Source of the DNA: a virus
Virus record (IMG/VR): IMGVR_UViG_3300034200_001099
Span: 26,096 to 90,095 of that record
DNA: 64,000 nt
Direction: 5' to 3' (one strand)
Part shown: positions 1 to 64,000 of the stretch, piece by piece
Layout of the letters: each line of letters opens with the position of its first letter
Position numbering within the stretch: position 1 is the stretch's first letter
The notes under the pieces: generated by a model
What the model was told of the DNA's origin: nothing
The model's database searches: none
What the model saw: only the letters and a program-made list of their open reading frames with translations
Position numbers and translations under genes: made by a program

Positions 1-467
1 TGATAATTGCTGGTAAAAGATATATTGAATTAATCAAAGAAAGAGGGTGCGTGTTGATTGATACTGAGATTGTTTTAGGGCACCCTGAACTTGGATATAC
101 CGGTCAACCCGATAAGGTATGGTTGGTTATTGGAACAAACGGAAAGGTCGGTATTTTGATAACAGACTGGAAATCAAATAAGCCAAAAAACTTTGAGGTT
201 ACTCGTTATACAAAAAAAATGAAAAAACCTTTTGAAGATTTACCTGACAACGCATTGGGTCACTATAACACTCAATTACCCTTTTATGGTAAACTAATTT
301 TGAAAATGTTGGAAGGATCAAAATATGAAGACATACAACTTTTAGGTTGTATTATTGTGTTAATAACAGAAGAAAGAGAGTATCACGAACATCGAGTTTC
401 TAAAAAAACTATAAATAAAATTCTTGAAATGGATATAAAACAACATTTGACTAAACTTAAAAAATAA
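1..467 (+). CDS. PD-(D/E)XK Cas4/RecB-like exonuclease, 5'-truncated by the window edge
   Basis: Frame is open from the window start; motifs E...GQPDK...ITDWKS...HYNTQLPFY. Confidence 0.75.
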   Translation, partial: IIAGKRYIELIKERGCVLIDTEIVLGHPELGYTGQPDKVWLVIGTNGKVGILITDWKSNKPKNFEVTRYTKKMKKPFEDLPDNALGHYNTQLPFYGKLILKMLEGSKYEDIQLLGCIIVLITEEREYHEHRVSKKTINKILEMDIKQHLTKLKK

Positions 468-475
468 ACTATTAT
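447..475 (+). promoter_or_regulatory. sigma70-like promoter TTGACT-N17-TATTAT
   Basis: Exact 17-nt spacing; ATG at 481 follows 5 nt after the -10 box. Confidence 0.5.
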
Positions 476-480
476 TGAGT

Positions 481-570
481 ATGGGAACTACAACTACACC
501 AATTTGGTATACCAACACAAGTTGGGACACCACAACAATTAAAATAAATGTAAATTATATTATAAAATGA
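481..570 (+). CDS. small hypothetical protein (29 aa, not in ORF track)
   Basis: MGTTTTPIWY...; directly after a promoter-like motif; stop overlaps next ATG (ATGA). Confidence 0.4.
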   Translation: MGTTTTPIWYTNTSWDTTTIKINVNYIIK

Positions 571-785
571 GCGACGACATCATAAGACCAAAAATTAACT
601 TGAAAGAACAAAAAACGATCAAGTGTGAAAAATGTGAATCAAAATACTTCAAAGAAGTAACAATGTTAAAGAAAGTTCCTAAATTATTAACAGGAAGTCA
701 TGAAGACACAATTGTGCCATTTCCTACATATATGTGTAATGAGTGTGGTTATGTGAATAAAGACTTTGAATTATTTATTGACTGA
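567..785 (+). CDS. zinc-ribbon protein
   Basis: CEKC...CNEC pairs. Confidence 0.7.
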   Translation: MSDDIIRPKINLKEQKTIKCEKCESKYFKEVTMLKKVPKLLTGSHEDTIVPFPTYMCNECGYVNKDFELFID

Positions 786-931
786 TGAGATTAGGGGACA
801 TGACAATTAGTGAAGCTTATCCACATCTTAAAATTGTGGCATTGGCGTATGATTTAAAATTAAACAGGGTTAAAGATTTTAAGTTTGCTAGACTTATCTT
901 GGCCAATCTTTATAATAGAGAATCATGTTAA
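785..931 (+). CDS. small hypothetical protein (48 aa, not in ORF track)
   Basis: MRLGDMTISEAYPHLK...; TGATG overlap with upstream stop, fills the gap. Confidence 0.5.
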   Translation: MRLGDMTISEAYPHLKIVALAYDLKLNRVKDFKFARLILANLYNRESC

Positions 932-1161
932 CATACAAAGAATTTTATATTTGGTTAGAGGGTTATCTTTATGGTAAACTTGAAAATAAACAGATTGATA
1001 TATCACCAATTGTTGAAAAGATGAGCCATGTTAAGGAGGAAAAACATGAATCAATTAAAATCACACCATTTGAGAGAATACCAATTCCAATAAACCCAAT
1101 TACAATAAACCCATTTTCAGAAGATGACGATTTGGGATATCCACCAAAAATAGTAATGTAA
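925..1161 (+). CDS. hypothetical protein
   Basis: ORF in tightly packed operon. Confidence 0.65.
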   Translation: MLTYKEFYIWLEGYLYGKLENKQIDISPIVEKMSHVKEEKHESIKITPFERIPIPINPITINPFSEDDDLGYPPKIVM

Positions 1162-1163
1162 TT

Positions 1164-1541
1164 ATGAAATCAAGTATAATATTAAACATCTTTTTGTTTT
1201 TTATTACATTCACATCTGTATCTCAGATAATAGGAGCGACATATAAGCTTGATAGTATAGAAATTGCTCAATATGATTTACCGACAGAGGTGACATGGTA
1301 TAACGCTAAAAGAGAGTGTAAAGAATTAGGTAAAGGTTGGAGATTACCAACTAAAGACGAATTAGAAAAAATGTATGAAAATAAGGACCTTATCGGTAAT
1401 TTTGTTAATACTAATTATTGGAGTTCTACAGAGTATAGTTCTGATTATGTTTGGATGCAAGTGTTTACACACAAACTTATAGCAATAACCTTAAAAGAAG
1501 GTCATATTAATGCTAGAGCAGTTAAAACAATAAAACAATAA
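1164..1541 (+). CDS. secreted DUF1566/Lcl-type (C-type-lectin-like) protein
   Basis: Signal peptide; WRLPTKDEL and YWSSTE motifs, C-terminal ARAVK. Confidence 0.75.
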   Translation: MKSSIILNIFLFFITFTSVSQIIGATYKLDSIEIAQYDLPTEVTWYNAKRECKELGKGWRLPTKDELEKMYENKDLIGNFVNTNYWSSTEYSSDYVWMQVFTHKLIAITLKEGHINARAVKTIKQ

Positions 1542-1551
1542 AATAATAAAA

Positions 1552-2172
1552 ATGACTAATTTAAAAAAAGTATTTACTGAAATATACGAAAGTAATTCTT
1601 GGACTAGTTCCGAAAGTAGGTCAGGACTTGGTTCTGAATTGCTTAGCACTGAAACAATACGAAAAGAACTACCAGAAGTATTTAAAAAATTCAACATTAA
1701 AAGTGTTTTGGATATACCATGTGGGGATTTTAATTGGATGAATAATGTTGACTTAAAAGAGGTCCATTATATTGGTGCTGATATTGTGGAAAATATGATT
1801 GAGGACAACAAAAATAATTTTAAAGATTATGAATTTAAAGTTTTAGATATAACTGAAGACGATCTACCCGAAGTAGACTTAATTTTTGCTAGAGACATTT
1901 TAGGTCATTTTGATTATGAAAATATTGAAAAAACAATAAAAAACATAATTCGTAGTGGCAGTAAATATTTGTTAACAACTTCTTTTACAAAATGGGAATA
2001 TAATGTAGACATAAAAAATGGTGATTGGAGACCAATAAATTTAATGTTAAAACCATTTTTATTTAAACCAATTTATCTAATTAATGAAAATTGTTTTGAA
2101 GGAGATTTTCAATATAATGACAAATGTCTTATATTATTTGACTTAAATAAACTTTATTGTGGATTAAAATGA
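1552..2172 (+). CDS. class I SAM-dependent methyltransferase
   Basis: SRSGLGS, VLDIPCGDFNW, YIGADIV, DLIFARD motifs. Confidence 0.8.
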   Translation: MTNLKKVFTEIYESNSWTSSESRSGLGSELLSTETIRKELPEVFKKFNIKSVLDIPCGDFNWMNNVDLKEVHYIGADIVENMIEDNKNNFKDYEFKVLDITEDDLPEVDLIFARDILGHFDYENIEKTIKNIIRSGSKYLLTTSFTKWEYNVDIKNGDWRPINLMLKPFLFKPIYLINENCFEGDFQYNDKCLILFDLNKLYCGLK

Positions 2173-2948
2173 TTAAAACTTTAGTTCACTTTTCTGATTT
2201 ACATATCAGATTATATAAGGATCACGATTTATACCGTTCAATATTAGAAACGGCGATTGAGCAATGGAAAGAATTGTCTCCTGACCGTATAATTTTTACG
2301 GGTGATTTAGTTCATTCTAAAAACCAAATGACACCTGAACTTATTGAGTTCGTTGCTTGGATTTTAACTGAATGTTCTAACATTGCTAAAACAATAATTA
2401 TACCTGGTAACCACGACTTTTTGGTAAACAACACTGAAAGATTGGACGCACTTACACCAATTATTAATTCTTTGAATAACCCAAACATTGTATATTATAG
2501 AGACAGGGGTGTGTATGAGGATGATAATGTTAGTTGGTGTGTGTATTCACAATATCAGGGAAATATACCACCAGAAATCACTGAAGCAAATGGTAGACGT
2601 ATTGGATTATTTCACGGACCTATTTCAGGGTTAAAAACAGATCTTGGTTTTGAGTTTGGTGAAGAAGCTTACGAGATTGAAAAGTTTGATGGTTTGGAAA
2701 CGGTATTATGTGGTGATATTCATAAACGTGCTGAATTTCAAATTAAGGGAGGTAAAGGGTATATGATTGGATCCACAATCCAAAATAACATTGGTGAAAG
2801 TATTGGAAGACACGGATATGGGATTTATAATGTTGAAACTAAAGATTATTCTTATGTAGATGTGCACAACCCAAAACCGTTTTTAAAGTTCACCATAAAA
2901 TCTTTTGAAGATATTGAAAATGGAACCGAATTACTCAAAAATATTTAA
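2169..2948 (+). CDS. SbcD/Mre11-like (gp47-like) nuclease
   Basis: HFSDLH, GDLVH, PGNHD, FHGP, GDIH metallophosphoesterase motifs; near an SbcC-like gene. Confidence 0.8.
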   Translation: MIKTLVHFSDLHIRLYKDHDLYRSILETAIEQWKELSPDRIIFTGDLVHSKNQMTPELIEFVAWILTECSNIAKTIIIPGNHDFLVNNTERLDALTPIINSLNNPNIVYYRDRGVYEDDNVSWCVYSQYQGNIPPEITEANGRRIGLFHGPISGLKTDLGFEFGEEAYEIEKFDGLETVLCGDIHKRAEFQIKGGKGYMIGSTIQNNIGESIGRHGYGIYNVETKDYSYVDVHNPKPFLKFTIKSFEDIENGTELLKNI

Positions 2949-3678
2949 TAAAGAAATTCTCAACAGTATTGATAGTTTTTGTAAACTCAATAATATTGAT
3001 GATGTTGATAGTTTTATTAAAAACGTTTTTCAAGAAGGGTTTAACATAAAGAAGTATGGTCTTTTGGAAAAAACACTTAATGAAGGTGAAAAACACTTAA
3101 AACCAAGTGTGATTGAAGAAAAACGAGTGGAAATTGAGGTAATCCGAGAAATACGGGTGGAAATACCGGTTGAAGTTATTAGAGAGGTTGAAAAAATAGT
3201 TGAGGTTATTAAAGAAGTGCCTGTTGAAAAAGTGGTTATACAAGAGGTAATTAAGGAGGTTCCTGTTGATAGAGTGGTTGAGAAAATAATTTATACTACT
3301 GACGATATTCAAATAAACGAACTTGGCGGAAAAATTGCCGAGTTGGAAGAAGAAAGACAAATATTTTCCACTAAAATTGCCGATTTGGAAGAAGAAAGAC
3401 AAATATTTTCCACTAAAACTGAAGAAATGGAAAATAATTTCCAAAATGAAATATCTAAAAAGGATAAAGAGTTAGGTGATCTTAGACAAAAATTAGATGA
3501 CCCTGTGACAAATGATAAAATAAAACTCCTCCAAGAAACGCTCCAAAACTTGAGAGGTGAACTACAACAAAAGAACGAACAAATAAGGGAGATAGAAAAA
3601 ATAAACCGAGACCTTTTGAATGGTAATCAAAATCAAGCATACCTTCTGAGGGGATCAAATTTAAATAAAAGAGTATGA
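2920..3678 (+). CDS. EVPVE-repeat coiled-coil protein
   Basis: Val/Glu-rich EVIKEVPVEKV repeats followed by coiled coil. Confidence 0.7.
   Translation: MEPNYSKIFNKEILNSIDSFCKLNNIDDVDSFIKNVFQEGFNIKKYGLLEKTLNEGEKHLKPSVIEEKRVEIEVIREIRVEIPVEVIREVEKIVEVIKEVPVEKVVIQEVIKEVPVDRVVEKIIYTTDDIQINELGGKIAELEEERQIFSTKIADLEEERQIFSTKTEEMENNFQNEISKKDKELGDLRQKLDDPVTNDKIKLLQETLQNLRGELQQKNEQIREIEKINRDLLNGNQNQAYLLRGSNLNKRV
3331..3414 (+). repeat. 42-nt tandem duplication (KIAE/DLEEERQIFST x2)
   Basis: Two near-identical 42-mers at 3331 and 3373 (1 mismatch). Confidence 0.9.
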
Positions 3679-4034
3679 TAACACAAATTTTAGTATGGTT
3701 CATAATGAGTTATGGATTAATGAACATTATGGTCTACGGATCAATTTTTCAAGGATTAAGAGATTTTTTAAAAAGATGGGGAGATAATAAACAATTGCCT
3801 TTTAATTTTTTAGGTAATTTCCTATCAGGTTTAATCAATTGTCCATTATGTTTTTCAACATGGGGTGGATTTGTTTTATCCTTATTGATATTCTCGCCAA
3901 CAAATCATATATTTAACACACCTTTAAGTTATTCATGGTTCTTTGATGGTATTACATCCGCAGGTGCTGTATGGGCGATAAATGGTATAATAGAATGGTT
4001 TGAAGAAAATAGACCAAATAATAATAATAATTAA
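3675..4034 (+). CDS. membrane protein with CxxC (DUF1360-like)
   Basis: Hydrophobic helices; LINCPLCFSTW. Confidence 0.6.
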   Translation: MITQILVWFIMSYGLMNIMVYGSIFQGLRDFLKRWGDNKQLPFNFLGNFLSGLINCPLCFSTWGGFVLSLLIFSPTNHIFNTPLSYSWFFDGITSAGAVWAINGIIEWFEENRPNNNNN

Positions 4035-4044
4035 TAAAAGTAAA

Positions 4045-4428
4045 ATGGGAAAAGAAGCAAAAAAACACAGAGCAAAGGTTGCAAAAAGAAATGCAAAAGT
4101 AAAAGAACAAAAATCAGGAATGCAAAAAGCCTTTGATTTATTGATGAAACAACAAATTGATGCTATGGCAAACGAAGAAAATCTTAAGGCACAAATTGGT
4201 GATCAAGAGTTAAATTTTGAAGTTGTTGAAGAAAAAACAATTGATCACGCATTTAAATTTACTCCAAACGAAGAAGAATCTCAAAAAATTAACAAAGAAT
4301 TTGAAGGTAACGTCTCATTTAAAGAAGAAAATCCTGAATTTATGTCTATAAATCAAATTACAATAGATGATTTTGAATCTAACAATAACGAACCTATTGA
4401 AGACCAAATTTCTGAGATAGAAAAATAA
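4045..4428 (+). CDS. hypothetical protein
   Basis: ORF; ATG at 4045 preferred; basic N-terminus. Confidence 0.65.
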   Translation: MGKEAKKHRAKVAKRNAKVKEQKSGMQKAFDLLMKQQIDAMANEENLKAQIGDQELNFEVVEEKTIDHAFKFTPNEEESQKINKEFEGNVSFKEENPEFMSINQITIDDFESNNNEPIEDQISEIEK

Positions 4429-4429
4429 A

Positions 4430-6802
4430 ATGGATTTGTTTAATCCGCCAAAATTATTCAATTACAATATAATGATAAAAGATTTAGATTTTTCCAAGTT
4501 TGAAAACCCAACTATACAGGTCGTATGGGAGGATTTACCGGAAAACTTTACACAAGATAAAATCAAAAGTGTGAAACATTACTTCCAAAAAAAGTATAAT
4601 ACCACTAATGTAAATGTTTTAACTAAGTCAAAGAATGTTGAAACAGATGAGATACAAAGTATTGATGTGTCTGTGAACATATCTGATTCAAATTATCAAC
4701 TTGACTTACTGAAGAAGTTTGTTGATGCCAAAGGGTATTCTAACTACCAAGATGATGTTTTATCGATCAATAAAATGGTTGATAATAAAATGTTGGAAGA
4801 AGAAGGTAATCAGGCTCAATTTAAGAAGTGGTATATTAGAAATATAGAATTCTCCAATTTCTTATCGTATGGTGAGAACCAAAAATTAGATTTTGATAAA
4901 TTGAGTGGTATTGTGGTGGTTGAATCAGATCCACCTAATTTTGGTGGTAAAACAATTTTAAGTGTGGACCTTCTAATGTTCTTATTCTTTAATGAAACCA
5001 CAAAAACAACAAAGGCGGAAGAAATATTTAATCGATTTACGGATAAAGATAAAGTAACGGTTAAAGGTGAAATCACAATTGACGGTGAGGATTATATTAT
5101 TATTAGAAACATTGAAAGAAAGTTATCTAAGAAGAACGAATGGAATGTTAAAACCGAATTGGACTTCTTTAAGAAGTTATCTGACGGTAGCTTACAGAAC
5201 TTTACTGGTGAACAAAGAAGGGAGACGGAAGCGTTCATTAAAACGTCCATAGGAACAAAAGAAGACTTTCTAATGACAATCCTAACAACGGGATCAAATC
5301 TTGAGGAGTTGTTGGAATCAAAACCAACCGCAAGAGGTCAGGTGTTGTCTCGTTTTATGGGTCTTGAATTCTTAAAAAGAAAAGAGGAAGTTGCCAAAGA
5401 AATTTACTCTGAGTTTTCAAAACAAAAGATATCAAACATATATTCGTCAGAGTCATTAAAATCTGATAATGAAGGTTATGAAACCAAAATTACAGAGTTA
5501 AGTGGGGAAATTGTGAAATTTAACACAGATTTGGTAGTTATTGATGCATCAATTTTAAAAGGGAAAGAATACCGTGATGATATTATAAAGAAAAAACACG
5601 GTAATATCGATAAGGAGATTAGTCTATTGGATCCAGAAAAAACTAAACAAACAATAAATGGGATTGGTTTTGAAAAATCTGAATACATTACCAAAATGAA
5701 TGAAATTAAGGTGGTTAAACCATCTGAGTTTTATCATGAGGATAAACACGATGAAGTAAAAGAACAATACAAAGAGGTTTATCAAGAGAAAGTTCAGATA
5801 GATACAAACATTAAATCAATAGAAGAACTTAAAAGTTCAGTTGAGGGTGGAATCAAATGTGAGCATTGTGGTATTGAATTAATGAATGCTGCAATTACTA
5901 ACGCAAAGATTGCCGAACTTGATGGTTATATCATGCATAAAAACCAAAAAGAGGGGTTAATGCAGGTTTTAACTAACAAAGAACAGTCATTTGTGCAACT
6001 TAAGAAAGACTTTGATGAATATGAGAAAAACAAACTCATCAAAGAGAAATATGAATTGAGTATTGAGAGTTGTGACCTTAAAATTGGTGGGTTAAAAGAT
6101 AAACTTAAAAGGTGGGAGGAAGTTCAAGATAAAATTAAAGAGAATACCTCAATAGACACAATTTTGATTAAAGCGGATCTTAGGTTGGACGAGTTGGAAT
6201 TAAAAAAGAAAGGGGTAAACGCAAGTATTTCCGAAAATAAGTTTAATATTAAAAACTTGGTTGAAAAGATTGATAACAACAAAAAGATGATTGTTAAAAT
6301 CAAAGAAGAAGACGAAAAAGAAAAGATATATAAAATATATTTGGAGGCATATGGTAAAAATGGGGTAACCAAAATAATTATGAAGACTATGATGCCAATC
6401 ATTAACTCGGAACTCCAAAGGTTAATGGAAGATAGTTGTTACTTCAAATTAGAGATTATAATTAACGATAAAAATGAGGTTGAATTTATACAAATTGATA
6501 ATGGTACGGGAATTGAGAAGTTAATGACCAGTGGGTCAGGATTTGAAAAAACAATATCATCTTTAGCGTTGAGATCGGTACTTAGTAAGATATGTACTTT
6601 ACCACATCCCGGGATTATTATTTTTGATGAGGTTTTTGGTAAAGTGTCAAATGATAACCTTGAAATGGTTGCCGAGTTTTTTATCAAGATAAAAGAATAT
6701 TTTGATAAGATTTTCATCATAAGTCACAATCCTTTGGTGTCTCAACTTAGTAATTGTGTTGTTAAGATTACAAAAGAAAATAATATTTCAAAAGTTTTGT
6801 AA
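4430..6802 (+). CDS. SbcC/Rad50-like (gp46-like) ATPase
   Basis: NFLSYG, Walker A NFGGKT, CEHC zinc hook, signature SGFEK, IIFDEVFG, IISH. Confidence 0.9.
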   Translation: MDLFNPPKLFNYNIMIKDLDFSKFENPTIQVVWEDLPENFTQDKIKSVKHYFQKKYNTTNVNVLTKSKNVETDEIQSIDVSVNISDSNYQLDLLKKFVDAKGYSNYQDDVLSINKMVDNKMLEEEGNQAQFKKWYIRNIEFSNFLSYGENQKLDFDKLSGIVVVESDPPNFGGKTILSVDLLMFLFFNETTKTTKAEEIFNRFTDKDKVTVKGEITIDGEDYIIIRNIERKLSKKNEWNVKTELDFFKKLSDGSLQNFTGEQRRETEAFIKTSIGTKEDFLMTILTTGSNLEELLESKPTARGQVLSRFMGLEFLKRKEEVAKEIYSEFSKQKISNIYSSESLKSDNEGYETKITELSGEIVKFNTDLVVIDASILKGKEYRDDIIKKKHGNIDKEISLLDPEKTKQTINGIGFEKSEYITKMNEIKVVKPSEFYHEDKHDEVKEQYKEVYQEKVQIDTNIKSIEELKSSVEGGIKCEHCGIELMNAAITNAKIAELDGYIMHKNQKEGLMQVLTNKEQSFVQLKKDFDEYEKNKLIKEKYELSIESCDLKIGGLKDKLKRWEEVQDKIKENTSIDTILIKADLRLDELELKKKGVNASISENKFNIKNLVEKIDNNKKMIVKIKEEDEKEKIYKIYLEAYGKNGVTKIIMKTMMPIINSELQRLMEDSCYFKLEIIINDKNEVEFIQIDNGTGIEKLMTSGSGFEKTISSLALRSVLSKICTLPHPGIIIFDEVFGKVSNDNLEMVAEFFIKIKEYFDKIFIISHNPLVSQLSNCVVKITKENNISKVL

Positions 6803-6821
6803 CTAATTAAAATATTATCCG

Positions 6822-6829
6822 TATATTTG
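6822..6829 (+). promoter_or_regulatory. Bacteroidota-type -7 promoter TAnnTTTG
   Basis: TATATTTG, 4 nt before ATG 6834. Confidence 0.65.
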
Positions 6830-6833
6830 TGGT

Positions 6834-7424
6834 ATGGAAAATAAAATCATCAAATTTAAAGTTACTAAAAAAGAATCAAAAAATTACTCTGATGTCCAAG
6901 AACACACTTGGATTTTAGATAATCAGTTAGATATAGATTATGTCCTGTCACACCCCAAGTTTTCAAAATTTAAACTAGCGGCAACAATTGTCAAATCTGA
7001 AAATGCCGCAGGTTTTAAAATATCTTTAGAACCTGAATTCGTAAATAAACCATTTGTTATCTATATAGTTGTTAAATGTAGTAAAGTTTTAAAAGGTGGT
7101 AAATCAAAAAATAAATTAGATACTAGATCTTATGGTGCGGGAACTGAAAAAAGTTGGACCATGAAAGGGACCCCATCGGAAACTAATTATGTTTGGTCAC
7201 AAATATTTAGAGAATCTTTAAATGACGGATACCCAATAACTTTTTATGGTTATGTTGTCCCATCATCACTACATACTTATCCATCGTTTGATGGTGAAAT
7301 AGTTACTGAGTTAGTTGCCGGTCATTATGAAACTGAAGAAAAAAAATTAAATTCACTATTAAATTCACTTAACGGTAAAAAAGTGATTGGTGAAGGAGAT
7401 CTTCTCTGTAAATTAAAAAAGTAA
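6834..7424 (+). CDS. GIY-YIG family endonuclease, Hpy188I-like putative restriction enzyme
   Basis: VIYIVV..VLKGGKS...SYGAG...KGTPSETNY...ETEE resembles the Hpy188I pattern (SYNCG...GTCSTTNY) as I recall it; adjacent to MTase genes. Confidence 0.6.
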   Translation: MENKIIKFKVTKKESKNYSDVQEHTWILDNQLDIDYVLSHPKFSKFKLAATIVKSENAAGFKISLEPEFVNKPFVIYIVVKCSKVLKGGKSKNKLDTRSYGAGTEKSWTMKGTPSETNYVWSQIFRESLNDGYPITFYGYVVPSSLHTYPSFDGEIVTELVAGHYETEEKKLNSLLNSLNGKKVIGEGDLLCKLKK

Positions 7425-7438
7425 ATTTATTTTACTCT

Positions 7439-7465
7439 GCTCGGATATATTTACTTTATCCGAGC
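7439..7465. promoter_or_regulatory. perfect 9-bp inverted repeat between endonuclease and MTase (operator or terminator)
   Basis: GCTCGGATA-N9-TATCCGAGC. Confidence 0.55.
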
Positions 7466-7501
7466 TATTTATTAGAATAATAAATATATAAAACTTATAA
7501 T

Positions 7502-8419
7502 ATGAAATTTGATTGCTTACTAACTAACCCACCATACCAAGATTCTTCACACGTTGAGAAGAAAAACACTCTTTGGAGAAAATGGATTTCCTTTAATGAA
7601 AAAATTGTTAAGGATAATGGTATCACATCTTTGGTTATACCATCTTCATGGATGGGTTCAGGACCTATACTTAGGGAAAACTTTTTGGAAAACGGAAAAG
7701 TTAAATATAATTTAACTTATATTAATAGAGATGAGTGTAAAAAACATTTTCCAAATGTTGGTTCCACATTTTCATATTTTGTAATGGAGAATAAAAGTTA
7801 CCAAAATAAAACTTCAATTTTATCTAAAAACATCGATGGAAAAATTGAAGTTGTTAATAATTTAAATTTAAATCAATCACTTTTAGAAGTTTTCCCTAGA
7901 GATTTAACTGATTTAGGATTGTCAATAATAACCAAAACTTTAGGGTTGGGGGTTGAAAAATTAGGTATTATTAATAACACATTTAATCATAGTGTTCACA
8001 GAACTAAATGGAGTTTGGATCAAACTGAAGAGTTTTGTTTCCCTATTCAAAATACCCCGTCAAAACTTTATTGGTATAATTACGCTCACCCACATCAAGG
8101 ATTAGAGAAACTACTAATACCAACAACAACATATTTCAGGAAACAATCGATTAGTAGTTACGGAGTCACCCAAAGTTTTTGTTATTTGTTAATTGAAAAT
8201 AATTTGAATCCTAATATTGTATTAAATAACATAAATAATAAACTATTTGATTATTTAAATGAGTGTTTTAGGTATGCAAATTGGAATTCAGTTAATTTAC
8301 TTAGAAAATTACCTAAAATACCTTTAACTCAAGATCTTACTGATAACGATATATTTGAGTTTTTTAAATTGACCACTGAAGAAATAAATCATATTAATAA
8401 AATTATTACATGGAGATAA
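7502..8419 (+). CDS. adenine DNA methyltransferase, catalytic + TRD half (Eco57I/TaqI-like)
   Basis: Starts at MKFDCLLTNPPY; VIPSSW; HFPNVG; no motif I. Confidence 0.8.
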   Translation: MKFDCLLTNPPYQDSSHVEKKNTLWRKWISFNEKIVKDNGITSLVIPSSWMGSGPILRENFLENGKVKYNLTYINRDECKKHFPNVGSTFSYFVMENKSYQNKTSILSKNIDGKIEVVNNLNLNQSLLEVFPRDLTDLGLSIITKTLGLGVEKLGIINNTFNHSVHRTKWSLDQTEEFCFPIQNTPSKLYWYNYAHPHQGLEKLLIPTTTYFRKQSISSYGVTQSFCYLLIENNLNPNIVLNNINNKLFDYLNECFRYANWNSVNLLRKLPKIPLTQDLTDNDIFEFFKLTTEEINHINKIITWR

Positions 8420-8835
8420 TTGATTATATTTCTCATGTTAGAAATAGAGACTACATGAGTGGGATTGAAAGGGATTCACACCGAATTAAAGTGACTGCGG
8501 AGATTTTTACAAAAACTGAATTGGTTGTAGAAATATTGGATAAAATAGAATTGACACAAACTGATATTTTTTTTAATCAAGATAAAACATTCATAGACAA
8601 TTCCTGCGGTGATGGACAATTCCTATCCGAAGTTGTCATTAGAAAGATGGAAAGAAGTGGATGTTCTTTAAACCAAGCTCTTAACACAACATATGGTGTT
8701 GATCTAATGGAAGATAATGTAAATGAGTGTAGAAAAAGACTTGCTGGACCAAACCCAACTACTGAAATATTGGAGATTGTTAATAAGAATATTGTTTGTC
8801 ACGACGCTCTAACTTATGATTACTCATTTGAATAA
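8410..8835 (+). CDS. adenine DNA methyltransferase, SAM-binding half
   Basis: AEIFT, FIDNSCGDGQFL (motif I), YGVDL, NIVCHDAL. Confidence 0.8.
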   Translation: MEIIDYISHVRNRDYMSGIERDSHRIKVTAEIFTKTELVVEILDKIELTQTDIFFNQDKTFIDNSCGDGQFLSEVVIRKMERSGCSLNQALNTTYGVDLMEDNVNECRKRLAGPNPTTEILEIVNKNIVCHDALTYDYSFE

Positions 8836-8874
8836 AAAAATTTAAAAAAATAGAACCAATTCCAACTTTATCCG

Positions 8875-8882
8875 TATATTTG
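8875..8882 (+). promoter_or_regulatory. Bacteroidota-type -7 promoter TAnnTTTG
   Basis: TATATTTG upstream of ATG 8905; part of a 16-bp direct repeat with 6815-6830. Confidence 0.6.
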
Positions 8883-8904
8883 TAAAACAATTTAAAACAC
8901 ACAT

Positions 8905-9420
8905 ATGAATTACTTACTTTTTGTATATTACGACAACACCGTAGAAAACTCGGAAGAGAAAACAAACGAAATTGGAGGATCAATTGCTGATCAAATGAGT
9001 TCTAAGGAAGTTAAATACATGTTTGGAGACAAACATGCGATATTTCACTTCGCATCTGGATTACCTATTGATGAAATGGCGGGATGGATAGACATCATCG
9101 TAGATGACTTGGATTGTTTTGAGTATTTTTTAATACCAAAACCAAGAAATTCAGCATCAAATCTTGATAAAGACAACTTAGATCACCTTCTTTCGTTAAA
9201 GAAGACTATTAAGAAAAAACTTACACCAAAATTAAGAACAAAAAACCTAAAAGATGGTGAATCATTTATGGATATTGCAGATCTAATTTTTAATTTTAAA
9301 AAGAAGGAAGTTTGTAATATGACACTTGATGATTTACTTGATAAAATAGGTGAAGAAGGCCTCGGTTCTTTAACAGAACTTGAAAAACAAAAATTAGACG
9401 AATATTCAAAATCAATTTAA
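8905..9420 (+). CDS. hypothetical protein with DUF6576-like C-terminus
   Basis: LDDLLDKIGEEGLGSLTELEKQKL. Confidence 0.65.
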   Translation: MNYLLFVYYDNTVENSEEKTNEIGGSIADQMSSKEVKYMFGDKHAIFHFASGLPIDEMAGWIDIIVDDLDCFEYFLIPKPRNSASNLDKDNLDHLLSLKKTIKKKLTPKLRTKNLKDGESFMDIADLIFNFKKKEVCNMTLDDLLDKIGEEGLGSLTELEKQKLDEYSKSI

Positions 9421-9429
9421 TTAAAATAT

Positions 9430-10230
9430 ATGAAAGACAAAAACACAGGATCACACATTAATCAAGAAGAAATATCCCATTACCTTAAAGATATTAGAAA
9501 AATTAAGGTAATGACTGTAGATAGAGAAAAAGAGTTGGCAAAAAAAATAAAATCTGACAACACAACACTCTTAGAAAGAAAACGAATTGAAAGAGAATTA
9601 ATTGAAGGGAATCTTCGTTTTGTTATTACTGTTGCGAAACAATATCAAAATCAAGGGTTAGATTTATCTGATCTTATTGCGGAAGGAAATTTAGGGTTAA
9701 TGAAAGCAATTAAAAACTTTGACTGGAATAAAGACCTTCGTTTTATTTCTTATGGTGTTTGGTGGGTTAAACAATCTATTATCCAATCATTAAACGATAA
9801 CTCAAGAACTATTAGACTTCCGGTCAATGTTGTCCAAGATTTGCAAAAAGCGAAAAAAGAAGTTGAACAACACGGAAAAAAACTTTCTGACAAGTTCTCA
9901 ACTCTTCCATCAATTATAGATCTTGATATGTTTATAAACGAAGATGGCGACACATTATTGGATATGATTGAAAACAAAGACGCAGAACGACCAGATGCGG
10001 CATTTGACACTAAAGATATTTTGAAAAAAAAACTTATTGACCTTTTAGATGTTTTAGATGAAAGAGAAAAAGTTATCGTTGGTGATTATTTTGGATTAAC
10101 AGGAACACCCAGAACATTGGAAGATATTGGTTCAGATTTTGGACTAACAAAAGAAAGAGTTCGTCAGATTAAAGAAAAGGCATTAAGAAGGTTAAGAAAT
10201 GAATCTTCCGAATTGTTTGATTATTTATAA
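9430..10230 (+). CDS. RNA polymerase sigma-70 factor, Bacteroidota RpoD-like
   Basis: NLRFVITVAKQY, DLIAEGNLGL, RFISYGVWW, TLEDIG...LTKERVRQIKEKAL. Confidence 0.92.
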   Translation: MKDKNTGSHINQEEISHYLKDIRKIKVMTVDREKELAKKIKSDNTTLLERKRIERELIEGNLRFVITVAKQYQNQGLDLSDLIAEGNLGLMKAIKNFDWNKDLRFISYGVWWVKQSIIQSLNDNSRTIRLPVNVVQDLQKAKKEVEQHGKKLSDKFSTLPSIIDLDMFINEDGDTLLDMIENKDAERPDAAFDTKDILKKKLIDLLDVLDEREKVIVGDYFGLTGTPRTLEDIGSDFGLTKERVRQIKEKALRRLRNESSELFDYL

Positions 10231-10237
10231 AAAAAAA

Positions 10238-10375
10238 GTCGATTTAAGGGTTGAACCGAGATTACCCTTACAACTCGGCGGAATGAGACACGATGTTCTC
10301 TAGGTGAGAATCCTCAATCATATCTATATGGTGTGATGAAACTACACTCCCCCATTGGTACCAGTGGGGGTTTTA
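10238..10375 (+). ncRNA. candidate structured RNA (H-type pseudoknot, T-loop-like hairpin, terminator)
   Basis: TAAGGGT/ACCCTTA stem with CCGAG/CTCGG crossing pair; AGG-TGAGAAT-CCT; GC-rich intergenic island. Confidence 0.5.
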
Positions 10376-10380
10376 TTTTT
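10349..10380 (+). terminator. intrinsic terminator
   Basis: CCCCCA...TGGGGG followed by T-tract. Confidence 0.75.
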
Positions 10381-10418
10381 TCTTTATCTTTTATATTTAT
10401 CTATTATAGTTTATTAAT

Positions 10419-11660
10419 ATGAAAGAAAAATTTTTGCCTTGGTTTTTATTGTTTTGCGCTCTTGGGTTGTCAGGAACTGCCGCGTATTATAGTGTTGTTG
10501 GTTTATCAATAGTATTTGTTGGTGTAGCGTTACCCGTTATTATTATGGGATCATTTCTTGAGATATCTAAAATTGCGATTGCAACATACCTTCACGATAA
10601 ATGGAAAGAGACATATGGAATTTTAAAGATTTATATGTCCATTGCCCTTGTTACTCTTTCTTTAATAACTTCACTTGGAATATATGGACTTCTAAGCACG
10701 GGATTTCAAGGTAATATTGCAAAACTTGAAATCAACGAAAAAAGAATTAAAAATGTTGAAGTAAAAAAGAAAAGGTTTGAAGAAGTTAAAAACGAACTAA
10801 CAAAAGAAAAAAACACTTTAGACGGAGACATTACTAAGTTAAGAGACGGGGTATCTAATAACACAACAACACAATCTGTAGATAGAAAAACCGGACAGGT
10901 AATTACAAGAGCCAACGACGGTAATAGAAAATTATTTGAATCTCAACTATTACAAGCACAAGTAAGAAGAGACACAATAGCAAAAAGAATTGATAATATG
11001 AATGACAGTATTACTAATCTTGATATTGAAATTTTAAATATGGAATCAAAAGAAATTTCGGGAAGTGAGTTGGGAGCTTTAAAGTATGTTAGCGAACTAC
11101 TTGATTGGGATATTAAACGAACCGCAAATCTTTTTATTTTAATTCTAATATTTGTATTTGACCCATTGGCAATAACATTAGTAATTGCCACAAATCAGGC
11201 TTTTAAAGGTAAAAGAAAAAAAGAAGATGATGTTAAACCTGAATATGAGAAACACCCATTCCAAGACGAAGTTGAGATTCCTGAAAGTTATTTAACGCAT
11301 CATACCATACATGATACCATACATGATACCATACATGACGCCATACAAGTAGAAGCTGAAATTATTGAAAGAATTGTTGAGGTTCCTGTTGAAGTAATAA
11401 GAGAGGTTGAAAGAATTGTTGAGGTTCCCGTTGAGGTAATTAGAGAAGTTCCTGTTGAGGTAATTAGAGAAGTTCCTGTTGATAGAATTATAGAAATAAT
11501 TAGAGAAATACCGGTAGAAACTACTATTGAAGTTCCCTTTAAATATTACATAAATGATTTGGGACAAGTTTTTGATGAAGAAGGTATTGAGATGGAAAAT
11601 CTTTTATTCAATAAAAAAATTGAAGAAATTGAAAGAAAAATTTTAAAATACAAAAAGTAA
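10419..11660 (+). CDS. multi-pass membrane coiled-coil protein with EVPVE repeats
   Basis: N-terminal TM helices, coiled coil, IFVFDPLAI, HDTI and EVPVEVIR repeats. Confidence 0.75.
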   Translation: MKEKFLPWFLLFCALGLSGTAAYYSVVGLSIVFVGVALPVIIMGSFLEISKIAIATYLHDKWKETYGILKIYMSIALVTLSLITSLGIYGLLSTGFQGNIAKLEINEKRIKNVEVKKKRFEEVKNELTKEKNTLDGDITKLRDGVSNNTTTQSVDRKTGQVITRANDGNRKLFESQLLQAQVRRDTIAKRIDNMNDSITNLDIEILNMESKEISGSELGALKYVSELLDWDIKRTANLFILILIFVFDPLAITLVIATNQAFKGKRKKEDDVKPEYEKHPFQDEVEIPESYLTHHTIHDTIHDTIHDAIQVEAEIIERIVEVPVEVIREVERIVEVPVEVIREVPVEVIREVPVDRIIEIIREIPVETTIEVPFKYYINDLGQVFDEEGIEMENLLFNKKIEEIERKILKYKK

Positions 11661-11663
11661 AAT

Positions 11664-12257
11664 ATGGAAGTGATTGAAACTCTAATACCATCAAACTTAA
11701 AAAAAACAAAAGATAAAAAACAAATTGTTTTAACTCACACTTCTAGAAACATATTTGATTATGTAACATCTTTAAAATTAAGATTTAACGGTGACCCAAT
11801 AAAACTACCACATTATTTAGTCTCAAGAGATGGTAAAGTTATAAGAACAATTGATGATTTAACAAATAGTAATTTTACAATTAATAAGGTTGTTAATGAA
11901 AAATCTATTGTTATTTGTTTAGAAAATTTAGGTTGGTTAGAAAAAGTTTTATTAAAAAATCATCACACTAATTGGATTGGTAATATTTATAAAGAGAAAG
12001 TTTTTGATCGTAAGTGGAGAGATTACTTTTTTTGGCAACCATATACGGATATTCAGTTGGAAAAAACAGCGGAATTATGTAAGGAGTTGTGTAAAAAACA
12101 TAAAATAAAGTTGAAATTTATTGGTCATAATACCAAAGTAAAAGGTGTTGAATCTTTTTTAGGTATCATCACCAAATCCAACTTTGACGATTTTGTAACG
12201 GATTTAAGTCCGGCATTTGATTTTGAAAAGTTTAACAAATTATTGAATTATGAATAA
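11664..12257 (+). CDS. N-acetylmuramoyl-L-alanine amidase-like (Amidase_2)
   Basis: IVLTHT, HYLVSRDG, SIVICLEN, IGHN, TDLSP. Confidence 0.7.
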   Translation: MEVIETLIPSNLKKTKDKKQIVLTHTSRNIFDYVTSLKLRFNGDPIKLPHYLVSRDGKVIRTIDDLTNSNFTINKVVNEKSIVICLENLGWLEKVLLKNHHTNWIGNIYKEKVFDRKWRDYFFWQPYTDIQLEKTAELCKELCKKHKIKLKFIGHNTKVKGVESFLGIITKSNFDDFVTDLSPAFDFEKFNKLLNYE

Positions 12258-12822
12258 ATATGATGAAATACAATCTCTTCTAAACGCATCAAGAAGAGCT
12301 CTTGGCGGAAATCTACAAGAAAGTCAAAATAGAGACATTCTAAAAAAATATAGTCTTTTAACAGAACAATCTTTTGAAAAAGAATTGGGACAAGAATTTG
12401 AGGAAGAACCAAATAAAAAAGATTCTGAAGATATTGGTAAACCAAAAGACAAACAAAAAATGTTTAAAATACAAGGAAATGTATTAGTTCTTCATGGAAA
12501 CGACAAATCAGACATACAACTTACAACTGACGAAAAAAATGCGTTTATTGAAAGTGTTGATGAGTTTAGAACTAATGTTGCGGAACTTGTTGAGTTTGAT
12601 AAAATGAATGTATTTCCTGAAAATGTTGAGTGGAAAGGAAAAATATTAGAATTAAATATAAATTTTTTTTATACAATAAATGAGCCACATGGAATTTATT
12701 TAAATGGTGATATGGTAAAGATAGATGAGGAGTATTTAGAAATGGTCGGAAAACTACAATCAAATTATGAAAAATTTAAAACTAAATGGGGTAAAATAGT
12801 ATCATCAAGACAAAAAACATGA
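12250..12822 (+). CDS. hypothetical protein (possible virion protein)
   Basis: ORF in late-type cluster. Confidence 0.65.
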   Translation: MNKYDEIQSLLNASRRALGGNLQESQNRDILKKYSLLTEQSFEKELGQEFEEEPNKKDSEDIGKPKDKQKMFKIQGNVLVLHGNDKSDIQLTTDEKNAFIESVDEFRTNVAELVEFDKMNVFPENVEWKGKILELNINFFYTINEPHGIYLNGDMVKIDEEYLEMVGKLQSNYEKFKTKWGKIVSSRQKT

Positions 12823-13172
12823 AAAACATTTTAAAAGATAATTGGAAAATAATTACCCTTAGTGTATTAGGGGTTATATTTATTTATTTACTAATTAGAG
12901 TTTTTACTCCAATACCAGATAGATCTGAACTTAATAAATATAAATTAGATCAGATTAACAAAAACATTGAGGGAATGAAAAAACTTCAAAAAAGTCTAAG
13001 CGATTCTATTCAAGTTTATCAACACAAAATAGATCAAGTTGATAAAAATATTTCAAACATAAAGATTGAAAAAAAAGAAGTTAATAATTACTATACCCAA
13101 AAAAAAGAAGAAATAAAAACCGCGGACAAAAAACAAATAGACAGTCTGTTTAAAATTAGATACAATTTTTAA
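12819..13172 (+). CDS. membrane-anchored coiled-coil protein (spanin-like candidate)
   Basis: N-terminal TM plus coiled coil, near amidase. Confidence 0.55.
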   Translation: MKNILKDNWKIITLSVLGVIFIYLLIRVFTPIPDRSELNKYKLDQINKNIEGMKKLQKSLSDSIQVYQHKIDQVDKNISNIKIEKKEVNNYYTQKKEEIKTADKKQIDSLFKIRYNF

Positions 13173-13173
13173 T

Positions 13174-13590
13174 ATGAAAAAAATAATACTTATAATTTAC
13201 TTTATTTTAATTGGTTTTGTTGCCGAAACCCAAGTTAAAAAAACAACAGACACAACACAACTATGTATTCCTTATAATGTTGCTCAAAAAATGTTATTAG
13301 ATTTAAATGATTATGATAAATTAAAAGAATTGTCAAAATTAGATAAAGAAGAAATTAATGAGTTAAATAATAAAATTAATTTATTAGAAAAAACTAATAA
13401 TGTTTGGTCTGAAAAAAATTCTTTAAGTGACAGAATAATAAAAAGTAATGAAGAAAAATTTAATATAGTTGAAACTGAAAATAAAGATTTAAGAAAAGAA
13501 AATAAAAGACTAAAAACAAAAAACGGTTTGTTTAACATAATTTCTGCGGCAATTATTGCCCCATTAACCTATTTACTTATTATTAAATAA
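13174..13590 (+). CDS. signal-peptide coiled-coil protein (spanin-like candidate)
   Basis: Signal peptide, coiled coil, C-terminal hydrophobic segment. Confidence 0.55.
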   Translation: MKKIILIIYFILIGFVAETQVKKTTDTTQLCIPYNVAQKMLLDLNDYDKLKELSKLDKEEINELNNKINLLEKTNNVWSEKNSLSDRIIKSNEEKFNIVETENKDLRKENKRLKTKNGLFNIISAAIIAPLTYLLIIK

Positions 13591-13835
13591 TGGCTTTAAC
13601 ACAATCAGATAAAAAAGAAATTGAAGTTTTGATTAGAAAAGAAATTAAAGATTTTTTTAATTCCTCAACATCAAAACAATTTGAAAATAAACTTATGGAT
13701 AAAATACACGACGATTTAAAAAAAGGAAAACTAAGAGGTGAGGTAAAAGAAGTTATCCTTAAATCATTCCAAGAGTATTTTACAGTTATGTATCAACAAA
13801 GAGGATTTTGGGAACAAAAATTTAGAAACGTATAA
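13590..13835 (+). CDS. hypothetical protein
   Basis: ORF coupled by TAATG. Confidence 0.65.
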   Translation: MALTQSDKKEIEVLIRKEIKDFFNSSTSKQFENKLMDKIHDDLKKGKLRGEVKEVILKSFQEYFTVMYQQRGFWEQKFRNV

Positions 13836-13868
13836 TAAAAAAAATAGTTAAGTTTTAATTTATAAATT

Positions 13869-14507
13869 ATGGAAAAGCGTAGTAATGAAAATACATCCAG
13901 AGACTATTTAGAATATTTAAAAAATAAAAACGATATTTTAGAAATCTATAATTTAATAAGAAGTAAAAAATATTCTAAAAATCAAATAAAAACAAAATTA
14001 CGCAATTATTTAAATAATCCCGAAGATTTAAATGAATTTTTACATTCAATCTTAAACAGTAAGCCCACAAAAAAAGAAGAAAACACTGAAGCAACTTCCT
14101 CAGGTGGATCCGGACAATTTTCATCACCATTATTTTCAACAACAAAAGAAAATGTGGTAAAAACGGTTAGAGAAGGTATTAAAGAAATACAAAAAGTTGA
14201 AACTAAAGAAGCCACATCATCTTCATCATCGGGCCAATATAGTCAACCAGCTATTTGGGCAAAATCTACAAATAAAAAAGATTGGAAAGGTGCGTCAACA
14301 AAATATATGCCAGGAGCAAAAAGAGTCCAAGTTAGAAGTAAGTGCAAAAAATTTCCATATTGTAATCAAGGAGATATAAAAGCGTTAAAAATATTTGAAA
14401 GTGAGACCGTACAAAACGCGATAGATAGTGTCTCGAGTGGTTATGGGTATGATAAAGACTATATTTCAAAAATTGTGTTTCGTGAAATTGAAAAAAGACA
14501 AAACTAA
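13869..14507 (+). CDS. hypothetical protein with EATSS..SGQ repeats
   Basis: Two EATSSxxSGQ(F/Y)S units; CKKFPYCNQGD. Confidence 0.7.
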   Translation: MEKRSNENTSRDYLEYLKNKNDILEIYNLIRSKKYSKNQIKTKLRNYLNNPEDLNEFLHSILNSKPTKKEENTEATSSGGSGQFSSPLFSTTKENVVKTVREGIKEIQKVETKEATSSSSSGQYSQPAIWAKSTNKKDWKGASTKYMPGAKRVQVRSKCKKFPYCNQGDIKALKIFESETVQNAIDSVSSGYGYDKDYISKIVFREIEKRQN

Positions 14508-14533
14508 AGATATTTATAATAAAAAAACAAAAA

Positions 14534-16078
14534 ATGAATAAAGAGCAATATATCAGATCAAGATTTAAAGATTTACTTAACGAAACTTTAGAGGAAAGAG
14601 CGAATGACATTAAAAAGAATTTTTCTAAAGAAGTTAGGCTTAACCCCAAAAATAAATTTGACTACATAGAAGAAGGCAAAAGTATGTGCGAATCATGTGG
14701 TGGAATGATGTCGGAAGGTAAATGTAACGAGGGGTGTAATCTAGAAGAAAATAAAAGTATGTGCGAATCATGTGGTGGAGAAATAAACGAAGGTGAAGCA
14801 TGTGAAGAATGTGGAAGTATGTATAAGGGAGACATTAGAGAACTTGGTGGTATGGATGACGGACACCCAAGATTTGGAAAAGAAAACTTTAACCAAATGA
14901 CTAAAGATCAAGTTGAAAGACTTCTTAGAGGTGATGATGAAGAAGATGAAGATGAATACGATGATTTTGAATTTGAAACTCCTGTGAGAGATGCAATCAG
15001 ATCTCATAAAGGTAGGTTCGAAACTCCTGTTAGAGATGTAATCAGATCTCGCGGAAATAGATATAGAGATCTTGAAGATGACATGAGCGAAGGTGTTAAT
15101 TTTGAAATAGATGAAAAACTATATGGTAATCAAAGTAGAATAGACAAAAACAAGAACAACAGAATTGATAGTGAAGATTTCAAAATGTTAAGAAAACAAC
15201 AAGATGAAGAACAACTTTATGAAATTGATTTTGAAAAAGAAGAAAACACTGAAGGTAATGCTTTTACAGGGGCTTTGTCTAACGCTAAAAAACAAAACAA
15301 AGATGAATTTGAAGTTGACGGTAAAAAATTTAAGGTTAAAGAATCAATACTATATACTGAATCTGATTTACTTGATCTTATTGAAAATTTAGTGATTGAA
15401 GAAAAGAATACATTTAAAAAATCAGAACCAAAAGGATATAAAGAATACGAAAGAGTGCATAATGCAGATAAAAAAGAAAATGATAATTATCTAAAAAGCG
15501 TTGCTAAAAAAATGACTGATTATTTAAAAGGATCGTCAGATTCAGGATCTAAGTATGAAATGAAAGAAACCAAAAAATTTCCAACTGAAAATGGTGGAAT
15601 GAAAAAAGGAATTAGAAAAAAATATACACCATCAGATGCTGTTGACGAATATATTGACGCTTTTTCTTATCCAGGACAAACTAACTTGGTTTATGATGAA
15701 ATCAAACCTAATGATGAAAAAATTAAAGGTCAATTAGTTGGAAGTAGTACTAACGGAAACGCACAAGTTGATAAAGACGGTAACGCTTTAGGTAATGTTG
15801 TACCAAGTAAAGTTGGGGAGAAATTCTATAATAATTTCAAAGATAACTTATATGGTCAAGAACAGATGAATGCGTCTTATAAAAGACAACCACAACCTAT
15901 TGATCAAGCTGGTGAAGAAACTGAAAGAGGAACACTTAAGTCTAAAAAAGGTAAAAAAACATCTCAAAGTATTTTAAACAAGTTGGAAGAAAGTAAAAAC
16001 ATTAAACAGGAAACTCAATTAAATGAAGAGTTTGGTAGAATGCAAGAGTTAATGGGATATAGTAGAAAAACCCAATAA
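14534..16078 (+). CDS. mosaic acidic protein (CxxC repeats, EF-hand-like loop), possible head-associated protein
   Basis: CESCGG x2, CEECG, DKNKNNRIDSEDF, many (I/L/M)xE sites; TATTTAT at 14511. Confidence 0.7.
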   Translation: MNKEQYIRSRFKDLLNETLEERANDIKKNFSKEVRLNPKNKFDYIEEGKSMCESCGGMMSEGKCNEGCNLEENKSMCESCGGEINEGEACEECGSMYKGDIRELGGMDDGHPRFGKENFNQMTKDQVERLLRGDDEEDEDEYDDFEFETPVRDAIRSHKGRFETPVRDVIRSRGNRYRDLEDDMSEGVNFEIDEKLYGNQSRIDKNKNNRIDSEDFKMLRKQQDEEQLYEIDFEKEENTEGNAFTGALSNAKKQNKDEFEVDGKKFKVKESILYTESDLLDLIENLVIEEKNTFKKSEPKGYKEYERVHNADKKENDNYLKSVAKKMTDYLKGSSDSGSKYEMKETKKFPTENGGMKKGIRKKYTPSDAVDEYIDAFSYPGQTNLVYDEIKPNDEKIKGQLVGSSTNGNAQVDKDGNALGNVVPSKVGEKFYNNFKDNLYGQEQMNASYKRQPQPIDQAGEETERGTLKSKKGKKTSQSILNKLEESKNIKQETQLNEEFGRMQELMGYSRKTQ

Positions 16079-16127
16079 TTTACAATAAAATACCTTAACT
16101 TATTATTATCCATAGTTAGTAACAGCT

Positions 16128-16595
16128 ATGGATAATTTTTTTAACTACATCACAAAAAACTTAGAAATCGAAGAAGTTGATATATGGTTTAAAGCCAACA
16201 ACATAATTCCTGAAAAAATGGAACTGTATTACGATTTATCATATAGTTTGTATTTATTAATTCAAAAAACCTATTTGGGTAATGGAGAAAATAATAAAGA
16301 AACTAAAGTCGAAATGTCCGAAGAAGATAATACAAAACATTTCAATTGGTGCTGGAGTAAAACAATTGAAAATTTTAATAAAGAAAATATAAAATTTCAA
16401 AATGATGGAGATCATTACGACTATTTTTTTTCTCTATTTAATGAATTATATTATAAACAAAACAAAGAAACAATAAGAAATTCTATAGACGTTTTTTTCC
16501 TTGATTTATTTAATCGTGAAAAACCATTCACACAAGTAGATTTAGATTTGATTTATAATATTTATAAAACTTTGGATAAAAATTTAGTGATGTAA
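16128..16595 (+). CDS. hypothetical protein
   Basis: ORF. Confidence 0.7.
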   Translation: MDNFFNYITKNLEIEEVDIWFKANNIIPEKMELYYDLSYSLYLLIQKTYLGNGENNKETKVEMSEEDNTKHFNWCWSKTIENFNKENIKFQNDGDHYDYFFSLFNELYYKQNKETIRNSIDVFFLDLFNREKPFTQVDLDLIYNIYKTLDKNLVM

Positions 16596-16655
16596 TATTT
16601 ACAAACTAGAAAATATAATTAATTTAATCTAAATAAACTATTAATAAAATAAAAC

Positions 16656-16826
16656 ATGGACACGTTAAATAAAATCAATGAATTAACAGAACAATTGGTC
16701 TTAGACGGTAAAAAGTTTTTTGACGGAAACAAAAGTGCTGGAACAAGAACAAGAAAAATTGCTCAAGAATTAAAATTGTTATTACAAGAATTAAGAACTG
16801 AAATTTTAACAGAAAAGAAAAAATAA
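16656..16826 (+). CDS. Hc1/histone-H1-like small DNA-binding protein (56 aa, not in ORF track)
   Basis: MDTLNKINELTEQLVLDGKKFFDGNKSAGTRTRKIAQELKLLLQELRTEI; GNKxAGxRxRK motif. Confidence 0.75.
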   Translation: MDTLNKINELTEQLVLDGKKFFDGNKSAGTRTRKIAQELKLLLQELRTEILTEKKK

Positions 16827-16828
16827 TT

Positions 16829-17023
16829 ATGGTTCAAATGAATATTTTCTTCTTATTTGTGTTTATACTTTCTTTAGTTTTTGTGATTAATAATATATTA
16901 AAAGTTATTAAAAATATATTAAGTTCAGATCCACATAGAATTACATACTCAACATGGGAGAAAATATTCAATTATTTTTTTATAACTTATTTAATAACAT
17001 ATATAATAACTTTAACAACATAG
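16829..17023 (+). CDS. small membrane protein
   Basis: Two hydrophobic segments. Confidence 0.6.
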   Translation: MVQMNIFFLFVFILSLVFVINNILKVIKNILSSDPHRITYSTWEKIFNYFFITYLITYIITLTT

Positions 17024-17024
17024 A

Positions 17025-17453
17025 ATGTATAACGAATTTAAAGACATATTTCAATTTCTAATTTCAGTTAGAAAACTTAAAACATATATTAGTATTGATG
17101 TTGAATTTCCATTGACTTGGAAAATCCCAAAAAGATTTGTTCAAGAAGACAAGATTATAGAAAATCAAAAAGTTAACGATAACGCACGATTTTTTTCTTT
17201 TGTCAGTGAATTTAATGAAGTAATTCTTAATCAAACGGTAGAAAATATTAAAAATATTATTTCATATAATAAAGAAATTGAAATGAAAGAAAGACTTTTA
17301 AAACAAAAAATAGACGAACTTAAAAGAATTTTTGAATCAGAAGATTTAGAACATTTACAAACTCTTAAATTTGAATTGCTAGAAGAAAAATTAAACGATG
17401 GAGAAGAAGATTTTAACGAAAGAAGAACAAACCATAAATTGGTTGAAGAGTGA
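17025..17453 (+). CDS. hypothetical protein
   Basis: ORF. Confidence 0.65.
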   Translation: MYNEFKDIFQFLISVRKLKTYISIDVEFPLTWKIPKRFVQEDKIIENQKVNDNARFFSFVSEFNEVILNQTVENIKNIISYNKEIEMKERLLKQKIDELKRIFESEDLEHLQTLKFELLEEKLNDGEEDFNERRTNHKLVEE

Positions 17454-17595
17454 ATTTGAAAAAGATAAGATTGAGTTAGAAAATCAAAAACAAAAATTTG
17501 CAGACTCAATTAAAAACTTAGATAAAAAAGACATAATCAAACCCATCGCAAAACTTACAATATGGCAGAAGATCAAGAAAGTGCTCCTAGCGTAA
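17398..17595 (+). CDS. hypothetical protein
   Basis: ORF overlapping neighbours. Confidence 0.55.
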   Translation: MEKKILTKEEQTINWLKSEFEKDKIELENQKQKFADSIKNLDKKDIIKPIAKLTIWQKIKKVLLA

Positions 17596-17912
17596 TAGAA
17601 AATTTAGCGTTGGTGACAGATGCCATACAAACTATGTTCCCCGATGGAAAAATAATTTGTGTATACGAATTAAACGACCAAGACTTCAAAAAAGTCCAAG
17701 AAAATTTTAGAAAAATAGATAATCAACACAAAAGATTTTCAATAGACATGTCAGGTTTAGAACACGTATTTATTCATGAGGATATAAATTTAACATTATT
17801 AACTCCTGATATTAATAATGTTGACAAAAAATCAAATAATAAAAGTATTTTATTTAAAATAAAAACAAAAATATCATCTTGGTTTAAAAGTGGTGGATCT
17901 TCGATAAAGTAA
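17562..17912 (+). CDS. hypothetical protein
   Basis: ORF. Confidence 0.6.
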   Translation: MAEDQESAPSVIENLALVTDAIQTMFPDGKIICVYELNDQDFKKVQENFRKIDNQHKRFSIDMSGLEHVFIHEDINLTLLTPDINNVDKKSNNKSILFKIKTKISSWFKSGGSSIK

Positions 17913-18512
17913 TTTTTTATCAATACCCAAATTTTCTAAAATACTATACAAATATTTTTTTTGTGGTTTTGATGTTTCAGAAACAACAATACAATTATAA
18001 ATTGACTTATCTTTTAAAAATTCATTTAAAACGTCTAAAAATCTTTTAGATTCATTTTCATTCTTTAATGAAAATAAATAAACATTATTATCTTCCTGTA
18101 AAACCACTTTGTTATTTAGTTTAGAAATTAAAATTACACCTTTCTTAAAGATATAATTTTCATAAAATTTATTTAGTGTGATCTTTTCTTTTTTTGTTAC
18201 ATCGTATATAGTTTCCTCTATTTTGTAATTAGAAATTTCCATAATTTTATAATCTAAATCATCAAGTTCTATTTTTATTTGCCTACCAAGATCATCTCTA
18301 ACAAATAAAGGATTAAACGTAGTATTTTTTTTTTCTAAAATACACAACTCAAAATCACAATCTTTCGCATTCTCAACATCTTTTTTGAAATAAATGGTTT
18401 TGTTGTTATTAATTTTGGTGTCAAAAAATTCTTTAGCCTTAACAAAAGTAACAAACTTGTTTATTATTTTCTTTCTTACTTTATTTTTAAATAAAACCAC
18501 TAAATAATTCAT
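17874..18512 (-). CDS. hypothetical protein
   Basis: Long minus ORF; likely start MNYLVVLFK at 18512, divergent from dnaJ. Confidence 0.65.
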   Translation of the reverse strand: MNYLVVLFKNKVRKKIINKFVTFVKAKEFFDTKINNNKTIYFKKDVENAKDCDFELCILEKKNTTFNPLFVRDDLGRQIKIELDDLDYKIMEISNYKIEETIYDVTKKEKITLNKFYENYIFKKGVILISKLNNKVVLQEDNNVYLFSLKNENESKRFLDVLNEFLKDKSIYNCIVVSETSKPQKKYLYSILENLGIDKKLLYRRSTTFKPR

Positions 18513-18541
18513 AAAAAAATAATAATAATAAAATTGAATAA

Positions 18542-19465
18542 ATGAATAATAACAATTATTACGACATTTTAAACGTTGAAGAAACTGCAACTCAAGACGA
18601 TATTAAAAAAAAATATAGAAAGTTAGCAAAAGAAAATCACCCTGACATTGGAGGTGACGAAGAAACTTTTAAAAAAATATCCACAGCTTATGATGTTTTA
18701 AGTGATGAACAAAAAAGACACAGATATGATCAAGAAAGAAAAGGCGTTTTCGGATCATCTAACAATTTTAACGATATTTTTAATAGTATGTTTGGTAATG
18801 GACAAAGTAATGGTAATAGAGCCGCCCATACGTCAAATATCACAGTAAGTATCGGGACAATAAATTCATATAAAGGAGGAAAACATAGTCTTTCATATAG
18901 AAGACAATCTAGTTGTGATCCATGTAATGGGACTGGAGGAGAAAAAAAAGTTTGTAATTTTTGTGGTGGAACAGGTAATATTGTGAGACAATTTGGAAAT
19001 GGATCATTTCTTCAGCTCATGCAAGTTGTTTGTGAGACATGTCATGGAAAAGGATTCTTTATGATTAACGCATGTTTTTTATGTAATGGCGTTGGAACTA
19101 AAACAGAAATGAAAACTTTAGACATTTCATTACCACACGGTATTGATAATGGTCAGTTTTTAAGGGTCACCGGTATGGGTGATTTTAAAAATGGATCTTA
19201 TGGTGATTTGGTTGTTAGAGTTGATTTAAAACCCCAAGATGGTTTTACTAAAGTTGGGAATCATTTAGTTTATGACTCATTCATTACTTTGGAAGATTTA
19301 AAATTAGGAACTGTAAATGTTCCCCATCCTGATGGAGAACTAAACATCAAATTACCAAAAAATATTGATACATCAATACCTTTAAGAATTAAGTCAAAAG
19401 GATTTAAATTAGAAAGTGTTGGGGATCTTATAGTAAATCAATATATAAAATATAGTAGGGATTAA
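18542..19465 (+). CDS. dnaJ: DnaJ chaperone
   Basis: J-domain HPD, four CxxCxGxG repeats, C-terminal domain. Confidence 0.92.
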   Translation: MNNNNYYDILNVEETATQDDIKKKYRKLAKENHPDIGGDEETFKKISTAYDVLSDEQKRHRYDQERKGVFGSSNNFNDIFNSMFGNGQSNGNRAAHTSNITVSIGTINSYKGGKHSLSYRRQSSCDPCNGTGGEKKVCNFCGGTGNIVRQFGNGSFLQLMQVVCETCHGKGFFMINACFLCNGVGTKTEMKTLDISLPHGIDNGQFLRVTGMGDFKNGSYGDLVVRVDLKPQDGFTKVGNHLVYDSFITLEDLKLGTVNVPHPDGELNIKLPKNIDTSIPLRIKSKGFKLESVGDLIVNQYIKYSRD

Positions 19466-19641
19466 AATAAGGATATTAAATCTTTAATTGCTACTATAAA
19501 TCCGTATATGGCAAAAAAAGTAAAAATTCCACCAAATATTAAAACAAATGTTTGTGTATTCTTAACTTGTTTGCTCTCTCTACATGTTGGACATTTAACT
19601 TGTGTTGGCTCTGTTTTGTTGTTGTATATTTCTTCTTCCAT
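19462..19641 (-). CDS. small CxxC membrane protein (59 aa, not in ORF track)
   Basis: MEEEIYNNKTEPTQVKCPTCRESK...FVLIFGGIFTFFAIYGFIVAI. Confidence 0.6.
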   Translation of the reverse strand: MEEEIYNNKTEPTQVKCPTCRESKQVKNTQTFVLIFGGIFTFFAIYGFIVAIKDLISLF

Positions 19642-19698
19642 AATTTGTTATAATAATAATTATACATTAAAACAATTTATAAGTGAATAATTTTTGAA

Positions 19699-19727
19699 TT
19701 GACATATCAACATAGAATTCGTATATT
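19699..19727 (+). promoter_or_regulatory. sigma70-like promoter TTGACA-N17-TATATT
   Basis: Exact 17-nt spacing upstream of the Dam-like gene. Confidence 0.5.
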
Positions 19728-19742
19728 TCTAATAAAAAAACT

Positions 19743-20582
19743 ATGTTATCATATATTGGGGGAAAAAGTAAGATAGGAAAGTGGATAGTTCCTTTCTACG
19801 ATAAGAATATGGAAACGTATGTTGAGACGTTTGGGGGCATGTTTTGGTGTTTCTTTAATATGGACCTAAAACAGTTTCCCAACCTGAAGAAAGTTGTTTA
19901 CAACGACTTTAATCCACTAAATTATAACTTATTTAAGTGTATTCAAAACCCAACGGAGTTATTGGGGGCAATCAACTCAATTGATTGTCAAAAATTTGGT
20001 GTGGAAATTACACCACCATTATATAAAGAACAATTTATCAGGTTTCAGGCTGAAATATTTGCTGAAAATTTCAGCGTAGAACCTGGCGATTATGATGTTG
20101 CCGCAAAATACGTTTATATTTTAACTCAAGTATTCAGTGGGTCAAAACCTGAGACAAGTTCTTTTATTGACCTTAAAGGTAAGTACAAGTCAAAATATTT
20201 GACGTTTAGAGATAAACTATTAAAACCGGATTGGATAGAACATTTCTTAAAGATAACTCACGTTGAGAATATGGATTTTGCTGAGGTTATTGAAAAGTAT
20301 GATTCGCCTAACACTTATTTTTATGTAGATCCTCCATACTGGAAAACAGAGAACTATTACTCCAACCATGACTTTGATCGTCAAGATCACGAAAGACTTT
20401 CAAAATCTTTAATAAGTATGGAAGGTAAATTCAGTTTATCATATTATGATTTTCCTTTATTATCCGAATGGTTTCCAAAAGATACATATACATGGGAGAA
20501 AAAAGAATTCGCTAAAGCTGCTGCCGCTAAAAAGGGTAAGGCTCAAACTATGGGCGAGGAGCTATTAATAATGAATTATTAA
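19743..20582 (+). CDS. Dam-family (D12 class) DNA adenine methyltransferase
   Basis: YIGGKS, YVETFGG, YNDFN, YVDPPY. Confidence 0.88.
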   Translation: MLSYIGGKSKIGKWIVPFYDKNMETYVETFGGMFWCFFNMDLKQFPNLKKVVYNDFNPLNYNLFKCIQNPTELLGAINSIDCQKFGVEITPPLYKEQFIRFQAEIFAENFSVEPGDYDVAAKYVYILTQVFSGSKPETSSFIDLKGKYKSKYLTFRDKLLKPDWIEHFLKITHVENMDFAEVIEKYDSPNTYFYVDPPYWKTENYYSNHDFDRQDHERLSKSLISMEGKFSLSYYDFPLLSEWFPKDTYTWEKKEFAKAAAAKKGKAQTMGEELLIMNY

Positions 20583-20621
20583 TTTTTTCAATTAATCTAA
20601 TATTTATTATAAAATTACATT

Positions 20622-22001
20622 ATGTCTTTAAGATTTACCAACCTATTAAGGGACCTTATTGTTGAAAGTTCAAGATTTCAAGTATTGTTCGATAAATTTG
20701 TTAAACCAAAAGAAAAAGGACAAAGAGGTTTCATGCCTTTTGAAACTTTATTCGCACTTATTGTTGCCGACCCAACTACAAAAGTTCCTGAAGGAATGGA
20801 TATTGATAATGTTAAACCTGATCAAATGGAAAAGGTAAAAATTGGAAAATATGCTCAGTGGTTAATCAAAAACTTTATGACACCTAAGTTACCGGCAGAT
20901 CATCCTTTAATGGTTAGTGATCCACAATCAAGTCAATACAAACAAGCATTGACGCAATTTCAATCTCTTTTCATGGAAGATTTATATAAGGTCACAATAA
21001 ATCTTCAAAAATATGAAAGATTTAAAAATAGGTTAGCACAAGAATATAGGGATATAAATAAATTAAGTATTGAGACTTTACAAGATCAAGTCAAAGATTT
21101 TAGTTTAGAAAAAACTAAAGCAACCGCTGACGAGAAAAAAGAAGCGTCTGTAACATATGCTCACCCTGGGGCTAACATTGTTTATAGAGGTCAAGATTGG
21201 ACTGTTGCTAAAATTTCAGACAAAGGTCCATTAGGTAAAGAAGCGGCATGTTTCTATGGTGGATCTCATAATGAAGGAAGACGAGGGGAAACTACTTGGT
21301 GCACATCATCACCTGGTCTTAGTTGGTTTGATAGATACATCGGTAGAGGACCATTATATGTTGTAATTCCAAACAAAGCAAGATCATTCAAATCTTACGG
21401 AAAAGAAACAGGTGAAGTTTCAGGTTTACCAGCGGACAGATACCAATTTCACTTCCCTGATAATCAGTATATGGATGCGGATGACAGACCAATTAATTTA
21501 ATTGACTTTTTAAATACAAACGAAGAAGGTTTAAAACAATTCTTTAAGCCTGAGTTTATGTCATCATTGTCAGGTGAAAAAGGAGAAAAAGTGGCTATTG
21601 ACTATCCTAGTGATTCAGCTTCTAAATTTATTGCCTTATACGGATTTGACGAATTCTTCGCTACTTTACCACAAACATTAAAAAGATTTACATTTAAAAA
21701 CACATCAAAAGATAAACTTTCTTTAAATATTCCAAACGACATTGGTAGATTTAAAGAATTAACCGCAATTAATTTTGTTGGTTGTATTGCTTCTTTGCCT
21801 GACTCAATTTGTCAACTACAAAATTTACAATATTTATCTTTGGTTAATAATCCAGACCTTCAGATGCTACCAGATTGTATCGGAAACATGCCAAACCTTA
21901 TGGTTTTAAATCTTTCAGGGTCTGATCGTAACAAAGTTCTACCACAATCAATCTTAAGTAGAGAAGAAGAAGATGAAGATTTTAACTTATTTACACATTA
22001 A
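20622..22001 (+). CDS. protein with C-terminal leucine-rich repeats
   Basis: IPNDIGRFKELTAINF / LPDSICQLQNLQYLSL / LPDCIGNMPNLMVLNL; central TWCTS..RYQFHF domain. Confidence 0.75.
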   Translation: MSLRFTNLLRDLIVESSRFQVLFDKFVKPKEKGQRGFMPFETLFALIVADPTTKVPEGMDIDNVKPDQMEKVKIGKYAQWLIKNFMTPKLPADHPLMVSDPQSSQYKQALTQFQSLFMEDLYKVTINLQKYERFKNRLAQEYRDINKLSIETLQDQVKDFSLEKTKATADEKKEASVTYAHPGANIVYRGQDWTVAKISDKGPLGKEAACFYGGSHNEGRRGETTWCTSSPGLSWFDRYIGRGPLYVVIPNKARSFKSYGKETGEVSGLPADRYQFHFPDNQYMDADDRPINLIDFLNTNEEGLKQFFKPEFMSSLSGEKGEKVAIDYPSDSASKFIALYGFDEFFATLPQTLKRFTFKNTSKDKLSLNIPNDIGRFKELTAINFVGCIASLPDSICQLQNLQYLSLVNNPDLQMLPDCIGNMPNLMVLNLSGSDRNKVLPQSILSREEEDEDFNLFTH

Positions 22002-22047
22002 AGTAGATTATTTAAAACATTATAATATTTATTAATAAAATAAAAAT

Positions 22048-23094
22048 ATGAACAGAAGAATTTTAATATCGGAAAATGAAAGATCTAGAATTTTAGGTCT
22101 ACACGAAAATCGTAGAATGAAAGAATGGGGATTGATTAACGAACAAGTTATACCAACCGGTTATGACTCGAATGAAGCTTGTAAAGCGGAAGCTCCAAAA
22201 CTTGCTGCTAGTAAGGTATTTGCAGGACAGTCTTGGGATGTTGTTAAGGCAAAATGGGTTGAGTCTAACTGTAATGGAACAACTCCTTGTAATGTAGGAA
22301 CGGAAGCATCAAATATTAATTTAAGAAAGGCAATGTGTGAAGGAACCTTTACTATGGGTGCACCTGCGGCTGCCACACCATCAGAATATACTGTTTACAA
22401 AGGTGGAGTCCCATCTAAAATGACTGTTGATCAGATTAGTCAAGGACTTGCAGATGGTACTATAAAACCAACTGATAAAGTGTGGGACATTAGTAAAGGT
22501 CAAGGTTCTGATGCCATAGTTCCATTATCAACTTTAACTTTAGACACTAAAATACAAGCATCAATTAAAACTATTGCTCCAGAATTAGCGGGAGAAGAAA
22601 AAACATATGAAATATCTGCGGATGGTAGAGCTGCCGCAATAAAATATACAAAAGAAACATTAACAAAGGCGATCGCAGATGGCACTTTGAATAAAGATTC
22701 GGCATATGTTATTATTGTAGACCCAGCAACACAAGCAAAATCATATCAAAAAGTAATGCTTAACGCTGACTTAGTTCCAATTATTAATTCGGCTTCTGGT
22801 GCTCAACCTATAGCGGCAGAAAGAAAGTCAACCAATATTCCTGAACTTGATGCTTGGTTGAAAGGACCAATTGGATCTGCATGGGATAAACTTACAGACC
22901 CAAAACAAAAAGAAAGTATGTTTGACTCATTTGAAAAAACCGACCCAACAATTACTAAATTAAAAGATACGGTAGGTAAGGGACCATTAAGATCTGCGTT
23001 AGGAATGGCTGCTGACACAGGATTTGGTAGAGGATTACAAAGGTTAAGAGGAAAAGTTGGAGCGGCAATAACTGGTAATCAACCAGTTGCTTAA
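22048..23094 (+). CDS. leader-tagged protein with two GYF_2-like repeats
   Basis: ISENERSRILGLH leader; MTVDQISQGLADGTIKPTDKVW and YTKETLTKAIADGTLNKDSAYV. Confidence 0.65.
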   Translation: MNRRILISENERSRILGLHENRRMKEWGLINEQVIPTGYDSNEACKAEAPKLAASKVFAGQSWDVVKAKWVESNCNGTTPCNVGTEASNINLRKAMCEGTFTMGAPAAATPSEYTVYKGGVPSKMTVDQISQGLADGTIKPTDKVWDISKGQGSDAIVPLSTLTLDTKIQASIKTIAPELAGEEKTYEISADGRAAAIKYTKETLTKAIADGTLNKDSAYVIIVDPATQAKSYQKVMLNADLVPIINSASGAQPIAAERKSTNIPELDAWLKGPIGSAWDKLTDPKQKESMFDSFEKTDPTITKLKDTVGKGPLRSALGMAADTGFGRGLQRLRGKVGAAITGNQPVA

Positions 23095-23121
23095 TAATCT
23101 ATCTTATTTTTATATAAAAAA

Positions 23122-23343
23122 ATGATTATTTCAGAGCAACAAATTAGAAAAATAATTAAAAGAGTGATTTTTGAAGATAGAAAAGAATCTATGTTAGAAA
23201 AAATGAAAAGAAAATTAAAAGGAATATCCGACGATAAATTAATTTATAATATGGAAAATGAATTACCTTGGGATTGGAAAGGATCAAAAGAGGCATACTT
23301 TGAAAAACACGAAGATAGAAAATATTCAAAAGGATCAAACTAA
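23122..23343 (+). CDS. leader-tagged hypothetical protein
   Basis: MIISEQQIRKIIKRVIFE. Confidence 0.65.
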   Translation: MIISEQQIRKIIKRVIFEDRKESMLEKMKRKLKGISDDKLIYNMENELPWDWKGSKEAYFEKHEDRKYSKGSN

Positions 23344-23361
23344 TATGTGTAATAAATAATT

Positions 23362-23952
23362 ATGAAAAACAAACTATTTTTAACCGAATCTGAAAAATCA
23401 AGAATTAGTGATTTACACAGAATGGCAATTGTTACTGAAGGTAAAAACACTTTAAATGAGGCTAATTTAGTAGACATTCAAAATTTACTAATAAAAAAAG
23501 GAATGTTGGGACAAAAAGTTGCTGACAATAAATTAGGTCCATTAACTTTAAATGCGATCTATTCTGCATTAACACAAACTCAGCCAACACAAACTCAACC
23601 AACAGGGGCTCAAGGAACAGGGACTCAAGAAACAGGGACTCCAGGAACTGGAGCTCAAGTACCACCAACTCAAGGAGCGCCAGTATATTATCCTTGGGTA
23701 AAAGAAGGTGGAAAACCTGTTCAAAACATAATAGATGCTAAAAAAGCCGACCCAAATTTTCAAAATTGGTTAACTGAATTAAAAAAACTCACCACAGAAC
23801 AATTGACCAAAATTCAACAAGACCTTAAAGCGGCTTTTTTAGAATCAGCTATAGGTGTTAAATTGGATAGCACCGAGGCATATCAACCATACATGGTTGC
23901 ACTACAAACAATTAGTACTGCAATGGAAATGGTTAAAAAACCTCTGGTTTAA
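23362..23952 (+). CDS. leader-tagged protein with peptidoglycan-binding-like motif
   Basis: LTESEKSRISDLH leader; IQNLL...ADNKLGPLTLNAI; T/Q/P/G-rich linker. Confidence 0.65.
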   Translation: MKNKLFLTESEKSRISDLHRMAIVTEGKNTLNEANLVDIQNLLIKKGMLGQKVADNKLGPLTLNAIYSALTQTQPTQTQPTGAQGTGTQETGTPGTGAQVPPTQGAPVYYPWVKEGGKPVQNIIDAKKADPNFQNWLTELKKLTTEQLTKIQQDLKAAFLESAIGVKLDSTEAYQPYMVALQTISTAMEMVKKPLV

Positions 23953-24011
23953 ACAACACCAATAACACATGTGTAACCTAAATAGTGGTAATAAATCAAA
24001 CTTAAATAAGA

Positions 24012-24036
24012 ACCCTCACTTCGGTGGGGGTTTTTT
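24012..24036 (+). terminator. intrinsic terminator
   Basis: ACCCTCAC-TTCG-GTGGGGGT plus T-tract. Confidence 0.8.
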
Positions 24037-24059
24037 ATTTAACAAAGTATTTATCTTAT

Positions 24060-24617
24060 ATGAAAATAGTTATATCTGATAACCAATATAGTCTTTTAAA
24101 AGAATCAGTTGCCATTAAAAATATTGAGGGAATTAAAAATCATTGGAAAAACCAATTAAAAAAAGGTAAAAAAATTAGATTTGATAAAGAAGACTTAGAA
24201 TTTTGGGGTATTACTACCAGACAAGAAAAATTTTATGCTCAAACGGCTTTTCAGGAATTAGTCGGAGATGAGGCGTTTACTGAAAAATTCATTAAAAACT
24301 TATTAAATAAAACATTTTCAACAAAAGATTTTAACGATATAATTAATATTGGTGGTTATGATTTTGAGTGGATAATAACTGAAATGGAATATCGTGATTT
24401 TGATTTCTATTTATATGGAAAAACATTACCGGGAGGAACTGTTACTCTTATGGATGGTAGAAACTTATCTTTAGATGAAGCAACAAATGACGAAGATCTA
24501 TATTGGGAAATACAAGAAGAAGTTAATGGTGTTGTTCAAGACTGTATGGACAAAATAATTTTACCTGTTACAGGGTATGAGGTAGAAGTATCATCAATAG
24601 TAATATCGGAAGAATGA
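24060..24617 (+). CDS. leader-tagged hypothetical protein
   Basis: Start at ATG 24060 (MKIVISDNQYSLLKES), 5 nt after TATTTAT. Confidence 0.7.
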   Translation: MKIVISDNQYSLLKESVAIKNIEGIKNHWKNQLKKGKKIRFDKEDLEFWGITTRQEKFYAQTAFQELVGDEAFTEKFIKNLLNKTFSTKDFNDIINIGGYDFEWIITEMEYRDFDFYLYGKTLPGGTVTLMDGRNLSLDEATNDEDLYWEIQEEVNGVVQDCMDKIILPVTGYEVEVSSIVISEE

Positions 24618-25018
24618 AAATAATAATATCTGAACAACAATATGTAATGTTATCTGAGTCAAAATTAGATCCAATGCAAAATCTTATTAACATGGCTTTT
24701 GATGAGGTAAAAGAAAATTGTGATCGAGGTTTTTATATAAGGTCACACCACAATTACATATGTGACCCAATAGAAATGATTGAAGAAATAAAGGTGGTAG
24801 ATGTATCAAAAACAACGTCTATGGGTTACCTTGAAAAAAAAGAATTATCTCAAATGCACATTACCGTTGATATTCATCTTGAATCTATATATTTATTTTA
24901 CGATTTAGATAATTTTATTTATCAGTTACAGGGGGAAGCAAGAAACATATTAGGTGGAAGTATTGTATCTATATCAATAGGAGAAGTAATCAATATAAGA
25001 AAAGAATTTAACTGGTGA
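24614..25018 (+). CDS. leader-tagged hypothetical protein
   Basis: MKIIISEQQYVMLSES. Confidence 0.7.
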   Translation: MKIIISEQQYVMLSESKLDPMQNLINMAFDEVKENCDRGFYIRSHHNYICDPIEMIEEIKVVDVSKTTSMGYLEKKELSQMHITVDIHLESIYLFYDLDNFIYQLQGEARNILGGSIVSISIGEVINIRKEFNW

Positions 25019-25593
25019 TGAAAATTATATTAACTGAAGATCAATATAAGAATCTTTTTGAATCCAATTTTGAAAAAAACAAAAGGTTGGTGGGAAAAAT
25101 GTGGGATGAAGGTATGAACTTGGGTGAGATGTCATCGTTGATTGGTTTAGATGAATCTCAAATAATATTACTTCTTAAAGATAAAAATATAAAAATTGAT
25201 TGTAAATTTGCTGAGGATTTAGTCCTAACTCTTATGTATAGAACTGATTTTATTAATAAAAATTATAATTTCAACAATGGTCAAATGTTTCTAAACTTAA
25301 ATTGGGGAGGTTCTAGTGGGTCTGTAGCATTTGAGTTTAATGATAAGGAATATAAGTTAACAGGATGGGCAACACCTTATTGGGGTGGTGATTGTGAAAC
25401 TCCTGTTGAGGGTAATTATTTTGAAAATAAAAAAACAGATGAATATGTTAATGAATACGGGAATTCAGATAAAAAAATAGAATACACACCATCAAGTTTT
25501 AACTCAATACAGGAACTTATTGATTTTTTAAATAACGATTACCCTAAACAATTAATCAAACCAATAAAAGAATTGATTGAAGGTTATATTTAA
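25018..25593 (+). CDS. leader-tagged hypothetical protein
   Basis: MKIILTEDQYKNLFES. Confidence 0.7.
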   Translation: MKIILTEDQYKNLFESNFEKNKRLVGKMWDEGMNLGEMSSLIGLDESQIILLLKDKNIKIDCKFAEDLVLTLMYRTDFINKNYNFNNGQMFLNLNWGGSSGSVAFEFNDKEYKLTGWATPYWGGDCETPVEGNYFENKKTDEYVNEYGNSDKKIEYTPSSFNSIQELIDFLNNDYPKQLIKPIKELIEGYI

Positions 25594-25598
25594 AATAT

Positions 25599-25895
25599 AT
25601 GAAAATTATAATAACTGAAGACCAAGTGGCGTTAATAAGAAGGTTAAGTGAGTTAGAAGAAATTCTTGATAAAATTATTAAGGTATTAAATGATGATATA
25701 AACGATAGTGGTCCGGGTTATAAACCTGATAATTTTGGTGTTTATGAAAGGTGGGTGATGGATAGAGTCAAAAGAGAGTTTAAAAATGATAATCCAAAGA
25801 TTGAATTTCCAAATCACGATTTTATGATGTTAATGTCGGGACAATTTAACAATAAAATTAGAAAAGGTTTTAATAAAGTTAAAAAGAGAAGATGA
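25599..25895 (+). CDS. leader-tagged hypothetical protein
   Basis: MKIIITEDQ. Confidence 0.7.
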   Translation: MKIIITEDQVALIRRLSELEEILDKIIKVLNDDINDSGPGYKPDNFGVYERWVMDRVKREFKNDNPKIEFPNHDFMMLMSGQFNNKIRKGFNKVKKRR

Positions 25896-26479
25896 AAATA
25901 ATATTAACAGAAAGACAACAGAACTTAATAACGGAAAACTTAACAGATGAGAATCTTCGTAAGTTTTGTTATCAAATTTGGAATAAACAAAAAAAGATGG
26001 GAGAAGAGCCTAATCTTGATGATATGATTTATGATATTACGGACATAAAAAAAAATACAAGGGAAGATTACGATACTATTAGACCAATTTGGTATGAATA
26101 CAATGGAGGTTATGATAGATTATTTAAAAAACTTAAAGATGAAATTGACACTAAAGAATATAAGTTAGTTGAGGCTGAATTTGATTTGGAAACTAAAATA
26201 AAGGTTGTCCATCTTGACATTGTAGGACATTTTGTTGAAATTATGGTTGATGTTGATCCTCGTGGAACTATAGAATTTCATGGTTGGGATGAAGAAACTG
26301 AGGAAGAATACGTGGTAAACGACACAATAGACGCTGCTTATCATGAGGCGTTACTTAATTATGAAGGTGCCGATTTTCAAGGAATGATTAGAAGTTCAGT
26401 ATATGATTTATTTTATAATTTATTAGAAAAATACGGAATTCCAATTGATGTGGATATTGACTTAAAAGAAATTTATTAA
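25892..26479 (+). CDS. leader-tagged hypothetical protein, probable paralog of 24060
   Basis: MKIILTERQQNLITE; WxKQxKxG-like motif and similar acidic C-terminus. Confidence 0.7.
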   Translation: MKIILTERQQNLITENLTDENLRKFCYQIWNKQKKMGEEPNLDDMIYDITDIKKNTREDYDTIRPIWYEYNGGYDRLFKKLKDEIDTKEYKLVEAEFDLETKIKVVHLDIVGHFVEIMVDVDPRGTIEFHGWDEETEEEYVVNDTIDAAYHEALLNYEGADFQGMIRSSVYDLFYNLLEKYGIPIDVDIDLKEIY

Positions 26480-26491
26480 TACTTTTTAAAT

Positions 26492-26731
26492 ATGGGACCA
26501 ATCGAAAAAAAAATTTTAGAATTATCAAAAACAGAAGGACTTTCTGAAGAAACTTTAATGACTTTAACTATTTTGAAAAATCAAATTAGAGATGATGAAC
26601 GAAGACTTGCAAACAATGCATATGAAAAAGGTTTTCACGATAAAGAAATGAATCGAAAACCTACTTGGAATTACTTTGAAAATAATTATAGTAGTTATTT
26701 GTCAAATATTAAATTTGGCCAGATAAGTTAA
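26492..26731 (+). CDS. hypothetical protein
   Basis: ORF. Confidence 0.6.
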   Translation: MGPIEKKILELSKTEGLSEETLMTLTILKNQIRDDERRLANNAYEKGFHDKEMNRKPTWNYFENNYSSYLSNIKFGQIS

Positions 26732-26745
26732 TTTTTGTATCTTTG
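26714..26745 (+). promoter_or_regulatory. Bacteroidota promoter TTTG-N20-TATCTTTG
   Basis: Both -33 and -7 elements; ATG 4 nt downstream. Confidence 0.7.
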
Positions 26746-26749
26746 TGAT

Positions 26750-27034
26750 ATGGAAGACTTAACTAAACTTGAATTACCCGAAATTAAAATTCTTTGTAAA
26801 CAATACGGAATAGGTATTGTTGGAGATCAAAAATCTTTAATCAAAAAACTCAAATATTTCTTAGAACCTATTGGAGATGTATTAAACACGCATCCTGGAA
26901 GAAAATTAGCCAATGGTAAAAAAATTGTTGGAGTTAAAGTTAACAACCAAGAAGAAATTAATTCTATTAATAAGAAAAAGGGTCAATTTTTATATTATTC
27001 TTTGGGTTATCACTATTATATTGTGACAGAATAA
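26750..27034 (+). CDS. SAP/HeH-like DNA-binding domain protein
   Basis: LTKLELPEIKILCKQYGIGIVGDQKSLIKKL; start at ATG 26750. Confidence 0.6.
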   Translation: MEDLTKLELPEIKILCKQYGIGIVGDQKSLIKKLKYFLEPIGDVLNTHPGRKLANGKKIVGVKVNNQEEINSINKKKGQFLYYSLGYHYYIVTE

Positions 27035-27066
27035 TAAAACCATGATATTTATTAAATAAAATTGAT

Positions 27067-27603
27067 ATGAGAAAACAAATACTTGAAGAACTAAAAGAGA
27101 TGAGGTATCTTTTTAATTACGATAGAGGAAAAATTATTTCTGAACAAAATCAAAACCTTAATGAAATGATTGATTTAGAAAAAGGGTCTTTTGGTTATGA
27201 AGATATGGATGATGGTAGTGAAAAGTTTCCTTCATTTAGTCCTAATGGTGATATGGATACAGGTGAAGATTTAGCACCTTCTTTTGATTCAGATGGTAAT
27301 TTTTTAGGTATGGTAAAACCTAATCGAGATGGTATGGAAGGTGATGAGGATGAATTAGAAGAAGACGCTTTTGGTGGTGATTATAAAGATGATTTAGAAG
27401 AAGAAATTGATTTTGATGTTCCTACTATGATGCCAGGGACAAAAGAAAAAGAAAGGACAATTACAAAACCTGGAACCAAACCCGATAAGGACTCACCATA
27501 CAAACCTAAACCTGGACCAAAGAAAAACCCAAAAGCTAAAAAAGGTGATATGCCTGATTGGTTAAGTTTTGATGAACTTGGAATTAATCTTAAGCAAAAA
27601 TGA
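27067..27603 (+). CDS. acidic/Pro-Lys-rich hypothetical protein (possible virion protein)
   Basis: ILEELKEMRYLFNY leader; TATTTAT at 27046. Confidence 0.7.
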   Translation: MRKQILEELKEMRYLFNYDRGKIISEQNQNLNEMIDLEKGSFGYEDMDDGSEKFPSFSPNGDMDTGEDLAPSFDSDGNFLGMVKPNRDGMEGDEDELEEDAFGGDYKDDLEEEIDFDVPTMMPGTKEKERTITKPGTKPDKDSPYKPKPGPKKNPKAKKGDMPDWLSFDELGINLKQK

Positions 27604-28850
27604 GAAATATTAAAAAAAGACTATATACAGAAGTAATCTCAAAAAAAAATTTATTAAGGATTATGGAAGCTCCTATTGACTACGAAGGACCTGAAAGAAT
27701 GGCTGGAGATGTTGAGAGAAAAATTACGGGAAGAGAAACCCCATATCATAATTTTCCTGCAATTCCAAATATGGATAGAGACTTTATTGAGTTAATATCT
27801 TCAAAAAGATTCAAGGACTCAGTTGATAAAGTTAGAACGGCAATGGGAGATACAAGAACTATTCAAGGGGGAAACGCTCTTATGCAATTGCTGGGAACTG
27901 TGGGTCAAGCAATGCAAAAACTTGTTATGATTCAAATGAAAAACAAAAAACAACTTGAAGACCTTGCAATTGATCTTGTTAAAAACGAATTAGGAATTCC
28001 TGAAGGAGCAATGCAATTCAAAGCCGAACTTGTGTCAAGTACTATGGGAGCAGCAGAAGGGATGCAAAGTGAGCCTGAAATGCCAAGTGAAGAAGAGGTT
28101 GAAGAATTAATGGGAGATATGGAAAACTTTAATTTGGAAAGAGAAAAAAGAAGATTCATTAATTCACTTATTCAAGGTGCAGCTTTTAAAGGAGGACATA
28201 TGTATAATCTTGTTAAAAATGAGATCAATGACATTAATCCACAACTTATGAACCTATACGCTGTGACACAATCTTTAATGGAACATGCATATTGGATATT
28301 CCCTGACATGGAAGGAATGGCTGGCGGTGGCGGTGGTCAAATGGGCCAATCTGAAGTTGATGAAAAAACAGACCCACCAACAGTTAAAGCTAAGGCGGTT
28401 ACATTCCCATTATTAGTTCATGAATTGGTAAAGGGAGTATATGAGATTTTTGGATCACACGGATTACCTGACGACCCAAGACAACAAGAAATGATATTAA
28501 ACGCTGAAGATACTTTACCTTCAGAAATTTGGGACTCAAGGTTAGGTCCTATTTTTTGGGAAAAGTTTATGGCATCATATCCTATGGAGTTGTTTGATGA
28601 AGACAAAAAACATATACAGCATTATTTGTTTATGCGATTCTCGGCATTAAATGCGGAAGAGTTCATGAAGGTATCAAAAATGATTTTAAAAGGAGATCCA
28701 TTAGGTCAACAATTTATTCAAGGAATGGTCAATGAGATTGTTAAAGATCTAAAAGATAAAGACTATAAAGATGCTATGGGTTATGATGATGAAGATGATG
28801 AAGATAATGATGATTTGAGTGGGGTTGACTTTAGTGATTTGGGACTTTAA
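27600..28850 (+). CDS. hypothetical protein (possible virion protein)
   Basis: 416-aa ORF coupled to the upstream gene. Confidence 0.75.
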   Translation: MRNIKKRLYTEVISKKNLLRIMEAPIDYEGPERMAGDVERKITGRETPYHNFPAIPNMDRDFIELISSKRFKDSVDKVRTAMGDTRTIQGGNALMQLLGTVGQAMQKLVMIQMKNKKQLEDLAIDLVKNELGIPEGAMQFKAELVSSTMGAAEGMQSEPEMPSEEEVEELMGDMENFNLEREKRRFINSLIQGAAFKGGHMYNLVKNEINDINPQLMNLYAVTQSLMEHAYWIFPDMEGMAGGGGGQMGQSEVDEKTDPPTVKAKAVTFPLLVHELVKGVYEIFGSHGLPDDPRQQEMILNAEDTLPSEIWDSRLGPIFWEKFMASYPMELFDEDKKHIQHYLFMRFSALNAEEFMKVSKMILKGDPLGQQFIQGMVNEIVKDLKDKDYKDAMGYDDEDDEDNDDLSGVDFSDLGL

Positions 28851-28869
28851 TAAGTCCCATTTTTTTTTA
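28839..28869 (+). terminator. intrinsic terminator
   Basis: TGGGACTT-N-AAGTCCCA plus T-tract. Confidence 0.7.
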
Positions 28870-28909
28870 TAAGGAATTTTTTTCCTATAATTATTAAAAA
28901 TGTTAAGTT

Positions 28910-29206
28910 ATGAAAAATATTGATTGTGAAATTTACATAAAACAACTTATTACTTTTTTTGAAAAAAATCCAGGTGATTTAATGACACTAATAGGGGATG
29001 TTCAAAAAGAAGAGTTTTATAAAAAGTTAAGGGAAAAATGTGAAAAAAATGTTGATGATGGAATTGACCATAGTTTAAATAAACAACAAATTATTGATAT
29101 TGTTATGGAATTAAAAATTCCTGAACTATTTGAAAAACCAAATCCTAAGTTAGTTGTGGAAGGATATGTTCAAAAAACAAAATGGGGTAAAATAATTTTA
29201 AATTAA
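28910..29206 (+). CDS. hypothetical protein
   Basis: ORF. Confidence 0.65.
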   Translation: MKNIDCEIYIKQLITFFEKNPGDLMTLIGDVQKEEFYKKLREKCEKNVDDGIDHSLNKQQIIDIVMELKIPELFEKPNPKLVVEGYVQKTKWGKIILN

Positions 29207-29273
29207 TTCTTTAAAAAAGTTTTGTATTTAATAAAAAACGCATATCTTTGTAATGTGATAAACGAGAAACAAA

Positions 29274-29396
29274 ATGAAAACAATAGAACTTACTATGAAT
29301 GAGATATGGATGGCGACTAGACCAACCATTCAAAAAAGTAAGAAATCCTATACTCGTAAAACCAAACACAAAAACAAAGAAAATTATAAACTATGA
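29274..29396 (+). CDS. small basic peptide, ArfA-like (40 aa, not in ORF track)
   Basis: MKTIELTMNEIWMATRPTIQKSKKSYTRKTKHKNK; after TATCTTTG at 29243; ATGA-coupled to next gene. Confidence 0.6.
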   Translation: MKTIELTMNEIWMATRPTIQKSKKSYTRKTKHKNKENYKL

Positions 29397-30151
29397 TATA
29401 CACACCAGAATTAATCAAATCAATTGCCCCGGCAGTATTTGCAACATCACCATCTCCCAAAATGACGAACAAGTATGAGTTCGTTCCAACCAACGAGGTA
29501 ATGGATATGTTCGACCGCGAAGGATGGCAATTATCGTCAGTAAAACAATCAGGTCGTGGGATTCACGGAGTCCACGAACTTAAGTATCGCAACGGACAAC
29601 TACCAAAAGTTGGGGACACAGTTGTTGAAGCAATCATCCGTAACTCTCACGATGGAACAGCAACATTCTCTATGGGAGCAGGACTATTCCGATTGGTATG
29701 TTCAAATGGACTTACAGTTCCTACATCAGTGGCAGAACGATTCTCAATTAGACACAACCACTTTTCATTTGACGATGTTAGAGCTTTGGCCGAGGACTTC
29801 TCTAAGAAACTCCCAAGAATTGAAGAGTCTGTTACTCGAATGATGGAAAAGGAGTTAACTGAAAAAGAAAAACTTCGTTTAATAAAAGAAGCTCTTAAGA
29901 TTCGTTGGACTGTTGGAAATAGTCCTGAATCAATTGACATTACAGACCTTCTAACACCGTTTAGACCTGAGGATGAGGGAAGTGATCTTTGGACAGTGTT
30001 TAACGTGATTCAAGAGAAGATGACTAAAGGTGGATTCACTTACAAAACACCAAGAGGACGACAAACAACTCTTCGTGGTATTAAGAGTATCCAAGCGACA
30101 AATCGTTTAAACACTAAACTTTGGGAAGCGGCAGAATTAATGTTGGTTTAA
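29393..30151 (+). CDS. DUF932/DUF945 family protein
   Basis: YEFVPT, IRNSHDG, GLFRLVCSNGL, DLWTVFNVIQE. Confidence 0.85.
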   Translation: MIYTPELIKSIAPAVFATSPSPKMTNKYEFVPTNEVMDMFDREGWQLSSVKQSGRGIHGVHELKYRNGQLPKVGDTVVEAIIRNSHDGTATFSMGAGLFRLVCSNGLTVPTSVAERFSIRHNHFSFDDVRALAEDFSKKLPRIEESVTRMMEKELTEKEKLRLIKEALKIRWTVGNSPESIDITDLLTPFRPEDEGSDLWTVFNVIQEKMTKGGFTYKTPRGRQTTLRGIKSIQATNRLNTKLWEAAELMLV

Positions 30152-30186
30152 AAACTATGGGGACATTAAAGTCCCCTTTTTGTATT

Positions 30187-30525
30187 ATGGAAAAATTTAA
30201 ACACGAAGAAAGATTTTTAGAAAATATATTTAAAACAAATGAAAATTTATTTTCAATTATGGAATTATCTGAAGGTCATGGATTGTCCCCAAATGAGTTG
30301 AAATCAAAAACAAAGTTCACAGAGTTTTTTTCTGATTCCATACAATATTTAGATGGAACAACTAATTTAGATTCCATTTATATGTTTGATAGTGACATTT
30401 ACATATATTTATCTAAAAGTGATCCAACAATCTCTTCTTTTTCTTGTAAAATTTATTATCCTATAAGAAAGAAAAAAGATGTTGAGTTTTTTATATTAAA
30501 CTTAAAAAAATTAAAGAAAAATTAA
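30187..30525 (+). CDS. hypothetical protein
   Basis: Likely start MEKFKHEE after hairpin 30158-30181. Confidence 0.6.
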   Translation: MEKFKHEERFLENIFKTNENLFSIMELSEGHGLSPNELKSKTKFTEFFSDSIQYLDGTTNLDSIYMFDSDIYIYLSKSDPTISSFSCKIYYPIRKKKDVEFFILNLKKLKKN

Positions 30526-30534
30526 AAAAAAATT

Positions 30535-30852
30535 ATGGAAATTAGTGGTATAGATTTAAAAGAAAAAATTAAAAATGGCGAAAAATTAATTGTTGAGTTT
30601 TGGGCTGAGTGGTGTGGACCATGTAAAGTAATGAAACCTATATTTGAAAGAGTTTCAAATAGTAATGAAAATGATGACGTTAAAATGTATACGATGGATA
30701 TTGACCTTAATAAAGAGGCCGCCATTGGATTTGGCATTAGAAGTATTCCTACAATTAAAGTTTTTAATGGTGGATCAGTTATTGGAACCAAAGTTGGGGT
30801 GTTAAATGAAACATCCATAAAAGATTTAGTAACAGAATTAATAAATGGATAA
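30535..30852 (+). CDS. thioredoxin
   Basis: FWAEWCGPCK, IRSIPT. Confidence 0.92.
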   Translation: MEISGIDLKEKIKNGEKLIVEFWAEWCGPCKVMKPIFERVSNSNENDDVKMYTMDIDLNKEAAIGFGIRSIPTIKVFNGGSVIGTKVGVLNETSIKDLVTELING

Positions 30853-31132
30853 GATTGCAGTTATTTTTACAATGAAAGGGTGTCCCCATTGCGTTATTCT
30901 TAAAGAAATGTTAGAAGATGCAAATATTGATTATGTTGATAGAGACATTTATGAATTTGAGGAAGAATATAATATGTTTGTAGAAGCCACAGGAAGTGAC
31001 TATGTTCCCGCATTTATGTTAGTTGAAGATTTTGAAAGTGAAAACCCAACAACAGGTTTATTTGCTCCAGATAGAGACTTTCAAGATATTCACGAAGGAT
31101 TAACAATAATCAAAGAGTTTTACGAAAGATAA
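30845..31132 (+). CDS. glutaredoxin-like protein
   Basis: GCPHC, YVPAF. Confidence 0.8.
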   Translation: MDKIAVIFTMKGCPHCVILKEMLEDANIDYVDRDIYEFEEEYNMFVEATGSDYVPAFMLVEDFESENPTTGLFAPDRDFQDIHEGLTIIKEFYER

Positions 31133-31133
31133 T

Positions 31134-31163
31134 AAAAGCCCCTCTTAACGGAGGGGTTTTTTT
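31134..31163. terminator. bidirectional terminator
   Basis: AAAAGCCCCTC-N-GAGGGGTTTT between convergent genes. Confidence 0.75.
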
Positions 31164-31857
31164 ATAATAATACCACATCTTTTAGTCGATCTTGAATCAA
31201 GTATGGTTTATTTTTTGTTTGATCAAAAACATCGTGGAAAAACTCGTAATCGGCAAATCTTTCATTAAAGGACTCCAAGTCCATATCAAACACATCTAAA
31301 ACCAAACTCTCAATTTTATCGTTATCGACATATGAATTACAAGATACTTTAATTTTGCGATCCCCATCTTCATTTTCTTCATTAGTATAGTATAAATAAA
31401 CTTGATCTACATTAAGTAATGAATACATATGGTTAAACATATATTGTGAGTAATAAACAATTGATCTACCGCACCCTAAACTATGTCCATATGGAAACTC
31501 TGAACTACAAGTTAGTTCAGAAATCGGTTCGTCTTCAATGGTGTATACATCCTTATGTGTTGAAATCCATTTATTATCAAAATTATTAATATCTTGATCG
31601 TATTTGATAATATCAATTACGTTTAAATTTTTTCTGTTAACTTCTGTTAACACATCATCAAACCAATTTGAAAAATCAGTTTTTAGTTCATTTAAATCCA
31701 ACACTTCTTTACTCGTTGTTTGGCCATTTACGACCACAAAGGTTTCACAATCTGTTACTTGGATTACTGTGTTGTCCTTCTTATCAAATTTAGAAAGGAT
31801 GTAGTCGGCAAATAGATTCACAAAGTATCTTCGTGTGTTTTTTTCTAATTTTCTCAT
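31162..31857 (-). CDS. divergent, shortened S-adenosylmethionine synthetase-like protein
   Basis: VNLFADYIL...VVVNGQTTS...PYGHS resembles MetK N-terminal/central segments. Confidence 0.45.
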   Translation of the reverse strand: MRKLEKNTRRYFVNLFADYILSKFDKKDNTVIQVTDCETFVVVNGQTTSKEVLDLNELKTDFSNWFDDVLTEVNRKNLNVIDIIKYDQDINNFDNKWISTHKDVYTIEDEPISELTCSSEFPYGHSLGCGRSIVYYSQYMFNHMYSLLNVDQVYLYYTNEENEDGDRKIKVSCNSYVDNDKIESLVLDVFDMDLESFNERFADYEFFHDVFDQTKNKPYLIQDRLKDVVLL

Positions 31858-31906
31858 ATTTTTTATTTTTATAATTAATATGAGTTTTATTTGGATTTAT
31901 AAATAG

Positions 31907-33037
31907 TTAGATATAATCATCAAACATTTCGTTTATATATTTTTGAGTTGTGGACCAATCTGGATAATCAGGGGTTGTAAAATTTATACATTCATAATCC
32001 TGATCGTAGATTAATTGTTTCATCAAAGTAGTATACCTACCAAAATGGTCTAAATATGAATCTGAATACGATTGACCTTTATTTAATTCTAAAAATAAAG
32101 TGATGTTTCCAACAAAATCTCTAATTTTAATATAATTTAAGTATGTGGTTACTTTCTTACCATCCGATTTGGTGGTTTCTTTTGGGGCCTCATCAATTTT
32201 TCCTTCAAAGTATTCATCTAAACCATTATATACTAATTCATATATTTCATTTTCATATGCAGAATTATAAGCGTTCCAATAAATATTTTTTAATTCTTGA
32301 CCTAACTCACTTAAATCATTTTCACATAGTTCGTTTATTGCGTCGGAATCTTTAATTAATTCATTTAAGTCTTCAGCTTGAATTTTAAAATAACCTTCAG
32401 TTTCTTGTTCTTCTGATAAACTTTCAAAAAAATCGGAGCTATAATCTTCTAAAGATAACTCAACATTACCAATTTCTTTAAAAATGGTATCTTTTAAATG
32501 AATGGTATTTTTTTCATTTAAATCGTCAATAACATCAGATGGTTTTGTATCATTATCAAAATACCAATCGTTACCTAAACCATCTTCGCTAAATACTCGT
32601 TTTGCAACATCTTCAGGAGAACTATCACGACGAGAGGAACCACAGAAAAAAGAAGCCAATTCATCTCTATCATTACCTAAATATAGATAGAACCCATCAG
32701 GTCTAATTTCAACATCACCTAAAATGTTGCTTGTAATATATTTAACGGTATTTTCATAGTTATATTCTAAACCATGTAGTAAATAATTGTTTTGAAACTC
32801 TTCTGGAACAGAATTATAGTCTAAATTAGCCATAATACCATTCTCAACCAAATAATCAAACAAATCATTGCTAAAATCATCGGGAGGAATCTCTCTTAAA
32901 TCAAGATCCTCTAAAAGATTGTATCTTTTTATAAGTTTAAAAAAATTTATTAATGTATTGAAATATGGTTTTATCTCATCTTCATACTCACCATCATTAA
33001 ATGATTCTATTAAATTTTTTACCCTCGCTAAACTCAT
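31907..33037 (-). CDS. acidic hypothetical protein
   Basis: Likely start MSLARVKNLIES at 33037, 5 nt after minus-strand TATTTAT. Confidence 0.7.
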   Translation of the reverse strand: MSLARVKNLIESFNDGEYEDEIKPYFNTLINFFKLIKRYNLLEDLDLREIPPDDFSNDLFDYLVENGIMANLDYNSVPEEFQNNYLLHGLEYNYENTVKYITSNILGDVEIRPDGFYLYLGNDRDELASFFCGSSRRDSSPEDVAKRVFSEDGLGNDWYFDNDTKPSDVIDDLNEKNTIHLKDTIFKEIGNVELSLEDYSSDFFESLSEEQETEGYFKIQAEDLNELIKDSDAINELCENDLSELGQELKNIYWNAYNSAYENEIYELVYNGLDEYFEGKIDEAPKETTKSDGKKVTTYLNYIKIRDFVGNITLFLELNKGQSYSDSYLDHFGRYTTLMKQLIYDQDYECINFTTPDYPDWSTTQKYINEMFDDYI

Positions 33038-33108
33038 ATTGTATAAATATCTATTAAGCAAAAAAGGTGCCCCAACGGAACACCCTTATCTCGATGATAC
33101 AAAAAATA

Positions 33109-33264
33109 TTATCTTCTATAATATTTGTTGATGATTTTTTTCACATTCTCTTGAACATTTGAACCATTTGATGGTTGTTGAGGTTGTGCTTGAGGTTGTG
33201 CTTGAGGCTGTGCTTGAGGTTGTTGAGCCTGTTGATTAGCTTTGTTTTTACATCCGCAACTCAT
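33109..33264 (-). CDS. small MSCGCK / QAQP-repeat protein (51 aa, not in ORF track)
   Basis: MSCGCKNKANQQAQQPQAQPQAQPQAQPQQPSNG...KYYRR; 12-nt tandem repeat; upstream TATTTAT, downstream hairpin. Confidence 0.65.
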   Translation of the reverse strand: MSCGCKNKANQQAQQPQAQPQAQPQAQPQQPSNGSNVQENVKKIINKYYRR

Positions 33265-33371
33265 GATAAGTATTTTTAAGTGGTTTATTTATCTATAAAT
33301 AGTATACAAACAAACTTTAATCCAAAAAAAATAAAAATCAATTATTTTTCTTTTGTTATATTTATAAAAGT

Positions 33372-34586
33372 ATGTCAATAAAGAAGTTTTTTAAAAATTA
33401 TATTGTAGAACAAGATGAAAACCTTGTTTCAATTTCTCCTGAGGATTATTTGGAATTATTGGAAAATGTTGGAGGAATTGCCGAAAGGATCTCAAAGTTA
33501 AAACCGTATAGAGGTAAAGGTATTGTTATTACTGGACCAATAAATGTTAGCAATTATAAAAATATTGGACCACTTACAGGTGTTGCAAGAATAATGGGCA
33601 GATTAGATATTTCTAATACCAATATTTCAAATCTTAATGGAATTACAGTCGATGGTTATGTTAGTGATTATGGATCTTCTATGTGGAAGATTAAAATGCA
33701 ACAAAAATTAAATGAAAAACTTTCAGACTTGGATGAAAAAAGAAGAGAAGATGAATGGAATGTTGAAAATCAAGACGATGAATCTGAAAGAACTGAAGCC
33801 TTATACAAATATTTAAATCAAAATGGTGATGTGGATATGGTTGAAGACGACGAAGGAAATGAAGTTCCTGAAGATAAGTATTATATCAATCCTAATGGAG
33901 GGGCAACCTATGGTTACGGAAAACAATATCAATGGTTAGGAGGAGGTAATGGGTTTAACCCCAATGAATATGATGTTTATACTGAAGATGAGGCAGATAG
34001 TGCCGCAAGACGATATGTTGAAAATTTAGTTGATGATTCAGGAATAGATGCTTTTAGTTCTTGGGCATTCAATGAAGCTTTAGATGATAAACAATGGTAT
34101 AATTGGTTATATGATTACTACGATGATTATGTTAGATCATCTCCTGAGGATTTTGATATACCTTTAGAACTATCAAATCAACAAATGAAACAAGTTCAAC
34201 AACTCCAATCAAACATAGATTCACTTAATAAAAGATTAGAAAGTGAAGATTTACCTGATGAAAAATATGAAGAAATTGAAGTAAAAATTGAAGGATTGGA
34301 AGAAATAATTCAAGAAATCAATGATGATCCACAAGGTGAATATGATGAAAGTTCAATTGAAAATGAAATTACAGGTAGAGTTGATGAATACCAAAACGAC
34401 ATTTTTGGGTTTATTGATCATTATGGTTATGATAAAGACTTTATCATGGAGTTTATTGATTTAGATAAACTAACGGAAATAGTCTTAAGTTCTGACGGAT
34501 ATGGTAGTATGTTAAATTCTTACGATGGTGATTATGACACTTTTAATATAAATGGAACTGAGTATTATGTAATGAGGGTCAATTAG
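33372..34586 (+). CDS. acidic hypothetical protein with coiled coil
   Basis: 404-aa ORF; TATTTAT 6 nt upstream; leader ends IVE. Confidence 0.75.
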   Translation: MSIKKFFKNYIVEQDENLVSISPEDYLELLENVGGIAERISKLKPYRGKGIVITGPINVSNYKNIGPLTGVARIMGRLDISNTNISNLNGITVDGYVSDYGSSMWKIKMQQKLNEKLSDLDEKRREDEWNVENQDDESERTEALYKYLNQNGDVDMVEDDEGNEVPEDKYYINPNGGATYGYGKQYQWLGGGNGFNPNEYDVYTEDEADSAARRYVENLVDDSGIDAFSSWAFNEALDDKQWYNWLYDYYDDYVRSSPEDFDIPLELSNQQMKQVQQLQSNIDSLNKRLESEDLPDEKYEEIEVKIEGLEEIIQEINDDPQGEYDESSIENEITGRVDEYQNDIFGFIDHYGYDKDFIMEFIDLDKLTEIVLSSDGYGSMLNSYDGDYDTFNINGTEYYVMRVN

Positions 34587-34626
34587 CCCTTTATTTGTTT
34601 TATATTTTGCATTATTTTTATTTTTA

Positions 34627-35403
34627 ATGACACGAAGAAAAAAAATACAATTTTTAATGAACACCGATTGGATGTTTGAAAAACCAATTGATCAAGAATA
34701 CAAAGAATACAAACTACTTTCTTACTTTCAAAAGATGGGAGAAAAACTGGACAAGTTAGAGTTATACCCAAGCTTTATTGAATTATCTTTACATTTAATG
34801 AATGTCCAAGCGCTTGTTAGAGATCATAAGATTGTTTATACCGACAAAAAACTTACAAACGTAGATGATGAAATACTGGTAAAAGATCTTAAAGTTAGGG
34901 AACTTCCAGAAATGTCAAATGAGGAATTACAAGAGTTTCAAAAAATATTATCATATTCTGCTCCAAGAATGATGGAATATTTTAATGTTGCAAAATCTGT
35001 TTGGACAATAGTGTTTGATTCTTTAGACATGGTAATAAAAAGAAATAAAAAAAATGTATTACATCAAAAAGGTTTTTTTTATTATATTGACAACGAAAAA
35101 AAATATTATGTTTGGGAATATATCATGAAAAAAGAAACCAAACAAAATCCACAACAAATGATAAAAATTGAATTAATTTATGATAATTTAATAAATGATT
35201 TGACAATTTCTAAAATAATTAATAAATTTTCTTCGTTTGATAGTATTGATAAGAAAATGGGACCTATTTTTTATATGATATCAAGTGGGATATTCCCAAT
35301 TCAAGAAACGTTACTTCCAATGTTTAAACGAAGAATTGCGGGGCACATTTCACAAACAAAAAAATACGAACAAGTAATGCAAAATAAAAATGGGATTCAA
35401 TAA
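34627..35403 (+). CDS. hypothetical protein
   Basis: 258-aa ORF. Confidence 0.7.
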   Translation: MTRRKKIQFLMNTDWMFEKPIDQEYKEYKLLSYFQKMGEKLDKLELYPSFIELSLHLMNVQALVRDHKIVYTDKKLTNVDDEILVKDLKVRELPEMSNEELQEFQKILSYSAPRMMEYFNVAKSVWTIVFDSLDMVIKRNKKNVLHQKGFFYYIDNEKKYYVWEYIMKKETKQNPQQMIKIELIYDNLINDLTISKIINKFSSFDSIDKKMGPIFYMISSGIFPIQETLLPMFKRRIAGHISQTKKYEQVMQNKNGIQ

Positions 35404-35407
35404 AATT

Positions 35408-35436
35408 TTGACAAATAAGATTTAATTGTTTAAATT
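35408..35436 (+). promoter_or_regulatory. sigma70-like promoter TTGACA-N17-TAAATT
   Basis: 17-nt spacing; ATG 6 nt downstream. Confidence 0.5.
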
Positions 35437-35442
35437 AATGGT

Positions 35443-35571
35443 ATGATAGAAATAGATGTATATAAAATAATTAAAGAATTAATTGCACAATACCCAAATG
35501 ATACAGAATTGGGTAAAAAGGTTAGAGATCTGGTTTATGGAATTAAAAAAATAAAACAAAGTGGGATTTAA
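35443..35571 (+). CDS. small hypothetical protein (42 aa, not in ORF track)
   Basis: MIEIDVYKIIKELIAQYPNDTELGKKVR. Confidence 0.55.
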   Translation: MIEIDVYKIIKELIAQYPNDTELGKKVRDLVYGIKKIKQSGI

Positions 35572-35743
35572 TAAAAGAACAATTTCTAAAAAACATATCC
35601 TTAATAATTTGGATAACATAATGAATTATCTAGACGCTGATGCGGTATTTACCACCGACGAATTTTCACTCAACGTTTATCGACTATTCAATCAAGGAAA
35701 ATCAGAAGAAGAAATATTAGAATACATAAATAATAATATATGA
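35561..35743 (+). CDS. hypothetical protein
   Basis: ORF coupled to GS gene. Confidence 0.55.
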   Translation: MGFNKRTISKKHILNNLDNIMNYLDADAVFTTDEFSLNVYRLFNQGKSEEEILEYINNNI

Positions 35744-36861
35744 AAATCAAATTGGAATACATTTGGCTAGATGGATATAAACCAGAGCCAAACCTTAGAA
35801 GTAAAGTTAAGATTGTTGAATACAATTCAGTTAGAAACGCATTTTTAGATGGTAATTTTCCTATGTGGAATTTTGATGGGTCATCAACTAACCAAGCAGA
35901 AACTGGAAACTCAGATCTTATTTTAAAACCTGTTAGACATTATATGAAAGACATGACATCAACGGTTTATGTTTTATGTGAGGTATTAAATCCTGATGGG
36001 ACAACACACGAGTCAAATAAGAGATCAAGTATTGGTGAAGGTTTTGAAGACCTTTGGTTTGGTTTTGAACAAGAGTATTTTATCTACGATAGAAAAAATA
36101 AATGTGTTTTAGGTCACGATGAAAACAACTTAAAACCACAGGGTAAATATTATTGTGGTGTTGGTGAATATGTTGTGGGTAGAGATTTTGTTGAAGAACA
36201 TACAAATATTTGTTTGAACTATGGTATTGACATTACCGGAACAAACGCTGAGGTTGCTTTAGGTCAGTGGGAATATCAAGTATTCTCTCAAGGTAAATTA
36301 AAAGGTGGTGATGACCTTTGGATGACAAGATACTTTTTATATAAAATCTCTGAAAAATATGAGTATCGGATTGAACTTCACCCTAAGCCAATAAAATATG
36401 GTGAATGGAATGGATCAGGTCTTCACACAAACTTATCAACAGACATTATGAGACTTGATGGGAACGAAGAATACTTCATGGCATTATTCAACGCATTTGA
36501 ATCAAGACATGAAGATCATATTAAGGTTTATGGATCAAACAACAATCTAAGATTAACAGGTGAATATGAAACTCAGGCAATTGATAAATTCAGTTGGGGT
36601 GTATCTGATCGTGGAGCTTCAATTAGAGTTCCTCAGGACACAGCAAAAGAATGGAAGGGTTATATTGAAGATCGAAGACCAGGATCAAATGCCGATCCTT
36701 ATAAGATCATACGTGAGATTGTTAAATCACTTGAGTTTACAGAACAAATATATGATACAAAACATATGATGACATCATTTGTTGATATAAATGGTCTTAA
36801 TGGGAAATACGGAACAATGTCTAACGATGAGTTATTAAAAGAATATAGAGAAGAAGAATAA
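35740..36861 (+). CDS. glnII: glutamine synthetase type II
   Basis: EYIWLDG, WNFDGSST, GFEQEY, NAEVALGQWEYQ, WNGSGLHTN, DRGASIRVP, YIEDRRPGSNADPY. Confidence 0.93.
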   Translation: MKIKLEYIWLDGYKPEPNLRSKVKIVEYNSVRNAFLDGNFPMWNFDGSSTNQAETGNSDLILKPVRHYMKDMTSTVYVLCEVLNPDGTTHESNKRSSIGEGFEDLWFGFEQEYFIYDRKNKCVLGHDENNLKPQGKYYCGVGEYVVGRDFVEEHTNICLNYGIDITGTNAEVALGQWEYQVFSQGKLKGGDDLWMTRYFLYKISEKYEYRIELHPKPIKYGEWNGSGLHTNLSTDIMRLDGNEEYFMALFNAFESRHEDHIKVYGSNNNLRLTGEYETQAIDKFSWGVSDRGASIRVPQDTAKEWKGYIEDRRPGSNADPYKIIREIVKSLEFTEQIYDTKHMMTSFVDINGLNGKYGTMSNDELLKEYREEE

Positions 36862-37142
36862 TGGATAATGAATGTGTATGTGGTGGCACCGGACTCTGTC
36901 AGTGTCCACCGATAAAAATAGAACAAGTTAATCACCCTAACCATTATGGGGGAGAAAATAATGAATATGAAGCTATCAAGGTGATTGATGCTTGGGATTT
37001 AGGATTTAGTTTAGGAAATACAGTAAAATATATTAGTCGTGCAGGAAAAAAAGGAAAATACAACGAACTCGAGGATCTCAGAAAAGCCCTATGGTATCTC
37101 GAACACCACATCAAAAAAATTGAAGAAAAAAACAGGTTTTAG
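36861..37142 (+). CDS. DUF3310 protein
   Basis: VNHPNHY, GNTVKYISRAGKK, EDLRKALWYL. Confidence 0.85.
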   Translation: MDNECVCGGTGLCQCPPIKIEQVNHPNHYGGENNEYEAIKVIDAWDLGFSLGNTVKYISRAGKKGKYNELEDLRKALWYLEHHIKKIEEKNRF

Positions 37143-37434
37143 TAAAGAAATCTCAGTTTTAGACGCAATCACAACACCAAATGAATTACTACGAGAAACT
37201 CTCATAAATTTTATGTGGGGGTTTCTTGGAAACTCTATTGTTGTGTTTGTAGCAAAGGAACTGGACTTTTTAGTTTTAATAAACTATATTGTTTATTACG
37301 TTCTAATTTCGTATATTGTAAATAGGAAAAAGTATGACACAATTTTAGGTAAGTTTATAGTTCTTCCTGGATCAGCGGCAGCAGGAGCATTCGCAGGGTA
37401 TAAATTAGCACAGATAATTACAGAAATAGTTTAA
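37120..37434 (+). CDS. membrane hypothetical protein (start uncertain)
   Basis: Three hydrophobic segments; possible TTG start at 37120. Confidence 0.55.
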   Translation: MKKKTGFSKEISVLDAITTPNELLRETLINFMWGFLGNSIVVFVAKELDFLVLINYIVYYVLISYIVNRKKYDTILGKFIVLPGSAAAGAFAGYKLAQIITEIV

Positions 37435-37439
37435 ATAAG

Positions 37440-38288
37440 ATGATAGAAACAGGAAAAATAATAAATGGGGATTGTATTGAGGTAATGAAAACTTTACCTG
37501 AAGGTAGTGTTGATTTGGTTGTGACATCACCACCATATAATTGCGGGATTAATTATGATACCCATATCGATACTTTACCTATGGATGATTATTGGGGGTG
37601 GACAAAAGAATGGTTAGAAGAGGCTTACCGATTACTTAAAGATGATGGTAGAGTATCAATTAATATACCTTACGAAACAAATGTTCAAGGCAGAGGTGGA
37701 AGAGTATTTTTTGTTTCAGAATTTTATCAGGTAATGAAACAGGTTGGTTTTAAATTCTTTGGTATTGTTGATCTTGAGGAAGAATCACCACACAGAAGTA
37801 AGACAACAGCTTGGGGTTCTTGGATGAGTCCGTCTAGTCCTTATATTTATAACCCTAAAGAGTGTGTAATATTGGCTTATAAAAAACAACACATTAAAAA
37901 AATTAAAGGAGAACCACAATGGAAGGGAACACCTACTGAAATTGAACAGGAGGATGGGACTATAAAAAAGAAAGTGGTGTATGAGGAGAAGGATAAGAAA
38001 GAGTTTATGGAACTTGTGTTTGGTCAGTGGAATTATTTTGCAGATACTAAATCATTAACCAAGGCGACATTTAGTTTAGATATACCTTCAAAAGCAATTA
38101 AGATATTGTCATACAAAAATGATGTGGTTTTGGATCCATTTGCTGGATCAGGAACTAGTATGGTAGCGGCAGAGATTTTAGATCGTCGTTGGTTAGGTGT
38201 TGAATTGTCTGAAAATTATTGTGACGTTGCGAGAAAACGAGTTCAATCATTTGTTGATGATAAAAAACAATTAAATTTTGATTTATAG
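37440..38288 (+). CDS. N4/N6 DNA methyltransferase (beta class)
   Basis: GDCIE, VVTSPPY, VLDPFAGSGT. Confidence 0.9.
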   Translation: MIETGKIINGDCIEVMKTLPEGSVDLVVTSPPYNCGINYDTHIDTLPMDDYWGWTKEWLEEAYRLLKDDGRVSINIPYETNVQGRGGRVFFVSEFYQVMKQVGFKFFGIVDLEEESPHRSKTTAWGSWMSPSSPYIYNPKECVILAYKKQHIKKIKGEPQWKGTPTEIEQEDGTIKKKVVYEEKDKKEFMELVFGQWNYFADTKSLTKATFSLDIPSKAIKILSYKNDVVLDPFAGSGTSMVAAEILDRRWLGVELSENYCDVARKRVQSFVDDKKQLNFDL

Positions 38289-38294
38289 TATTTT

Positions 38295-38639
38295 TTATTT
38301 AAACTCTATAAAATCACCATCATTTATATTATATTTCTCACAAGTTCCACCTGGTAATTCTAAAACCAAATCACCATAACCTTCATAACTTGGACATTCT
38401 TCTGTTTTACAGGGCTTACATTGGTGTTGTATCACGTTAATTTTGTTTTCATCAATAAATATAATATCTAAAGAGACCAAACAATTTTTCATCCAAAAAG
38501 AATGAGGACCTTTATCCATAAAAAATAACATACCGTCAAAACTACCGTCAAATTTTTTTCTCATCATGCCTTGTTGAATATCTTTTGATGTAAACAATGG
38601 TATTACTTTAAAAATGTTGTTATTTATAACTACGTTCAT
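38295..38639 (-). CDS. DUF192 family protein
   Basis: QGMM, GMLF, FWMKNC..SLDIIF, VLELPGG. Confidence 0.85.
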   Translation of the reverse strand: MNVVINNNIFKVIPLFTSKDIQQGMMRKKFDGSFDGMLFFMDKGPHSFWMKNCLVSLDIIFIDENKINVIQHQCKPCKTEECPSYEGYGDLVLELPGGTCEKYNINDGDFIEFK

Positions 38640-38651
38640 ATTTATAAATAT
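38638..38651. promoter_or_regulatory. palindromic back-to-back TATTTAT motif
   Basis: ATATTTATAAATAT between divergent ATGs only 14 nt apart. Confidence 0.55.
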
Positions 38652-38653
38652 CT

Positions 38654-39070
38654 ATGATTAAATTTAAAAAATGGGCCGGAGTTATTCTTAGAAATAAAGA
38701 TGAAGTTTTACTTTGTAAAAGATCGCCAAAAAAACCATTACCAAATACTTGGTCCATACCATCTGGTAAAATAGAAGATGGTGAATCACCAGGACAAGCG
38801 GCCATTAGAGAATTTTATGAAGAGACAAATATTGAATTGAGCACAAAAATAGATTTTGTTGGGTTTATAAATAAATTAAAAGAAGATGGAACAAAAAAAG
38901 GGCATATGTTTGTTTTTTATATAGAAAGTAAAACAAAGATGGAACCTGATTTAGAAAATGCTAAAGACGGATTTGAACATACTGAGTGTAAATATTTTAA
39001 TAAAGAAAACCTACCTCAACAAAAAAATAATGAAGAACTAATGGATTTATTAAAAAAAATTTTAAAATAG
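38654..39070 (+). CDS. NUDIX hydrolase
   Basis: GKIEDGESPGQAAIREFYEETNI. Confidence 0.9.
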   Translation: MIKFKKWAGVILRNKDEVLLCKRSPKKPLPNTWSIPSGKIEDGESPGQAAIREFYEETNIELSTKIDFVGFINKLKEDGTKKGHMFVFYIESKTKMEPDLENAKDGFEHTECKYFNKENLPQQKNNEELMDLLKKILK

Positions 39071-39117
39071 TTTTTAGTTAAGCATATTATTTGTATATTT
39101 GTATTAAATAAAAACAT

Positions 39118-39393
39118 ATGATAAAAAACACCTTTAAACATACTATCAATATTCTAAATGAAAATTTTGGAACCTTACTTAGCGAATCTTTTGTTGACCA
39201 AGTGCAGTTTAAAATTTTTTTAAAAATGGTTGATGGAGCATTAAATTTAAATCAAGATTTATCTTTTTATGATGGGAATACTTTTTTGGTTCACATTCCT
39301 CATAGAATATTAAAAGACTCTGTAATATTAACAAACGTTAAAGAGGTGACGATTGGAGAACAAGTTAGAAACAAAATTGAAACATTAGTATAA
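39118..39393 (+). CDS. hypothetical protein
   Basis: ORF after TATATTTG (39094). Confidence 0.65.
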   Translation: MIKNTFKHTINILNENFGTLLSESFVDQVQFKIFLKMVDGALNLNQDLSFYDGNTFLVHIPHRILKDSVILTNVKEVTIGEQVRNKIETLV

Positions 39394-39394
39394 T

Positions 39395-39829
39395 ATGAAA
39401 AATATTTTTTATTTATTGGTTAGCATTATGTTATTATCTTCTTGTTATAAGGAAGATATTACACCTCAGATGCCTTTAGACCCACAACCAATTATAACTG
39501 ATACCACGACGGTTGACAATGTGGTTTCATTTAAAAACACTACTTGGGTTATTAAAAAGGTTTTAAATACAAACTTTGATCAAGAATTAAGATCAGATAC
39601 AATTGTTTTTTTATCTAACAATGTTTATAGTTTTAATGGGGTTCAGTCAACTTATAATTTTTATCCAAATAATTTAAACTATACCTTGACATTAAATAAC
39701 ACTCCTTGGGGACATATAAGTGCGGGTATTTATGAATACAATATAACACAAGGTGAAATTATAAATTGCCAATTTAATAATTATTTTACAGGACAAAATG
39801 TTTTAAAAATTTGGATGTATAAAGAATAG
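39395..39829 (+). CDS. lipoprotein
   Basis: Lipobox LLSSC. Confidence 0.7.
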   Translation: MKNIFYLLVSIMLLSSCYKEDITPQMPLDPQPIITDTTTVDNVVSFKNTTWVIKKVLNTNFDQELRSDTIVFLSNNVYSFNGVQSTYNFYPNNLNYTLTLNNTPWGHISAGIYEYNITQGEIINCQFNNYFTGQNVLKIWMYKE

Positions 39830-39891
39830 TTTCTTTGTTTATCTTTAAAACAAAGTGGTGGAGTTATTGATTAAATTCAATGTCAACAAAA

Positions 39892-39919
39892 AAAAGGTGG
39901 AGAAATTCACCTTTTTTTG
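39892..39919 (+). terminator. intrinsic terminator
   Basis: AAAAGGTG-N-CACCTTTT plus T-tract. Confidence 0.7.
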
Positions 39920-39948
39920 TTTTTTATTATATTTATTATAAAACATTT

Positions 39949-40677
39949 ATGAAAAAAAATCTATTTGTAATTAATGAAAATGAGAAGGACCGTATTATAA
40001 ATATGCATAAAAACGCAACTAAAAATTTATATATACCTGAAAATAAACTATTGACAGAAGAAAGATTAATTTTGGTTAAAATACAATTACCAGATGGGAA
40101 ATATCTTGGTAGTGGACAACAAGGATATGAATATAAAATTCTTACGCTAGATAAAAAAGATACGGGATATATCGTAAAGTCTTTCACACCTTCTAGAGAA
40201 GCCGTTACAGACGATCCAGTAACAATTTCAAGTGGAATAACAACATCAAAAACTTGGGGTGTTGGGGGTGACTATTATTATGAAGCACCTATTTCTAATG
40301 TAGGATCAACTCAACAAGTAGTTGGTCAACAAGAAAAACCAACTAGATATAAAAGAGGGGCTTGTGAAACAGGAACCACTCAAGAATGCGCACATGCGAT
40401 TCAAATAAGGATGAACGAGGAATGTAAGGCCGATATTTTAAATGCCACTTTAGTTAATTTTCCTAAAGCAAGAACTGGAACAGAAGGAAACTATAAATTA
40501 AAAGAAGATAAAGTTCTTGGATCAGGAACAAAGGCAGTTATTGCCGCTTGTAATTTACCAAAATTACCAAAAGTTGGTGCCACAACCATAACATCACAAG
40601 TATCTGGATTAAACGCAACAATACCTGTTGGAGGAACTTTAACCGATAATGATATAATGACTTTAATGAATCAATAA
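39949..40677 (+). CDS. leader-tagged protein with peptidoglycan-binding-like motif
   Basis: Start ATG 39949; INENEKDRIINMH leader; AIQ...EDKVLGSGTKAVI. Confidence 0.65.
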   Translation: MKKNLFVINENEKDRIINMHKNATKNLYIPENKLLTEERLILVKIQLPDGKYLGSGQQGYEYKILTLDKKDTGYIVKSFTPSREAVTDDPVTISSGITTSKTWGVGGDYYYEAPISNVGSTQQVVGQQEKPTRYKRGACETGTTQECAHAIQIRMNEECKADILNATLVNFPKARTGTEGNYKLKEDKVLGSGTKAVIAACNLPKLPKVGATTITSQVSGLNATIPVGGTLTDNDIMTLMNQ

Positions 40678-40685
40678 AAAAAGAT

Positions 40686-41615
40686 ATGGGAAAAATAATT
40701 TTAACCGAAAGACAATATAGGAATTTGAATCAAATTTTAATTGGCAAAGAAGATGATAGCAAAAAGGGTCGAATAAATGAGGTGGCAAAAACATTTACAG
40801 ATTTTGATGGTAACAGTGCAATACTTGATAGTACTAAATTTACTCTTTCATTAAAAGCGATGGTTAATATTGAAGCATTGACAGGTGAAGACTCCAACAG
40901 GGAATTACAATTACTTTGGGGTACTGTTTTTACGAAAAAAAAAGGAAATAATACACTTTTAAGTAACTATGTTAAGGTAAATTGGGTTAGTGATTGGGTT
41001 AAGTCAATAATGAAAAGTGAAGATGGAACAGTAGAATATAAATGTGATAGTAAAAAATTTAAGTTTACTAAATATGGCAATGAATATAAGCTTGATAGTA
41101 ATTTCTCATGGATACAGAAGGCATTCGATGAATTATGTGCAATGACTGGTGTAGCCCCTGTAGTAGCCCCTGTGGTAGCAGGTGGGGAAACAGTTCCTTG
41201 GACTGCGGTCGAAAAAAAACATATAATTGCGTTCCAACGGTGGTGGTGGCATTTTGTCGAAACTGTAGACCCAGAACCTGGTACAGATGTGGAGGATGTA
41301 TGTAAAACAAAATTTAAGTCCGCGTTATGTGGAGGAAAACCTTGTATTTTGGATCAGGCCGTTGATGGAAAACTTGGAGCAAGTACACAAATATTAATGG
41401 ACAATACGGTTAATCGATCAAATTTTGAAAAATGGTGGAATACTGGCAAAAATGCGGTAGAATATAGTACGTTACCCTATAAATGTACTAGCGCTGAAAA
41501 AGGATATGTAAATCCAGATAAAAATCCAGATAAAAATCCTGTTGAAAAACCAATTGTAGGCGGTGGTGGTGGAGGTGGAGCACCATTTGGTGGTCAATAT
41601 GCTGATATGGTTTAA
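40686..41615 (+). CDS. leader-tagged protein with peptidoglycan-binding-like motif
   Basis: MGKIILTERQY; IAFQRWW...VDGKLGAST. Confidence 0.65.
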   Translation: MGKIILTERQYRNLNQILIGKEDDSKKGRINEVAKTFTDFDGNSAILDSTKFTLSLKAMVNIEALTGEDSNRELQLLWGTVFTKKKGNNTLLSNYVKVNWVSDWVKSIMKSEDGTVEYKCDSKKFKFTKYGNEYKLDSNFSWIQKAFDELCAMTGVAPVVAPVVAGGETVPWTAVEKKHIIAFQRWWWHFVETVDPEPGTDVEDVCKTKFKSALCGGKPCILDQAVDGKLGASTQILMDNTVNRSNFEKWWNTGKNAVEYSTLPYKCTSAEKGYVNPDKNPDKNPVEKPIVGGGGGGGAPFGGQYADMV

Positions 41616-41618
41616 TAA

Positions 41619-42059
41619 TTATATTTTTTTATAAAAAAAATCATAATCATTGTCAGATTTAAGAATTTTATATTCTAATTTTTTATTAATTTTTTGTGAA
41701 AAAATATTGTTTTTTTTTGTTATTGATGATAAATAATCATACCCATATTTTTTTCCTAAATTTTCGGTATATCCTCTGATTGTTTTTCCTAACCCCAAAT
41801 TTCTATATTCTTTTTGAATATACAAATTATGTAAAAACAATGTTACAGTTTCTTTTAAAAAATCATAAGTTGTATAATTTTCTATGGTTTCTAAGATTTT
41901 TTTTATTTTAACGTCATGATCATACATTACATCAATATCTAAAATAAATATTTTTCCAATTTCATTATTATTTGTTTTATCATTAATTGTTAATTTAATT
42001 CCTGGCCAAATAGTTATATTTCCCTCTATCTTATAATAATAATTTTCATTTAATGTCAT
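41619..42059 (-). CDS. GNAT acetyltransferase
   Basis: LYIQKEYRNLGLGK; NIFSQKINKKL. Confidence 0.7.
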   Translation of the reverse strand: MTLNENYYYKIEGNITIWPGIKLTINDKTNNNEIGKIFILDIDVMYDHDVKIKKILETIENYTTYDFLKETVTLFLHNLYIQKEYRNLGLGKTIRGYTENLGKKYGYDYLSSITKKNNIFSQKINKKLEYKILKSDNDYDFFYKKI

Positions 42060-42115
42060 ATTTTTAATATAGTAAAATTATGGTAAATAAAAATATTTTT
42101 TATTATATTTGTAAT

Positions 42116-42505
42116 ATGGAAAAAATGATATATCTAGTTAGAGGAATACCAGGAAGTGGCAAGACAACTTTTGCAAAACAATTAACACGAAATGTGTTTG
42201 AGGCAGACCATTATTTTTATGATAATGACGATAACTACAATTTTATTGCATCTGAAATAAAAGAGGCACATAAAGAGTGTCAACAATATGTTGGATATGC
42301 GATGGAGTCAAACACACCAAAAATTGCAGTATCAAACACATTTACACAAGAGTGGGAACTCCAACCTTATTATGAGTTAGCAATTAAGTATGGTTATTAT
42401 GTGACCTCTATTATTGTGGAAAATAGACACGGAGGAACAAACAAACATGGAGTTCTAGAAGATAAGATTCAATTAATGAAAGATAGGTTTGAGTTTAAAA
42501 TATAA
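42116..42505 (+). CDS. AAA_33 / polynucleotide-kinase-like P-loop kinase
   Basis: LVRGIPGSGKTT, EADHYF, VSNTF; start ATG 42116, 4 nt after TATATTTG. Confidence 0.85.
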   Translation: MEKMIYLVRGIPGSGKTTFAKQLTRNVFEADHYFYDNDDNYNFIASEIKEAHKECQQYVGYAMESNTPKIAVSNTFTQEWELQPYYELAIKYGYYVTSIIVENRHGGTNKHGVLEDKIQLMKDRFEFKI

Positions 42506-42508
42506 GAA

Positions 42509-43162
42509 ATGAAATTTGATAAAATATTAACTAGTGGGGTTGTTTGGATTACTTCGGACACCCACTATTCGCACAAAAACATATGTCGTGGAGTTACGGT
42601 TTGGAGAACCATAGATGGTGATATTCCAATTGATGCGACCAGAGATTTTCCTAATTTGGATGTAATGAATAGTGTTATTGTTGATAACATTAATGAGAAG
42701 GTTGGCCCTGATGATACTTTAATTCACTTGGGTGACGTGGCTTTTGGTGGTGTTGAAAAGATAGGACAATTTTTGGATCGTTTGGTTTGTAAAAACGTTC
42801 ACCTTGTTTTGGGTAATCACGATCAGAACATAAAAAAAAATAGAGAGAACACCAAAGATAAATTTTTATCTATTCAAAACTACTTGGAGGTTAATATTGG
42901 TGGTGTTGATTTTGTGTTATCGCATTATCCATTATCAAGTTGGAACCAACTAAATAAAGGTTCTATTCACCTTCATGGGCACGTACACCTACCAAGAAAT
43001 AAAAGATTTGGTAAAGGTAAAAAAATGGATGTTGGTATGGATGGTAATAATCTTTATCCATATAGTATAAGTGAGATCGTTCATATGATGGATAAACGAT
43101 GTGTTGAGTCAGAGATGAATGGAGATCACCACTTAGATGTTATTATTGATCTTGTGGGTTAA
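42509..43162 (+). CDS. calcineurin-like metallophosphoesterase
   Basis: SDTHY, HLGDV, GNHD, SHYP, HGHVH, DVGMD. Confidence 0.88.
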   Translation: MKFDKILTSGVVWITSDTHYSHKNICRGVTVWRTIDGDIPIDATRDFPNLDVMNSVIVDNINEKVGPDDTLIHLGDVAFGGVEKIGQFLDRLVCKNVHLVLGNHDQNIKKNRENTKDKFLSIQNYLEVNIGGVDFVLSHYPLSSWNQLNKGSIHLHGHVHLPRNKRFGKGKKMDVGMDGNNLYPYSISEIVHMMDKRCVESEMNGDHHLDVIIDLVG

Positions 43163-43188
43163 ACCATAACTCCAATATATTTATAAAT

Positions 43189-44436
43189 ATGAAAATCATT
43201 ATAAGAGAATCACAACTTAATTTAATTAACGAAGCTTTAGGGGTTCCTGATAATATTTTGGATGCTGCCGATACGTTATATGATATTGTTGAAAGAGACA
43301 TCAAATCAATAAGAGACATTCAAGATGAGTATAACTTTGATGGTGAATTAGAATTTGAATTAGGTGATAAGAAAAAAATCAAAATTGATTCATATACTCT
43401 TACAGTAAAAATTGAGGAGATTGAAGATGAAGAAGGGGTCTTAGATATTGTCTCAATGGGAATGGGAGGTGCTTTTGGATTTAATAGGGATGTTTATATG
43501 AAAGAAAACGAACCTTCAACAATTTTGGGATTAACAATAACATTTGCTGTTGGTGAAAATTGGAAACCTGAAGGTCTTATTGAAAAAATGGAAGAAGACA
43601 AAGACGAACATGTTGCATCTTTAGCTCATGAAATAAAACACAAATATGATAAACAATCAAAACAATTTGGTTTAATTGGTCAAGACGCTGAATATCAAGC
43701 AACACAAAGAAGAGGTATTTTTGGAATACCGGTAATTGATAGAGTTTTTTTTAGATACTTGTATTATATTTCTGGTATTGAAAATCTTGTAAGGCCAACT
43801 GAAGTGGCTTACAAATTAAAAAGAAAAAATATTACAAAGTCACAATTCAAAGAATTTTTAGAAAATAATGTGGTTTATAAAGAACTCGTTGAAATTAAAA
43901 ACTTCACATTTGAAGACTTCATCAATCAATTAAAAGAAAGTGAAGATAGATTAGATGCTCTTATTGAACACATTGGTGATGACCCATCCGACATGACAAT
44001 AGATGAAAAAATTAATGTAGTATTAGAAGTAAGTTATATTGATTTAGTTAATAATAGAATGCAAATGTTTATGACAATGACGGAACATGGGATGGATGAT
44101 GTTATAAAATTTGGAACTCAACTTGGCATTTTACCTCCAGGGTTGGAAGGAAATTTGGAGGGAATTCAAAAGACAGATGCAATTAGACAAAAGTTTTTGA
44201 AATATGTTATGAAATACGAAAAAAATCCAACCAAATTTTTTGAAGATGAAATTGAAAACTTCCAATATGTTGCAAATAAAATGTTAAAGAAAATATCAAA
44301 ATTATATGCTATGGCAAAAGACGATGAACAAGTTAGTGAATCAATCATCAATTGGGAACTTCATCAACAAATTATGGAAAAAAAATATGGAAAAAGAAAA
44401 ATTGAAACAAAATACAAAAATTGGAATCTTAAATAA
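43189..44436 (+). CDS. leader-tagged protein with HExxH motif (putative zinc metalloprotease)
   Basis: MKIIIRESQLNLINEA; LAHEIKHKYD followed by a downstream Glu (IENLVRPTE). Confidence 0.65.
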   Translation: MKIIIRESQLNLINEALGVPDNILDAADTLYDIVERDIKSIRDIQDEYNFDGELEFELGDKKKIKIDSYTLTVKIEEIEDEEGVLDIVSMGMGGAFGFNRDVYMKENEPSTILGLTITFAVGENWKPEGLIEKMEEDKDEHVASLAHEIKHKYDKQSKQFGLIGQDAEYQATQRRGIFGIPVIDRVFFRYLYYISGIENLVRPTEVAYKLKRKNITKSQFKEFLENNVVYKELVEIKNFTFEDFINQLKESEDRLDALIEHIGDDPSDMTIDEKINVVLEVSYIDLVNNRMQMFMTMTEHGMDDVIKFGTQLGILPPGLEGNLEGIQKTDAIRQKFLKYVMKYEKNPTKFFEDEIENFQYVANKMLKKISKLYAMAKDDEQVSESIINWELHQQIMEKKYGKRKIETKYKNWNLK

Positions 44437-44594
44437 TAAACTAAAATCATAGTTTGCTCAATACGAGGATTTATTAACCACTAATCCCAATTGTATTCGT
44501 ATTTATTAGTGAACTCAACCTGCCCGTGGAATATGGGGGTTTCTTAAAAAGATTCTTCAAGAGAGTAAATAATTTTATTTTATTTATTTTTACT

Positions 44595-46463
44595 ATGAAG
44601 AATATATTGGTTGGACTTTTTGTCCTATTTTCATCTTTCTTATTTTCTCAATCATGTTCACATACCATACAACGAACCGACACTTGGGGCGATGGTTGGA
44701 ACGGAGGAACTGTGGCCGTTTCCGTTAATGGAGTAACCGTTTTATCTAATTTAAGTTGCGCCGGATATGGACCTACTTCTTCTACATTTTCTGCAGCAGT
44801 GGGGGCAACAATACGAGTGTACCGCACGGCATCAGGATCATATCCTTCTGAAATGCGTATACGAGTTATCAATGGAGCAGGATCTACCATAATCAATACC
44901 GTTCAACCACTTGCTGGAACCTCAACTTCAGGAGGTCATATAGTGGCGGGAAGTTGTGCATCAGTATCACCGGGACCTTGTACTAATACCTATTCGTATT
45001 TAACGGCTACAATGCCATCAACTCCCGGTTTTTTTTCAGTTGGAACATGCACTTTTCAAGGGGATTACAATACATTTAATAGTGTTGTTGCAGGTAGACA
45101 ATACAGATCAACTTATAGTTTAGGTGGTTGGATAACAGTAAGACACACAACACCAGGAGGAACTGTGGTTACTTCAGGACCTTCTCCACTAACATGGACC
45201 GCTACTATATCAGGGACTTATTACGTTCATTACAATACAAATTCAAGTTGTGGAACTGCTTCTTCTTGTGGGACAGATTATATTGAATGTTTAACTTGTA
45301 CTGCACCACCACCCCCATCAAATGATTTAGTGTGTAATTCAACATCTATTACTTGTGGTCAGTCAATATCAGGGACTACTGTAAACGCAACTAACTCTGG
45401 AACGGGTGAAGGTGGATTTTGTTCTGTTAGTCAAACACAACCCGGTGTTTGGTATGTTATTCCAGGAAACGGACAAATTATGACGGCAAATCTTTGTGCT
45501 ACCGCATGGGATAGTAAAATGTCTGTATTTTCAGGGGTAGGGTGCGGAAGTCTAACTTGTGTAGGGGGTAATGATGATTTTGGTCCTGCTTGTGGTAGTT
45601 CATCAGCCTCATATTCATGGTCTTCTGTGGTTGGAACAAATTACTATATATTAGTTCATGGGTATAGTACAAGTAGTAGTTTTTCTATTAATGTAAATTG
45701 TGTTGCCCCTCCAACACCAGGCCCATGCATTAATACTATTTCGTATGGAACACAAAGTTTACCTGTATTTGGTGGAATATCATACACTACCGTACCTTGT
45801 CAGTTTGCTGGTGAATACTCAACTTGGAGTGGAGCCGTGGTAGGAACACCATATATTGCTATGACTACGGTTGCAACTGATTGGATAACAGTAAGAAGTG
45901 GAGCATATAATGGAACTGTTGTTGCTGTTGGATTAGGACCATTATCCTTTACTCCGACAAACAATAATACCTTATACATACACGTTAATACAAACTCACT
46001 ATGTGGAACAGTAAGTGTATGTAGAGATGTTTCTGTAACTAGAATGTCTGCATTACCTATTGAATTGTTATCGTTTGAAGGTAAGAAACAAGTTAACTCA
46101 AATATGTTATATTGGTCAACAGCGTCTGAACATAATAGTAGTCACTTTATTATTGAAAAGAGTGTGGATGGTTTTAAATGGAGTGATATTGGACAAGTAC
46201 AATCTGCTGGTAACTCAACTCAAAAAATAGATTATAGTTTAGAAGATAAAGATGTATCTCAAGTTATCAACTACTACAGATTACATCAATACGATATAGA
46301 TGGTGTGGATGAGGTATTTGGACCAATAGCGATCAACAATAGAGATAGAATAAACATCATTGCTAAGAGAATTAATTTAGCGGGTCAAGAGGTTAATGAG
46401 AATGCAACCGGAATAATTATAGAAATTTATGAGGACGGAAGTATAAAAAGAATTATAAGGTAA
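44595..46463 (+). CDS. Flavobacteriia-type secreted Cys/Ser/Thr-rich protein with T9SS-like C-terminus
   Basis: Signal peptide from ATG 44595; DTWGDGWNGG; duplicated PGPC...WITVR module; LPIELLSFEG...NYYRL.Q.D.DG; NLAGQEV...IYEDG. Confidence 0.75.
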   Translation: MKNILVGLFVLFSSFLFSQSCSHTIQRTDTWGDGWNGGTVAVSVNGVTVLSNLSCAGYGPTSSTFSAAVGATIRVYRTASGSYPSEMRIRVINGAGSTIINTVQPLAGTSTSGGHIVAGSCASVSPGPCTNTYSYLTATMPSTPGFFSVGTCTFQGDYNTFNSVVAGRQYRSTYSLGGWITVRHTTPGGTVVTSGPSPLTWTATISGTYYVHYNTNSSCGTASSCGTDYIECLTCTAPPPPSNDLVCNSTSITCGQSISGTTVNATNSGTGEGGFCSVSQTQPGVWYVIPGNGQIMTANLCATAWDSKMSVFSGVGCGSLTCVGGNDDFGPACGSSSASYSWSSVVGTNYYILVHGYSTSSSFSINVNCVAPPTPGPCINTISYGTQSLPVFGGISYTTVPCQFAGEYSTWSGAVVGTPYIAMTTVATDWITVRSGAYNGTVVAVGLGPLSFTPTNNNTLYIHVNTNSLCGTVSVCRDVSVTRMSALPIELLSFEGKKQVNSNMLYWSTASEHNSSHFIIEKSVDGFKWSDIGQVQSAGNSTQKIDYSLEDKDVSQVINYYRLHQYDIDGVDEVFGPIAINNRDRINIIAKRINLAGQEVNENATGIIIEIYEDGSIKRIIR

Positions 46464-46498
46464 TTAGGATTTCTAAAATATTTAATAAAAGAATATAA

Positions 46499-46526
46499 AG
46501 CCCCCAAATAAAAAATGGGGGTTTTT
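46499..46526 (+). terminator. intrinsic terminator
   Basis: GCCCCCA-N-TGGGGGT plus T-tract. Confidence 0.7.
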
Positions 46527-46562
46527 GTTTTTATTAGAAAAATTTTATTATCTTTGTCTTAT

Positions 46563-46763
46563 ATGATAAATCCATGCAAAGAATGTCCCCACGTTATTCG
46601 TAATCGTCATAATGATACGATTGTTGAATTTGGTCAAAGGACTGGTAAAAAACATAATTGTCATATGACCGAAGGGGTTAAAGATTTATGGAATGTTAAA
46701 AATATAAAATTAGAATGTTATGGATCAAAAAAACAAAAAGTTCAGATTACCGAGAAAGCTTAA
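46563..46763 (+). CDS. small Cys-rich protein
   Basis: PCKECP...HNCH...C; after TATCTTTG (46549). Confidence 0.6.
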   Translation: MINPCKECPHVIRNRHNDTIVEFGQRTGKKHNCHMTEGVKDLWNVKNIKLECYGSKKQKVQITEKA

Positions 46764-46908
46764 AAAAAAATTAAAAAACAATCTTTTTACTTATCCAAAG
46801 AGTGAAAGAAACACTTATTTAATCGCTTGGCCATATAAGTATGAGAAAGATTACATGGATTATAAAAAAGGGTTGTTAAGAAGTATATGATAATAATTTA
46901 AAAAAAAG

Positions 46909-47130
46909 ATGAAAGAAAGAGAAGTAATTTACGGAGTGTGTGATAAGACTGGATCTTGTGATTCCTACTTTGGGTTTTTCAAAAATGAAAAAGATGCTGA
47001 ACACGAGGTTGAAGTTCAAGCTAATAGACTCAAGGAAGACTTGGGTATGATGGATATTGACATTCAAACGGACCGAGCATTATTCGATGGTAAATTAGTA
47101 ATAGTAATTCATTCATATGTGTTAAGATGA
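46909..47130 (+). CDS. hypothetical protein
   Basis: ORF. Confidence 0.65.
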   Translation: MKEREVIYGVCDKTGSCDSYFGFFKNEKDAEHEVEVQANRLKEDLGMMDIDIQTDRALFDGKLVIVIHSYVLR

Positions 47131-47813
47131 TAAACCCAACAGGAAAAAAATTAGAAAAAATTATCTTTAAATTGTTTGACGATGCAAGTCAAGGGGTTGA
47201 TAGATATAATCATAACGATAGTTTGTGGTTAATCTTTACCAATGAGATGAAATGGGTTGTTGAATACACTAAAGACCAAACTCTATGGTATAACTATAAC
47301 TTCTTTAAAGATGAGATGGAGTTAATTGGTTTGGATTGTGTTGAAGATAAAGACCTTATTCAAAAATGGTTTGAGTCAAGATTTTTGGGAATGCCAAAGG
47401 TTGAAGAGGCTTTTGACCCATTTTTCGATCAAGACCAATATGTTGAAGACGTTATTCAAAATGGAGTGAAAGATATCTCTAGTGTATTATATAAAGAGTT
47501 ACTCAGCGTTGAAGACACCATTCAAAATGGGGTGAAACACACCGAGGAGGGATTGAGGCCTGATGACTCTGACGTTGAAGACACCATTCAAAATGGGGTG
47601 AAACTTACCAAAAGTACAATAATGAGTCAAGATTCTAAAATTGAAAACACCATTCAAAATGGGGTGAAAGAGACTATTGGCACACTACGGCGTACTGCTA
47701 AGTGGGGTGTTGATGACATCATCCAAAATGGTGTAAAAGAAACTCATGACGATTGTTCAAATAACATTGCAAGAGTTGAAGGTATAGTTAGAATAGGTGA
47801 AAAATTAAATTAA
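47127..47813 (+). CDS. protein with C-terminal VEDTIQNGVK repeat / variable-spacer array
   Basis: Six 22-23 aa units. Confidence 0.8.
   Translation: MINPTGKKLEKIIFKLFDDASQGVDRYNHNDSLWLIFTNEMKWVVEYTKDQTLWYNYNFFKDEMELIGLDCVEDKDLIQKWFESRFLGMPKVEEAFDPFFDQDQYVEDVIQNGVKDISSVLYKELLSVEDTIQNGVKHTEEGLRPDDSDVEDTIQNGVKLTKSTIMSQDSKIENTIQNGVKETIGTLRRTAKWGVDDIIQNGVKETHDDCSNNIARVEGIVRIGEKLN
47442..47804 (+). repeat. CRISPR-like in-frame array: 30-nt repeat GTTGAAGACACCATTCAAAATGGGGTGAAA with 36-39-nt unique spacers
   Basis: Repeat starts at 47442, 47508, 47574, 47640, 47709, 47775; copies 2 and 3 identical, outer copies degenerate. Confidence 0.9.
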
Positions 47814-47861
47814 TAATAGAAGTAGTAAACATTATTAGAAAATAATATGTATATTTGTGGA

Positions 47862-48038
47862 ATGGAAAAAGAAGATAAAATAGAAATTAATGTAAAAAAT
47901 GGTGACAATTTTCATATGGATAAAGATGTGTATATTCAATGGTTAAAAGCATTTATGGTACTAAATCTTGAAAAAGAGAATTATGATGAGTGTGCCAAGT
48001 TAAGGGATGAAATAAAATCTTTAGGTGAAGATTTTTAA
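47862..48038 (+). CDS. UVR-domain-like small protein
   Basis: ENYDECAKLRDEI; start 4 nt after TATATTTG. Confidence 0.6.
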   Translation: MEKEDKIEINVKNGDNFHMDKDVYIQWLKAFMVLNLEKENYDECAKLRDEIKSLGEDF

Positions 48039-48052
48039 AATAATAAATTGTT

Positions 48053-48358
48053 ATGAAAACAATAGAAACTAAATTTGGAACATATGTAGATATGGAAACA
48101 GAAACAAGCACAAAATTAACTGGTGATAAAATCACGGTATTTGTAGAAAGATTAAAAAAAATCGGTATTGATGTAAAACTATCAGGAAACTTTCCTTGGG
48201 TTTATATTGATGAGATCTGTGGTAAAAGAGTTACTGAAAAGTTTGAAGGGAATCACGGGTTTACATTAATATTTTTACCAGGTAGAAACGATAGTCCACC
48301 ATCTGAATTTACTGATATTACAGAGATATTCAAACTAATAAGAAAATACGCAAAATGA
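48053..48358 (+). CDS. hypothetical protein
   Basis: ORF. Confidence 0.65.
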   Translation: MKTIETKFGTYVDMETETSTKLTGDKITVFVERLKKIGIDVKLSGNFPWVYIDEICGKRVTEKFEGNHGFTLIFLPGRNDSPPSEFTDITEIFKLIRKYAK

Positions 48359-48879
48359 ATTTAGACAAACTAACAATGGACGAACTTATTTCATTAAGAA
48401 ATGAAATTCAAGGAAAAATACATTCCTATGAAGATGGGTATTTGTATATCTGTTCTGTTCGTCAGTTTGGTAGTGTATGGGAAGAAAAACCAAGTAGTTT
48501 ATATGGTTTAAAAGAACTTTGTGATTCATATTATGGTGACAATGGTATTGTTGATGTTTATACCAACAATCCAAATTTAGAATTTCCTGAAATGGAGTTT
48601 CAAAATTATGGTGACGTTATGTTTATTAAATCAGAAGATGATTACCGTGACTGGGTTAAATACAACAAAGAAAAAAACTTTATTGATGATGTAACACAAC
48701 GACTTGATGAGTGGGATGAAAGTAAAAATTTACCATTTAAATATCGCCCTTCTTTTGCGCCAATTTGGACAAGAGAAGATCTTAATGAATGGGTTACAGG
48801 GTTTGAAAGTAAGACATGGGATTTTACTGAACCAAGATCTATGAAGGTAAAATATTCTGAAGAAGATGGTGAAGATTAA
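48355..48879 (+). CDS. hypothetical protein
   Basis: ORF. Confidence 0.65.
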   Translation: MNLDKLTMDELISLRNEIQGKIHSYEDGYLYICSVRQFGSVWEEKPSSLYGLKELCDSYYGDNGIVDVYTNNPNLEFPEMEFQNYGDVMFIKSEDDYRDWVKYNKEKNFIDDVTQRLDEWDESKNLPFKYRPSFAPIWTREDLNEWVTGFESKTWDFTEPRSMKVKYSEEDGED

Positions 48880-48892
48880 AAAATAAAAAATT

Positions 48893-49303
48893 ATGACAAA
48901 AGTAAAAATCTATCTAGATGATGTTCGTACACCGGTAGATCCAAGTTGGGTGGTTGTTCGTTCTTATGATGAATTTGTTAGTAAGATAAATGAAATTGGT
49001 TTAGAGAACATTGAACTAATTTCATTGGATCACGATTTGGGTGATAGTGCAATGAGAGAATGGCACTACGGCGTTGTAAAAAACTACACCATCAATTACG
49101 ATAATATAACAGAAAAAACTGGTATGGATTGCACCAAGTGGTTAGTGAATCAATGGTTAGATGGTAAACATATTGTTGAAGTTGTGGTTCATTCAGCAAA
49201 TGCGGTGGGTAGTGGAAACATGATGGGTTACATCAACAATTACCGACACTTGAATAGAATGGAACAAAATTGTGTAAGAGTTAAAATTGAACATACAGTA
49301 TAA
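48893..49303 (+). CDS. cyclic-phosphate-processing receiver-domain protein
   Basis: YLDDVRTP, ISLDHDLG, TGMDCTKWL, VHSAN. Confidence 0.8.
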   Translation: MTKVKIYLDDVRTPVDPSWVVVRSYDEFVSKINEIGLENIELISLDHDLGDSAMREWHYGVVKNYTINYDNITEKTGMDCTKWLVNQWLDGKHIVEVVVHSANAVGSGNMMGYINNYRHLNRMEQNCVRVKIEHTV

Positions 49304-49313
49304 AAATAAAATT

Positions 49314-49574
49314 ATGGAATTAGAAAAATTTGAACAAGCAAAAAAAGTTAAAGAAAACCTTGAAAGGTTAAAAACACGGAAACATAAATTGGAATCCGCA
49401 CTTAAATCTTGTAGTTTGGCGGTTAAGATTAATTATACGTATGGAGGTAAATTCCGAACGCCAGGTGAAGTGGGATTATATGATAAAGAGATTATAAAAG
49501 AAATGATGATCAAAGAACTTGAAAAGTTGGATGAAGAAATAAATTTAGTTAAAGAAGAATTTGAAAAAGTATAA
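49314..49574 (+). CDS. hypothetical protein
   Basis: ORF, likely start MELEKF. Confidence 0.6.
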   Translation: MELEKFEQAKKVKENLERLKTRKHKLESALKSCSLAVKINYTYGGKFRTPGEVGLYDKEIIKEMMIKELEKLDEEINLVKEEFEKV

Positions 49575-49577
49575 GAA

Positions 49578-50711
49578 ATGGAAAATTTAAATAGTGTATG
49601 TTATGTTGGTGCAATCGGAGAGGTTAAGCCAATAGAAGGGGCAGATAACATAGAACTTGTTATGGTTAATGGTTGGAATGCCATAACTAAAAAAGGAGAA
49701 TATAAAGTTGATGATTTGGTTGTTGTTGCGACCACCGATGCGGTTATACCTGTTGAGTTATCCGACTTAATTGGTGTAACTGGTTACTTAAGAAAGGGTC
49801 AGAGAGTTAGAACTGTTAAACTTCGTGGAGTTTACTCAGAGTGTTTAATCATATCTTTAAAATATACATTTAAATCAGAAATATCTATCAATGGTTTTGT
49901 TGATGGACAAGATATGATGGGTTTACTTAATGTCACTAAATACGAACCACCAGTTAAAATGGTCCAGTTAAGTGGGGGTAGAAAATTCAAATACCACCAA
50001 AACCCTAACTTCCATGTTTACTACAAGTTTCCCAACTTAAAGAATGTACCTGAAATGTTTAACGAGGAAGACATAGTTACTTTTACTCGTAAACTTCACG
50101 GAACAAATGCTCGTTATGGTATCGTTAAAAAGAAAAGATTATCCTTGTGGGATTATGTAAGAAAGTTATTTGGAAACAAATGGGCTAACTACGAATATGT
50201 TTATGGATCTCACAACGTAGAGAAAGGTTCTGACTCTCAAGGGTTTTACAAATCAGATGTATGGAAAACAATCGCAGATAATTACAAAATAAAAGATAAA
50301 CTATGGGATTATGTTAAGACATATGGTAGTCCTGACTATTTGGGTGATGGGTTAATCATCTATGGTGAGATATATGGTCATGGTATACAAAAAAATTATG
50401 ATTATGGTTTAACTGATGTTAAATTTGCTGGTTTTGATGTTGAGTTAAATGGTAATTACCGACCTTATTACGATGAAAAGAACGTTTTCAAATCTTTGGG
50501 ATTACAAAGAGTTGAGGTTCTTTATTTGGGGACTTGGTCTAAAGAAAAACAAGATAAATACGTATTCAATAACAATATAGAGGGAACCAAAGTTCCACAC
50601 GAAGGTGTTGTTGTTAAATCTGTTACTGGTGATAGACACAAAGTAGGTAAAGTGATCAACCCTGATTATAGTATATTCTGTGAAAAAAATAATGTAGGTG
50701 ACTCCCATTGA
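49578..50711 (+). CDS. RNA ligase, DRB0094 family
   Basis: PIEGADNIE N-domain; KLHGTN, IYGEIYG, FDV, EGVV, KVINPDY. Confidence 0.88.
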   Translation: MENLNSVCYVGAIGEVKPIEGADNIELVMVNGWNAITKKGEYKVDDLVVVATTDAVIPVELSDLIGVTGYLRKGQRVRTVKLRGVYSECLIISLKYTFKSEISINGFVDGQDMMGLLNVTKYEPPVKMVQLSGGRKFKYHQNPNFHVYYKFPNLKNVPEMFNEEDIVTFTRKLHGTNARYGIVKKKRLSLWDYVRKLFGNKWANYEYVYGSHNVEKGSDSQGFYKSDVWKTIADNYKIKDKLWDYVKTYGSPDYLGDGLIIYGEIYGHGIQKNYDYGLTDVKFAGFDVELNGNYRPYYDEKNVFKSLGLQRVEVLYLGTWSKEKQDKYVFNNNIEGTKVPHEGVVVKSVTGDRHKVGKVINPDYSIFCEKNNVGDSH

Positions 50712-50768
50712 TGGAGTCACTTTTATTACTTACTATTAAATTAAAAAAAATTAATACGTATTAAGATA

Positions 50769-50969
50769 ATGGAAAATAAAAAAAACACCCCTAAATTAAT
50801 TTTAAACTCTGAAGAACATGAACTTATTGGGTTTTATATATCCGAACTTGGATTTTTAATGATGTCAATATGTTCACAATCAGGTAAACGAACTAACTAT
50901 AACTTGGGTGAACACAACACAGAACAAAATGTTTTTATAGATCTAATTAAAAAACTTAACTATAAATAA
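50769..50969 (+). CDS. hypothetical protein
   Basis: ORF. Confidence 0.55.
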   Translation: MENKKNTPKLILNSEEHELIGFYISELGFLMMSICSQSGKRTNYNLGEHNTEQNVFIDLIKKLNYK

Positions 50970-51011
50970 ATTGAATTGATTAGTTCACTTTTTTAATTAC
51001 ATTTAAATAAA

Positions 51012-51206
51012 ATGAAACAAGATTTAAACAAATTTGCATTCTTTTCAAAAAACTTTTTGTGGTATTCCATAATGTTAGTGATTGAGAATGATTATAATCC
51101 ACTTAATTGGTGGTTATTTAGTGGGTTTTTCCCTATAGTAATTACCATATTTTTTGAATTATATATACTTGGAACATCATTAAACGAAACAGAAACAGAA
51201 ACATAA
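51012..51206 (+). CDS. small membrane protein
   Basis: Hydrophobic segments. Confidence 0.55.
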   Translation: MKQDLNKFAFFSKNFLWYSIMLVIENDYNPLNWWLFSGFFPIVITIFFELYILGTSLNETETET

Positions 51207-51226
51207 AATTAAAAAAATATTATACA

Positions 51227-52210
51227 ATGAGAGAAAACGAAATTGATGATTATATTGAAGAGTTAAAAATGATTGAAGAAATGGATAATATAGAAATGAC
51301 AAGAAATAGATTTATTAAAAACGATGACACAAAGACACCAACTAATTCACCAACATGTTGGGGAACTTTACAAGACGAAGAATTTGCCCCCGCATTTACA
51401 TCCGTCCCAAAAGTTCCGGCTGGAATTTATGAAATCATTTACAATAGACAATTAAATTGTAACACAATAAAAAAACAACCATTTAAAACAGATGAGTTAT
51501 ACCAATTACCTTCATATGAGATCCAAGATATCCTCAAGGATATCCAAAATTTTTGGGATCGTCGTGACAAATATAGAGAATATAATTTTGTTCATAAGCG
51601 TGGGATTCTAATGTATGGTGAACCAGGATGTGGTAAGTCAGGAATCATACAGTTAATTTCAAAACAACTAATTGAAAATGATGGGATTATTCTAAACATT
51701 AAAGATCATGACGATGTTGAATACTTTATTGATTTCATTGCAACATTTAGAAAAATTGAAACCAACAGACCTTTAATTGTTTTGTTGGAAGATATTGATT
51801 CAATTGCCGGCGAAAATAATCATGCGACAAGTAAGTTATTAAACATTCTTGACGGTGTGAAACAAATTGAAGACGTTGTTTATATTGCAACAACAAACTA
51901 TCCTGAGAAACTACAAGACCGTATCACAAACAGACCATCTCGTTTTGATAGACGATACAAAGTGGAACTTCCAAACGAAGAGATTAGAAACGCTTATATC
52001 CGTCACAAATTAACAGAAGATGATTTGAAAAATGTTAATATTGATGAATGGGTAAAAAGAACTGAAGGAATGTCTCTTTCACACTTGAAAGAAGTTGTAA
52101 TTTCAACTATAGTTATGGGAAGAGAATTTGAGGAAGTGATGGATAACCTCGAAGGATTAAAAAAAGCACCAACAATTAAAGAATTTAAAAAAGTAGGATT
52201 TGGAAAATGA
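51227..52210 (+). CDS. AAA+ ATPase
   Basis: YGEPGCGKS, LLEDID, ATTNYPE, RPSRFD. Confidence 0.9.
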   Translation: MRENEIDDYIEELKMIEEMDNIEMTRNRFIKNDDTKTPTNSPTCWGTLQDEEFAPAFTSVPKVPAGIYEIIYNRQLNCNTIKKQPFKTDELYQLPSYEIQDILKDIQNFWDRRDKYREYNFVHKRGILMYGEPGCGKSGIIQLISKQLIENDGIILNIKDHDDVEYFIDFIATFRKIETNRPLIVLLEDIDSIAGENNHATSKLLNILDGVKQIEDVVYIATTNYPEKLQDRITNRPSRFDRRYKVELPNEEIRNAYIRHKLTEDDLKNVNIDEWVKRTEGMSLSHLKEVVISTIVMGREFEEVMDNLEGLKKAPTIKEFKKVGFGK

Positions 52211-52359
52211 AAAAAGGAATTTATTATATACCGTTATTTTTAATATTATTATTTATAATGGTCTGGACATTTTATGTTAGTAATTATTTAGGGTTTGTAA
52301 TGTCGACAATATCAATGTTATTATTAGGTGAAGTTTATTATTTAAGATTTATAAAATAA
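52207..52359 (+). CDS. small membrane protein (50 aa, not in ORF track)
   Basis: MKKGIYYIPLFLILLF...; ATGA coupling. Confidence 0.5.
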   Translation: MKKGIYYIPLFLILLFIMVWTFYVSNYLGFVMSTISMLLLGEVYYLRFIK

Positions 52360-52371
52360 TTTATAAAAATT

Positions 52372-52398
52372 TCCCCATCTCAAAAAGGTGGGGTTTTA
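52372..52398 (+). terminator. intrinsic terminator
   Basis: CCCCATCT-N-AGGTGGGG plus T-tract. Confidence 0.7.
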
Positions 52399-52410
52399 TA
52401 TTTATAGAAT

Positions 52411-52929
52411 ATGAAAACATTAATAGAAAGAATTGTCAGAGAATATCTTTTGGAGGAAAGAAAATTTCCTAAACAAAAAGGTAGTGAAGTCTATGATAAA
52501 ATGTTATATAATATAATATCCACATACCATCAGTGGTTTGATCGACATGGGGATAATTCGTATAAGGAAAATATTGATTTGTTTTATGAAAAAAATAATT
52601 CAGATAACGATTATAGGATTGGTGTTAGTGATAAGTTATTGATACCGATAATTAAAAAAGATATTGGTAAGATTATTGATAGCTTTAAAACGCACAATCC
52701 TTGTAATAAAAGAATCATATTTACAAAAAGAATGGTTAATAATGAAGATGAGGAATACTTTGATGTTATTGAATTTCTCATACAAAAAGATAGTAATGAA
52801 TTAAAAATTGTTAGTTCTGCTTTTTCTGATGACGGTAACTTTTTATATTTTGGTGTTAGACCAAGAAGTAAAAAAGAAAATTTAAAAGAAAATTCATGTA
52901 AAAGTGGGGATATAGTTGTGGAATTGTAA
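52411..52929 (+). CDS. leader-tagged protein, possible BECR-fold ribonuclease
   Basis: Leader ...YLLEE; HQWFDRHG and terminal strands IIFTKR..IEFLIQ..LKIVSSAF. Confidence 0.5.
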   Translation: MKTLIERIVREYLLEERKFPKQKGSEVYDKMLYNIISTYHQWFDRHGDNSYKENIDLFYEKNNSDNDYRIGVSDKLLIPIIKKDIGKIIDSFKTHNPCNKRIIFTKRMVNNEDEEYFDVIEFLIQKDSNELKIVSSAFSDDGNFLYFGVRPRSKKENLKENSCKSGDIVVEL

Positions 52930-52949
52930 AAAAGTATTATCTTTGTAAG

Positions 52950-53080
52950 ACAATTGATTGTTATTGGTTCAATCATTAAAAAATACCAATCGTAGGGTGT
53001 CTGGCGTAATCCGACACAGGTTGAAAATCCCACCCCTAGGTGAAATTGATCCCCACTGAAATATGTGGGGATTTTTTTTT
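52950..53080 (+). ncRNA. candidate structured RNA with its own TATCTTTG promoter and terminator
   Basis: Promoter 52938-52945; TGATTG/CAATCA stem with ATTGGT/ACCAAT pseudoknot; GTGTC/GACAC stem; ATCCCCAC/GTGGGGAT plus T9; no ORF. Confidence 0.55.
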
Positions 53081-53139
53081 AAGAGACCCCATCTTAATTG
53101 ATGGGCTTTAGGGCCGTTATCCGTTAGGGTAACGATTTA

Positions 53140-53171
53140 AAGGGGGGAATTCGCTACTCCCCCTTTTTTTT
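53140..53171 (+). terminator. intrinsic terminator-like hairpin
   Basis: GGGGGA-N-TCCCCC plus T-tract. Confidence 0.65.
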
Positions 53172-53194
53172 ATTTAACTAAGTATTTATCATAT

Positions 53195-53641
53195 ATGAAA
53201 ATAATAATTTCAGAACGTCAACAAAAGTTAATTAAAGAAAATTCTGTTAAGGGATCTTTAATTGATATGATTAAAGAAGATGGTTGGAAAAGTGTTTACG
53301 GATTGGTTGGGGGGATTGATAATCTTAAAAAACTTGTTGGAATTGAATCACCAATAGATTTTCTTAATTTATTTAATGATTTGGATGTTATTAATAGTGA
53401 AGAAAAACCTAATTTGACTTTATTTAGATATGAAATAGGAAATAATCTAATGGTTTACGATGATGAATTTGATTTTGTTTACATCAATTATAGTATAATT
53501 TGGTCATTTTTAGAAAAAGTTTTTGGATTTAACTACTCTGAAATACAGGAAGTCACACAGGAATGGTTGTCTGAGGCCTACGATTTAAGGGGAGTCACAA
53601 CAGATGAGGTAGATGAGGAGGATGATGAGTTGGTTGGATGA
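53195..53641 (+). CDS. leader-tagged protein, probable distant paralog of 47127 domain
   Basis: MKIIISERQQKLIKE; YINY...G...E....QEW motif. Confidence 0.7.
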   Translation: MKIIISERQQKLIKENSVKGSLIDMIKEDGWKSVYGLVGGIDNLKKLVGIESPIDFLNLFNDLDVINSEEKPNLTLFRYEIGNNLMVYDDEFDFVYINYSIIWSFLEKVFGFNYSEIQEVTQEWLSEAYDLRGVTTDEVDEEDDELVG

Positions 53642-53660
53642 GGTCTACAATTTAAGGGGA
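53564..53660 (+). repeat. 30-nt direct repeat separated by 37-nt spacer
   Basis: TGGTTGTCTGAGGCCTACGATTTAAGGGGA / TGGTTGGATGAGGTCTACAATTTAAGGGGA (26/30). Confidence 0.85.
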
Positions 53661-53789
53661 ATTATATAATTCCCTTTTTTTATTTAATTCTTTTACTTAT
53701 CTTTGTGTTATGTTAATTATGACCATATTGTTTATTCTTTTAATCCTATGTATTGGGGTTTGGGGTAAACACGGAAAACACTTTAAGTG

Positions 53790-54389
53790 ATGAAAATAAT
53801 ACTACTTGATAATGATGGTGTGATTTGTTTATCCAATAATTGGGGTGGACGAGCAAAGAAATGGGCAAATTTTCATAAGGATAATCCTGATGTTGAATTT
53901 ACAAATCGTCCTATTGATTGTAGGTTTGATAACTTTGATGAGAAGGCAATTAAGGTCCTTAATGAAATACTTGAAGAAACCGGTGCTGAAATAGTTGTAA
54001 GTTCAGATTGGAGATACAATGCAACACTTGAGGAACTTGGCGATTACTACATAAGTCAAGGAATCATCAAACGACCAATTGCAGTAACGGATATGTTCAA
54101 AGACATATTCCCAAGAGAATGGAATGCGTTTAGGTTTCGTGCTGATTTAGAAATAGAACGAAGTATGGAGATCGGACACTGGTTAGAGAACCATCCCGAA
54201 GTTACGCATTGGGTTGCAATTGATGACCTCAACATGAGTATTGAGTTTTTATCTAAAAACTTTTCACATAGTAAAGATGATGATAAAAACCCCGGTCTAT
54301 CTAATTTTGTTCTAACACCAAAAGCAAGTGAGGGAATCAAACAAAGTGGTATTAAAGAAAAAATATTAAAGTTTTTGAAAGATGAGTAG
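53790..54389 (+). CDS. HAD domain protein (Swiss-army-knife RNA repair type)
   Basis: LDNDGV, IVVSSDWR, WVAIDD. Confidence 0.82.
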   Translation: MKIILLDNDGVICLSNNWGGRAKKWANFHKDNPDVEFTNRPIDCRFDNFDEKAIKVLNEILEETGAEIVVSSDWRYNATLEELGDYYISQGIIKRPIAVTDMFKDIFPREWNAFRFRADLEIERSMEIGHWLENHPEVTHWVAIDDLNMSIEFLSKNFSHSKDDDKNPGLSNFVLTPKASEGIKQSGIKEKILKFLKDE

Positions 54390-54472
54390 AATGATTAAAA
54401 AGTTTATGTTGTGGTTATCACTCAAGTTCCCAAAGAAAGGTAAAAAAAGTATTTGGGATTTATAAAATTAAT

Positions 54473-54787
54473 ATGAAGAACATAAACCAAATATTCAAAA
54501 ATAATATACATCTAATGGATGAACCCGAAGTAATTGAATTGATAGAATATTGTCAAGAATTGGAGGGTGAAGTCCTTGAAAAGAAAATCAATAATACTTA
54601 TAATAAAGATCACATGTTAAAAACCATGTTATCTGACATACTTTCAAGTTGTAGAGAATATGAAGAAAATAAAATTCTTAAAGATAGATATCCTGAGTTA
54701 TATAACGAATTAGATGCTAATTCTTTAGTTAAAAACTTAATGGATTATATTATAACTATGAATAATAAAAATAATTTAAGACTTTAA
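54473..54787 (+). CDS. hypothetical protein
   Basis: ORF. Confidence 0.65.
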   Translation: MKNINQIFKNNIHLMDEPEVIELIEYCQELEGEVLEKKINNTYNKDHMLKTMLSDILSSCREYEENKILKDRYPELYNELDANSLVKNLMDYIITMNNKNNLRL

Positions 54788-54789
54788 AT

Positions 54790-55107
54790 ATGGACGAAAA
54801 TAAAAAACAAAAAGTTAAACTTATTATGGTAGAAGAAAAACCATATATCATTTCTTTAGATAAAATAGAACTGGGGGATAAAGTTATTGTTACAGTTGGA
54901 GGACAATATCCATCAATTGTTAATTGTGAAAATGAAACAATTTTTAATTTATTAACTGAGTCAAAACTATCTTTAACTCAGGCAAATAAAATTTTTATGG
55001 AACCTGAATATATAAAATTCACATCTGAACAAATAGAAAAAATAATTGAAAATGGTGGAACATTAGATGTCGAACTAGAAGATGGGATTTATAAATATAC
55101 TTTATAA
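54790..55107 (+). CDS. hypothetical protein
   Basis: ORF. Confidence 0.65.
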   Translation: MDENKKQKVKLIMVEEKPYIISLDKIELGDKVIVTVGGQYPSIVNCENETIFNLLTESKLSLTQANKIFMEPEYIKFTSEQIEKIIENGGTLDVELEDGIYKYTL

Positions 55108-55126
55108 TTTTAAATGATTTTTTAAT

Positions 55127-55447
55127 ATGAGAAAATTCAAAAAAAAAATAATTGAAGAGGATTTAATTATTGAAAGTAACATAGAAAATACGGAAGAAAA
55201 AGAAGATATTGAAACAGAACACAGTTTTTATATCAGTGATGAAAAATTTTCAATAAGTTGGGATCAACCAACAAACAGATGTAATAGAACTCACCTATCT
55301 CAAACATTAGAAATAAAAACAGAAAATTGTGAAAATAAAAATTTTTTAGTTTTAAAAACCGAAAAATGGGATTTTGAAAATTTTGACGATTTAATTTTTA
55401 TTTTATTACAGTTTAAAAAAAGACATGAAATTATGAAAAAATCTTAG
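55127..55447 (+). CDS. hypothetical protein
   Basis: ORF. Confidence 0.6.
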   Translation: MRKFKKKIIEEDLIIESNIENTEEKEDIETEHSFYISDEKFSISWDQPTNRCNRTHLSQTLEIKTENCENKNFLVLKTEKWDFENFDDLIFILLQFKKRHEIMKKS

Positions 55448-55478
55448 TTATTTTATAATTTTTTTGTATCTTTGTTTT

Positions 55479-57233
55479 ATGTTAGAAGTAGAAGGTAAAA
55501 CATTTCATAAGTTAGTTGAGAAAAAAAGTTATAGGACTGAACTATATCATAATTTTTGCGACATATATCAAAAAGATACAAATAGTCTTGGATATAAAAA
55601 TTTACTAAATTTATATGTCACCAAAAATGGAGACAGATTTTTTTCTGATACCCAATGTTTTACAGAAGAAGATTTTGTTAAAAATTTTGGAAATCCATGT
55701 GCTACTGTTAATTTTAATAGACAACGATTATTCATAGAAGAGGGTGAGGATAAAATATCAATCAAATTTCAGACTCACCGAAAAATTAGAGGTGTAGGTT
55801 CCAAATATTTCTCAGAAAGAAAATCCACAAACTACTTTACCTTCAATTTCAAAAAGAAAATGTTTTATTCAGGAACATTCTCCACTAAAAAAAAGAAAGT
55901 TATTGGAAGTAGTATGAAGGTAAACCCAACATATTACGCAATTGAAAGTCTTTTAAGAAATATTATAATTGATGAAAGTGTTAAATTAGACCAGTATATT
56001 TATTTTTTCTTAGAAAAGATTTGGGATAGAATGGGCATTGAAAACCCACAAAACTTTCAGTGGGATTGTATGAAGTCTTTTTATAGTTTAACTTTCTATT
56101 TGGTTAATGGAATTAAAATACCGAACAATTGGAGAAAATTTACAGGTATATTCTTTTCTAAAAAAGAATTGAAAAAGTTTGATATGAACTTGGTGGAGAC
56201 TGCAATGGATAAACTAAAACTAAAAGGATCCAAAGTCAAACAGATTTTTAATGAAATGGACTGGGTTGACTTTGATAAATTGCATATGACTTACAACCTT
56301 TTGGGTATTGATAGATTTAATAAAATTGAAAATAAATACTTTTACGAGTATTACAGCAACGACGAATTTGGTCTTCCAATAGAGGATAATAAAATGGGAA
56401 GATTTTTTGAATGTTTTTATGATCAATACAATCAATACCAACGTAATAGAATGTCAACACCTTTAACTTCAAAAGAAAAGGATAGAATTCTAGACATGAT
56501 AAAATACTTTTACGGACATAATAAATGGGCAATATTACTTGACCATTTAGATATGAAAAGAGATTTAATAAATCTTGGTGAGGATGTGAAATTTAAGTTC
56601 ACAAACATTAGTAGTTTTAATTTAGAACACGAGGAACTTAGTCGTCTTTTACAATCATACAGAAAAGGTGAGGTTGAAAGATTCTATGGTGATATAGATG
56701 GTTTAGAAACACCTATGGAACACAAATACGAAACTTATTATCCTGTTCTACTTCGTAAAACTATGGATTATGAAAAAGAATCACAACATCAACGAAATTG
56801 TGTTCGTAGTTATTCAGAAAGACCAGATTGTTTAATATTCTCAATCCGTAAAGGTTCAATAGATAGTGATGAAAGAATTACTGTGGAATACCAATACAGA
56901 AAAAATGAGATATTGAATGTTCAAGAAAGAGCAAAGTTTAATGAAACACCATCAGTTGAGTTTTCACATGTTGCTAAAATACAATTGGCAAATATCAATT
57001 TGATGTATAAGTTGGGAACATTAAAATTACCAAAGATGATTAAAAAATATCGTAGTGGTAAAGAGATTGAACAACAAGCAACATTTGATAACGATACAGC
57101 GGTTAATGGACCAAAAATAGTCTCTATGGTGCCACATTGGGACACATATACTCCTGAGTTATCTTATTGGCAAAATGAAATATTAGGATTTGATATACCA
57201 GCTTATGATAATTTGTTTGATGAATTACCGTAA
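55479..57233 (+). CDS. PcfJ-like domain protein
   Basis: ESQHQRNCVRSY...IFSIR...RITVE...Q.RAKFN; start 4 nt after TATCTTTG. Confidence 0.75.
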   Translation: MLEVEGKTFHKLVEKKSYRTELYHNFCDIYQKDTNSLGYKNLLNLYVTKNGDRFFSDTQCFTEEDFVKNFGNPCATVNFNRQRLFIEEGEDKISIKFQTHRKIRGVGSKYFSERKSTNYFTFNFKKKMFYSGTFSTKKKKVIGSSMKVNPTYYAIESLLRNIIIDESVKLDQYIYFFLEKIWDRMGIENPQNFQWDCMKSFYSLTFYLVNGIKIPNNWRKFTGIFFSKKELKKFDMNLVETAMDKLKLKGSKVKQIFNEMDWVDFDKLHMTYNLLGIDRFNKIENKYFYEYYSNDEFGLPIEDNKMGRFFECFYDQYNQYQRNRMSTPLTSKEKDRILDMIKYFYGHNKWAILLDHLDMKRDLINLGEDVKFKFTNISSFNLEHEELSRLLQSYRKGEVERFYGDIDGLETPMEHKYETYYPVLLRKTMDYEKESQHQRNCVRSYSERPDCLIFSIRKGSIDSDERITVEYQYRKNEILNVQERAKFNETPSVEFSHVAKIQLANINLMYKLGTLKLPKMIKKYRSGKEIEQQATFDNDTAVNGPKIVSMVPHWDTYTPELSYWQNEILGFDIPAYDNLFDELP

Positions 57234-57297
57234 AATTGTTATATTTATAAAACAAATAATATTAATAATTAAAAAAAATATAAAACAAGATTTAAAG

Positions 57298-57543
57298 ATG
57301 AAAATAATTAAGATATTACTAATATCGTTTTTGGTTTTTTCCTGTGTGGAAAAAAAATACAAATATGAAATTAAAGGAAAGGTTTATGTCCCAACCTCAG
57401 GGACTAACCCAATGCATGATGCCATTTGGTATACAGACACAATAAGTTTTGACGGAGATGTCGCATATTATTTTAACAGTGATGGATCAGAAGTTAGAAT
57501 ATATCCACCATTTATTTTAATTGATCACAGCTTAAAAAAATAA
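57298..57543 (+). CDS. lipoprotein
   Basis: MKIIKILLISFLVFSC. Confidence 0.6.
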   Translation: MKIIKILLISFLVFSCVEKKYKYEIKGKVYVPTSGTNPMHDAIWYTDTISFDGDVAYYFNSDGSEVRIYPPFILIDHSLKK

Positions 57544-57682
57544 ACAATTACTGATATTGGGGTTAAAGATAAAAAAACTTTATGTTTAAGAGTATCTTAC
57601 TATAGTTATAATAAACCAAATAAACTTTTTTTCCGACTTTTAGAGGAAAGATTATCTCAGTATTGGGATTAAAAAAAACATT

Positions 57683-57859
57683 ATGGATAAGAAAATATTA
57701 CACGGAAAATTAATGAATGATCATAGGGCGATAATAAATGAAATTTCAGATATAAAAGCCGAAAATTTTGAACTAAATGAAGATCAAAAAAAACAAGTTG
57801 CAAAACTTGAAAATCAGTTAAAGTTTATTGCCGAAAAATTATATCGTCTTTATATGTAA
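57683..57859 (+). CDS. small hypothetical protein (58 aa, not in ORF track)
   Basis: MDKKILHGKLMNDHRAIINEISDIK... Confidence 0.55.
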   Translation: MDKKILHGKLMNDHRAIINEISDIKAENFELNEDQKKQVAKLENQLKFIAEKLYRLYM

Positions 57860-57863
57860 AATT

Positions 57864-58115
57864 ATGGTCGGACATTTAATAAAACATAATGATGATTGGA
57901 TGGTAAAATACGACGATAATGGTATTTTAAAGTTATATCCTTTTTGTCCTGAAACCCAAAAATGGTCACAAAAACCTGAAGTTAAAAAATTCATAAAAGA
58001 AGATATTGAAGTTTTATTTGATTTTATTATAACGGGTGAGTATTGTAAAACCAAAGAACAAATGGTTAAGAATTATTTTGTAAAAATAAAAAAAATAGAA
58101 CACGAAACTTTATAA
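57864..58115 (+). CDS. hypothetical protein
   Basis: Likely start MVGHL. Confidence 0.6.
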   Translation: MVGHLIKHNDDWMVKYDDNGILKLYPFCPETQKWSQKPEVKKFIKEDIEVLFDFIITGEYCKTKEQMVKNYFVKIKKIEHETL

Positions 58116-58158
58116 AATAAAGTTCTGAATATTAACATATCTTAAATAAAAAAATTAA

Positions 58159-58464
58159 ATGGGGTTTGATAAAAAAATATTAGATTTAAGTAGAACAATC
58201 TACCAAAAATCTGTTATGGTACACGGATCAAAAGAAAATCCAAAAGAACACATTGAAAATATTAGAGGAATGATTAGAGAGTTTATCAGGACAGAAGTTG
58301 TTCCTTACGAATTAACCAATCAAGAAAAAATGTCTTTTATTTTAAAAAATGAATTAATAATAACAAGAGCAATTATTAATGGTCACAAATCTATTGACCA
58401 AGACGAATATCAAAAAACTAGAGATAAAATCAAAAAATATAGAATAGAATTGAATTTAATTTAA
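58159..58464 (+). CDS. hypothetical protein
   Basis: ORF. Confidence 0.65.
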   Translation: MGFDKKILDLSRTIYQKSVMVHGSKENPKEHIENIRGMIREFIRTEVVPYELTNQEKMSFILKNELIITRAIINGHKSIDQDEYQKTRDKIKKYRIELNLI

Positions 58465-58486
58465 ATTATTTTATTATATTTGTATT

Positions 58487-59179
58487 ATGAAATTAACTAT
58501 CCTATCAGATACTCACGGAAAACACAAACACGTGCACCACGATTTACATGGTGGCGATTTGTTAATTCACGCCGGAGACATAAGTTCTATGGGTTACGAA
58601 CACGAGATTACTCAGTTTGCGGGTTGGTATGATAAAATTGCAACTTACGATCATAAAGTATTCATTGCGGGTAACCACGATTGGGGATTCCAAAACAACG
58701 TTGAGAAAGTAAAAGGTATCTTAACGGGATATAAAACTATTGAGTATATCCAAGATGAGTTAATGACCATCCAAGATGGTGATGGACCTGAAATTAAAAT
58801 TTGGGGTTCTCCTTGGCAACCTGAGTTCTACAATTGGGCATTTAACTTACCAAAAAATGGTGAAGAGTTAAAAGCAAAATGGGATATGATTCCTGAAGGA
58901 ATTGATATCTTGATTACTCACGGACCGGCTTGGGGAATATTGGATGATGTTGAAGGTAACCGCAATGTTCACTTGGGTTGTGAATTACTTGCAGAGAAAA
59001 TCAAACAAATCAAACCTAAAATCCATATCTGTGGTCACATCCATAGCGGACACGGACATTACTATGATGGACACACACATTACTTCAATGCGTCTGCGTT
59101 AAACGAGCAATATCTTTATTCCCACAAACCTTGGAATATTGATTGGAATCCAATAACCAATGAAATAGACTTTTTATAG
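58487..59179 (+). CDS. metallophosphoesterase (MPPED/239FB-like)
   Basis: SDTHG, IHAGD, AGNHD, WGSPWQP, ITHGP, CGHIH. Confidence 0.88.
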   Translation: MKLTILSDTHGKHKHVHHDLHGGDLLIHAGDISSMGYEHEITQFAGWYDKIATYDHKVFIAGNHDWGFQNNVEKVKGILTGYKTIEYIQDELMTIQDGDGPEIKIWGSPWQPEFYNWAFNLPKNGEELKAKWDMIPEGIDILITHGPAWGILDDVEGNRNVHLGCELLAEKIKQIKPKIHICGHIHSGHGHYYDGHTHYFNASALNEQYLYSHKPWNIDWNPITNEIDFL

Positions 59180-59210
59180 ATGTTTTAGTAGGTTAATGCC
59201 TATGACTGAG

Positions 59211-59239
59211 TTGACATTGCAATAAAAATTGATTATAAT
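59211..59239 (+). promoter_or_regulatory. consensus sigma70 promoter TTGACA-N17-TATAAT
   Basis: Perfect consensus, intergenic, upstream of ATG 59265. Confidence 0.7.
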
Positions 59240-59264
59240 AAAAATATAAAAACAAATTAAAAAT

Positions 59265-59507
59265 ATGAAAAAATTATTATTACCTGTGATCGTTATGTTA
59301 TTTATCATGACTTCATGTAAGACAAAATCTAATTGCGATGCTTATACCAAAAATTTAAATAACGGAATAGACTCTCTTGAAACCCAAATTAAAAGTAAAA
59401 AAGATTCTATTAATCTATTAAACAATTATATAGTTTTCTTAGAAAATGAAACACAGTTTTTGGGTAGTATTCTTGCAGAGAAAGAATTCGAGGACGGTAT
59501 TGAATAA
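59265..59507 (+). CDS. lipoprotein
   Basis: Lipobox MTSC. Confidence 0.65.
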   Translation: MKKLLLPVIVMLFIMTSCKTKSNCDAYTKNLNNGIDSLETQIKSKKDSINLLNNYIVFLENETQFLGSILAEKEFEDGIE

Positions 59508-59533
59508 CAAATAAATTACTAAAAACATAAAAC

Positions 59534-59785
59534 GTGAAAAAAAGAACACTCAACGAAATAAGACAAGAGAAAGAATTTGGTTACAAACCACCGGTAGATA
59601 AGAAAACAAAACCGGAACAAAATTTTGAGATTAAAATTACCATAACAGATGGAGAAAAAAAAATAAAATCAAAAATTAATGTTTCCGATTATAAAACATC
59701 AAAAGAATTACATAACGTTAGTTTGGTTGATGAAACTGTGGTTTCTTTGTTATCTCAATTTGAAAATAAAGAAATACAGAATTAA
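59534..59785 (+). CDS. hypothetical protein
   Basis: ORF. Confidence 0.55.
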   Translation: MKKRTLNEIRQEKEFGYKPPVDKKTKPEQNFEIKITITDGEKKIKSKINVSDYKTSKELHNVSLVDETVVSLLSQFENKEIQN

Positions 59786-59797
59786 ATTAAAAATATC

Positions 59798-60016
59798 ATG
59801 AGTGAAAAAATAACACCTTACATAGGGTCGGATGGTGATTTTTATATGGATGACGACGAAATTAAATTATGGGACAACACATTAATGGATGGCCTTAAAG
59901 AAATTAAAGTTGAGGAAGTAATTGACAAAATCAGAAATTATTACAATACCTGTTGTGATATTGATGGAAGACCACCATCTAAAGTAAAATTCAACGAGTT
60001 TCTTGATTTATTATAA
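59798..60016 (+). CDS. hypothetical protein
   Basis: ORF. Confidence 0.6.
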   Translation: MSEKITPYIGSDGDFYMDDDEIKLWDNTLMDGLKEIKVEEVIDKIRNYYNTCCDIDGRPPSKVKFNEFLDLL

Positions 60017-60037
60017 AAAAATTTATAACTTTGTTTT

Positions 60038-60283
60038 ATGGGAAAAATAACAATAGAATTTGATTCGATAGAAGAATCACAAGATGCTAGAGTAGCTCTT
60101 GATGGTTATAAATGGAAATTGGCAATGTGGGATCTTGATCAAAAGTTAAGAGCGACAACCAAACACGGAATTAAGTTTTATTCCAATGAAGAAGCATCAA
60201 GTGAGGAAATGGAAATCTGTGAAAAAATCAGAGAAGAAATAAGAGAGACTCTTGAAGGTTATAGTTTAAATTTAAACGATTAA
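60038..60283 (+). CDS. hypothetical protein
   Basis: ORF 4 nt after TAACTTTG. Confidence 0.7.
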   Translation: MGKITIEFDSIEESQDARVALDGYKWKLAMWDLDQKLRATTKHGIKFYSNEEASSEEMEICEKIREEIRETLEGYSLNLND

Positions 60284-60469
60284 AATGATATAATTTTTTA
60301 TTGCAAAAAGTATGAATTTTTCATATAAATCGCAAATTAAAACTAAGTAAAAACAAAAGACAAATGAAAAAGTTATTCAGATACCTAATATGGTTACAAC
60401 AAGAAAAAATAAATGCAATGGTATATTGCCAACGAGGATTTTAAAAATAAAACAAAATTTATAAAAAAT

Positions 60470-60919
60470 ATGAAAAAAGTAATAATTAGTATCGCGTTAA
60501 TGTTAAACTTAAATGTTAACGCACAATGGATGAACAAAAATATTAATAATGGGTTTGATGAACCTTATCGGATATGTTATACTGCTGAAAATAATGGATC
60601 AGTTTTAAAGTTAGAAAATGTGGATGGGACAATATTTTTTTATCTGTTGGGGGGATATACTTGTGATGAATACCCAACGGTAGACTTATCTTTTTTAGTT
60701 AATGGTTCTTATGTGAAATACTCTGAACCTATGGAAGTTTCTGAAGATAGAACAATTATATGGATAGTCGATAACTTAATGGAAAGCACTATACTTAACG
60801 ACTTTAAACTATGTAGTTTATTAAAAATTAGGGTAAATGATATAACTTGCTCATCTGAAGTTTTTACCTTCAACATGGCCGGAAGCACATCGGCACTTAA
60901 GTTTATAGGTGAGAAATAA
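60470..60919 (+). CDS. secreted hypothetical protein
   Basis: Signal peptide MKKVII...VNA-Q (Gln at +1, typical of Bacteroidota). Confidence 0.65.
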   Translation: MKKVIISIALMLNLNVNAQWMNKNINNGFDEPYRICYTAENNGSVLKLENVDGTIFFYLLGGYTCDEYPTVDLSFLVNGSYVKYSEPMEVSEDRTIIWIVDNLMESTILNDFKLCSLLKIRVNDITCSSEVFTFNMAGSTSALKFIGEK

Positions 60920-61965
60920 TGAATAATTTAGATAAACAATACACTGATTTATTACAGGACATTCTTGAAAATGGAGTTACAAAATCAGATCGTACTGGTA
61001 CTGGAACTCTTTCAGTGTTTGGAAGACAGATTAGACATAAAATGAGTGAGGGGTTTCCATTACTTACAACTAAGAAAATGCCGTTCAAAACAATAACAAC
61101 AGAATTACTATGGTTCCTTCGTGGTGATTCAGATATTAGGTTTTTATGGGAAAATAATTGTAAAATATGGGACGGTGATTGGGAAAAAAATTACAAAACT
61201 ACTTGTTCAGAACCATATACAATAGAAGAGGTTAAACAGAAAGTAAAAGATGGTAATCATTCTTTTCACGATTCAATGTTTGATATGGGTCCTGTGTATG
61301 GTAAGCAATGGAGAAGTTGGGGTGAAAGAAAACACGACTCAATTAGTAATGAATACTTCATTGGTATAGACCAAATCCAAAATCTAATCAACGACCTTAA
61401 AACAAATCCTGACTCAAGACGATTGATGGTGAATGCTTGGAATGTGGGTGAATTAGACCAAATGGTTCTTCCACCTTGCCATTATGGATTTCAAGTTTAT
61501 ACAAAAGAGTTAAGTTTAGAAGAAAGAAGATCATTAGTCAGTCAAGAAATGTTTAATCGACTCTATAATGGTGGAGGACCTGATACTTTATCTCATTCTG
61601 AAATCAATCAATTTAATGTCCCAACCAGATCAATCTCTTTAATGTGGAACCAAAGATCGTGTGATATTTTTTTGGGAATCCCATTCAATATCGCTTCATA
61701 TGGACTGTTATTAGAAATATTGGCAAAAGAAGTAAATATGGTTCCTGACGAATTGATTGGAAACTTGGGTGATACTCACCTTTACCTTAACCACATTGAA
61801 CAAGCAAAAGAACAGATTGGTAGAGAACCGTTTCCATTACCAACCTTAAATCAGTTCCCAACTTATGAAGGGTCAAGACCATCAATAGAATCTTATGTGA
61901 TAGGTGATTTCACATTAAAAGGTTATCAGTCACACGAAAAAATTAAAGCACCATTATCAAATTAA
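60919..61965 (+). CDS. thyA: thymidylate synthase
   Basis: DRTGTGT, ELLWFLRG, GPVYGKQWR, DSRR, LPPCH, QRSCD..LGIPFN, DTHLYLNH. Confidence 0.95.
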   Translation: MNNLDKQYTDLLQDILENGVTKSDRTGTGTLSVFGRQIRHKMSEGFPLLTTKKMPFKTITTELLWFLRGDSDIRFLWENNCKIWDGDWEKNYKTTCSEPYTIEEVKQKVKDGNHSFHDSMFDMGPVYGKQWRSWGERKHDSISNEYFIGIDQIQNLINDLKTNPDSRRLMVNAWNVGELDQMVLPPCHYGFQVYTKELSLEERRSLVSQEMFNRLYNGGGPDTLSHSEINQFNVPTRSISLMWNQRSCDIFLGIPFNIASYGLLLEILAKEVNMVPDELIGNLGDTHLYLNHIEQAKEQIGREPFPLPTLNQFPTYEGSRPSIESYVIGDFTLKGYQSHEKIKAPLSN

Positions 61966-61976
61966 AAATAAAAAAA

Positions 61977-62294
61977 ATGAAAGAACAAGAAATTAAAAAA
62001 GAAACAACCCCAAAGAAAAAATATTATAAACCAAAAATAAAAAGAGAAATTTTAGAAATTGACGTTCCTAAAATTGGAAATAAAATTGATAAGGTAGTTA
62101 ATTCAGAAAAACCATATTTGGAATACAAAAAACTAATAACAAATAAAAATGTTGGTAGTTATTTTATGGGCACTGGAAAAGGATTCCATATCTATTTGGA
62201 GAAAAAACCAAATTGGTTACACAGAAAATGTATGGAACTATTTTTAGGTTGGAAATGGATAGAAAATAATGAAATAAAATCACATAAATTATAA
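61977..62294 (+). CDS. hypothetical protein
   Basis: ORF. Confidence 0.6.
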   Translation: MKEQEIKKETTPKKKYYKPKIKREILEIDVPKIGNKIDKVVNSEKPYLEYKKLITNKNVGSYFMGTGKGFHIYLEKKPNWLHRKCMELFLGWKWIENNEIKSHKL

Positions 62295-62295
62295 A

Positions 62296-62520
62296 ATGAA
62301 AAAAACAATATTAATAGGTCTTATAGTGTTAATGACATCCTGCACTTCAAAATACAAATACTTAATTACAGATCATAAGGGTCAATATTACTTGTGTAAT
62401 TTTTATAATAAAACGGGTGATGATTGTATCTTATTTAATGATAAACCAGGGTATAATAATAATAATGTTGGAACACCAACAAGAGTTTGTGGTGATTACG
62501 AAATTAAAAATTTAAAGTAG
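62296..62520 (+). CDS. lipoprotein
   Basis: Lipobox MTSC. Confidence 0.65.
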   Translation: MKKTILIGLIVLMTSCTSKYKYLITDHKGQYYLCNFYNKTGDDCILFNDKPGYNNNNVGTPTRVCGDYEIKNLK

Positions 62521-62521
62521 T

Positions 62522-62755
62522 GTGAAAACCAAAATCCATGTGAACCAACATCGCATAAGGTCAAATAAAACTAAAAAAACAGATCTACCTGTGATTACAA
62601 TAAAACAAGGTAGAAAGAACACATATTGTAATGAGGTTGAAATACTTGGACCAAGTAGAATTATATATTGTGGGAGTGGAGATCAAAAACCATTACTCAG
62701 TTGTGGAGCAAGAGTTGTAATAGAAACAGAAAGTGAAATAAATATTATATCATAA
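62522..62755 (+). CDS. phage hypothetical protein
   Basis: IHVNQH...PLLSCGARV. Confidence 0.7.
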   Translation: MKTKIHVNQHRIRSNKTKKTDLPVITIKQGRKNTYCNEVEILGPSRIIYCGSGDQKPLLSCGARVVIETESEINIIS

Positions 62756-62781
62756 AAAAACCCCGAGTGATCGGGGTTTTC
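62755..62781. terminator. bidirectional terminator
   Basis: AAAAAACCCCGA-GTGA-TCGGGGTTTT between convergent genes. Confidence 0.85.
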
Positions 62782-62785
62782 TGTT

Positions 62786-63610
62786 TTACTTAAGTAAGTT
62801 GTAATACTCTTTAAAGTGTTTGATTCTATCAGGTAAACCAATAGTTCCGCCATTTACTCGTTTAGTTACTGCAGTTACCGTAGCATCATCCGCCCCTTTA
62901 TCACATATAGACCAAAGTTTATTTGAGTCAAAAAAGAACGCTGCCGAAGCCAAAGGATATTTGGTTGAAACTAAATCAGGATTTGAAATACAATCTTCAC
63001 CAATAAATTTTGTAAAGTTTGTATAGTTTGCCTTACCTGTTAATTGAATAAAACCTCTACCTCTAAATTTATAACCTTCTTTTGAAGCTTCGTCACCATT
63101 ACCCATTCTACCACCATAAACACGGGATGCAATCTTTTCAGGTTGTTTTGCGTATGACTCATTTAAGTTACCAGGGAAGTATTTTCCAAATATTTTCTTC
63201 AAACCATCCGCAGAATAATTTAAATTCTCAGAAACCGCCTTAAAACCTCCTGATTCGTGACCACATTGGGCTAAAAAATGAGCCAAACGTAGGTTATTTG
63301 TAATATTGAATTTTTTTGCAGTGTCAGGTATCTGTGCAATTACTGCATCAGGTATATGACCCTTTAATTTTTCAATATTTAATGATCCACCTGAAGGAAT
63401 AACAACATCTTCTTTGATGACTTGGGTAGCTCCGAACATTTTTGACCATGTTCCATCACCAACAATACCATCTGCGGTTAATCCATTAGCTGATTGCCAT
63501 TCTTTTACTACTTTTTCCGTACCAGGTCCAAATGCGCCGTCAGCGGTAAGTCCTAATTTTGTTTGGAGTTTTTTTACATCCTCTCCTTTAGATCCATTTT
63601 TTAATAACAT
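62786..63610 (-). CDS. endolysin: peptidoglycan-binding domain plus GH19
   Basis: ADGAFGPGT / ADGIVGDGT; FLAQCGHESG, RGRGFIQLTG, VNGG. Confidence 0.92.
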   Translation of the reverse strand: MLLKNGSKGEDVKKLQTKLGLTADGAFGPGTEKVVKEWQSANGLTADGIVGDGTWSKMFGATQVIKEDVVIPSGGSLNIEKLKGHIPDAVIAQIPDTAKKFNITNNLRLAHFLAQCGHESGGFKAVSENLNYSADGLKKIFGKYFPGNLNESYAKQPEKIASRVYGGRMGNGDEASKEGYKFRGRGFIQLTGKANYTNFTKFIGEDCISNPDLVSTKYPLASAAFFFDSNKLWSICDKGADDATVTAVTKRVNGGTIGLPDRIKHFKEYYNLLK

Positions 63611-63714
63611 AATATATAAGTTTATTATAAATATAATAGTAAATTAAAAGTAAATACTTTTATGAAAAAAATGTCATTTTAAATATTATCATATATTTAT
63701 TAATAAATAAAATT

Positions 63715-64000
63715 ATGAAATACACTAAAGAAAAGATTGAGTCTACCGTAAAGACTAAAGGTTATGTTTGGTTTGAAGACACAAACAATAAAGGATATGA
63801 TGTAAATATTGTTGGAATCAGAAACTCATCTGTTGGAGACAAAGTTACAAATGTTTTTGACGATTTATTAACCTTAAGTTATAAAGACGAAAAAGGTGTT
63901 TGGCAATATCACGAATGGTTGGCAACTACAGATCCAGGAACAAAGGGTGTTAAACAATTTGGTAATAAAGCTGGAGTTGCTAGACTTGTTGAAGGACAAT
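63715..64000 (+). CDS. hypothetical protein, 3'-truncated
   Basis: MKYTKEKIE...NIVGIRN...FDD...ATTDPG; open to window end; TATTTAT at 63694. Confidence 0.7.
   Translation, partial: MKYTKEKIESTVKTKGYVWFEDTNNKGYDVNIVGIRNSSVGDKVTNVFDDLLTLSYKDEKGVWQYHEWLATTDPGTKGVKQFGNKAGVARLVEGQ

Follow-up and report, generated by a model that had tools for sequence, protein, structure and literature searches.

A shared N-terminal leader on diverse proteins of a T4-related jumbo phage, probably serving prohead targeting and processing

Eight genes within a 64,000-nt stretch of viral DNA (here called the window, and part of a 90,095-bp record, a 90-kb fragment of about 31% of a jumbo phage) encode proteins that open with the same short peptide, which is probably a prohead-targeting and processing leader of the T4 style. 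The phage carrying it is large, uncultured and T4-related. The leader would dock new proteins onto the scaffolding core during head assembly, whereupon a gp21-type head protease would cut after the Glu of an (I/L)xE motif, mostly at residue 15 or 16. The trimmed body would then be retained beside the DNA in the filled head and could pass with that DNA into the host, possibly acting there as an effector.

Occurrence and anatomy of the leader

The strict motif KI[IV][IL][STR][ED].Q was searched for in a six-frame translation of the whole record, using stop-to-stop frames of at least 50 codons, and gave eight matches, all on the plus strand and every one at a start codon (window positions 24060, 24614, 25018, 25599, 25892, 40686, 43189 and 53195). 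Seven of these open reading frames begin with MKI(I/V)(I/L)(S/T/R)(E/D)xQ and the eighth, 40686, with MGKIILTERQ, which bears out the common MKI-type start that had been proposed in a sequence-only reading of this DNA. The matching DNA pattern occurred seven times in the window as compared with 0.00 expected (100 shuffles), and a leader HMM gave 9–33 bits in three genomes at start codons only, internal matches scoring at most 4.3 bits. Gene 23122, earlier listed as a variant, turned out to be a weak one by this HMM (MIISEQQ... start, 11 bits). The proposed (I/L)xE at about residue 15, followed by S, N or A, was found at residues 13–15 in six of the eight strict-motif proteins, but not in 25599, having LSE at 16–18, nor in 40686, where no (I/L)xE was found near residue 15.

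A wider sample comprised 115 distinct leader proteins out of 120 loci on public viral contigs. Position 13 was L or I in 107 of them, and (I/L)xE ended at residue 15 in 44 and at residue 16 in 21 (65/115), with about two per position beyond residue 16; the residue thereafter was mostly S, D, N or A. No (I/L)xE was present at residues 13–20 in 35 of these 115 class A proteins, or at residues 10–25 in 18 of the 44 class A proteins of three genomes, 40686 being among those lacking it. Such leaders without a well-placed site count against the proposed reading.

Using gene calls and leader class patterns that were our own and set after the data had been seen, we found the leader to be one of about six classes, together borne by approximately 13% (54/405) of the genes in the relative G001 (304 kb, 100% complete). 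If all six classes were cargo, these 54 gene products would all be packaged, which is a great many and also counts against the proposed reading. Class A had eight bearers by class pattern in the 31% fragment, or 9–10 with weak variants, compared to 13–16 in complete relatives, which in addition had four or five further classes.

With just 3–4 hydrophobic residues and charged ones after them, the leader differs from the true signal peptides encoded at 44595 and 39395 in the window, which argues against a secretion signal. Recognition of the leader by a radical-SAM/RiPP-like modifying enzyme, a related idea, is opposed by the finding of Radical_SAM (PF04055) in none of five records, including those of G001 and a second relative, G002 (272 kb, 93% complete), with 14 of 14 control genomes being positive. 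Either function seems extremely improbable.

Table 1. Leader-bearing and associated features of the window, with the position of TATTTAT relative to the start codon
Position	Strand	Feature	TATTTAT	Remarks
20622..22001	+	Loose-leader protein, 459 aa, MSLRFTNLLRDLIVE then S; C-terminal LRR-like region	-21	
22048..23094	+	Class E leader protein, 348 aa, MNRRILISENERSRILGLHE	-22	
23122..23343	+	Weak hybrid leader protein, 73 aa, MIISEQQIRKIIKRVIFE then D		HMM 11 bits; run behind 22048, 27-nt gap
23362..23952	+	Class E leader protein, 196 aa, MKNKLFLTESEKSRISDLH		18 nt after preceding gene
24048..24054	+	TATTTAT promoter-like box		12 nt before ATG of 24060, right after terminator hairpin
24060..24617	+	Class A leader protein, 185 aa, MKIVISDNQYSLLKE then S	-12	Opens array; body distant paralog of 25892
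24614..25018	+	Class A leader protein, 134 aa, MKIIISEQQYVMLSE then S		4-nt overlap with previous gene
25018..25593	+	Class A leader protein, 191 aa, MKIILTEDQYKNLFE then S		
25599..25895	+	Class A leader protein, 98 aa, MKIIITEDQVALIRRLSE then LEE		G002 ortholog 61% identical
25892..26479	+	Class A leader protein, 195 aa, MKIILTERQQNLITE then N		387 homolog clusters in metagenomes
27067..27603	+	Class F-like start MRKQILEELKEMRYLFNYDRGKIISEQ, acidic, 178 aa	-21	Missed by class regular expression
27600..28850	+	416-aa protein, ...NLLRIME then APIDYEGPERM		Last gene ahead of terminator
28840-28859		Terminator-like hairpin		End of 27600 gene
31907..33037	-	Doubtful member, 376 aa, loose start MSLARVKNLIE then S	-12	
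33372..34586	+	Loose leader MSIKKFFKNYIVE then Q, acidic, 404 aa	-13	
39949..40677	+	Class E leader protein, 242 aa, MKKNLFVINENEKDRIINMH	-19	
40686..41615	+	Class A variant, 309 aa, MGKIILTERQYRNLNQ; no (I/L)xE near residue 15		15-21 bits; 8 nt behind 39949..40677
43189..44436	+	Class A leader protein, 415 aa, MKIIIRESQLNLINE then ALGVP; HExxH	-11	74 related loci
52411..52929	+	Loose leader MKTLIERIVREYLLE then E, 172 aa	-12	
53195..53641	+	Class A leader protein, 148 aa, MKIIISERQQKLIKE then N	-12	Body clusters with G001 class C/D leader proteins

Diversity and turnover of the bodies

Clustering of the bodies of 98 leader proteins gave 70 clusters, 55 of them singletons, with more than one leader class in six of the 70, and the 115 proteins from viral contigs fell into 55 clusters; lengths ranged from 65 to 1018 aa. 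The leader agrees with its earlier description as a modular N-terminal tag, and the bodies are mostly unrelated. They are not entirely so, contrary to that description, as 24060 and 25892 belong to one cluster of distant paralogs (17% identity in alignment A2), and weak longer alignments were seen for 25018/40686 (E 4e-6), 25892/43189 (5e-4) and 24060/25018 (1e-3), using BLASTP without composition correction on a tiny database. Such kinship, together with a LIRR subgroup in which similarity extends to about residue 25, would fit with all bearers forming one diverged paralog family, with the leader as the most conserved portion of an N-terminal domain inherited from a common ancestor. That explanation we find quite improbable in view of the many body clusters, the wide range of lengths, the occurrence of one body with different leader classes and a leader that AlphaFold leaves unpacked.

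The bodies are mostly acidic, with a median pI of 5.07 vs 5.60 for other proteins. This counts against a T4-style reading; T4 IPII and IPIII are basic.

Turnover between relatives is faster for leader genes than for other genes. A body homolog in G002 was found for 11/54 leader genes of G001 vs 164/300 others (p = 2e-6), and in the opposite direction for 10/34 vs 165/264, as would be expected of the exchangeable and diverse tagged set that the sequence-only reading had suggested.

The Glu as a module boundary

The Glu of (I/L)xE appears from alignments to be a conserved module boundary, with homologous bodies having different leaders joined exactly there. From just before its LFE site onward, the body of 25018 shares 52% identity with residues 102–282 of a G002 protein of 286 aa, and its junction of ..KNLFE then SNFEKN corresponds to an internal ..KNINE then STFDKN; it also matches a 278-aa G001 protein in which the junction is ..TLNE then SQ. 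Within G001, the class A protein 72090 (..ILIE then NQKYVDSLLDKIS) matches the class B protein 48611 (..RVINE then NQEEVDRILDKIS). Furthermore, IME then APIDY of 27600 matches IKE then APIDY in a G001 head-module homolog, and 53195 aligns from the Glu onward with G001 class C/D proteins (MKELIRHIIKE then E...).

The leader itself is predicted by AlphaFold to be left unfolded, not packed into the body fold. Residues 1–17 of 43189 had pLDDT <50, and in 25892 (mean pLDDT 87) the values were 53 for residues 1–10, 68 for residues 11–20 and about 90 for the body.

TATTTAT elements and gene runs

Genome-wide, TATTTAT peaks at −11 to −14 and −20 to −25 from start codons and is found ahead of protease, terminase, scaffold and tail genes, of the portal gene in G002, and also of some genes without a structural look; its position suggests that it may be a late promoter. 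The spacing seen at 24060 is alike before 53195, 43189, 52411 and 33372, and the remaining leader genes lie in tight runs behind a TATTTAT gene with gaps of −4 to 27 nt, confirming the arrangement first described. The element was present at −20 to −9 for 17/35 leader genes vs 98/829 others (Fisher p = 2.4e-7; our Fisher tests overstate independence because the three genomes are akin), in support of the association noted earlier, and no recognisable metabolic gene in the window bears the leader.

It could be argued that the common start is an RNA or DNA device and the peptide functionless. The start would then be either an A/U-rich region from which late mRNAs lacking a 5′ leader are translated or a handle of microhomology by which recombination shuffles genes behind a promoter and start already in place. 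The position of TATTTAT 11–14 nt before the ATG would make 5′ leaders very short or absent, and 24060 and 53195 have terminator–promoter–start cassettes that are almost the same over approximately 45 nt. This long cassette, however, has only two copies in G000, and the codons for I, S/T and E/D vary among leader copies with the residues fixed, so that conservation is at the protein level. E7, Q9, L/I13 and E15/16 are kept across the 55 body clusters of the 115 leader proteins, the peptide is retained in the promoterless operon genes 24614, 25018, 25599 and 25892, and other genes with TATTTAT at −11 to −14 start quite differently, such as with MAYIIKNTSG or MVEDCYILY. A device of this kind is therefore very improbable.

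Head module and protease of the relatives

Both G001 and G002 encode, in T4 order, a portal, a Peptidase_S77 protease (80–81 bits vs a cut-off of 27), an acidic scaffold and a gp23-like capsid protein. The S77 family, that of the T4 gp21-type prohead protease, was detected in 9/14 relatives searched, the five without it being 46–71% complete, and in every one of the seven leader-bearing records with a completeness of 90% or more. To our knowledge every T4-like phage has an S77 protease, and the co-occurrence with the leader is thus consistent with the proposed processing but not discriminating. The protease of this clade aligns with T4 gp21 across the NRNxRxYP, ELNHP and SSRG blocks. In our search no capsid or protease gene was found in the 90-kb fragment itself; the anticipated gp21-like protease is thereby found in relatives but not in the fragment, and the link to the head rests on those relatives. 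No cultured relative holding these leader proteins, and no virion proteome for the clade, was found.

In a tblastn search the capsid protein matched 1759 phage records; those with names among the matches listed are T4-type. The protein reads ...ASFLINE then ASSDG ahead of a conserved VRR..(I/V)..VQ.MN block, with T4 gp23 having ...GSFLTE then AEIGG at the equivalent place. The junction in 43189, ...NLINE then ALGVP, is of the same form as the site in the capsid protein of this clade. Some leader-type genes are also located inside the head module beside the capsid gene (e.g. 177477 and 178439 in G002).

A short, disordered and conserved N-terminal peptide on unrelated proteins would suit any model with a shared partner, and the leader could dock to one other than the core, such as a phage chaperone, a host hub protein or a regulatory protease, with (I/L)xE as an uncut part of the binding helix. 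The roughly one-third of leaders without a well-placed (I/L)xE would fit with this, as would the acidic bodies. We nevertheless regard it as unlikely, considering that homologs differing upstream have their boundary exactly at the Glu, that the propeptide site of the capsid protein has the same form, that tagged genes share the promoter-like box of virion genes and that some leader-type genes lie within the head module.

Individual leader proteins

The ortholog of 20622 in G002 has 85% identity and an unchanged leader, and the G001 homolog starts with MKLVKILSSVIVE then N; for 20622 itself the suggested LRR assignment fell short, with LRR_14 at 27.5 bits being under the Pfam cut-off of 40. Labels of other bodies as ‘PG-binding-like’ and ‘RNase’ found no support in Pfam or PHROG, and the loose leader ascribed to 33037(-) is not kept, its Glu being Asp in G002 and the site absent in G001. 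The HExxH motif of 43189, on the other hand, is invariant in 27 homologs (identity down to 41%), the invariant residues being I5, Q9, E15, G18, V19, P20, H147, E148 and H151; its fold had no match in the PDB.

Neither 22048 nor 24614 had a body homolog in G001 or G002, and 22048 had no Pfam or PHROG family. Some homologs of 25892 are four leader residues shorter, with (I/L)xE still ending at residue 15. Conservation of 27067 in G002 is limited to the first 38 residues, and similarity of 39949 to a G001 protein is confined to the leader. The G001 homolog of 27600 (26% identity), having ...LIRKIIKE then APIDYGDYPERM, is encoded in the head module beside the large terminase. The G002 ortholog of 33372 starts with MKNFIKNFLLE then Q and the G001 homolog (22% identity, 323 aa) has a class B leader, while the G002 ortholog of 52411 (75% identity) retains YLFE then T.

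Comparison with known systems

In T4-type phages, hyperplastic regions and mobile regulatory cassettes are small, fast-changing gene arrays behind repeated promoter elements. The approximately 45 nt of terminator, promoter and start shared by 24060 and 53195 resemble these, with the difference that the repeated element here runs into a conserved peptide, at the protein rather than the DNA level.

According to PMC5694885, the head of a jumbo phage takes up tens of different proteins, many of which are trimmed after Glu in a short motif, and giant-phage paralogs can have an identical N-terminal 15-mer with cut sites. The giant phages phiKZ, 201phi2-1 and SPN3US have head and ejection propeptides cut by S80 proteases at (S/A/G)-x-E. 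The protease and motif differ from those of the present clade, whose S77 enzyme is closer to that of T4, and these phages are not known to have a single leader common to dozens of unrelated proteins such as found here.

The closest comparison is with the T4 capsid-targeting sequence (CTS) of IPI, IPII, IPIII and Alt, removed by gp21. According to PMC5694885, all T4 internal head proteins have a targeting sequence, and Alt is cleaved at ITE-6 and LTE-619. The T4 sites read MKTYQEFIAE then A, and ..TITE then A; the present leader has no letter-level likeness to MKTYQEFIAE beyond MK..E, is longer (about 15–16 residues, with fixed E7, Q9 and L/I13) and has far more bearers than the handful in T4. 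Also unlike the T4 CTS system, many leader proteins have no well-placed putative cut site and the bodies are mostly acidic. In both cases, however, the peptide is short and N-terminal, starts with MK, ends with (I/L)xE and is found on otherwise unrelated proteins; both phage lineages combine a gp21-type protease with a gp22-like acidic scaffold and a gp23-like capsid protein, and the tagged genes form a diverse set that varies from one relative to another in T4 (PMC3012670) as it does here.

A shared N-terminal leader on proteins of the window

The sequence-only reading had claimed that many ORFs of the window (named here by their start positions) open with a common N-terminal leader, and this was confirmed by a search of the six-frame translation of the entire record (G000) with the strict motif KI[IV][IL][STR][ED].Q, which gave eight matches, all on one strand and each directly after a start codon. 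A degenerate DNA pattern matched seven times, as compared with 0.00 matches expected from 100 shuffles. In six of the eight window leaders an (I/L)xE motif, the candidate cut site of a T4 gp21-type prohead protease, was found at residues 13–15, followed by S, N or A. In three genomes a leader HMM scored 9–33 bits at start codons only, with internal matches reaching at most 4.3 bits. We refer to this peptide, MKIIITExQ..(L/I)xE, as the class A leader. Its codons varied among the copies (ATA/ATT/ATC; TCT/TCA/ACT/ACA/ACC/AGA; GAA/GAT), and it is thus the peptide that is conserved, not the DNA. A device acting at the level of RNA or DNA could also give many genes a shared start, but this codon variation, the occurrence of leader genes also inside operons and the lack of the peptide in other promoter-proximal genes make such a device very improbable.

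With regard to the protein bodies, BLASTP among 20 candidate proteins showed similarity that was mostly confined to the leader, with a few weak longer alignments, and ORFs 24060 and 25892 were distant paralogs; the earlier description of the bodies as unrelated therefore holds for most of them, not for all. Of the looser leaders proposed at the same time, those of 20622, 33372 and 52411 fit the leader picture, the homolog of 33372 in the relative G001 carrying a class B leader (see below), but 33037 on the minus strand did not, its site not being conserved. A 373-residue protein starting with MKIKLEYIWLDGY was a near-miss of the leader pattern and is not counted as a member; it was ≈72% identical in the relatives G001 and G002 and presumably resembles a glutamine-synthetase-type enzyme.

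Anatomy of the leader across viral contigs

At least 120 IMG/VR stretches contained the class A pattern, and in 120 sampled viral-contig loci it matched 145 times, with 121 matches opening ORFs of 60 codons or more, 8 opening short ones and 16 running off the locus end. These loci yielded 115 distinct leader proteins of 65–518 residues in 55 body clusters. Position 13 was L or I in 107 of the 115. The end of (I/L)xE fell on residue 15 in 44 proteins and on residue 16 in 21 (65 together), as against about two at each later position, and the Glu was mostly followed by S, D, N or A. The motif lay within residues 13–20 in 80 proteins and was missing from that interval in 35.

ORF 43189 had relatives at 74 viral-contig loci, and among 27 homologs, down to 41% identity, I5, Q9 and E15, the GVP that comes next and HExxH were invariant. 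The 25892 family comprised 387 homolog clusters in metagenomes. In AlphaFold models built with alignments, the leader was predicted to be unpacked while the body was confidently modelled, both for 43189 (mean pLDDT 75, with residues 1–17 below 50) and for 25892 (mean pLDDT 87, with residues 1–10 at 53 and 11–20 at 68).

Searches for body functions gave little. For the window candidates, the sole results from Pfam and PHROGs were an LRR below threshold in 20622 and two weak matches at chance level. When ten large leader proteins from G001 and G002 were searched, none had a Pfam match above cut-off, and one weak DHH match was seen. Foldseek of the 43189 model against PDB found nothing at E ≤ 0.001. 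The best PDB match of the 25892 model was chimallin, at an E-value of 0.02 and a TM-score of 0.27, which is too weak to be accepted, and its matches in BFVD were solely to uncharacterised proteins of uncultured phages. Megablast with 6 kb of the window gave no match, and when 43189, 53195 and 27600 were compared with GenBank phages by tblastn, they matched only uncultured huge-phage records or nothing. A recognition tag of the radical-SAM/RiPP type would be another use for a common leader; no Radical_SAM domain (PF04055) was present in any of five records, two of them near-complete, with controls positive in 14 of 14, and we therefore consider this explanation ruled out.

The Glu of (I/L)xE as a module boundary

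The strongest new evidence came from alignments in which the Glu of (I/L)xE appears as a module boundary (marked ↓). ORF 25018, which starts with MKIILTEDQYKNLFE↓S and reads MKILTEDQYKNLFE↓SNFEKN... at the boundary, matched residues 102–282 of a 286-residue G002 protein with 52% identity, the boundary there being ...LEKNINE↓STFDKN, and also matched a 278-residue G001 protein with the boundary ...ETLNE↓SQ. From these alignments, a 10-residue leader seems to replace about 100 residues of another phage, joined at (I/L)xE↓S. A leader swap was also seen within G001, where the class A protein 72090 (...ILIE↓NQKYVDSLLDKIS) and the class B protein 48611 (...RVINE↓NQEEVDRILDKIS) had a common body that began directly after the Glu. 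In the same manner, the body of 53195 clustered with G001 proteins bearing MKELIRHIIKE↓E leaders, 27600 (...LRIME↓APIDY) matched a G001 head-module protein (...KIIKE↓APIDY), and in the 25892 family certain homologs were four leader residues shorter, again with (I/L)xE at residue 15. Descent of all leader proteins from one paralog family would account for a common start, but the diversity of the bodies and the swapping of leaders on the same body make it improbable.

A T4-like head module in relatives

The source record (90,095 bp, ≈30% G+C), of which the window covers bases 26096–90095, was estimated by CheckV to be ≈31% complete, and hence represents part of a jumbo phage genome of ≈300 kb; it has no terminal repeat. 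Upstream of the window it contains large tail-type genes, and the window itself codes for replication and metabolic functions (SbcC-like nuclease, sigma factor, RNA ligase, ATPase, phosphoesterase) together with numerous ORFans. The window also encodes a 622-residue protein with a signal peptide and Cys/Thr/Gly-rich repeats, with no Pfam match for the longer ORF at this place; its C-terminal stretch looks like a sorting domain of Bacteroidota type IX secretion, which would hint at a Bacteroidota host. PHROGs assigned no family to eight large proteins from the structural region that lies upstream of the window, to a 584-residue ORF or to 27600, and relatives were examined for that reason.

Two of these, G001 (304 kb, 100% complete) and G002 (272 kb, 93% complete; colinear with the window at 50–85% protein identity), contained a head module in T4 order: portal, small proteins, Peptidase_S77 protease, acidic scaffold and gp23-like capsid protein. 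The protease scored 80–81 bits against a cut-off of 27 and aligned with T4 gp21 via the NRNxRxYP, ELNHP and SSRG blocks, including the conserved His and Ser blocks. In G002 it is encoded at 184046..184774 on the minus strand, and the acidic scaffold at 182170..183693. When ten of the largest class A-bearing IMG/VR records were searched besides G001 and G002, Peptidase_S77 was found in all seven leader-bearing relatives that were at least 90% complete (G001 and G002 counted) and in 9 of the 14 relatives searched, the five without a match being 46–71% complete. The gp21-like protease that the sequence-only reading had proposed to look for is thus present in relatives; the record from which the window comes, a fragment that does not include the head region, had no match. 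One relative (G009, the record of locus L167; 269 kb, 100% complete) had two Peptidase_S77 matches, of 103 and 83 bits. These two prohead-protease paralogs in one phage recall SPN3US, for which a diverged protease paralog has reportedly been seen.

The capsid protein matched 1759 phage records by tblastn, and the named phages among the matches listed were T4-type. Just ahead of its conserved core the clade's protein reads ...ENQASFLINE↓ASSDG..., where T4 gp23 reads ...GSFLTE↓AEIGG, the latter being cut at ...FLTE↓A. The nearest named phage by capsid protein was Microcystis phage Mel-JY01, the capsid protein of which has ..QLISE↓A at the matching place; no class A leaders were seen in 24 of its CDS around the head module. 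Leader-type proteins adjoin the major capsid gene within the structural module in G002 and G001, with the starts MNNLNRIIKKVIKE↓T, MNKLDQIIKKVIKE↓S and MKTDLVSRVVKRVLRE↓T.

Coordinates of features in the window, its record's relatives and a named phage
Record	Position	Strand	Feature
Window	24060, 24614, 25018, 25599, 25892, 40686, 43189, 53195 (starts)	+	strict-motif class A ORFs, six-frame search
Window	24048–24054, 43178–43184, 52399–52405, 53183–53189		TATTTAT, 11–14 nt before starts
Window	24010–24086, 53145–53221		promoter-leader cassette copies
Window	22048, 23362, 39949 (starts)		class E leaders
Window	35740–36861		near-miss protein, 373 residues
Window	44595–46463		protein of 622 residues with signal peptide
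Window	55479..57233		584-residue ORF
G001	141536–144379		leader-type proteins adjoining capsid gene
G002	177477–179209		leader-type proteins adjoining capsid gene
G001	59979–74013, 109452–111383		mixed-class leader gene arrays
G002	234152–238341, 246896–249637		mixed-class leader gene arrays
G009	31291–31773, 233494–233940		Peptidase_S77 matches
Mel-JY01 (L232)	19956–21584		capsid protein

Promoter-like box and turnover of leader genes

The TATTTAT box peaked sharply at −11 to −14 and −20 to −25 from start codons in G000, G001 and G002. It preceded the protease, terminase, scaffold and several tail genes, as well as the portal gene in G002, and was found at −20 to −9 of 17 of 35 leader genes as compared with 98 of 829 other genes (P = 2.4e-7; three related genomes), with the remaining leader genes lying in tight runs behind a box. 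It also stood ahead of some genes that do not look structural. TATTTAT is a putative late promoter, and should it act as a −10-like box, many of the mRNAs would be leaderless or nearly so. Two segments of the window were nearly identical in terminator hairpin, T-run, TTTAAC.AAGTATTTAT box and first codons; this extended promoter-leader cassette occurred in two copies in G000 (before 24060 and 53195) and in none in G001 or G002, and is thus not a general recombination handle.

Leader genes were retained less often than others between G001 and G002, with body homologs for 11 of 54 leader genes against 164 of 300 others from G001 to G002 (P = 2e-6) and for 10 of 34 against 165 of 264 in the reverse direction (P = 2.4e-4). 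No significant difference was seen for the window's record (5/10 against 76/101, and 4/10 against 71/101).

Further leader classes

Outside class A, (I/L)xE ended at residues 9, 11 and 13 in 40, 36 and 30 proteins, as compared with ≈12 per position, which is an excess of about three times the background among N-termini. Together with class A, about six stereotyped leaders could be listed.

Leader classes
Class	Leader
A	MKIIITExQ
B	MKKVIRLTESDLTRIVKRVINE
C	MKELIRHILKE
D	MNLQEQIRRILRE
E	hhh(S/T)E(S/N)EKxRI..H
F	..EIxRIxxhMG

Using hand-made post hoc class patterns and crude gene calls, we counted 10 leader genes among 124 in G000, 34 among 338 in G002 and 54 among 405 in G001. Clustering of the 98 leader proteins by body gave 70 clusters, of which 55 were singletons and six contained more than one leader class. 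Long arrays consisting almost purely of leader genes, with classes A, B and C mixed, were seen in the relatives G001 and G002, far exceeding the five-gene array of the window.

A tentative possibility, which we think less probable than its negation, is that the classes form an address code. About six leaders (A–F) would then direct into the head, as it assembles, about one gene in eight by the count from the complete G001 genome. The phage would gain new cargo whenever a leader was exchanged, or grafted on, at the (I/L)xE site of the protease, and the classes might set copy number, head position or order of release. If this were true, the capsid would serve as a programmable carrier of numerous proteins, which T4-like phages are not known to do on such a scale.

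Significance and comparison with T4 and other phages

A phage first counters host defences with the proteins that it injects along with its DNA, and outside T4 and the phiKZ group almost nothing seems to be known about which proteins are loaded, or how. Should the leader be a loading tag, sequence would reveal what the virions of an abundant, uncultured clade of ≈300-kb phages probably carry, dozens of proteins of unknown function would become candidate early-acting or anti-defence factors, and a simple rule for cargo recruitment, grafting at the (I/L)xE site, would be suggested, which could be checked with protease and reporter fusions and needs no phage culture. The interest of the system lies mainly in this direct testability, its wide spread and its large scale.

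The proposal of a T4-style packaging tag was partly supported overall. As in the T4 system of capsid targeting sequence (CTS) and gp21, the leader is at the extreme N-terminus and common to otherwise unrelated proteins, it ends in (I/L)-x-E followed by a small residue, save for a minority without the site, and the predicted capsid propeptide of G001 and G002 carries the same motif. Against this reading stand the approximately one-third of leaders without a well-placed site, the acidic bodies (median pI 5.07) and the very long cargo list implied. The leader might instead be a docking peptide for another common binding partner, which we regard as rather unlikely. By comparison in letters, the T4 sequences MKTYQEFIAE and MKTFKEF..TITE share only MK and the terminal hydrophobic-x-E with MKIIITExQ..LxE, and the T4-style reading is therefore a claim of working alike, not of homology between tags; by this analogy the leader system probably works like that of T4, within a T4-related lineage.

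A published account states that every internal head protein of T4 uses a targeting sequence, that T4 Alt is cut at ITE-6 and LTE-619, and that many head proteins of phiKZ-group giant phages are cut after Glu (PMC5694885). A literature search returned no paper that describes this leader or reports expanded sets of leaders for jumbo phages related to T4. Compared with the CTS of T4, the tag of the present clade differs in sequence, in length and in the number of proteins bearing it, and it comes in several classes.

Follow-up and report, generated by a model that had tools for sequence, protein, structure and literature searches.

The window analysed here, a 64,000-nt stretch of viral DNA, contains a gene whose 3' part is a repeat-spacer array of CRISPR-like geometry read in frame as protein. 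We favour, with moderate confidence, the interpretation that this array is of CRISPR origin, has been domesticated as a modular protein and is reshuffled by recombination. The array occupies the 3' ~half to two-thirds of ORF 47127-47813 and holds no stop (Table 1). The carrier is a ~300-kb lake jumbo phage, likely with Flavobacterium as its host; the 90,095-bp record that includes the window is 31% complete. A word-indexed search returned 2433 relatives of the encoded protein (E ≤ 0.01), with lengths stepping by ~22 aa, and the gene (family A) occurs once in each of 5 near-complete related phage genomes of ~300 kb. Family-A arrays comprise ~3 to ~30 units, and comparison among homologs revealed that unit content differs between strains. 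Eighteen DNA sequencing runs from lake water contained at least 0.90 of the sampled words, and six RNA-library runs contained 0.06–0.25. In two RNA-library and two DNA runs, all represented by contigs, assembly broke at the repeats, with many different continuations within single lake samples; the RNA-library contigs cover part of the gene with neither strand nor ends visible and do not prove its transcription. Searches of Pfam, PHROGs, NCBIfam, PADLOC and the PDB yielded nothing significant for the array protein. A Dodecin match (34.5 bits, on the 632-aa protein of the relative L026) was discarded as a short motif summed over 22 repeats, no single stretch of which passes, and tblastn against phage records gave only weak tape-measure matches (21–27% identity, E 8e-5 to 9e-3), which we treated as low-complexity or repeat noise.

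The first-pass annotation described six 30-nt repeats separated by 36-39-nt spacers. The periodic array stands, with different boundaries: the true unit is a 36-nt repeat (12 codons, VEDTIQNGVK + x + T/I) followed by a 30-33-nt spacer, and the sixth copy is degenerate. Successive repeat starts lie 66, 66, 66 and 69 nt apart. Identity of the five clear repeats to the reference copy is 76–100%; copies 2 and 3 agree with each other over 31-32 nt and are the two that continue to GAAAC, as had been remarked. Across the family, 185/235 distinct spacers (79%) are exactly 30 nt long, departures from this length come only in steps of 3, and 696 of the 1241 cassettes (translated spacers) in 162 family proteins measure exactly 10 aa. 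Repeat cores were detected by a custom regular expression that misses strongly decayed copies; Tandem Repeats Finder makes no call for the array. At ≤3 mismatches the 90,095-bp record has 3 copies of the 30-nt repeat and 0 of the reversed control; it contains no second 66-nt-periodic array.

Table 1. Features of the array-bearing gene (positions in the window) and of the sister array in genome G408 (positions in contig L114).
Feature	Position	Strand	Remarks
Whole gene	47127..47813	+	228 aa; N-terminal domain and translated repeat-spacer array (ORF list)
N-terminal domain, ~83 aa	47127..47375	+	conserved; alignments A1 and A2
Linker	47376..47441	+	decayed repeat-like pieces (SRFLGMPK, VEEAFDPFFDQDQY); weak direct repeats D2 and D4
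Repeat 1 (VEDVIQNGVKDI)	47442..47477	+	78% identical to reference copy
Spacer 1, 30 nt (SSVLYKELLS)	47478..47507	+	cassette type in 27/1241 sampled cassettes
Repeat 2, canonical (VEDTIQNGVKHT)	47508..47543	+	24/36 to Flavobacterium type VI-B repeats, offset 0
Spacer 2, 30 nt (EEGLRPDDSD)	47544..47573	+	53% G+C
Repeat 3, canonical (VEDTIQNGVKLT)	47574..47609	+	
Spacer 3, 30 nt (KSTIMSQDSK)	47610..47639	+	
Repeat 4 (IENTIQNGVKET)	47640..47675	+	84% identical to reference copy
Spacer 4, 33 nt (IGTLRRTAKWG)	47676..47708	+	52% G+C
Repeat 5 (VDDIIQNGVKET)	47709..47744	+	76% identical; several synonymous changes
Spacer 5, 30 nt (HDDCSNNIAR)	47745..47774	+	terminal cassette in 109/162 arrays
Degenerate terminal repeat (VEGIVRIGEKLN) and stop codon	47775..47813	+	
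Family-B array, genome G408	L114:4084-4563	minus	repeat VEEHYKMEVTxT; G408 also carries the family-A gene

That the array is read in frame without a stop, as first annotated, holds for the whole family. None of the 235 distinct spacers, all taken from units of 20-24 aa, has a stop in the frame that is read, whereas 31–69% are stop-free in the other five frames, and 42 distinct family genes, up to 811 aa, remain open. Spacer GC1/GC2/GC3 is 0.47/0.40/0.28 versus 0.35/0.32/0.31 for random stop-free 30-mers, and pN/pS is 0.36 for repeats and 0.32 among homologous cassettes, whose clusters were defined by ≥60% amino-acid identity, which biases pN downwards. Some cassettes, such as EDGDWLDGDER and HDDVYHHKGR, are kept across distant lineages, the latter varying at synonymous sites only; variants of the spacer 4 cassette differ by both synonymous and replacement changes. 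Cassettes are polar, Arg/Ser/His/Gln-rich 10-mers, and their composition depends on position in the array (chi-square p = 1e-5). These data show that the array is read in a single frame, each unit giving VEDTIQNGVKxT plus a 10-residue cassette; codon periodicity and pN/pS below 1 are also compatible with a history played out at the protein level alone. The spacers are also mutually unrelated, as had been claimed: any two of the 203 cassette types are about as similar as column shuffles, except for 20 pairs identical at ≥5/10 positions. Amino-acid composition was tried as a test of cassette origin and rejected as uninformative, because cassettes lie no closer to the phage proteome than to the host proteome or to random six-frame translation (KL 0.086–0.105).

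The N-terminal domain was found in 380 representative clusters, always at residues ~1-75, with D25, Y27, W34, W43, TLWYNY, W81 and E83 invariant. It has no match in Pfam, PHROG or PDB (the last by profile search). The ESM Atlas offers a poor model of it (pLDDT 0.49), whose structural neighbours (TM 0.38–0.55) were set aside as not meaningful. In distant relatives the first repeat follows directly after W-VE, group C proteins reading ...ITKW-VEDTIINGVK. Conserved neighbours of the family-A gene are small unknown ORFs and an RNA-repair gene set, and the neighbour conservation analysis identified no enzyme partner, peptidase or modifying enzyme. The ORF ending at 467, 287 aa at full length, had been labelled a Cas4-like nuclease; it matches no Pfam, NCBIfam or PADLOC family, so the label is not supported. 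No Cas1, Cas4 or reverse transcriptase family was found in the 90-kb record (31% complete); Cas1, whose lack was first remarked for the window, was not found in 5/5 near-complete relatives either. A diversity-generating retroelement was rejected: the 90-kb record has no RVT_1 family, and spacers differ wholesale, not at adenines. Iterons or a replication origin can lie within a gene, as in lambda ori; here this reading was dropped, since copy number varies from 3 to 30 and distant relatives conserve the motif at the protein level.

The repeat is related to genuine CRISPR repeats of the likely host genus. It agrees with Flavobacterium type VI-B repeats (loci L080 and L083) at 24/36 positions, gapless and at offset 0, a value reached by 0/20000 shuffles (maximum 21), the pattern that fetched these loci having been designed to fit both sequences. 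Constraint on the repeat extends to its synonymous sites. The rare codons ACC, GGG and GTG are used at their repeat positions in 90%, 65% and 67% of cases versus 12% each genome-wide, an excess that recurs in three lineages so diverged that, in their N-terminal domains, only 56% of codons agree at identical residues (28 of 33 genes with the 57-aa block found; 42 distinct genes overall). Copies appear to age along the array: among arrays with ≥5 detected cores, rare-codon use falls from 0.83 in the 5' fifth to 0.38 in the 3' fifth, and repeat cores become less like the canonical sequence, mean identity dropping from 0.92 to 0.69, lowest at the last position. Private cassettes show the same polarity (19% at the first position, 0–4% near the 3' end) in the 109/162 arrays (84 distinct) that end in the common terminal cassette. 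The apparent growing end is the 5' one. Two arrays, L020 and L026, share 14 cassettes in almost collinear order; what sets them apart is the 5' end and a number of internal gaps. The earlier argument against ordinary tandem duplication, which would copy spacers too, is borne out: whole-unit duplication is nearly absent, only one of 134 distinct arrays carrying a cassette type twice.

One relative (P0012) equals the window protein minus one unit, and window repeat 1 looks like a recombination product, since its two ends match different repeats (1 and 2) of another relative, P0003. Across arrays, the same cassettes recur in different orders and combinations. On these sequence comparisons, the difference between the window and its nearest relatives is explained by recombination inside repeats, not by insertion. 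The inserting mechanism put forward in the first-pass annotation is not supported by the differences of this array; it gains support in the phage group through a sister array, described below.

No DNA source was found in the sampled genomes for ~85 family-A spacers, including all five of the window, for none of which an external match could be recovered. The exact 30-mer of spacer 2 had 0 matches in the genome contigs searched and occurs in IMG/VR and JGI metagenomes inside homologous arrays only; a 23-mer of spacer 4 was found in IMG/VR in one homologous array only. Against 401 Flavobacteriaceae genomes, the window's 5 spacers gave 10 weak matches, none spacer-bounded. Nothing spacer-bounded was obtained for the 22 spacers of L026 (401 genomes), ~12 of L010 (401 Flavobacterium genomes) or ~20 of L013 (381 Flavobacterium genomes), the 2 best candidates per genome being scored in these ~400-genome searches. 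The family-A array of phage genome G408 had no match in the 5 best host genomes, 0/235 spacers matched any other place in two complete phage genomes, in the 90-kb record or in the flanks, and three 5'-most private spacers were found in IMG/VR in their own contigs only.

The search that fails for family A succeeds for a second translated array in G408 (family B), where it finds sources for 2/3 spacers. One is 31/31 identical to a Flavobacterium genome, and a second matches Flavobacterium chromosomal DNA at 28/28 positions; matches fall in 88/381 genomes, the 31/31 spacer making up nearly all among the matches listed. Because this sister array carries host-identical spacers, an inserting mechanism exists in this phage group. 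Like family A, family B has a small N-terminal domain ending in W-VE, then 36+30-nt units read in frame, with unit number varying in 22-aa steps, and related family-B proteins differ by units adjoining the gene. The repeats of the two families are identical at 23/36 positions at offset 0 (0/20000 shuffles reach 23/36) and have the 8-mer CAAAATGG in common, although it is read in different frames. Family B is short (up to ~6 units, versus up to ~30 in family A), and it has spacers identical to Flavobacterium chromosomal DNA, whereas those of family A have no detectable source. Homology between the two N-terminal domains is not supported (hhalign E 0.021, probability 2%).

We propose that the array originated from a type VI-B-style CRISPR array and was assembled in the same way. 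Its 66-nt units (22 codons) are frame-neutral and would have been added at the gene-proximal end, each addition duplicating a canonical repeat and bringing in a new 30-nt piece; a Cas1-Cas2-type integrase working in trans presumably did this. In F. columnare, according to the accessible text of Hoikkala et al. 2021 (PMC8092290), the type II-C Cas1-Cas2 supplies type VI-B arrays with spacers in trans, and these come about evenly from phage and host. The cassettes of the present array would be old, maintained as peptide by purifying selection and devoid of a recognisable DNA source, and variation today would arise mainly by homologous recombination between repeats, causing unit loss, exchange and reshuffling between co-infecting phages. 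The variable 10-mers between constant modules would most likely act as a binding or decoy surface during infection. It is possible, and we suggest it only tentatively, that a CRISPR-type integrase, probably host Cas1-Cas2 in trans, still writes 30-nt captures beside the first repeat; since the 66-nt unit is frame-neutral, a capture would become a heritable 10-residue cassette. In that case the host-spacer-bearing sister arrays would be the fresh stage of a natural process that writes protein, and family A its selected product of long standing.

Alternatively, the gene would encode an ordinary protein of modular repeats, in which a structural unit of 22 residues, made up of the constant motif and a variable loop, evolved at the protein level and changed in number by unequal crossing-over and phage exchange, with the CRISPR likeness due to convergence or chance. 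We consider this rather unlikely. It accommodates the open frame in all members, codon periodicity and pN/pS of 0.32–0.36, the cassettes conserved across distant lineages, and the deletion and chimeric repeats that account for the window's nearest variants, and it would require neither a spacer source, nor cas genes, nor a repeat with direct-repeat fold, none of which was found. Yet a duplicated cassette is present in 1/134 arrays only, despite unit numbers of ~3 to ~30, and cassette types are no more alike than shuffles, both of which tell against it. Rare synonymous codons kept across diverged lineages and decaying 5' to 3', the 24/36 in-register match to CRISPR repeats of the host genus, a sister array whose 23/36-similar repeat borders host-identical spacers, and an 8-mer shared in a different frame per family are likewise at odds with a history confined to protein. 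A further candidate is a multi-core precursor of peptides, RiPP-like or a polyprotein, whose constant motif would serve for recognition or cleavage and whose 10-mers would be released or modified. Hypervariable short peptides between constant motifs, after a conserved N-terminal 'leader' domain, would suit it, and cyanobactin and graspetide precursors would offer an analogy. We regard this reading as extremely unlikely, given that the ATP-grasp family is absent from the 90-kb record and that conserved neighbours include no peptidase or modifying enzyme; it also leaves the nucleotide-level conservation of the repeat and its CRISPR likeness unexplained.

A dual-use array, whose sense strand codes for protein while one strand, most likely the antisense, gives repeat-spacer RNAs that host Cas13b binds as guides or as decoys in the manner of RNA anti-CRISPRs, seems to us very unlikely, even though the minus-strand repeat resembles the crRNA-sense type VI-B repeat at 18-19 of the last 21 nt (position-by-position reading), synonymous sites of the repeat are constrained and the RNA-repair gene set flanks the gene. 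Precedents for its parts are described in the available text of two studies, which report phage RNA anti-CRISPRs that mimic repeats (PMC10651486) and Cas-less compact arrays as common in huge phages (PMC7162821). The predicted RNA tells against it. The dyad symmetry first annotated is present as CCATT/AATGG, but the repeat folds no better than its shuffles on either strand (z −0.19 to +0.91). Phage repeats fold at −3.2 to −6.8 kcal/mol, without a terminal GUUG/CAAC stem or the stable VI-B hairpin, compared with −10.9 and −9.8 kcal/mol (z −2.5 and −3.05) for the repeats of F. columnare and F. sp. J27. An RNA hairpin with covariation was rejected, as joint third-position counts (12-24: CG 234, TT 44, CA 30, AT 27 and others) show no clean compensation; they fit ageing of copies, not compensatory change. 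Rfam at E ≤ 10 returned only a chance snoRNA match, outside the array, and the spacers match nothing able to serve as a target in the genomes and records searched. The domesticated, CRISPR-derived protein array remains the reading that we prefer.

If that reading is correct, a repeat-spacer array turned coding would open a way to new proteins: captured or array-borne short DNA becomes peptide cassettes that are then selected and recombined. It would tie CRISPR adaptation to phage protein evolution, let the sister arrays serve as a natural record of hosts, and might point to a natural template for tools that write cassettes. The conservative reading as a modular protein also leaves a large undescribed family (380 clusters at 50% identity, 2433 relatives), and the absent duplicate units, frozen rare codons and 5'-to-3' ageing call for explanation. 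Neither this family nor such a route was found in the literature searched.

The type VI-B arrays of Flavobacterium (F. columnare, F. covae and F. sp. J27; loci L080, L088 and L083) are among the closest known systems. They have the same 36-nt repeat, 29-31-nt spacers and 66-nt period, 18-19 of the first 21 nt of the repeat are identical, and both kinds of array have a degenerate terminal repeat and unique spacers, share spacers collinearly and show novelty at one end, with Cas1 and Cas2 absent from the locus. Unlike them, the phage array lies inside an ORF and is translated, shows no cas13b or leader-like flank, and has a repeat without the CAAC end or closed hairpin. When its repeat is oriented as it resembles type VI-B repeats, its variable, apparently growing end is on the side opposite to the leader and cas13b of real arrays, its spacer lengths vary in 3s only, and its protospacers were not found in sampled genomes. 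The compact arrays of huge phages (Al-Shayeb et al. 2020), as presented in the accessible part of that paper (PMC7162821), are often Cas-less, with a median of six repeats; they resemble the present array in being short, carried by jumbo phages and without acquisition genes, and, like the sister array, they include spacers that match the host chromosome, whereas they are described there as non-coding guide arrays, none of them as translated or fused to a gene. Racrs (Camara-Wilpert et al. 2023) are likewise phage sequences that resemble a host CRISPR repeat without cas genes; according to the available text (PMC10651486) they are non-coding small RNAs that keep the repeat structure, in contrast to the coding sequence, weak predicted fold and long-lived spacers found here. 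'False CRISPRs', tandem repeats of protein-coding genes that are picked up by CRISPR finders in the portion of Zhang and Ye 2017 at hand (PMC5294841), share the repeat-spacer pattern in an ORF and the lack of cas genes. Ordinary coding tandem repeats, finally, have alignable 'spacers' and duplicated units, whereas the array described here combines unrelated spacers and a near-absence of duplicates with likeness to a genuine host repeat.

The window array exists and is translated, and it differs greatly from an ordinary coding repeat. It lies in a 228-residue gene that opens with a conserved domain, and its source record (an IMG/VR virus of 90,095 bp, judged 31% complete) contains no other 66-nt-periodic array; the window takes up bases 26096-90095 of that record. 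Related phage genomes reach 272-318 kb (91-100% complete), and the array gene is single-copy in all five near-complete ones. The spacing given by the first-pass annotation (66, 66, 66, 69 and 66 nt) was correct, but the conserved block spans 36 rather than 30 nt (VEDTIQNGVK, any residue, then T/I), leaving spacers of 30, 30, 30, 33 and 30 nt instead of 36-39 nt. Among relatives of the gene (family A), 185 of 235 distinct spacers with DNA are 30 nt long, and the encoded peptide, here called a cassette, has exactly 10 residues in 696 of 1241 cases (162 proteins).

Features of the array gene, its surroundings and the sister array (window coordinates unless another locus is named)
Feature	Position	Strand	Description
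299-aa ORF	L155:301-1200 (record ~24800-25699), upstream of window		DnaG-type primase catalytic-core motif, PF08275, E 4.6e-07
RNA-repair-type set	42080-43162 and 48893-54389		flanks array gene
645-aa ORF	44526-46463		hydrophobic N-terminus; Cys/Gly/Thr/Ser-rich internal duplications
Array gene	47127..47813	+	228 aa; N-terminal domain, linker, repeats
N-terminal domain of array gene			conserved, ~83 aa
Linker of array gene			short; decayed repeat-like pieces
Window repeats	starts 47442, 47508, 47574, 47640, 47709	+	five copies
Degenerate sixth repeat	47775	+	ends array
Sister array (phage G408)	L114:4084-4563	-	159 aa; repeat VEEHYKMEVTxT, 36+30 nt, translated

The family is large: a word-indexed search (E<=0.01) returned 2433 relatives, whose lengths step by ~22 aa, and a profile of the N-terminal domain recovered 380 clusters at 50% identity. 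In every one of them this domain comes first, ahead of 20-540 further residues, and the repeat, essentially confined to the array gene, is present in 122 of the 150 clusters listed. All 42 distinct genes from 70 IMG/VR loci, encoding up to 811 aa, are open. The read frame is stop-free in 235/235 distinct spacers, against 31-69% for the other five frames, and GC1/GC2/GC3 of the spacers is 0.47/0.40/0.28, compared with 0.35/0.32/0.31 and 0.34/0.30/0.30 for random stop-free 30-mers of host and phage DNA. Homologous cassettes have a pN/pS of 0.32 (biased downwards, as clusters were defined by amino acid identity) versus 0.17 for the N-terminal domain, and variants of the cassette HDDVYHHKGR differ at synonymous sites only. 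Hydrophobic residues are enriched at cassette position 5 and basic residues at positions 1 and 7 (chi-square p = 1e-5). Given the open frame, codon periodicity, pN/pS and positional bias, the array encodes protein, and it is as peptides that the cassettes are important.

Family-A arrays span ~3 to ~30 units of repeat plus spacer, and just one of 134 distinct arrays (1041 units in all) has any cassette type twice, which bears out the earlier argument that tandem duplication would have copied the spacers. The spacers were also rightly called mutually unrelated, the likeness among 203 ten-residue cassette types being no higher than in column shuffles. Synonymous sites of the repeat are conserved: 90% of copies use ACC for Thr, 65% use GGG for Gly and 67% use GTG for the second Val, against 12% for each codon genome-wide. 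Three lineages show this preference, and at identical residues their N-terminal domains agree in only 56% of codons. From the 5' to the 3' fifth of arrays, canonical rare codons for the same residue drop from 0.83 to 0.38, and along the array the repeat core declines from 0.92 to 0.69 in identity to the canonical repeat. In the 109 arrays ending in the common terminal cassette, to which this count is restricted, 19% of cassettes at the first position are private, as against 0-4% close to the 3' end. Two related loci (L020 and L026) have 14 nearly collinear cassettes in common and are set apart by their 5' ends and by gaps within the array. Such features are typical of CRISPR arrays, which copy a canonical repeat at one end, take in unique inserts and are degenerate at the other. 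Elsewhere in the window, coding tandem repeats at 11298-11496 (units of 12, 24 and 42 nt), 14667-14797 (a duplicated Cys-x-x-Cys block), 33178-33223 (12-nt units) and 3331-3414 (a 42-nt duplicate) are ordinary head-to-tail repeats in which the full unit is copied, unlike the window array.

Unit number differs among close relatives: protein P0012 equals the window protein minus unit 2, and P0003 has one additional 5' unit. The first window repeat (VEDV...DI) joins the start of P0003 repeat 1 to the end of its repeat 2, a chimera that crossover inside repeats would leave. The same cassettes recur in differing orders and combinations across arrays, and in single lake samples contigs end at the repeat, with many different sequences after it; depth there is ~tenfold that of the flanks in DNA runs. 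Recombination between repeats is thus demonstrably changing the window array today. In sequencing runs X18, X19 and X20, a variant replaces the linker and first unit (47383-47508) with 16 other letters; it occurs in contigs of two RNA libraries and one DNA run, whose contig joins at 47574, and matches the SRFLNINS-VEDTIQNGVK form of P0051, P0056 and L010.

Searches for spacer sources sampled genomes, scored the best two candidates per genome and used the sister array of G408, a complete phage genome of 308,574 bp that also carries a family-A gene, as a control at the same settings. The control was positive in 88 of 381 Flavobacterium genomes; external matches, a check proposed in the first-pass annotation, were absent for the window spacers searched. 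The second spacer (S2) had no exact 30-mer in species genomes and, in IMG/VR and JGI metagenomes, occurred only within homologous arrays, as did a 23-mer of S4 in IMG/VR. The whole array gave 10 weak matches in 401 Flavobacteriaceae genomes, none spacer-bounded; eight of them, on inspection, proved to be chance resemblances within ordinary genes. Nothing spacer-bounded was found for 22 spacers of L026 (401 genomes), ~12 of L010 (401 Flavobacterium genomes; S2 and S4 are among these spacers, as are relatives of S3 and S5) or ~20 of L013 (381 Flavobacterium genomes), nor did G408's own family-A array match in the five genomes best matching its sister array. Beyond the arrays themselves, two complete phage genomes, the 90-kb record and the sequence flanking the 70 loci contained no match to any of the 235 spacers, and three 5'-most private spacers were found in IMG/VR in their own contigs only.

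Nearly all listed sister-array matches come from a single spacer (31/31 in one genome, 30/31 in at least eight). This spacer falls within a conserved Fe-S-type gene and the phage reads it antisense; a second spacer matches another Flavobacterium genome at 28/28. These matches point to Flavobacterium as the likely host genus. The sister repeat agrees with the window repeat at 23/36 positions at offset 0 (0/20000 shuffles), and CAAAATGG is common to both but in a different reading frame. Relatives of the sister protein (227 by word-indexed search) step in length by 22 aa and differ by units adjoining the gene.

Cas1, Cas4 and RT families were sought without success in the 90-kb record, and Cas1 also in five near-complete relatives, extending the earlier statement that no cas1 is in the window; the ORF then described as Cas4-like (1-467) has no family found. 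The 299-aa primase-motif ORF immediately precedes the ORF running into the window start. The flanking RNA-repair-type set comprises an AAA_33 kinase-like ORF, Metallophos, cREC_REC (a cyclic-phosphate processing receiver), an RNA ligase with a PHA02142 OB domain, an AAA ATPase and HAD_SAK_2, and 14 of 42 distinct loci have a cREC_REC-like ORF downstream of the array gene. Such a set might mend RNA that Cas13-type or anticodon nucleases have cut. The 645-aa ORF has no Pfam or NCBIfam family; its C-terminal part may resemble Bacteroidota secretion-sorting domains.

The best-supported account, which we consider somewhat probable, is that a CRISPR-type array became fused to a small phage gene. Such an array would have grown from one end, each added unit being a repeat plus an insert, and would have been domesticated as a modular protein; selection on its peptides would now maintain it and recombination reshuffle it. 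In the boldest reading, which we consider less likely than not, a CRISPR integrase would still write cassettes into the gene. A purely protein-level origin, which would account for the coding signals and the missing spacer sources, does not explain why synonymous sites are frozen and age, why duplicates are lacking or why the repeat resembles those of CRISPR, and we regard it as rather unlikely. A guide or decoy RNA role is considered improbable. The literature searched yielded no description of translated CRISPR-type arrays.

Comparison with Bacteroidota CRISPR repeats, proposed in the first-pass annotation, used the F. columnare Cas13b repeat (excerpt of PMC5395568). A 21-letter pattern built to fit both this and the phage repeat matched 20 stretches in species-representative genomes. 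Three are genuine arrays, in F. columnare, F. covae and Flavobacterium sp. J27 (14, 10 and 13 matches, respectively, spaced 65-67 nt, with two extra gaps of 182-184 nt in J27); the other 17 are single hits, mostly within ordinary genes. Five of the Bacteroidota loci (L079, L087, L081, L085 and L082) have single 21-nt matches in ordinary genes encoding V(E/G)DTIQN..., taken for chance although two pairs are orthologous genes. The Pfam Dodecin model scored 34.5 bits on L026 (cut-off 22.5) and 22.2 bits, just too low, on L059. No single stretch passes; the L026 score arises solely from adding up many repeats of a short motif like (S/V)ED.I.N(A/G)V, a trap for automatic annotation. The canonical window repeat aligns without gaps at offset 0 to the Flavobacterium Cas13b-type repeats at 24/36 positions (shuffle maximum 21, 0/20000 exceeding it). 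Two features argue against placing the phage array with these. The Flavobacterium type VI-B repeats form a closed hairpin (-10.9 and -9.8 kcal/mol, z -2.5 and -3.05), whereas computed folding gives the phage repeat no such hairpin on either strand. In matching orientation, the degenerate repeat stands at the left of the real arrays, with the leader and a 1244-aa ORF, presumably cas13b (excerpt of PMC8092290), at the right; the apparent growing end of the phage arrays lies on the side opposite that leader.
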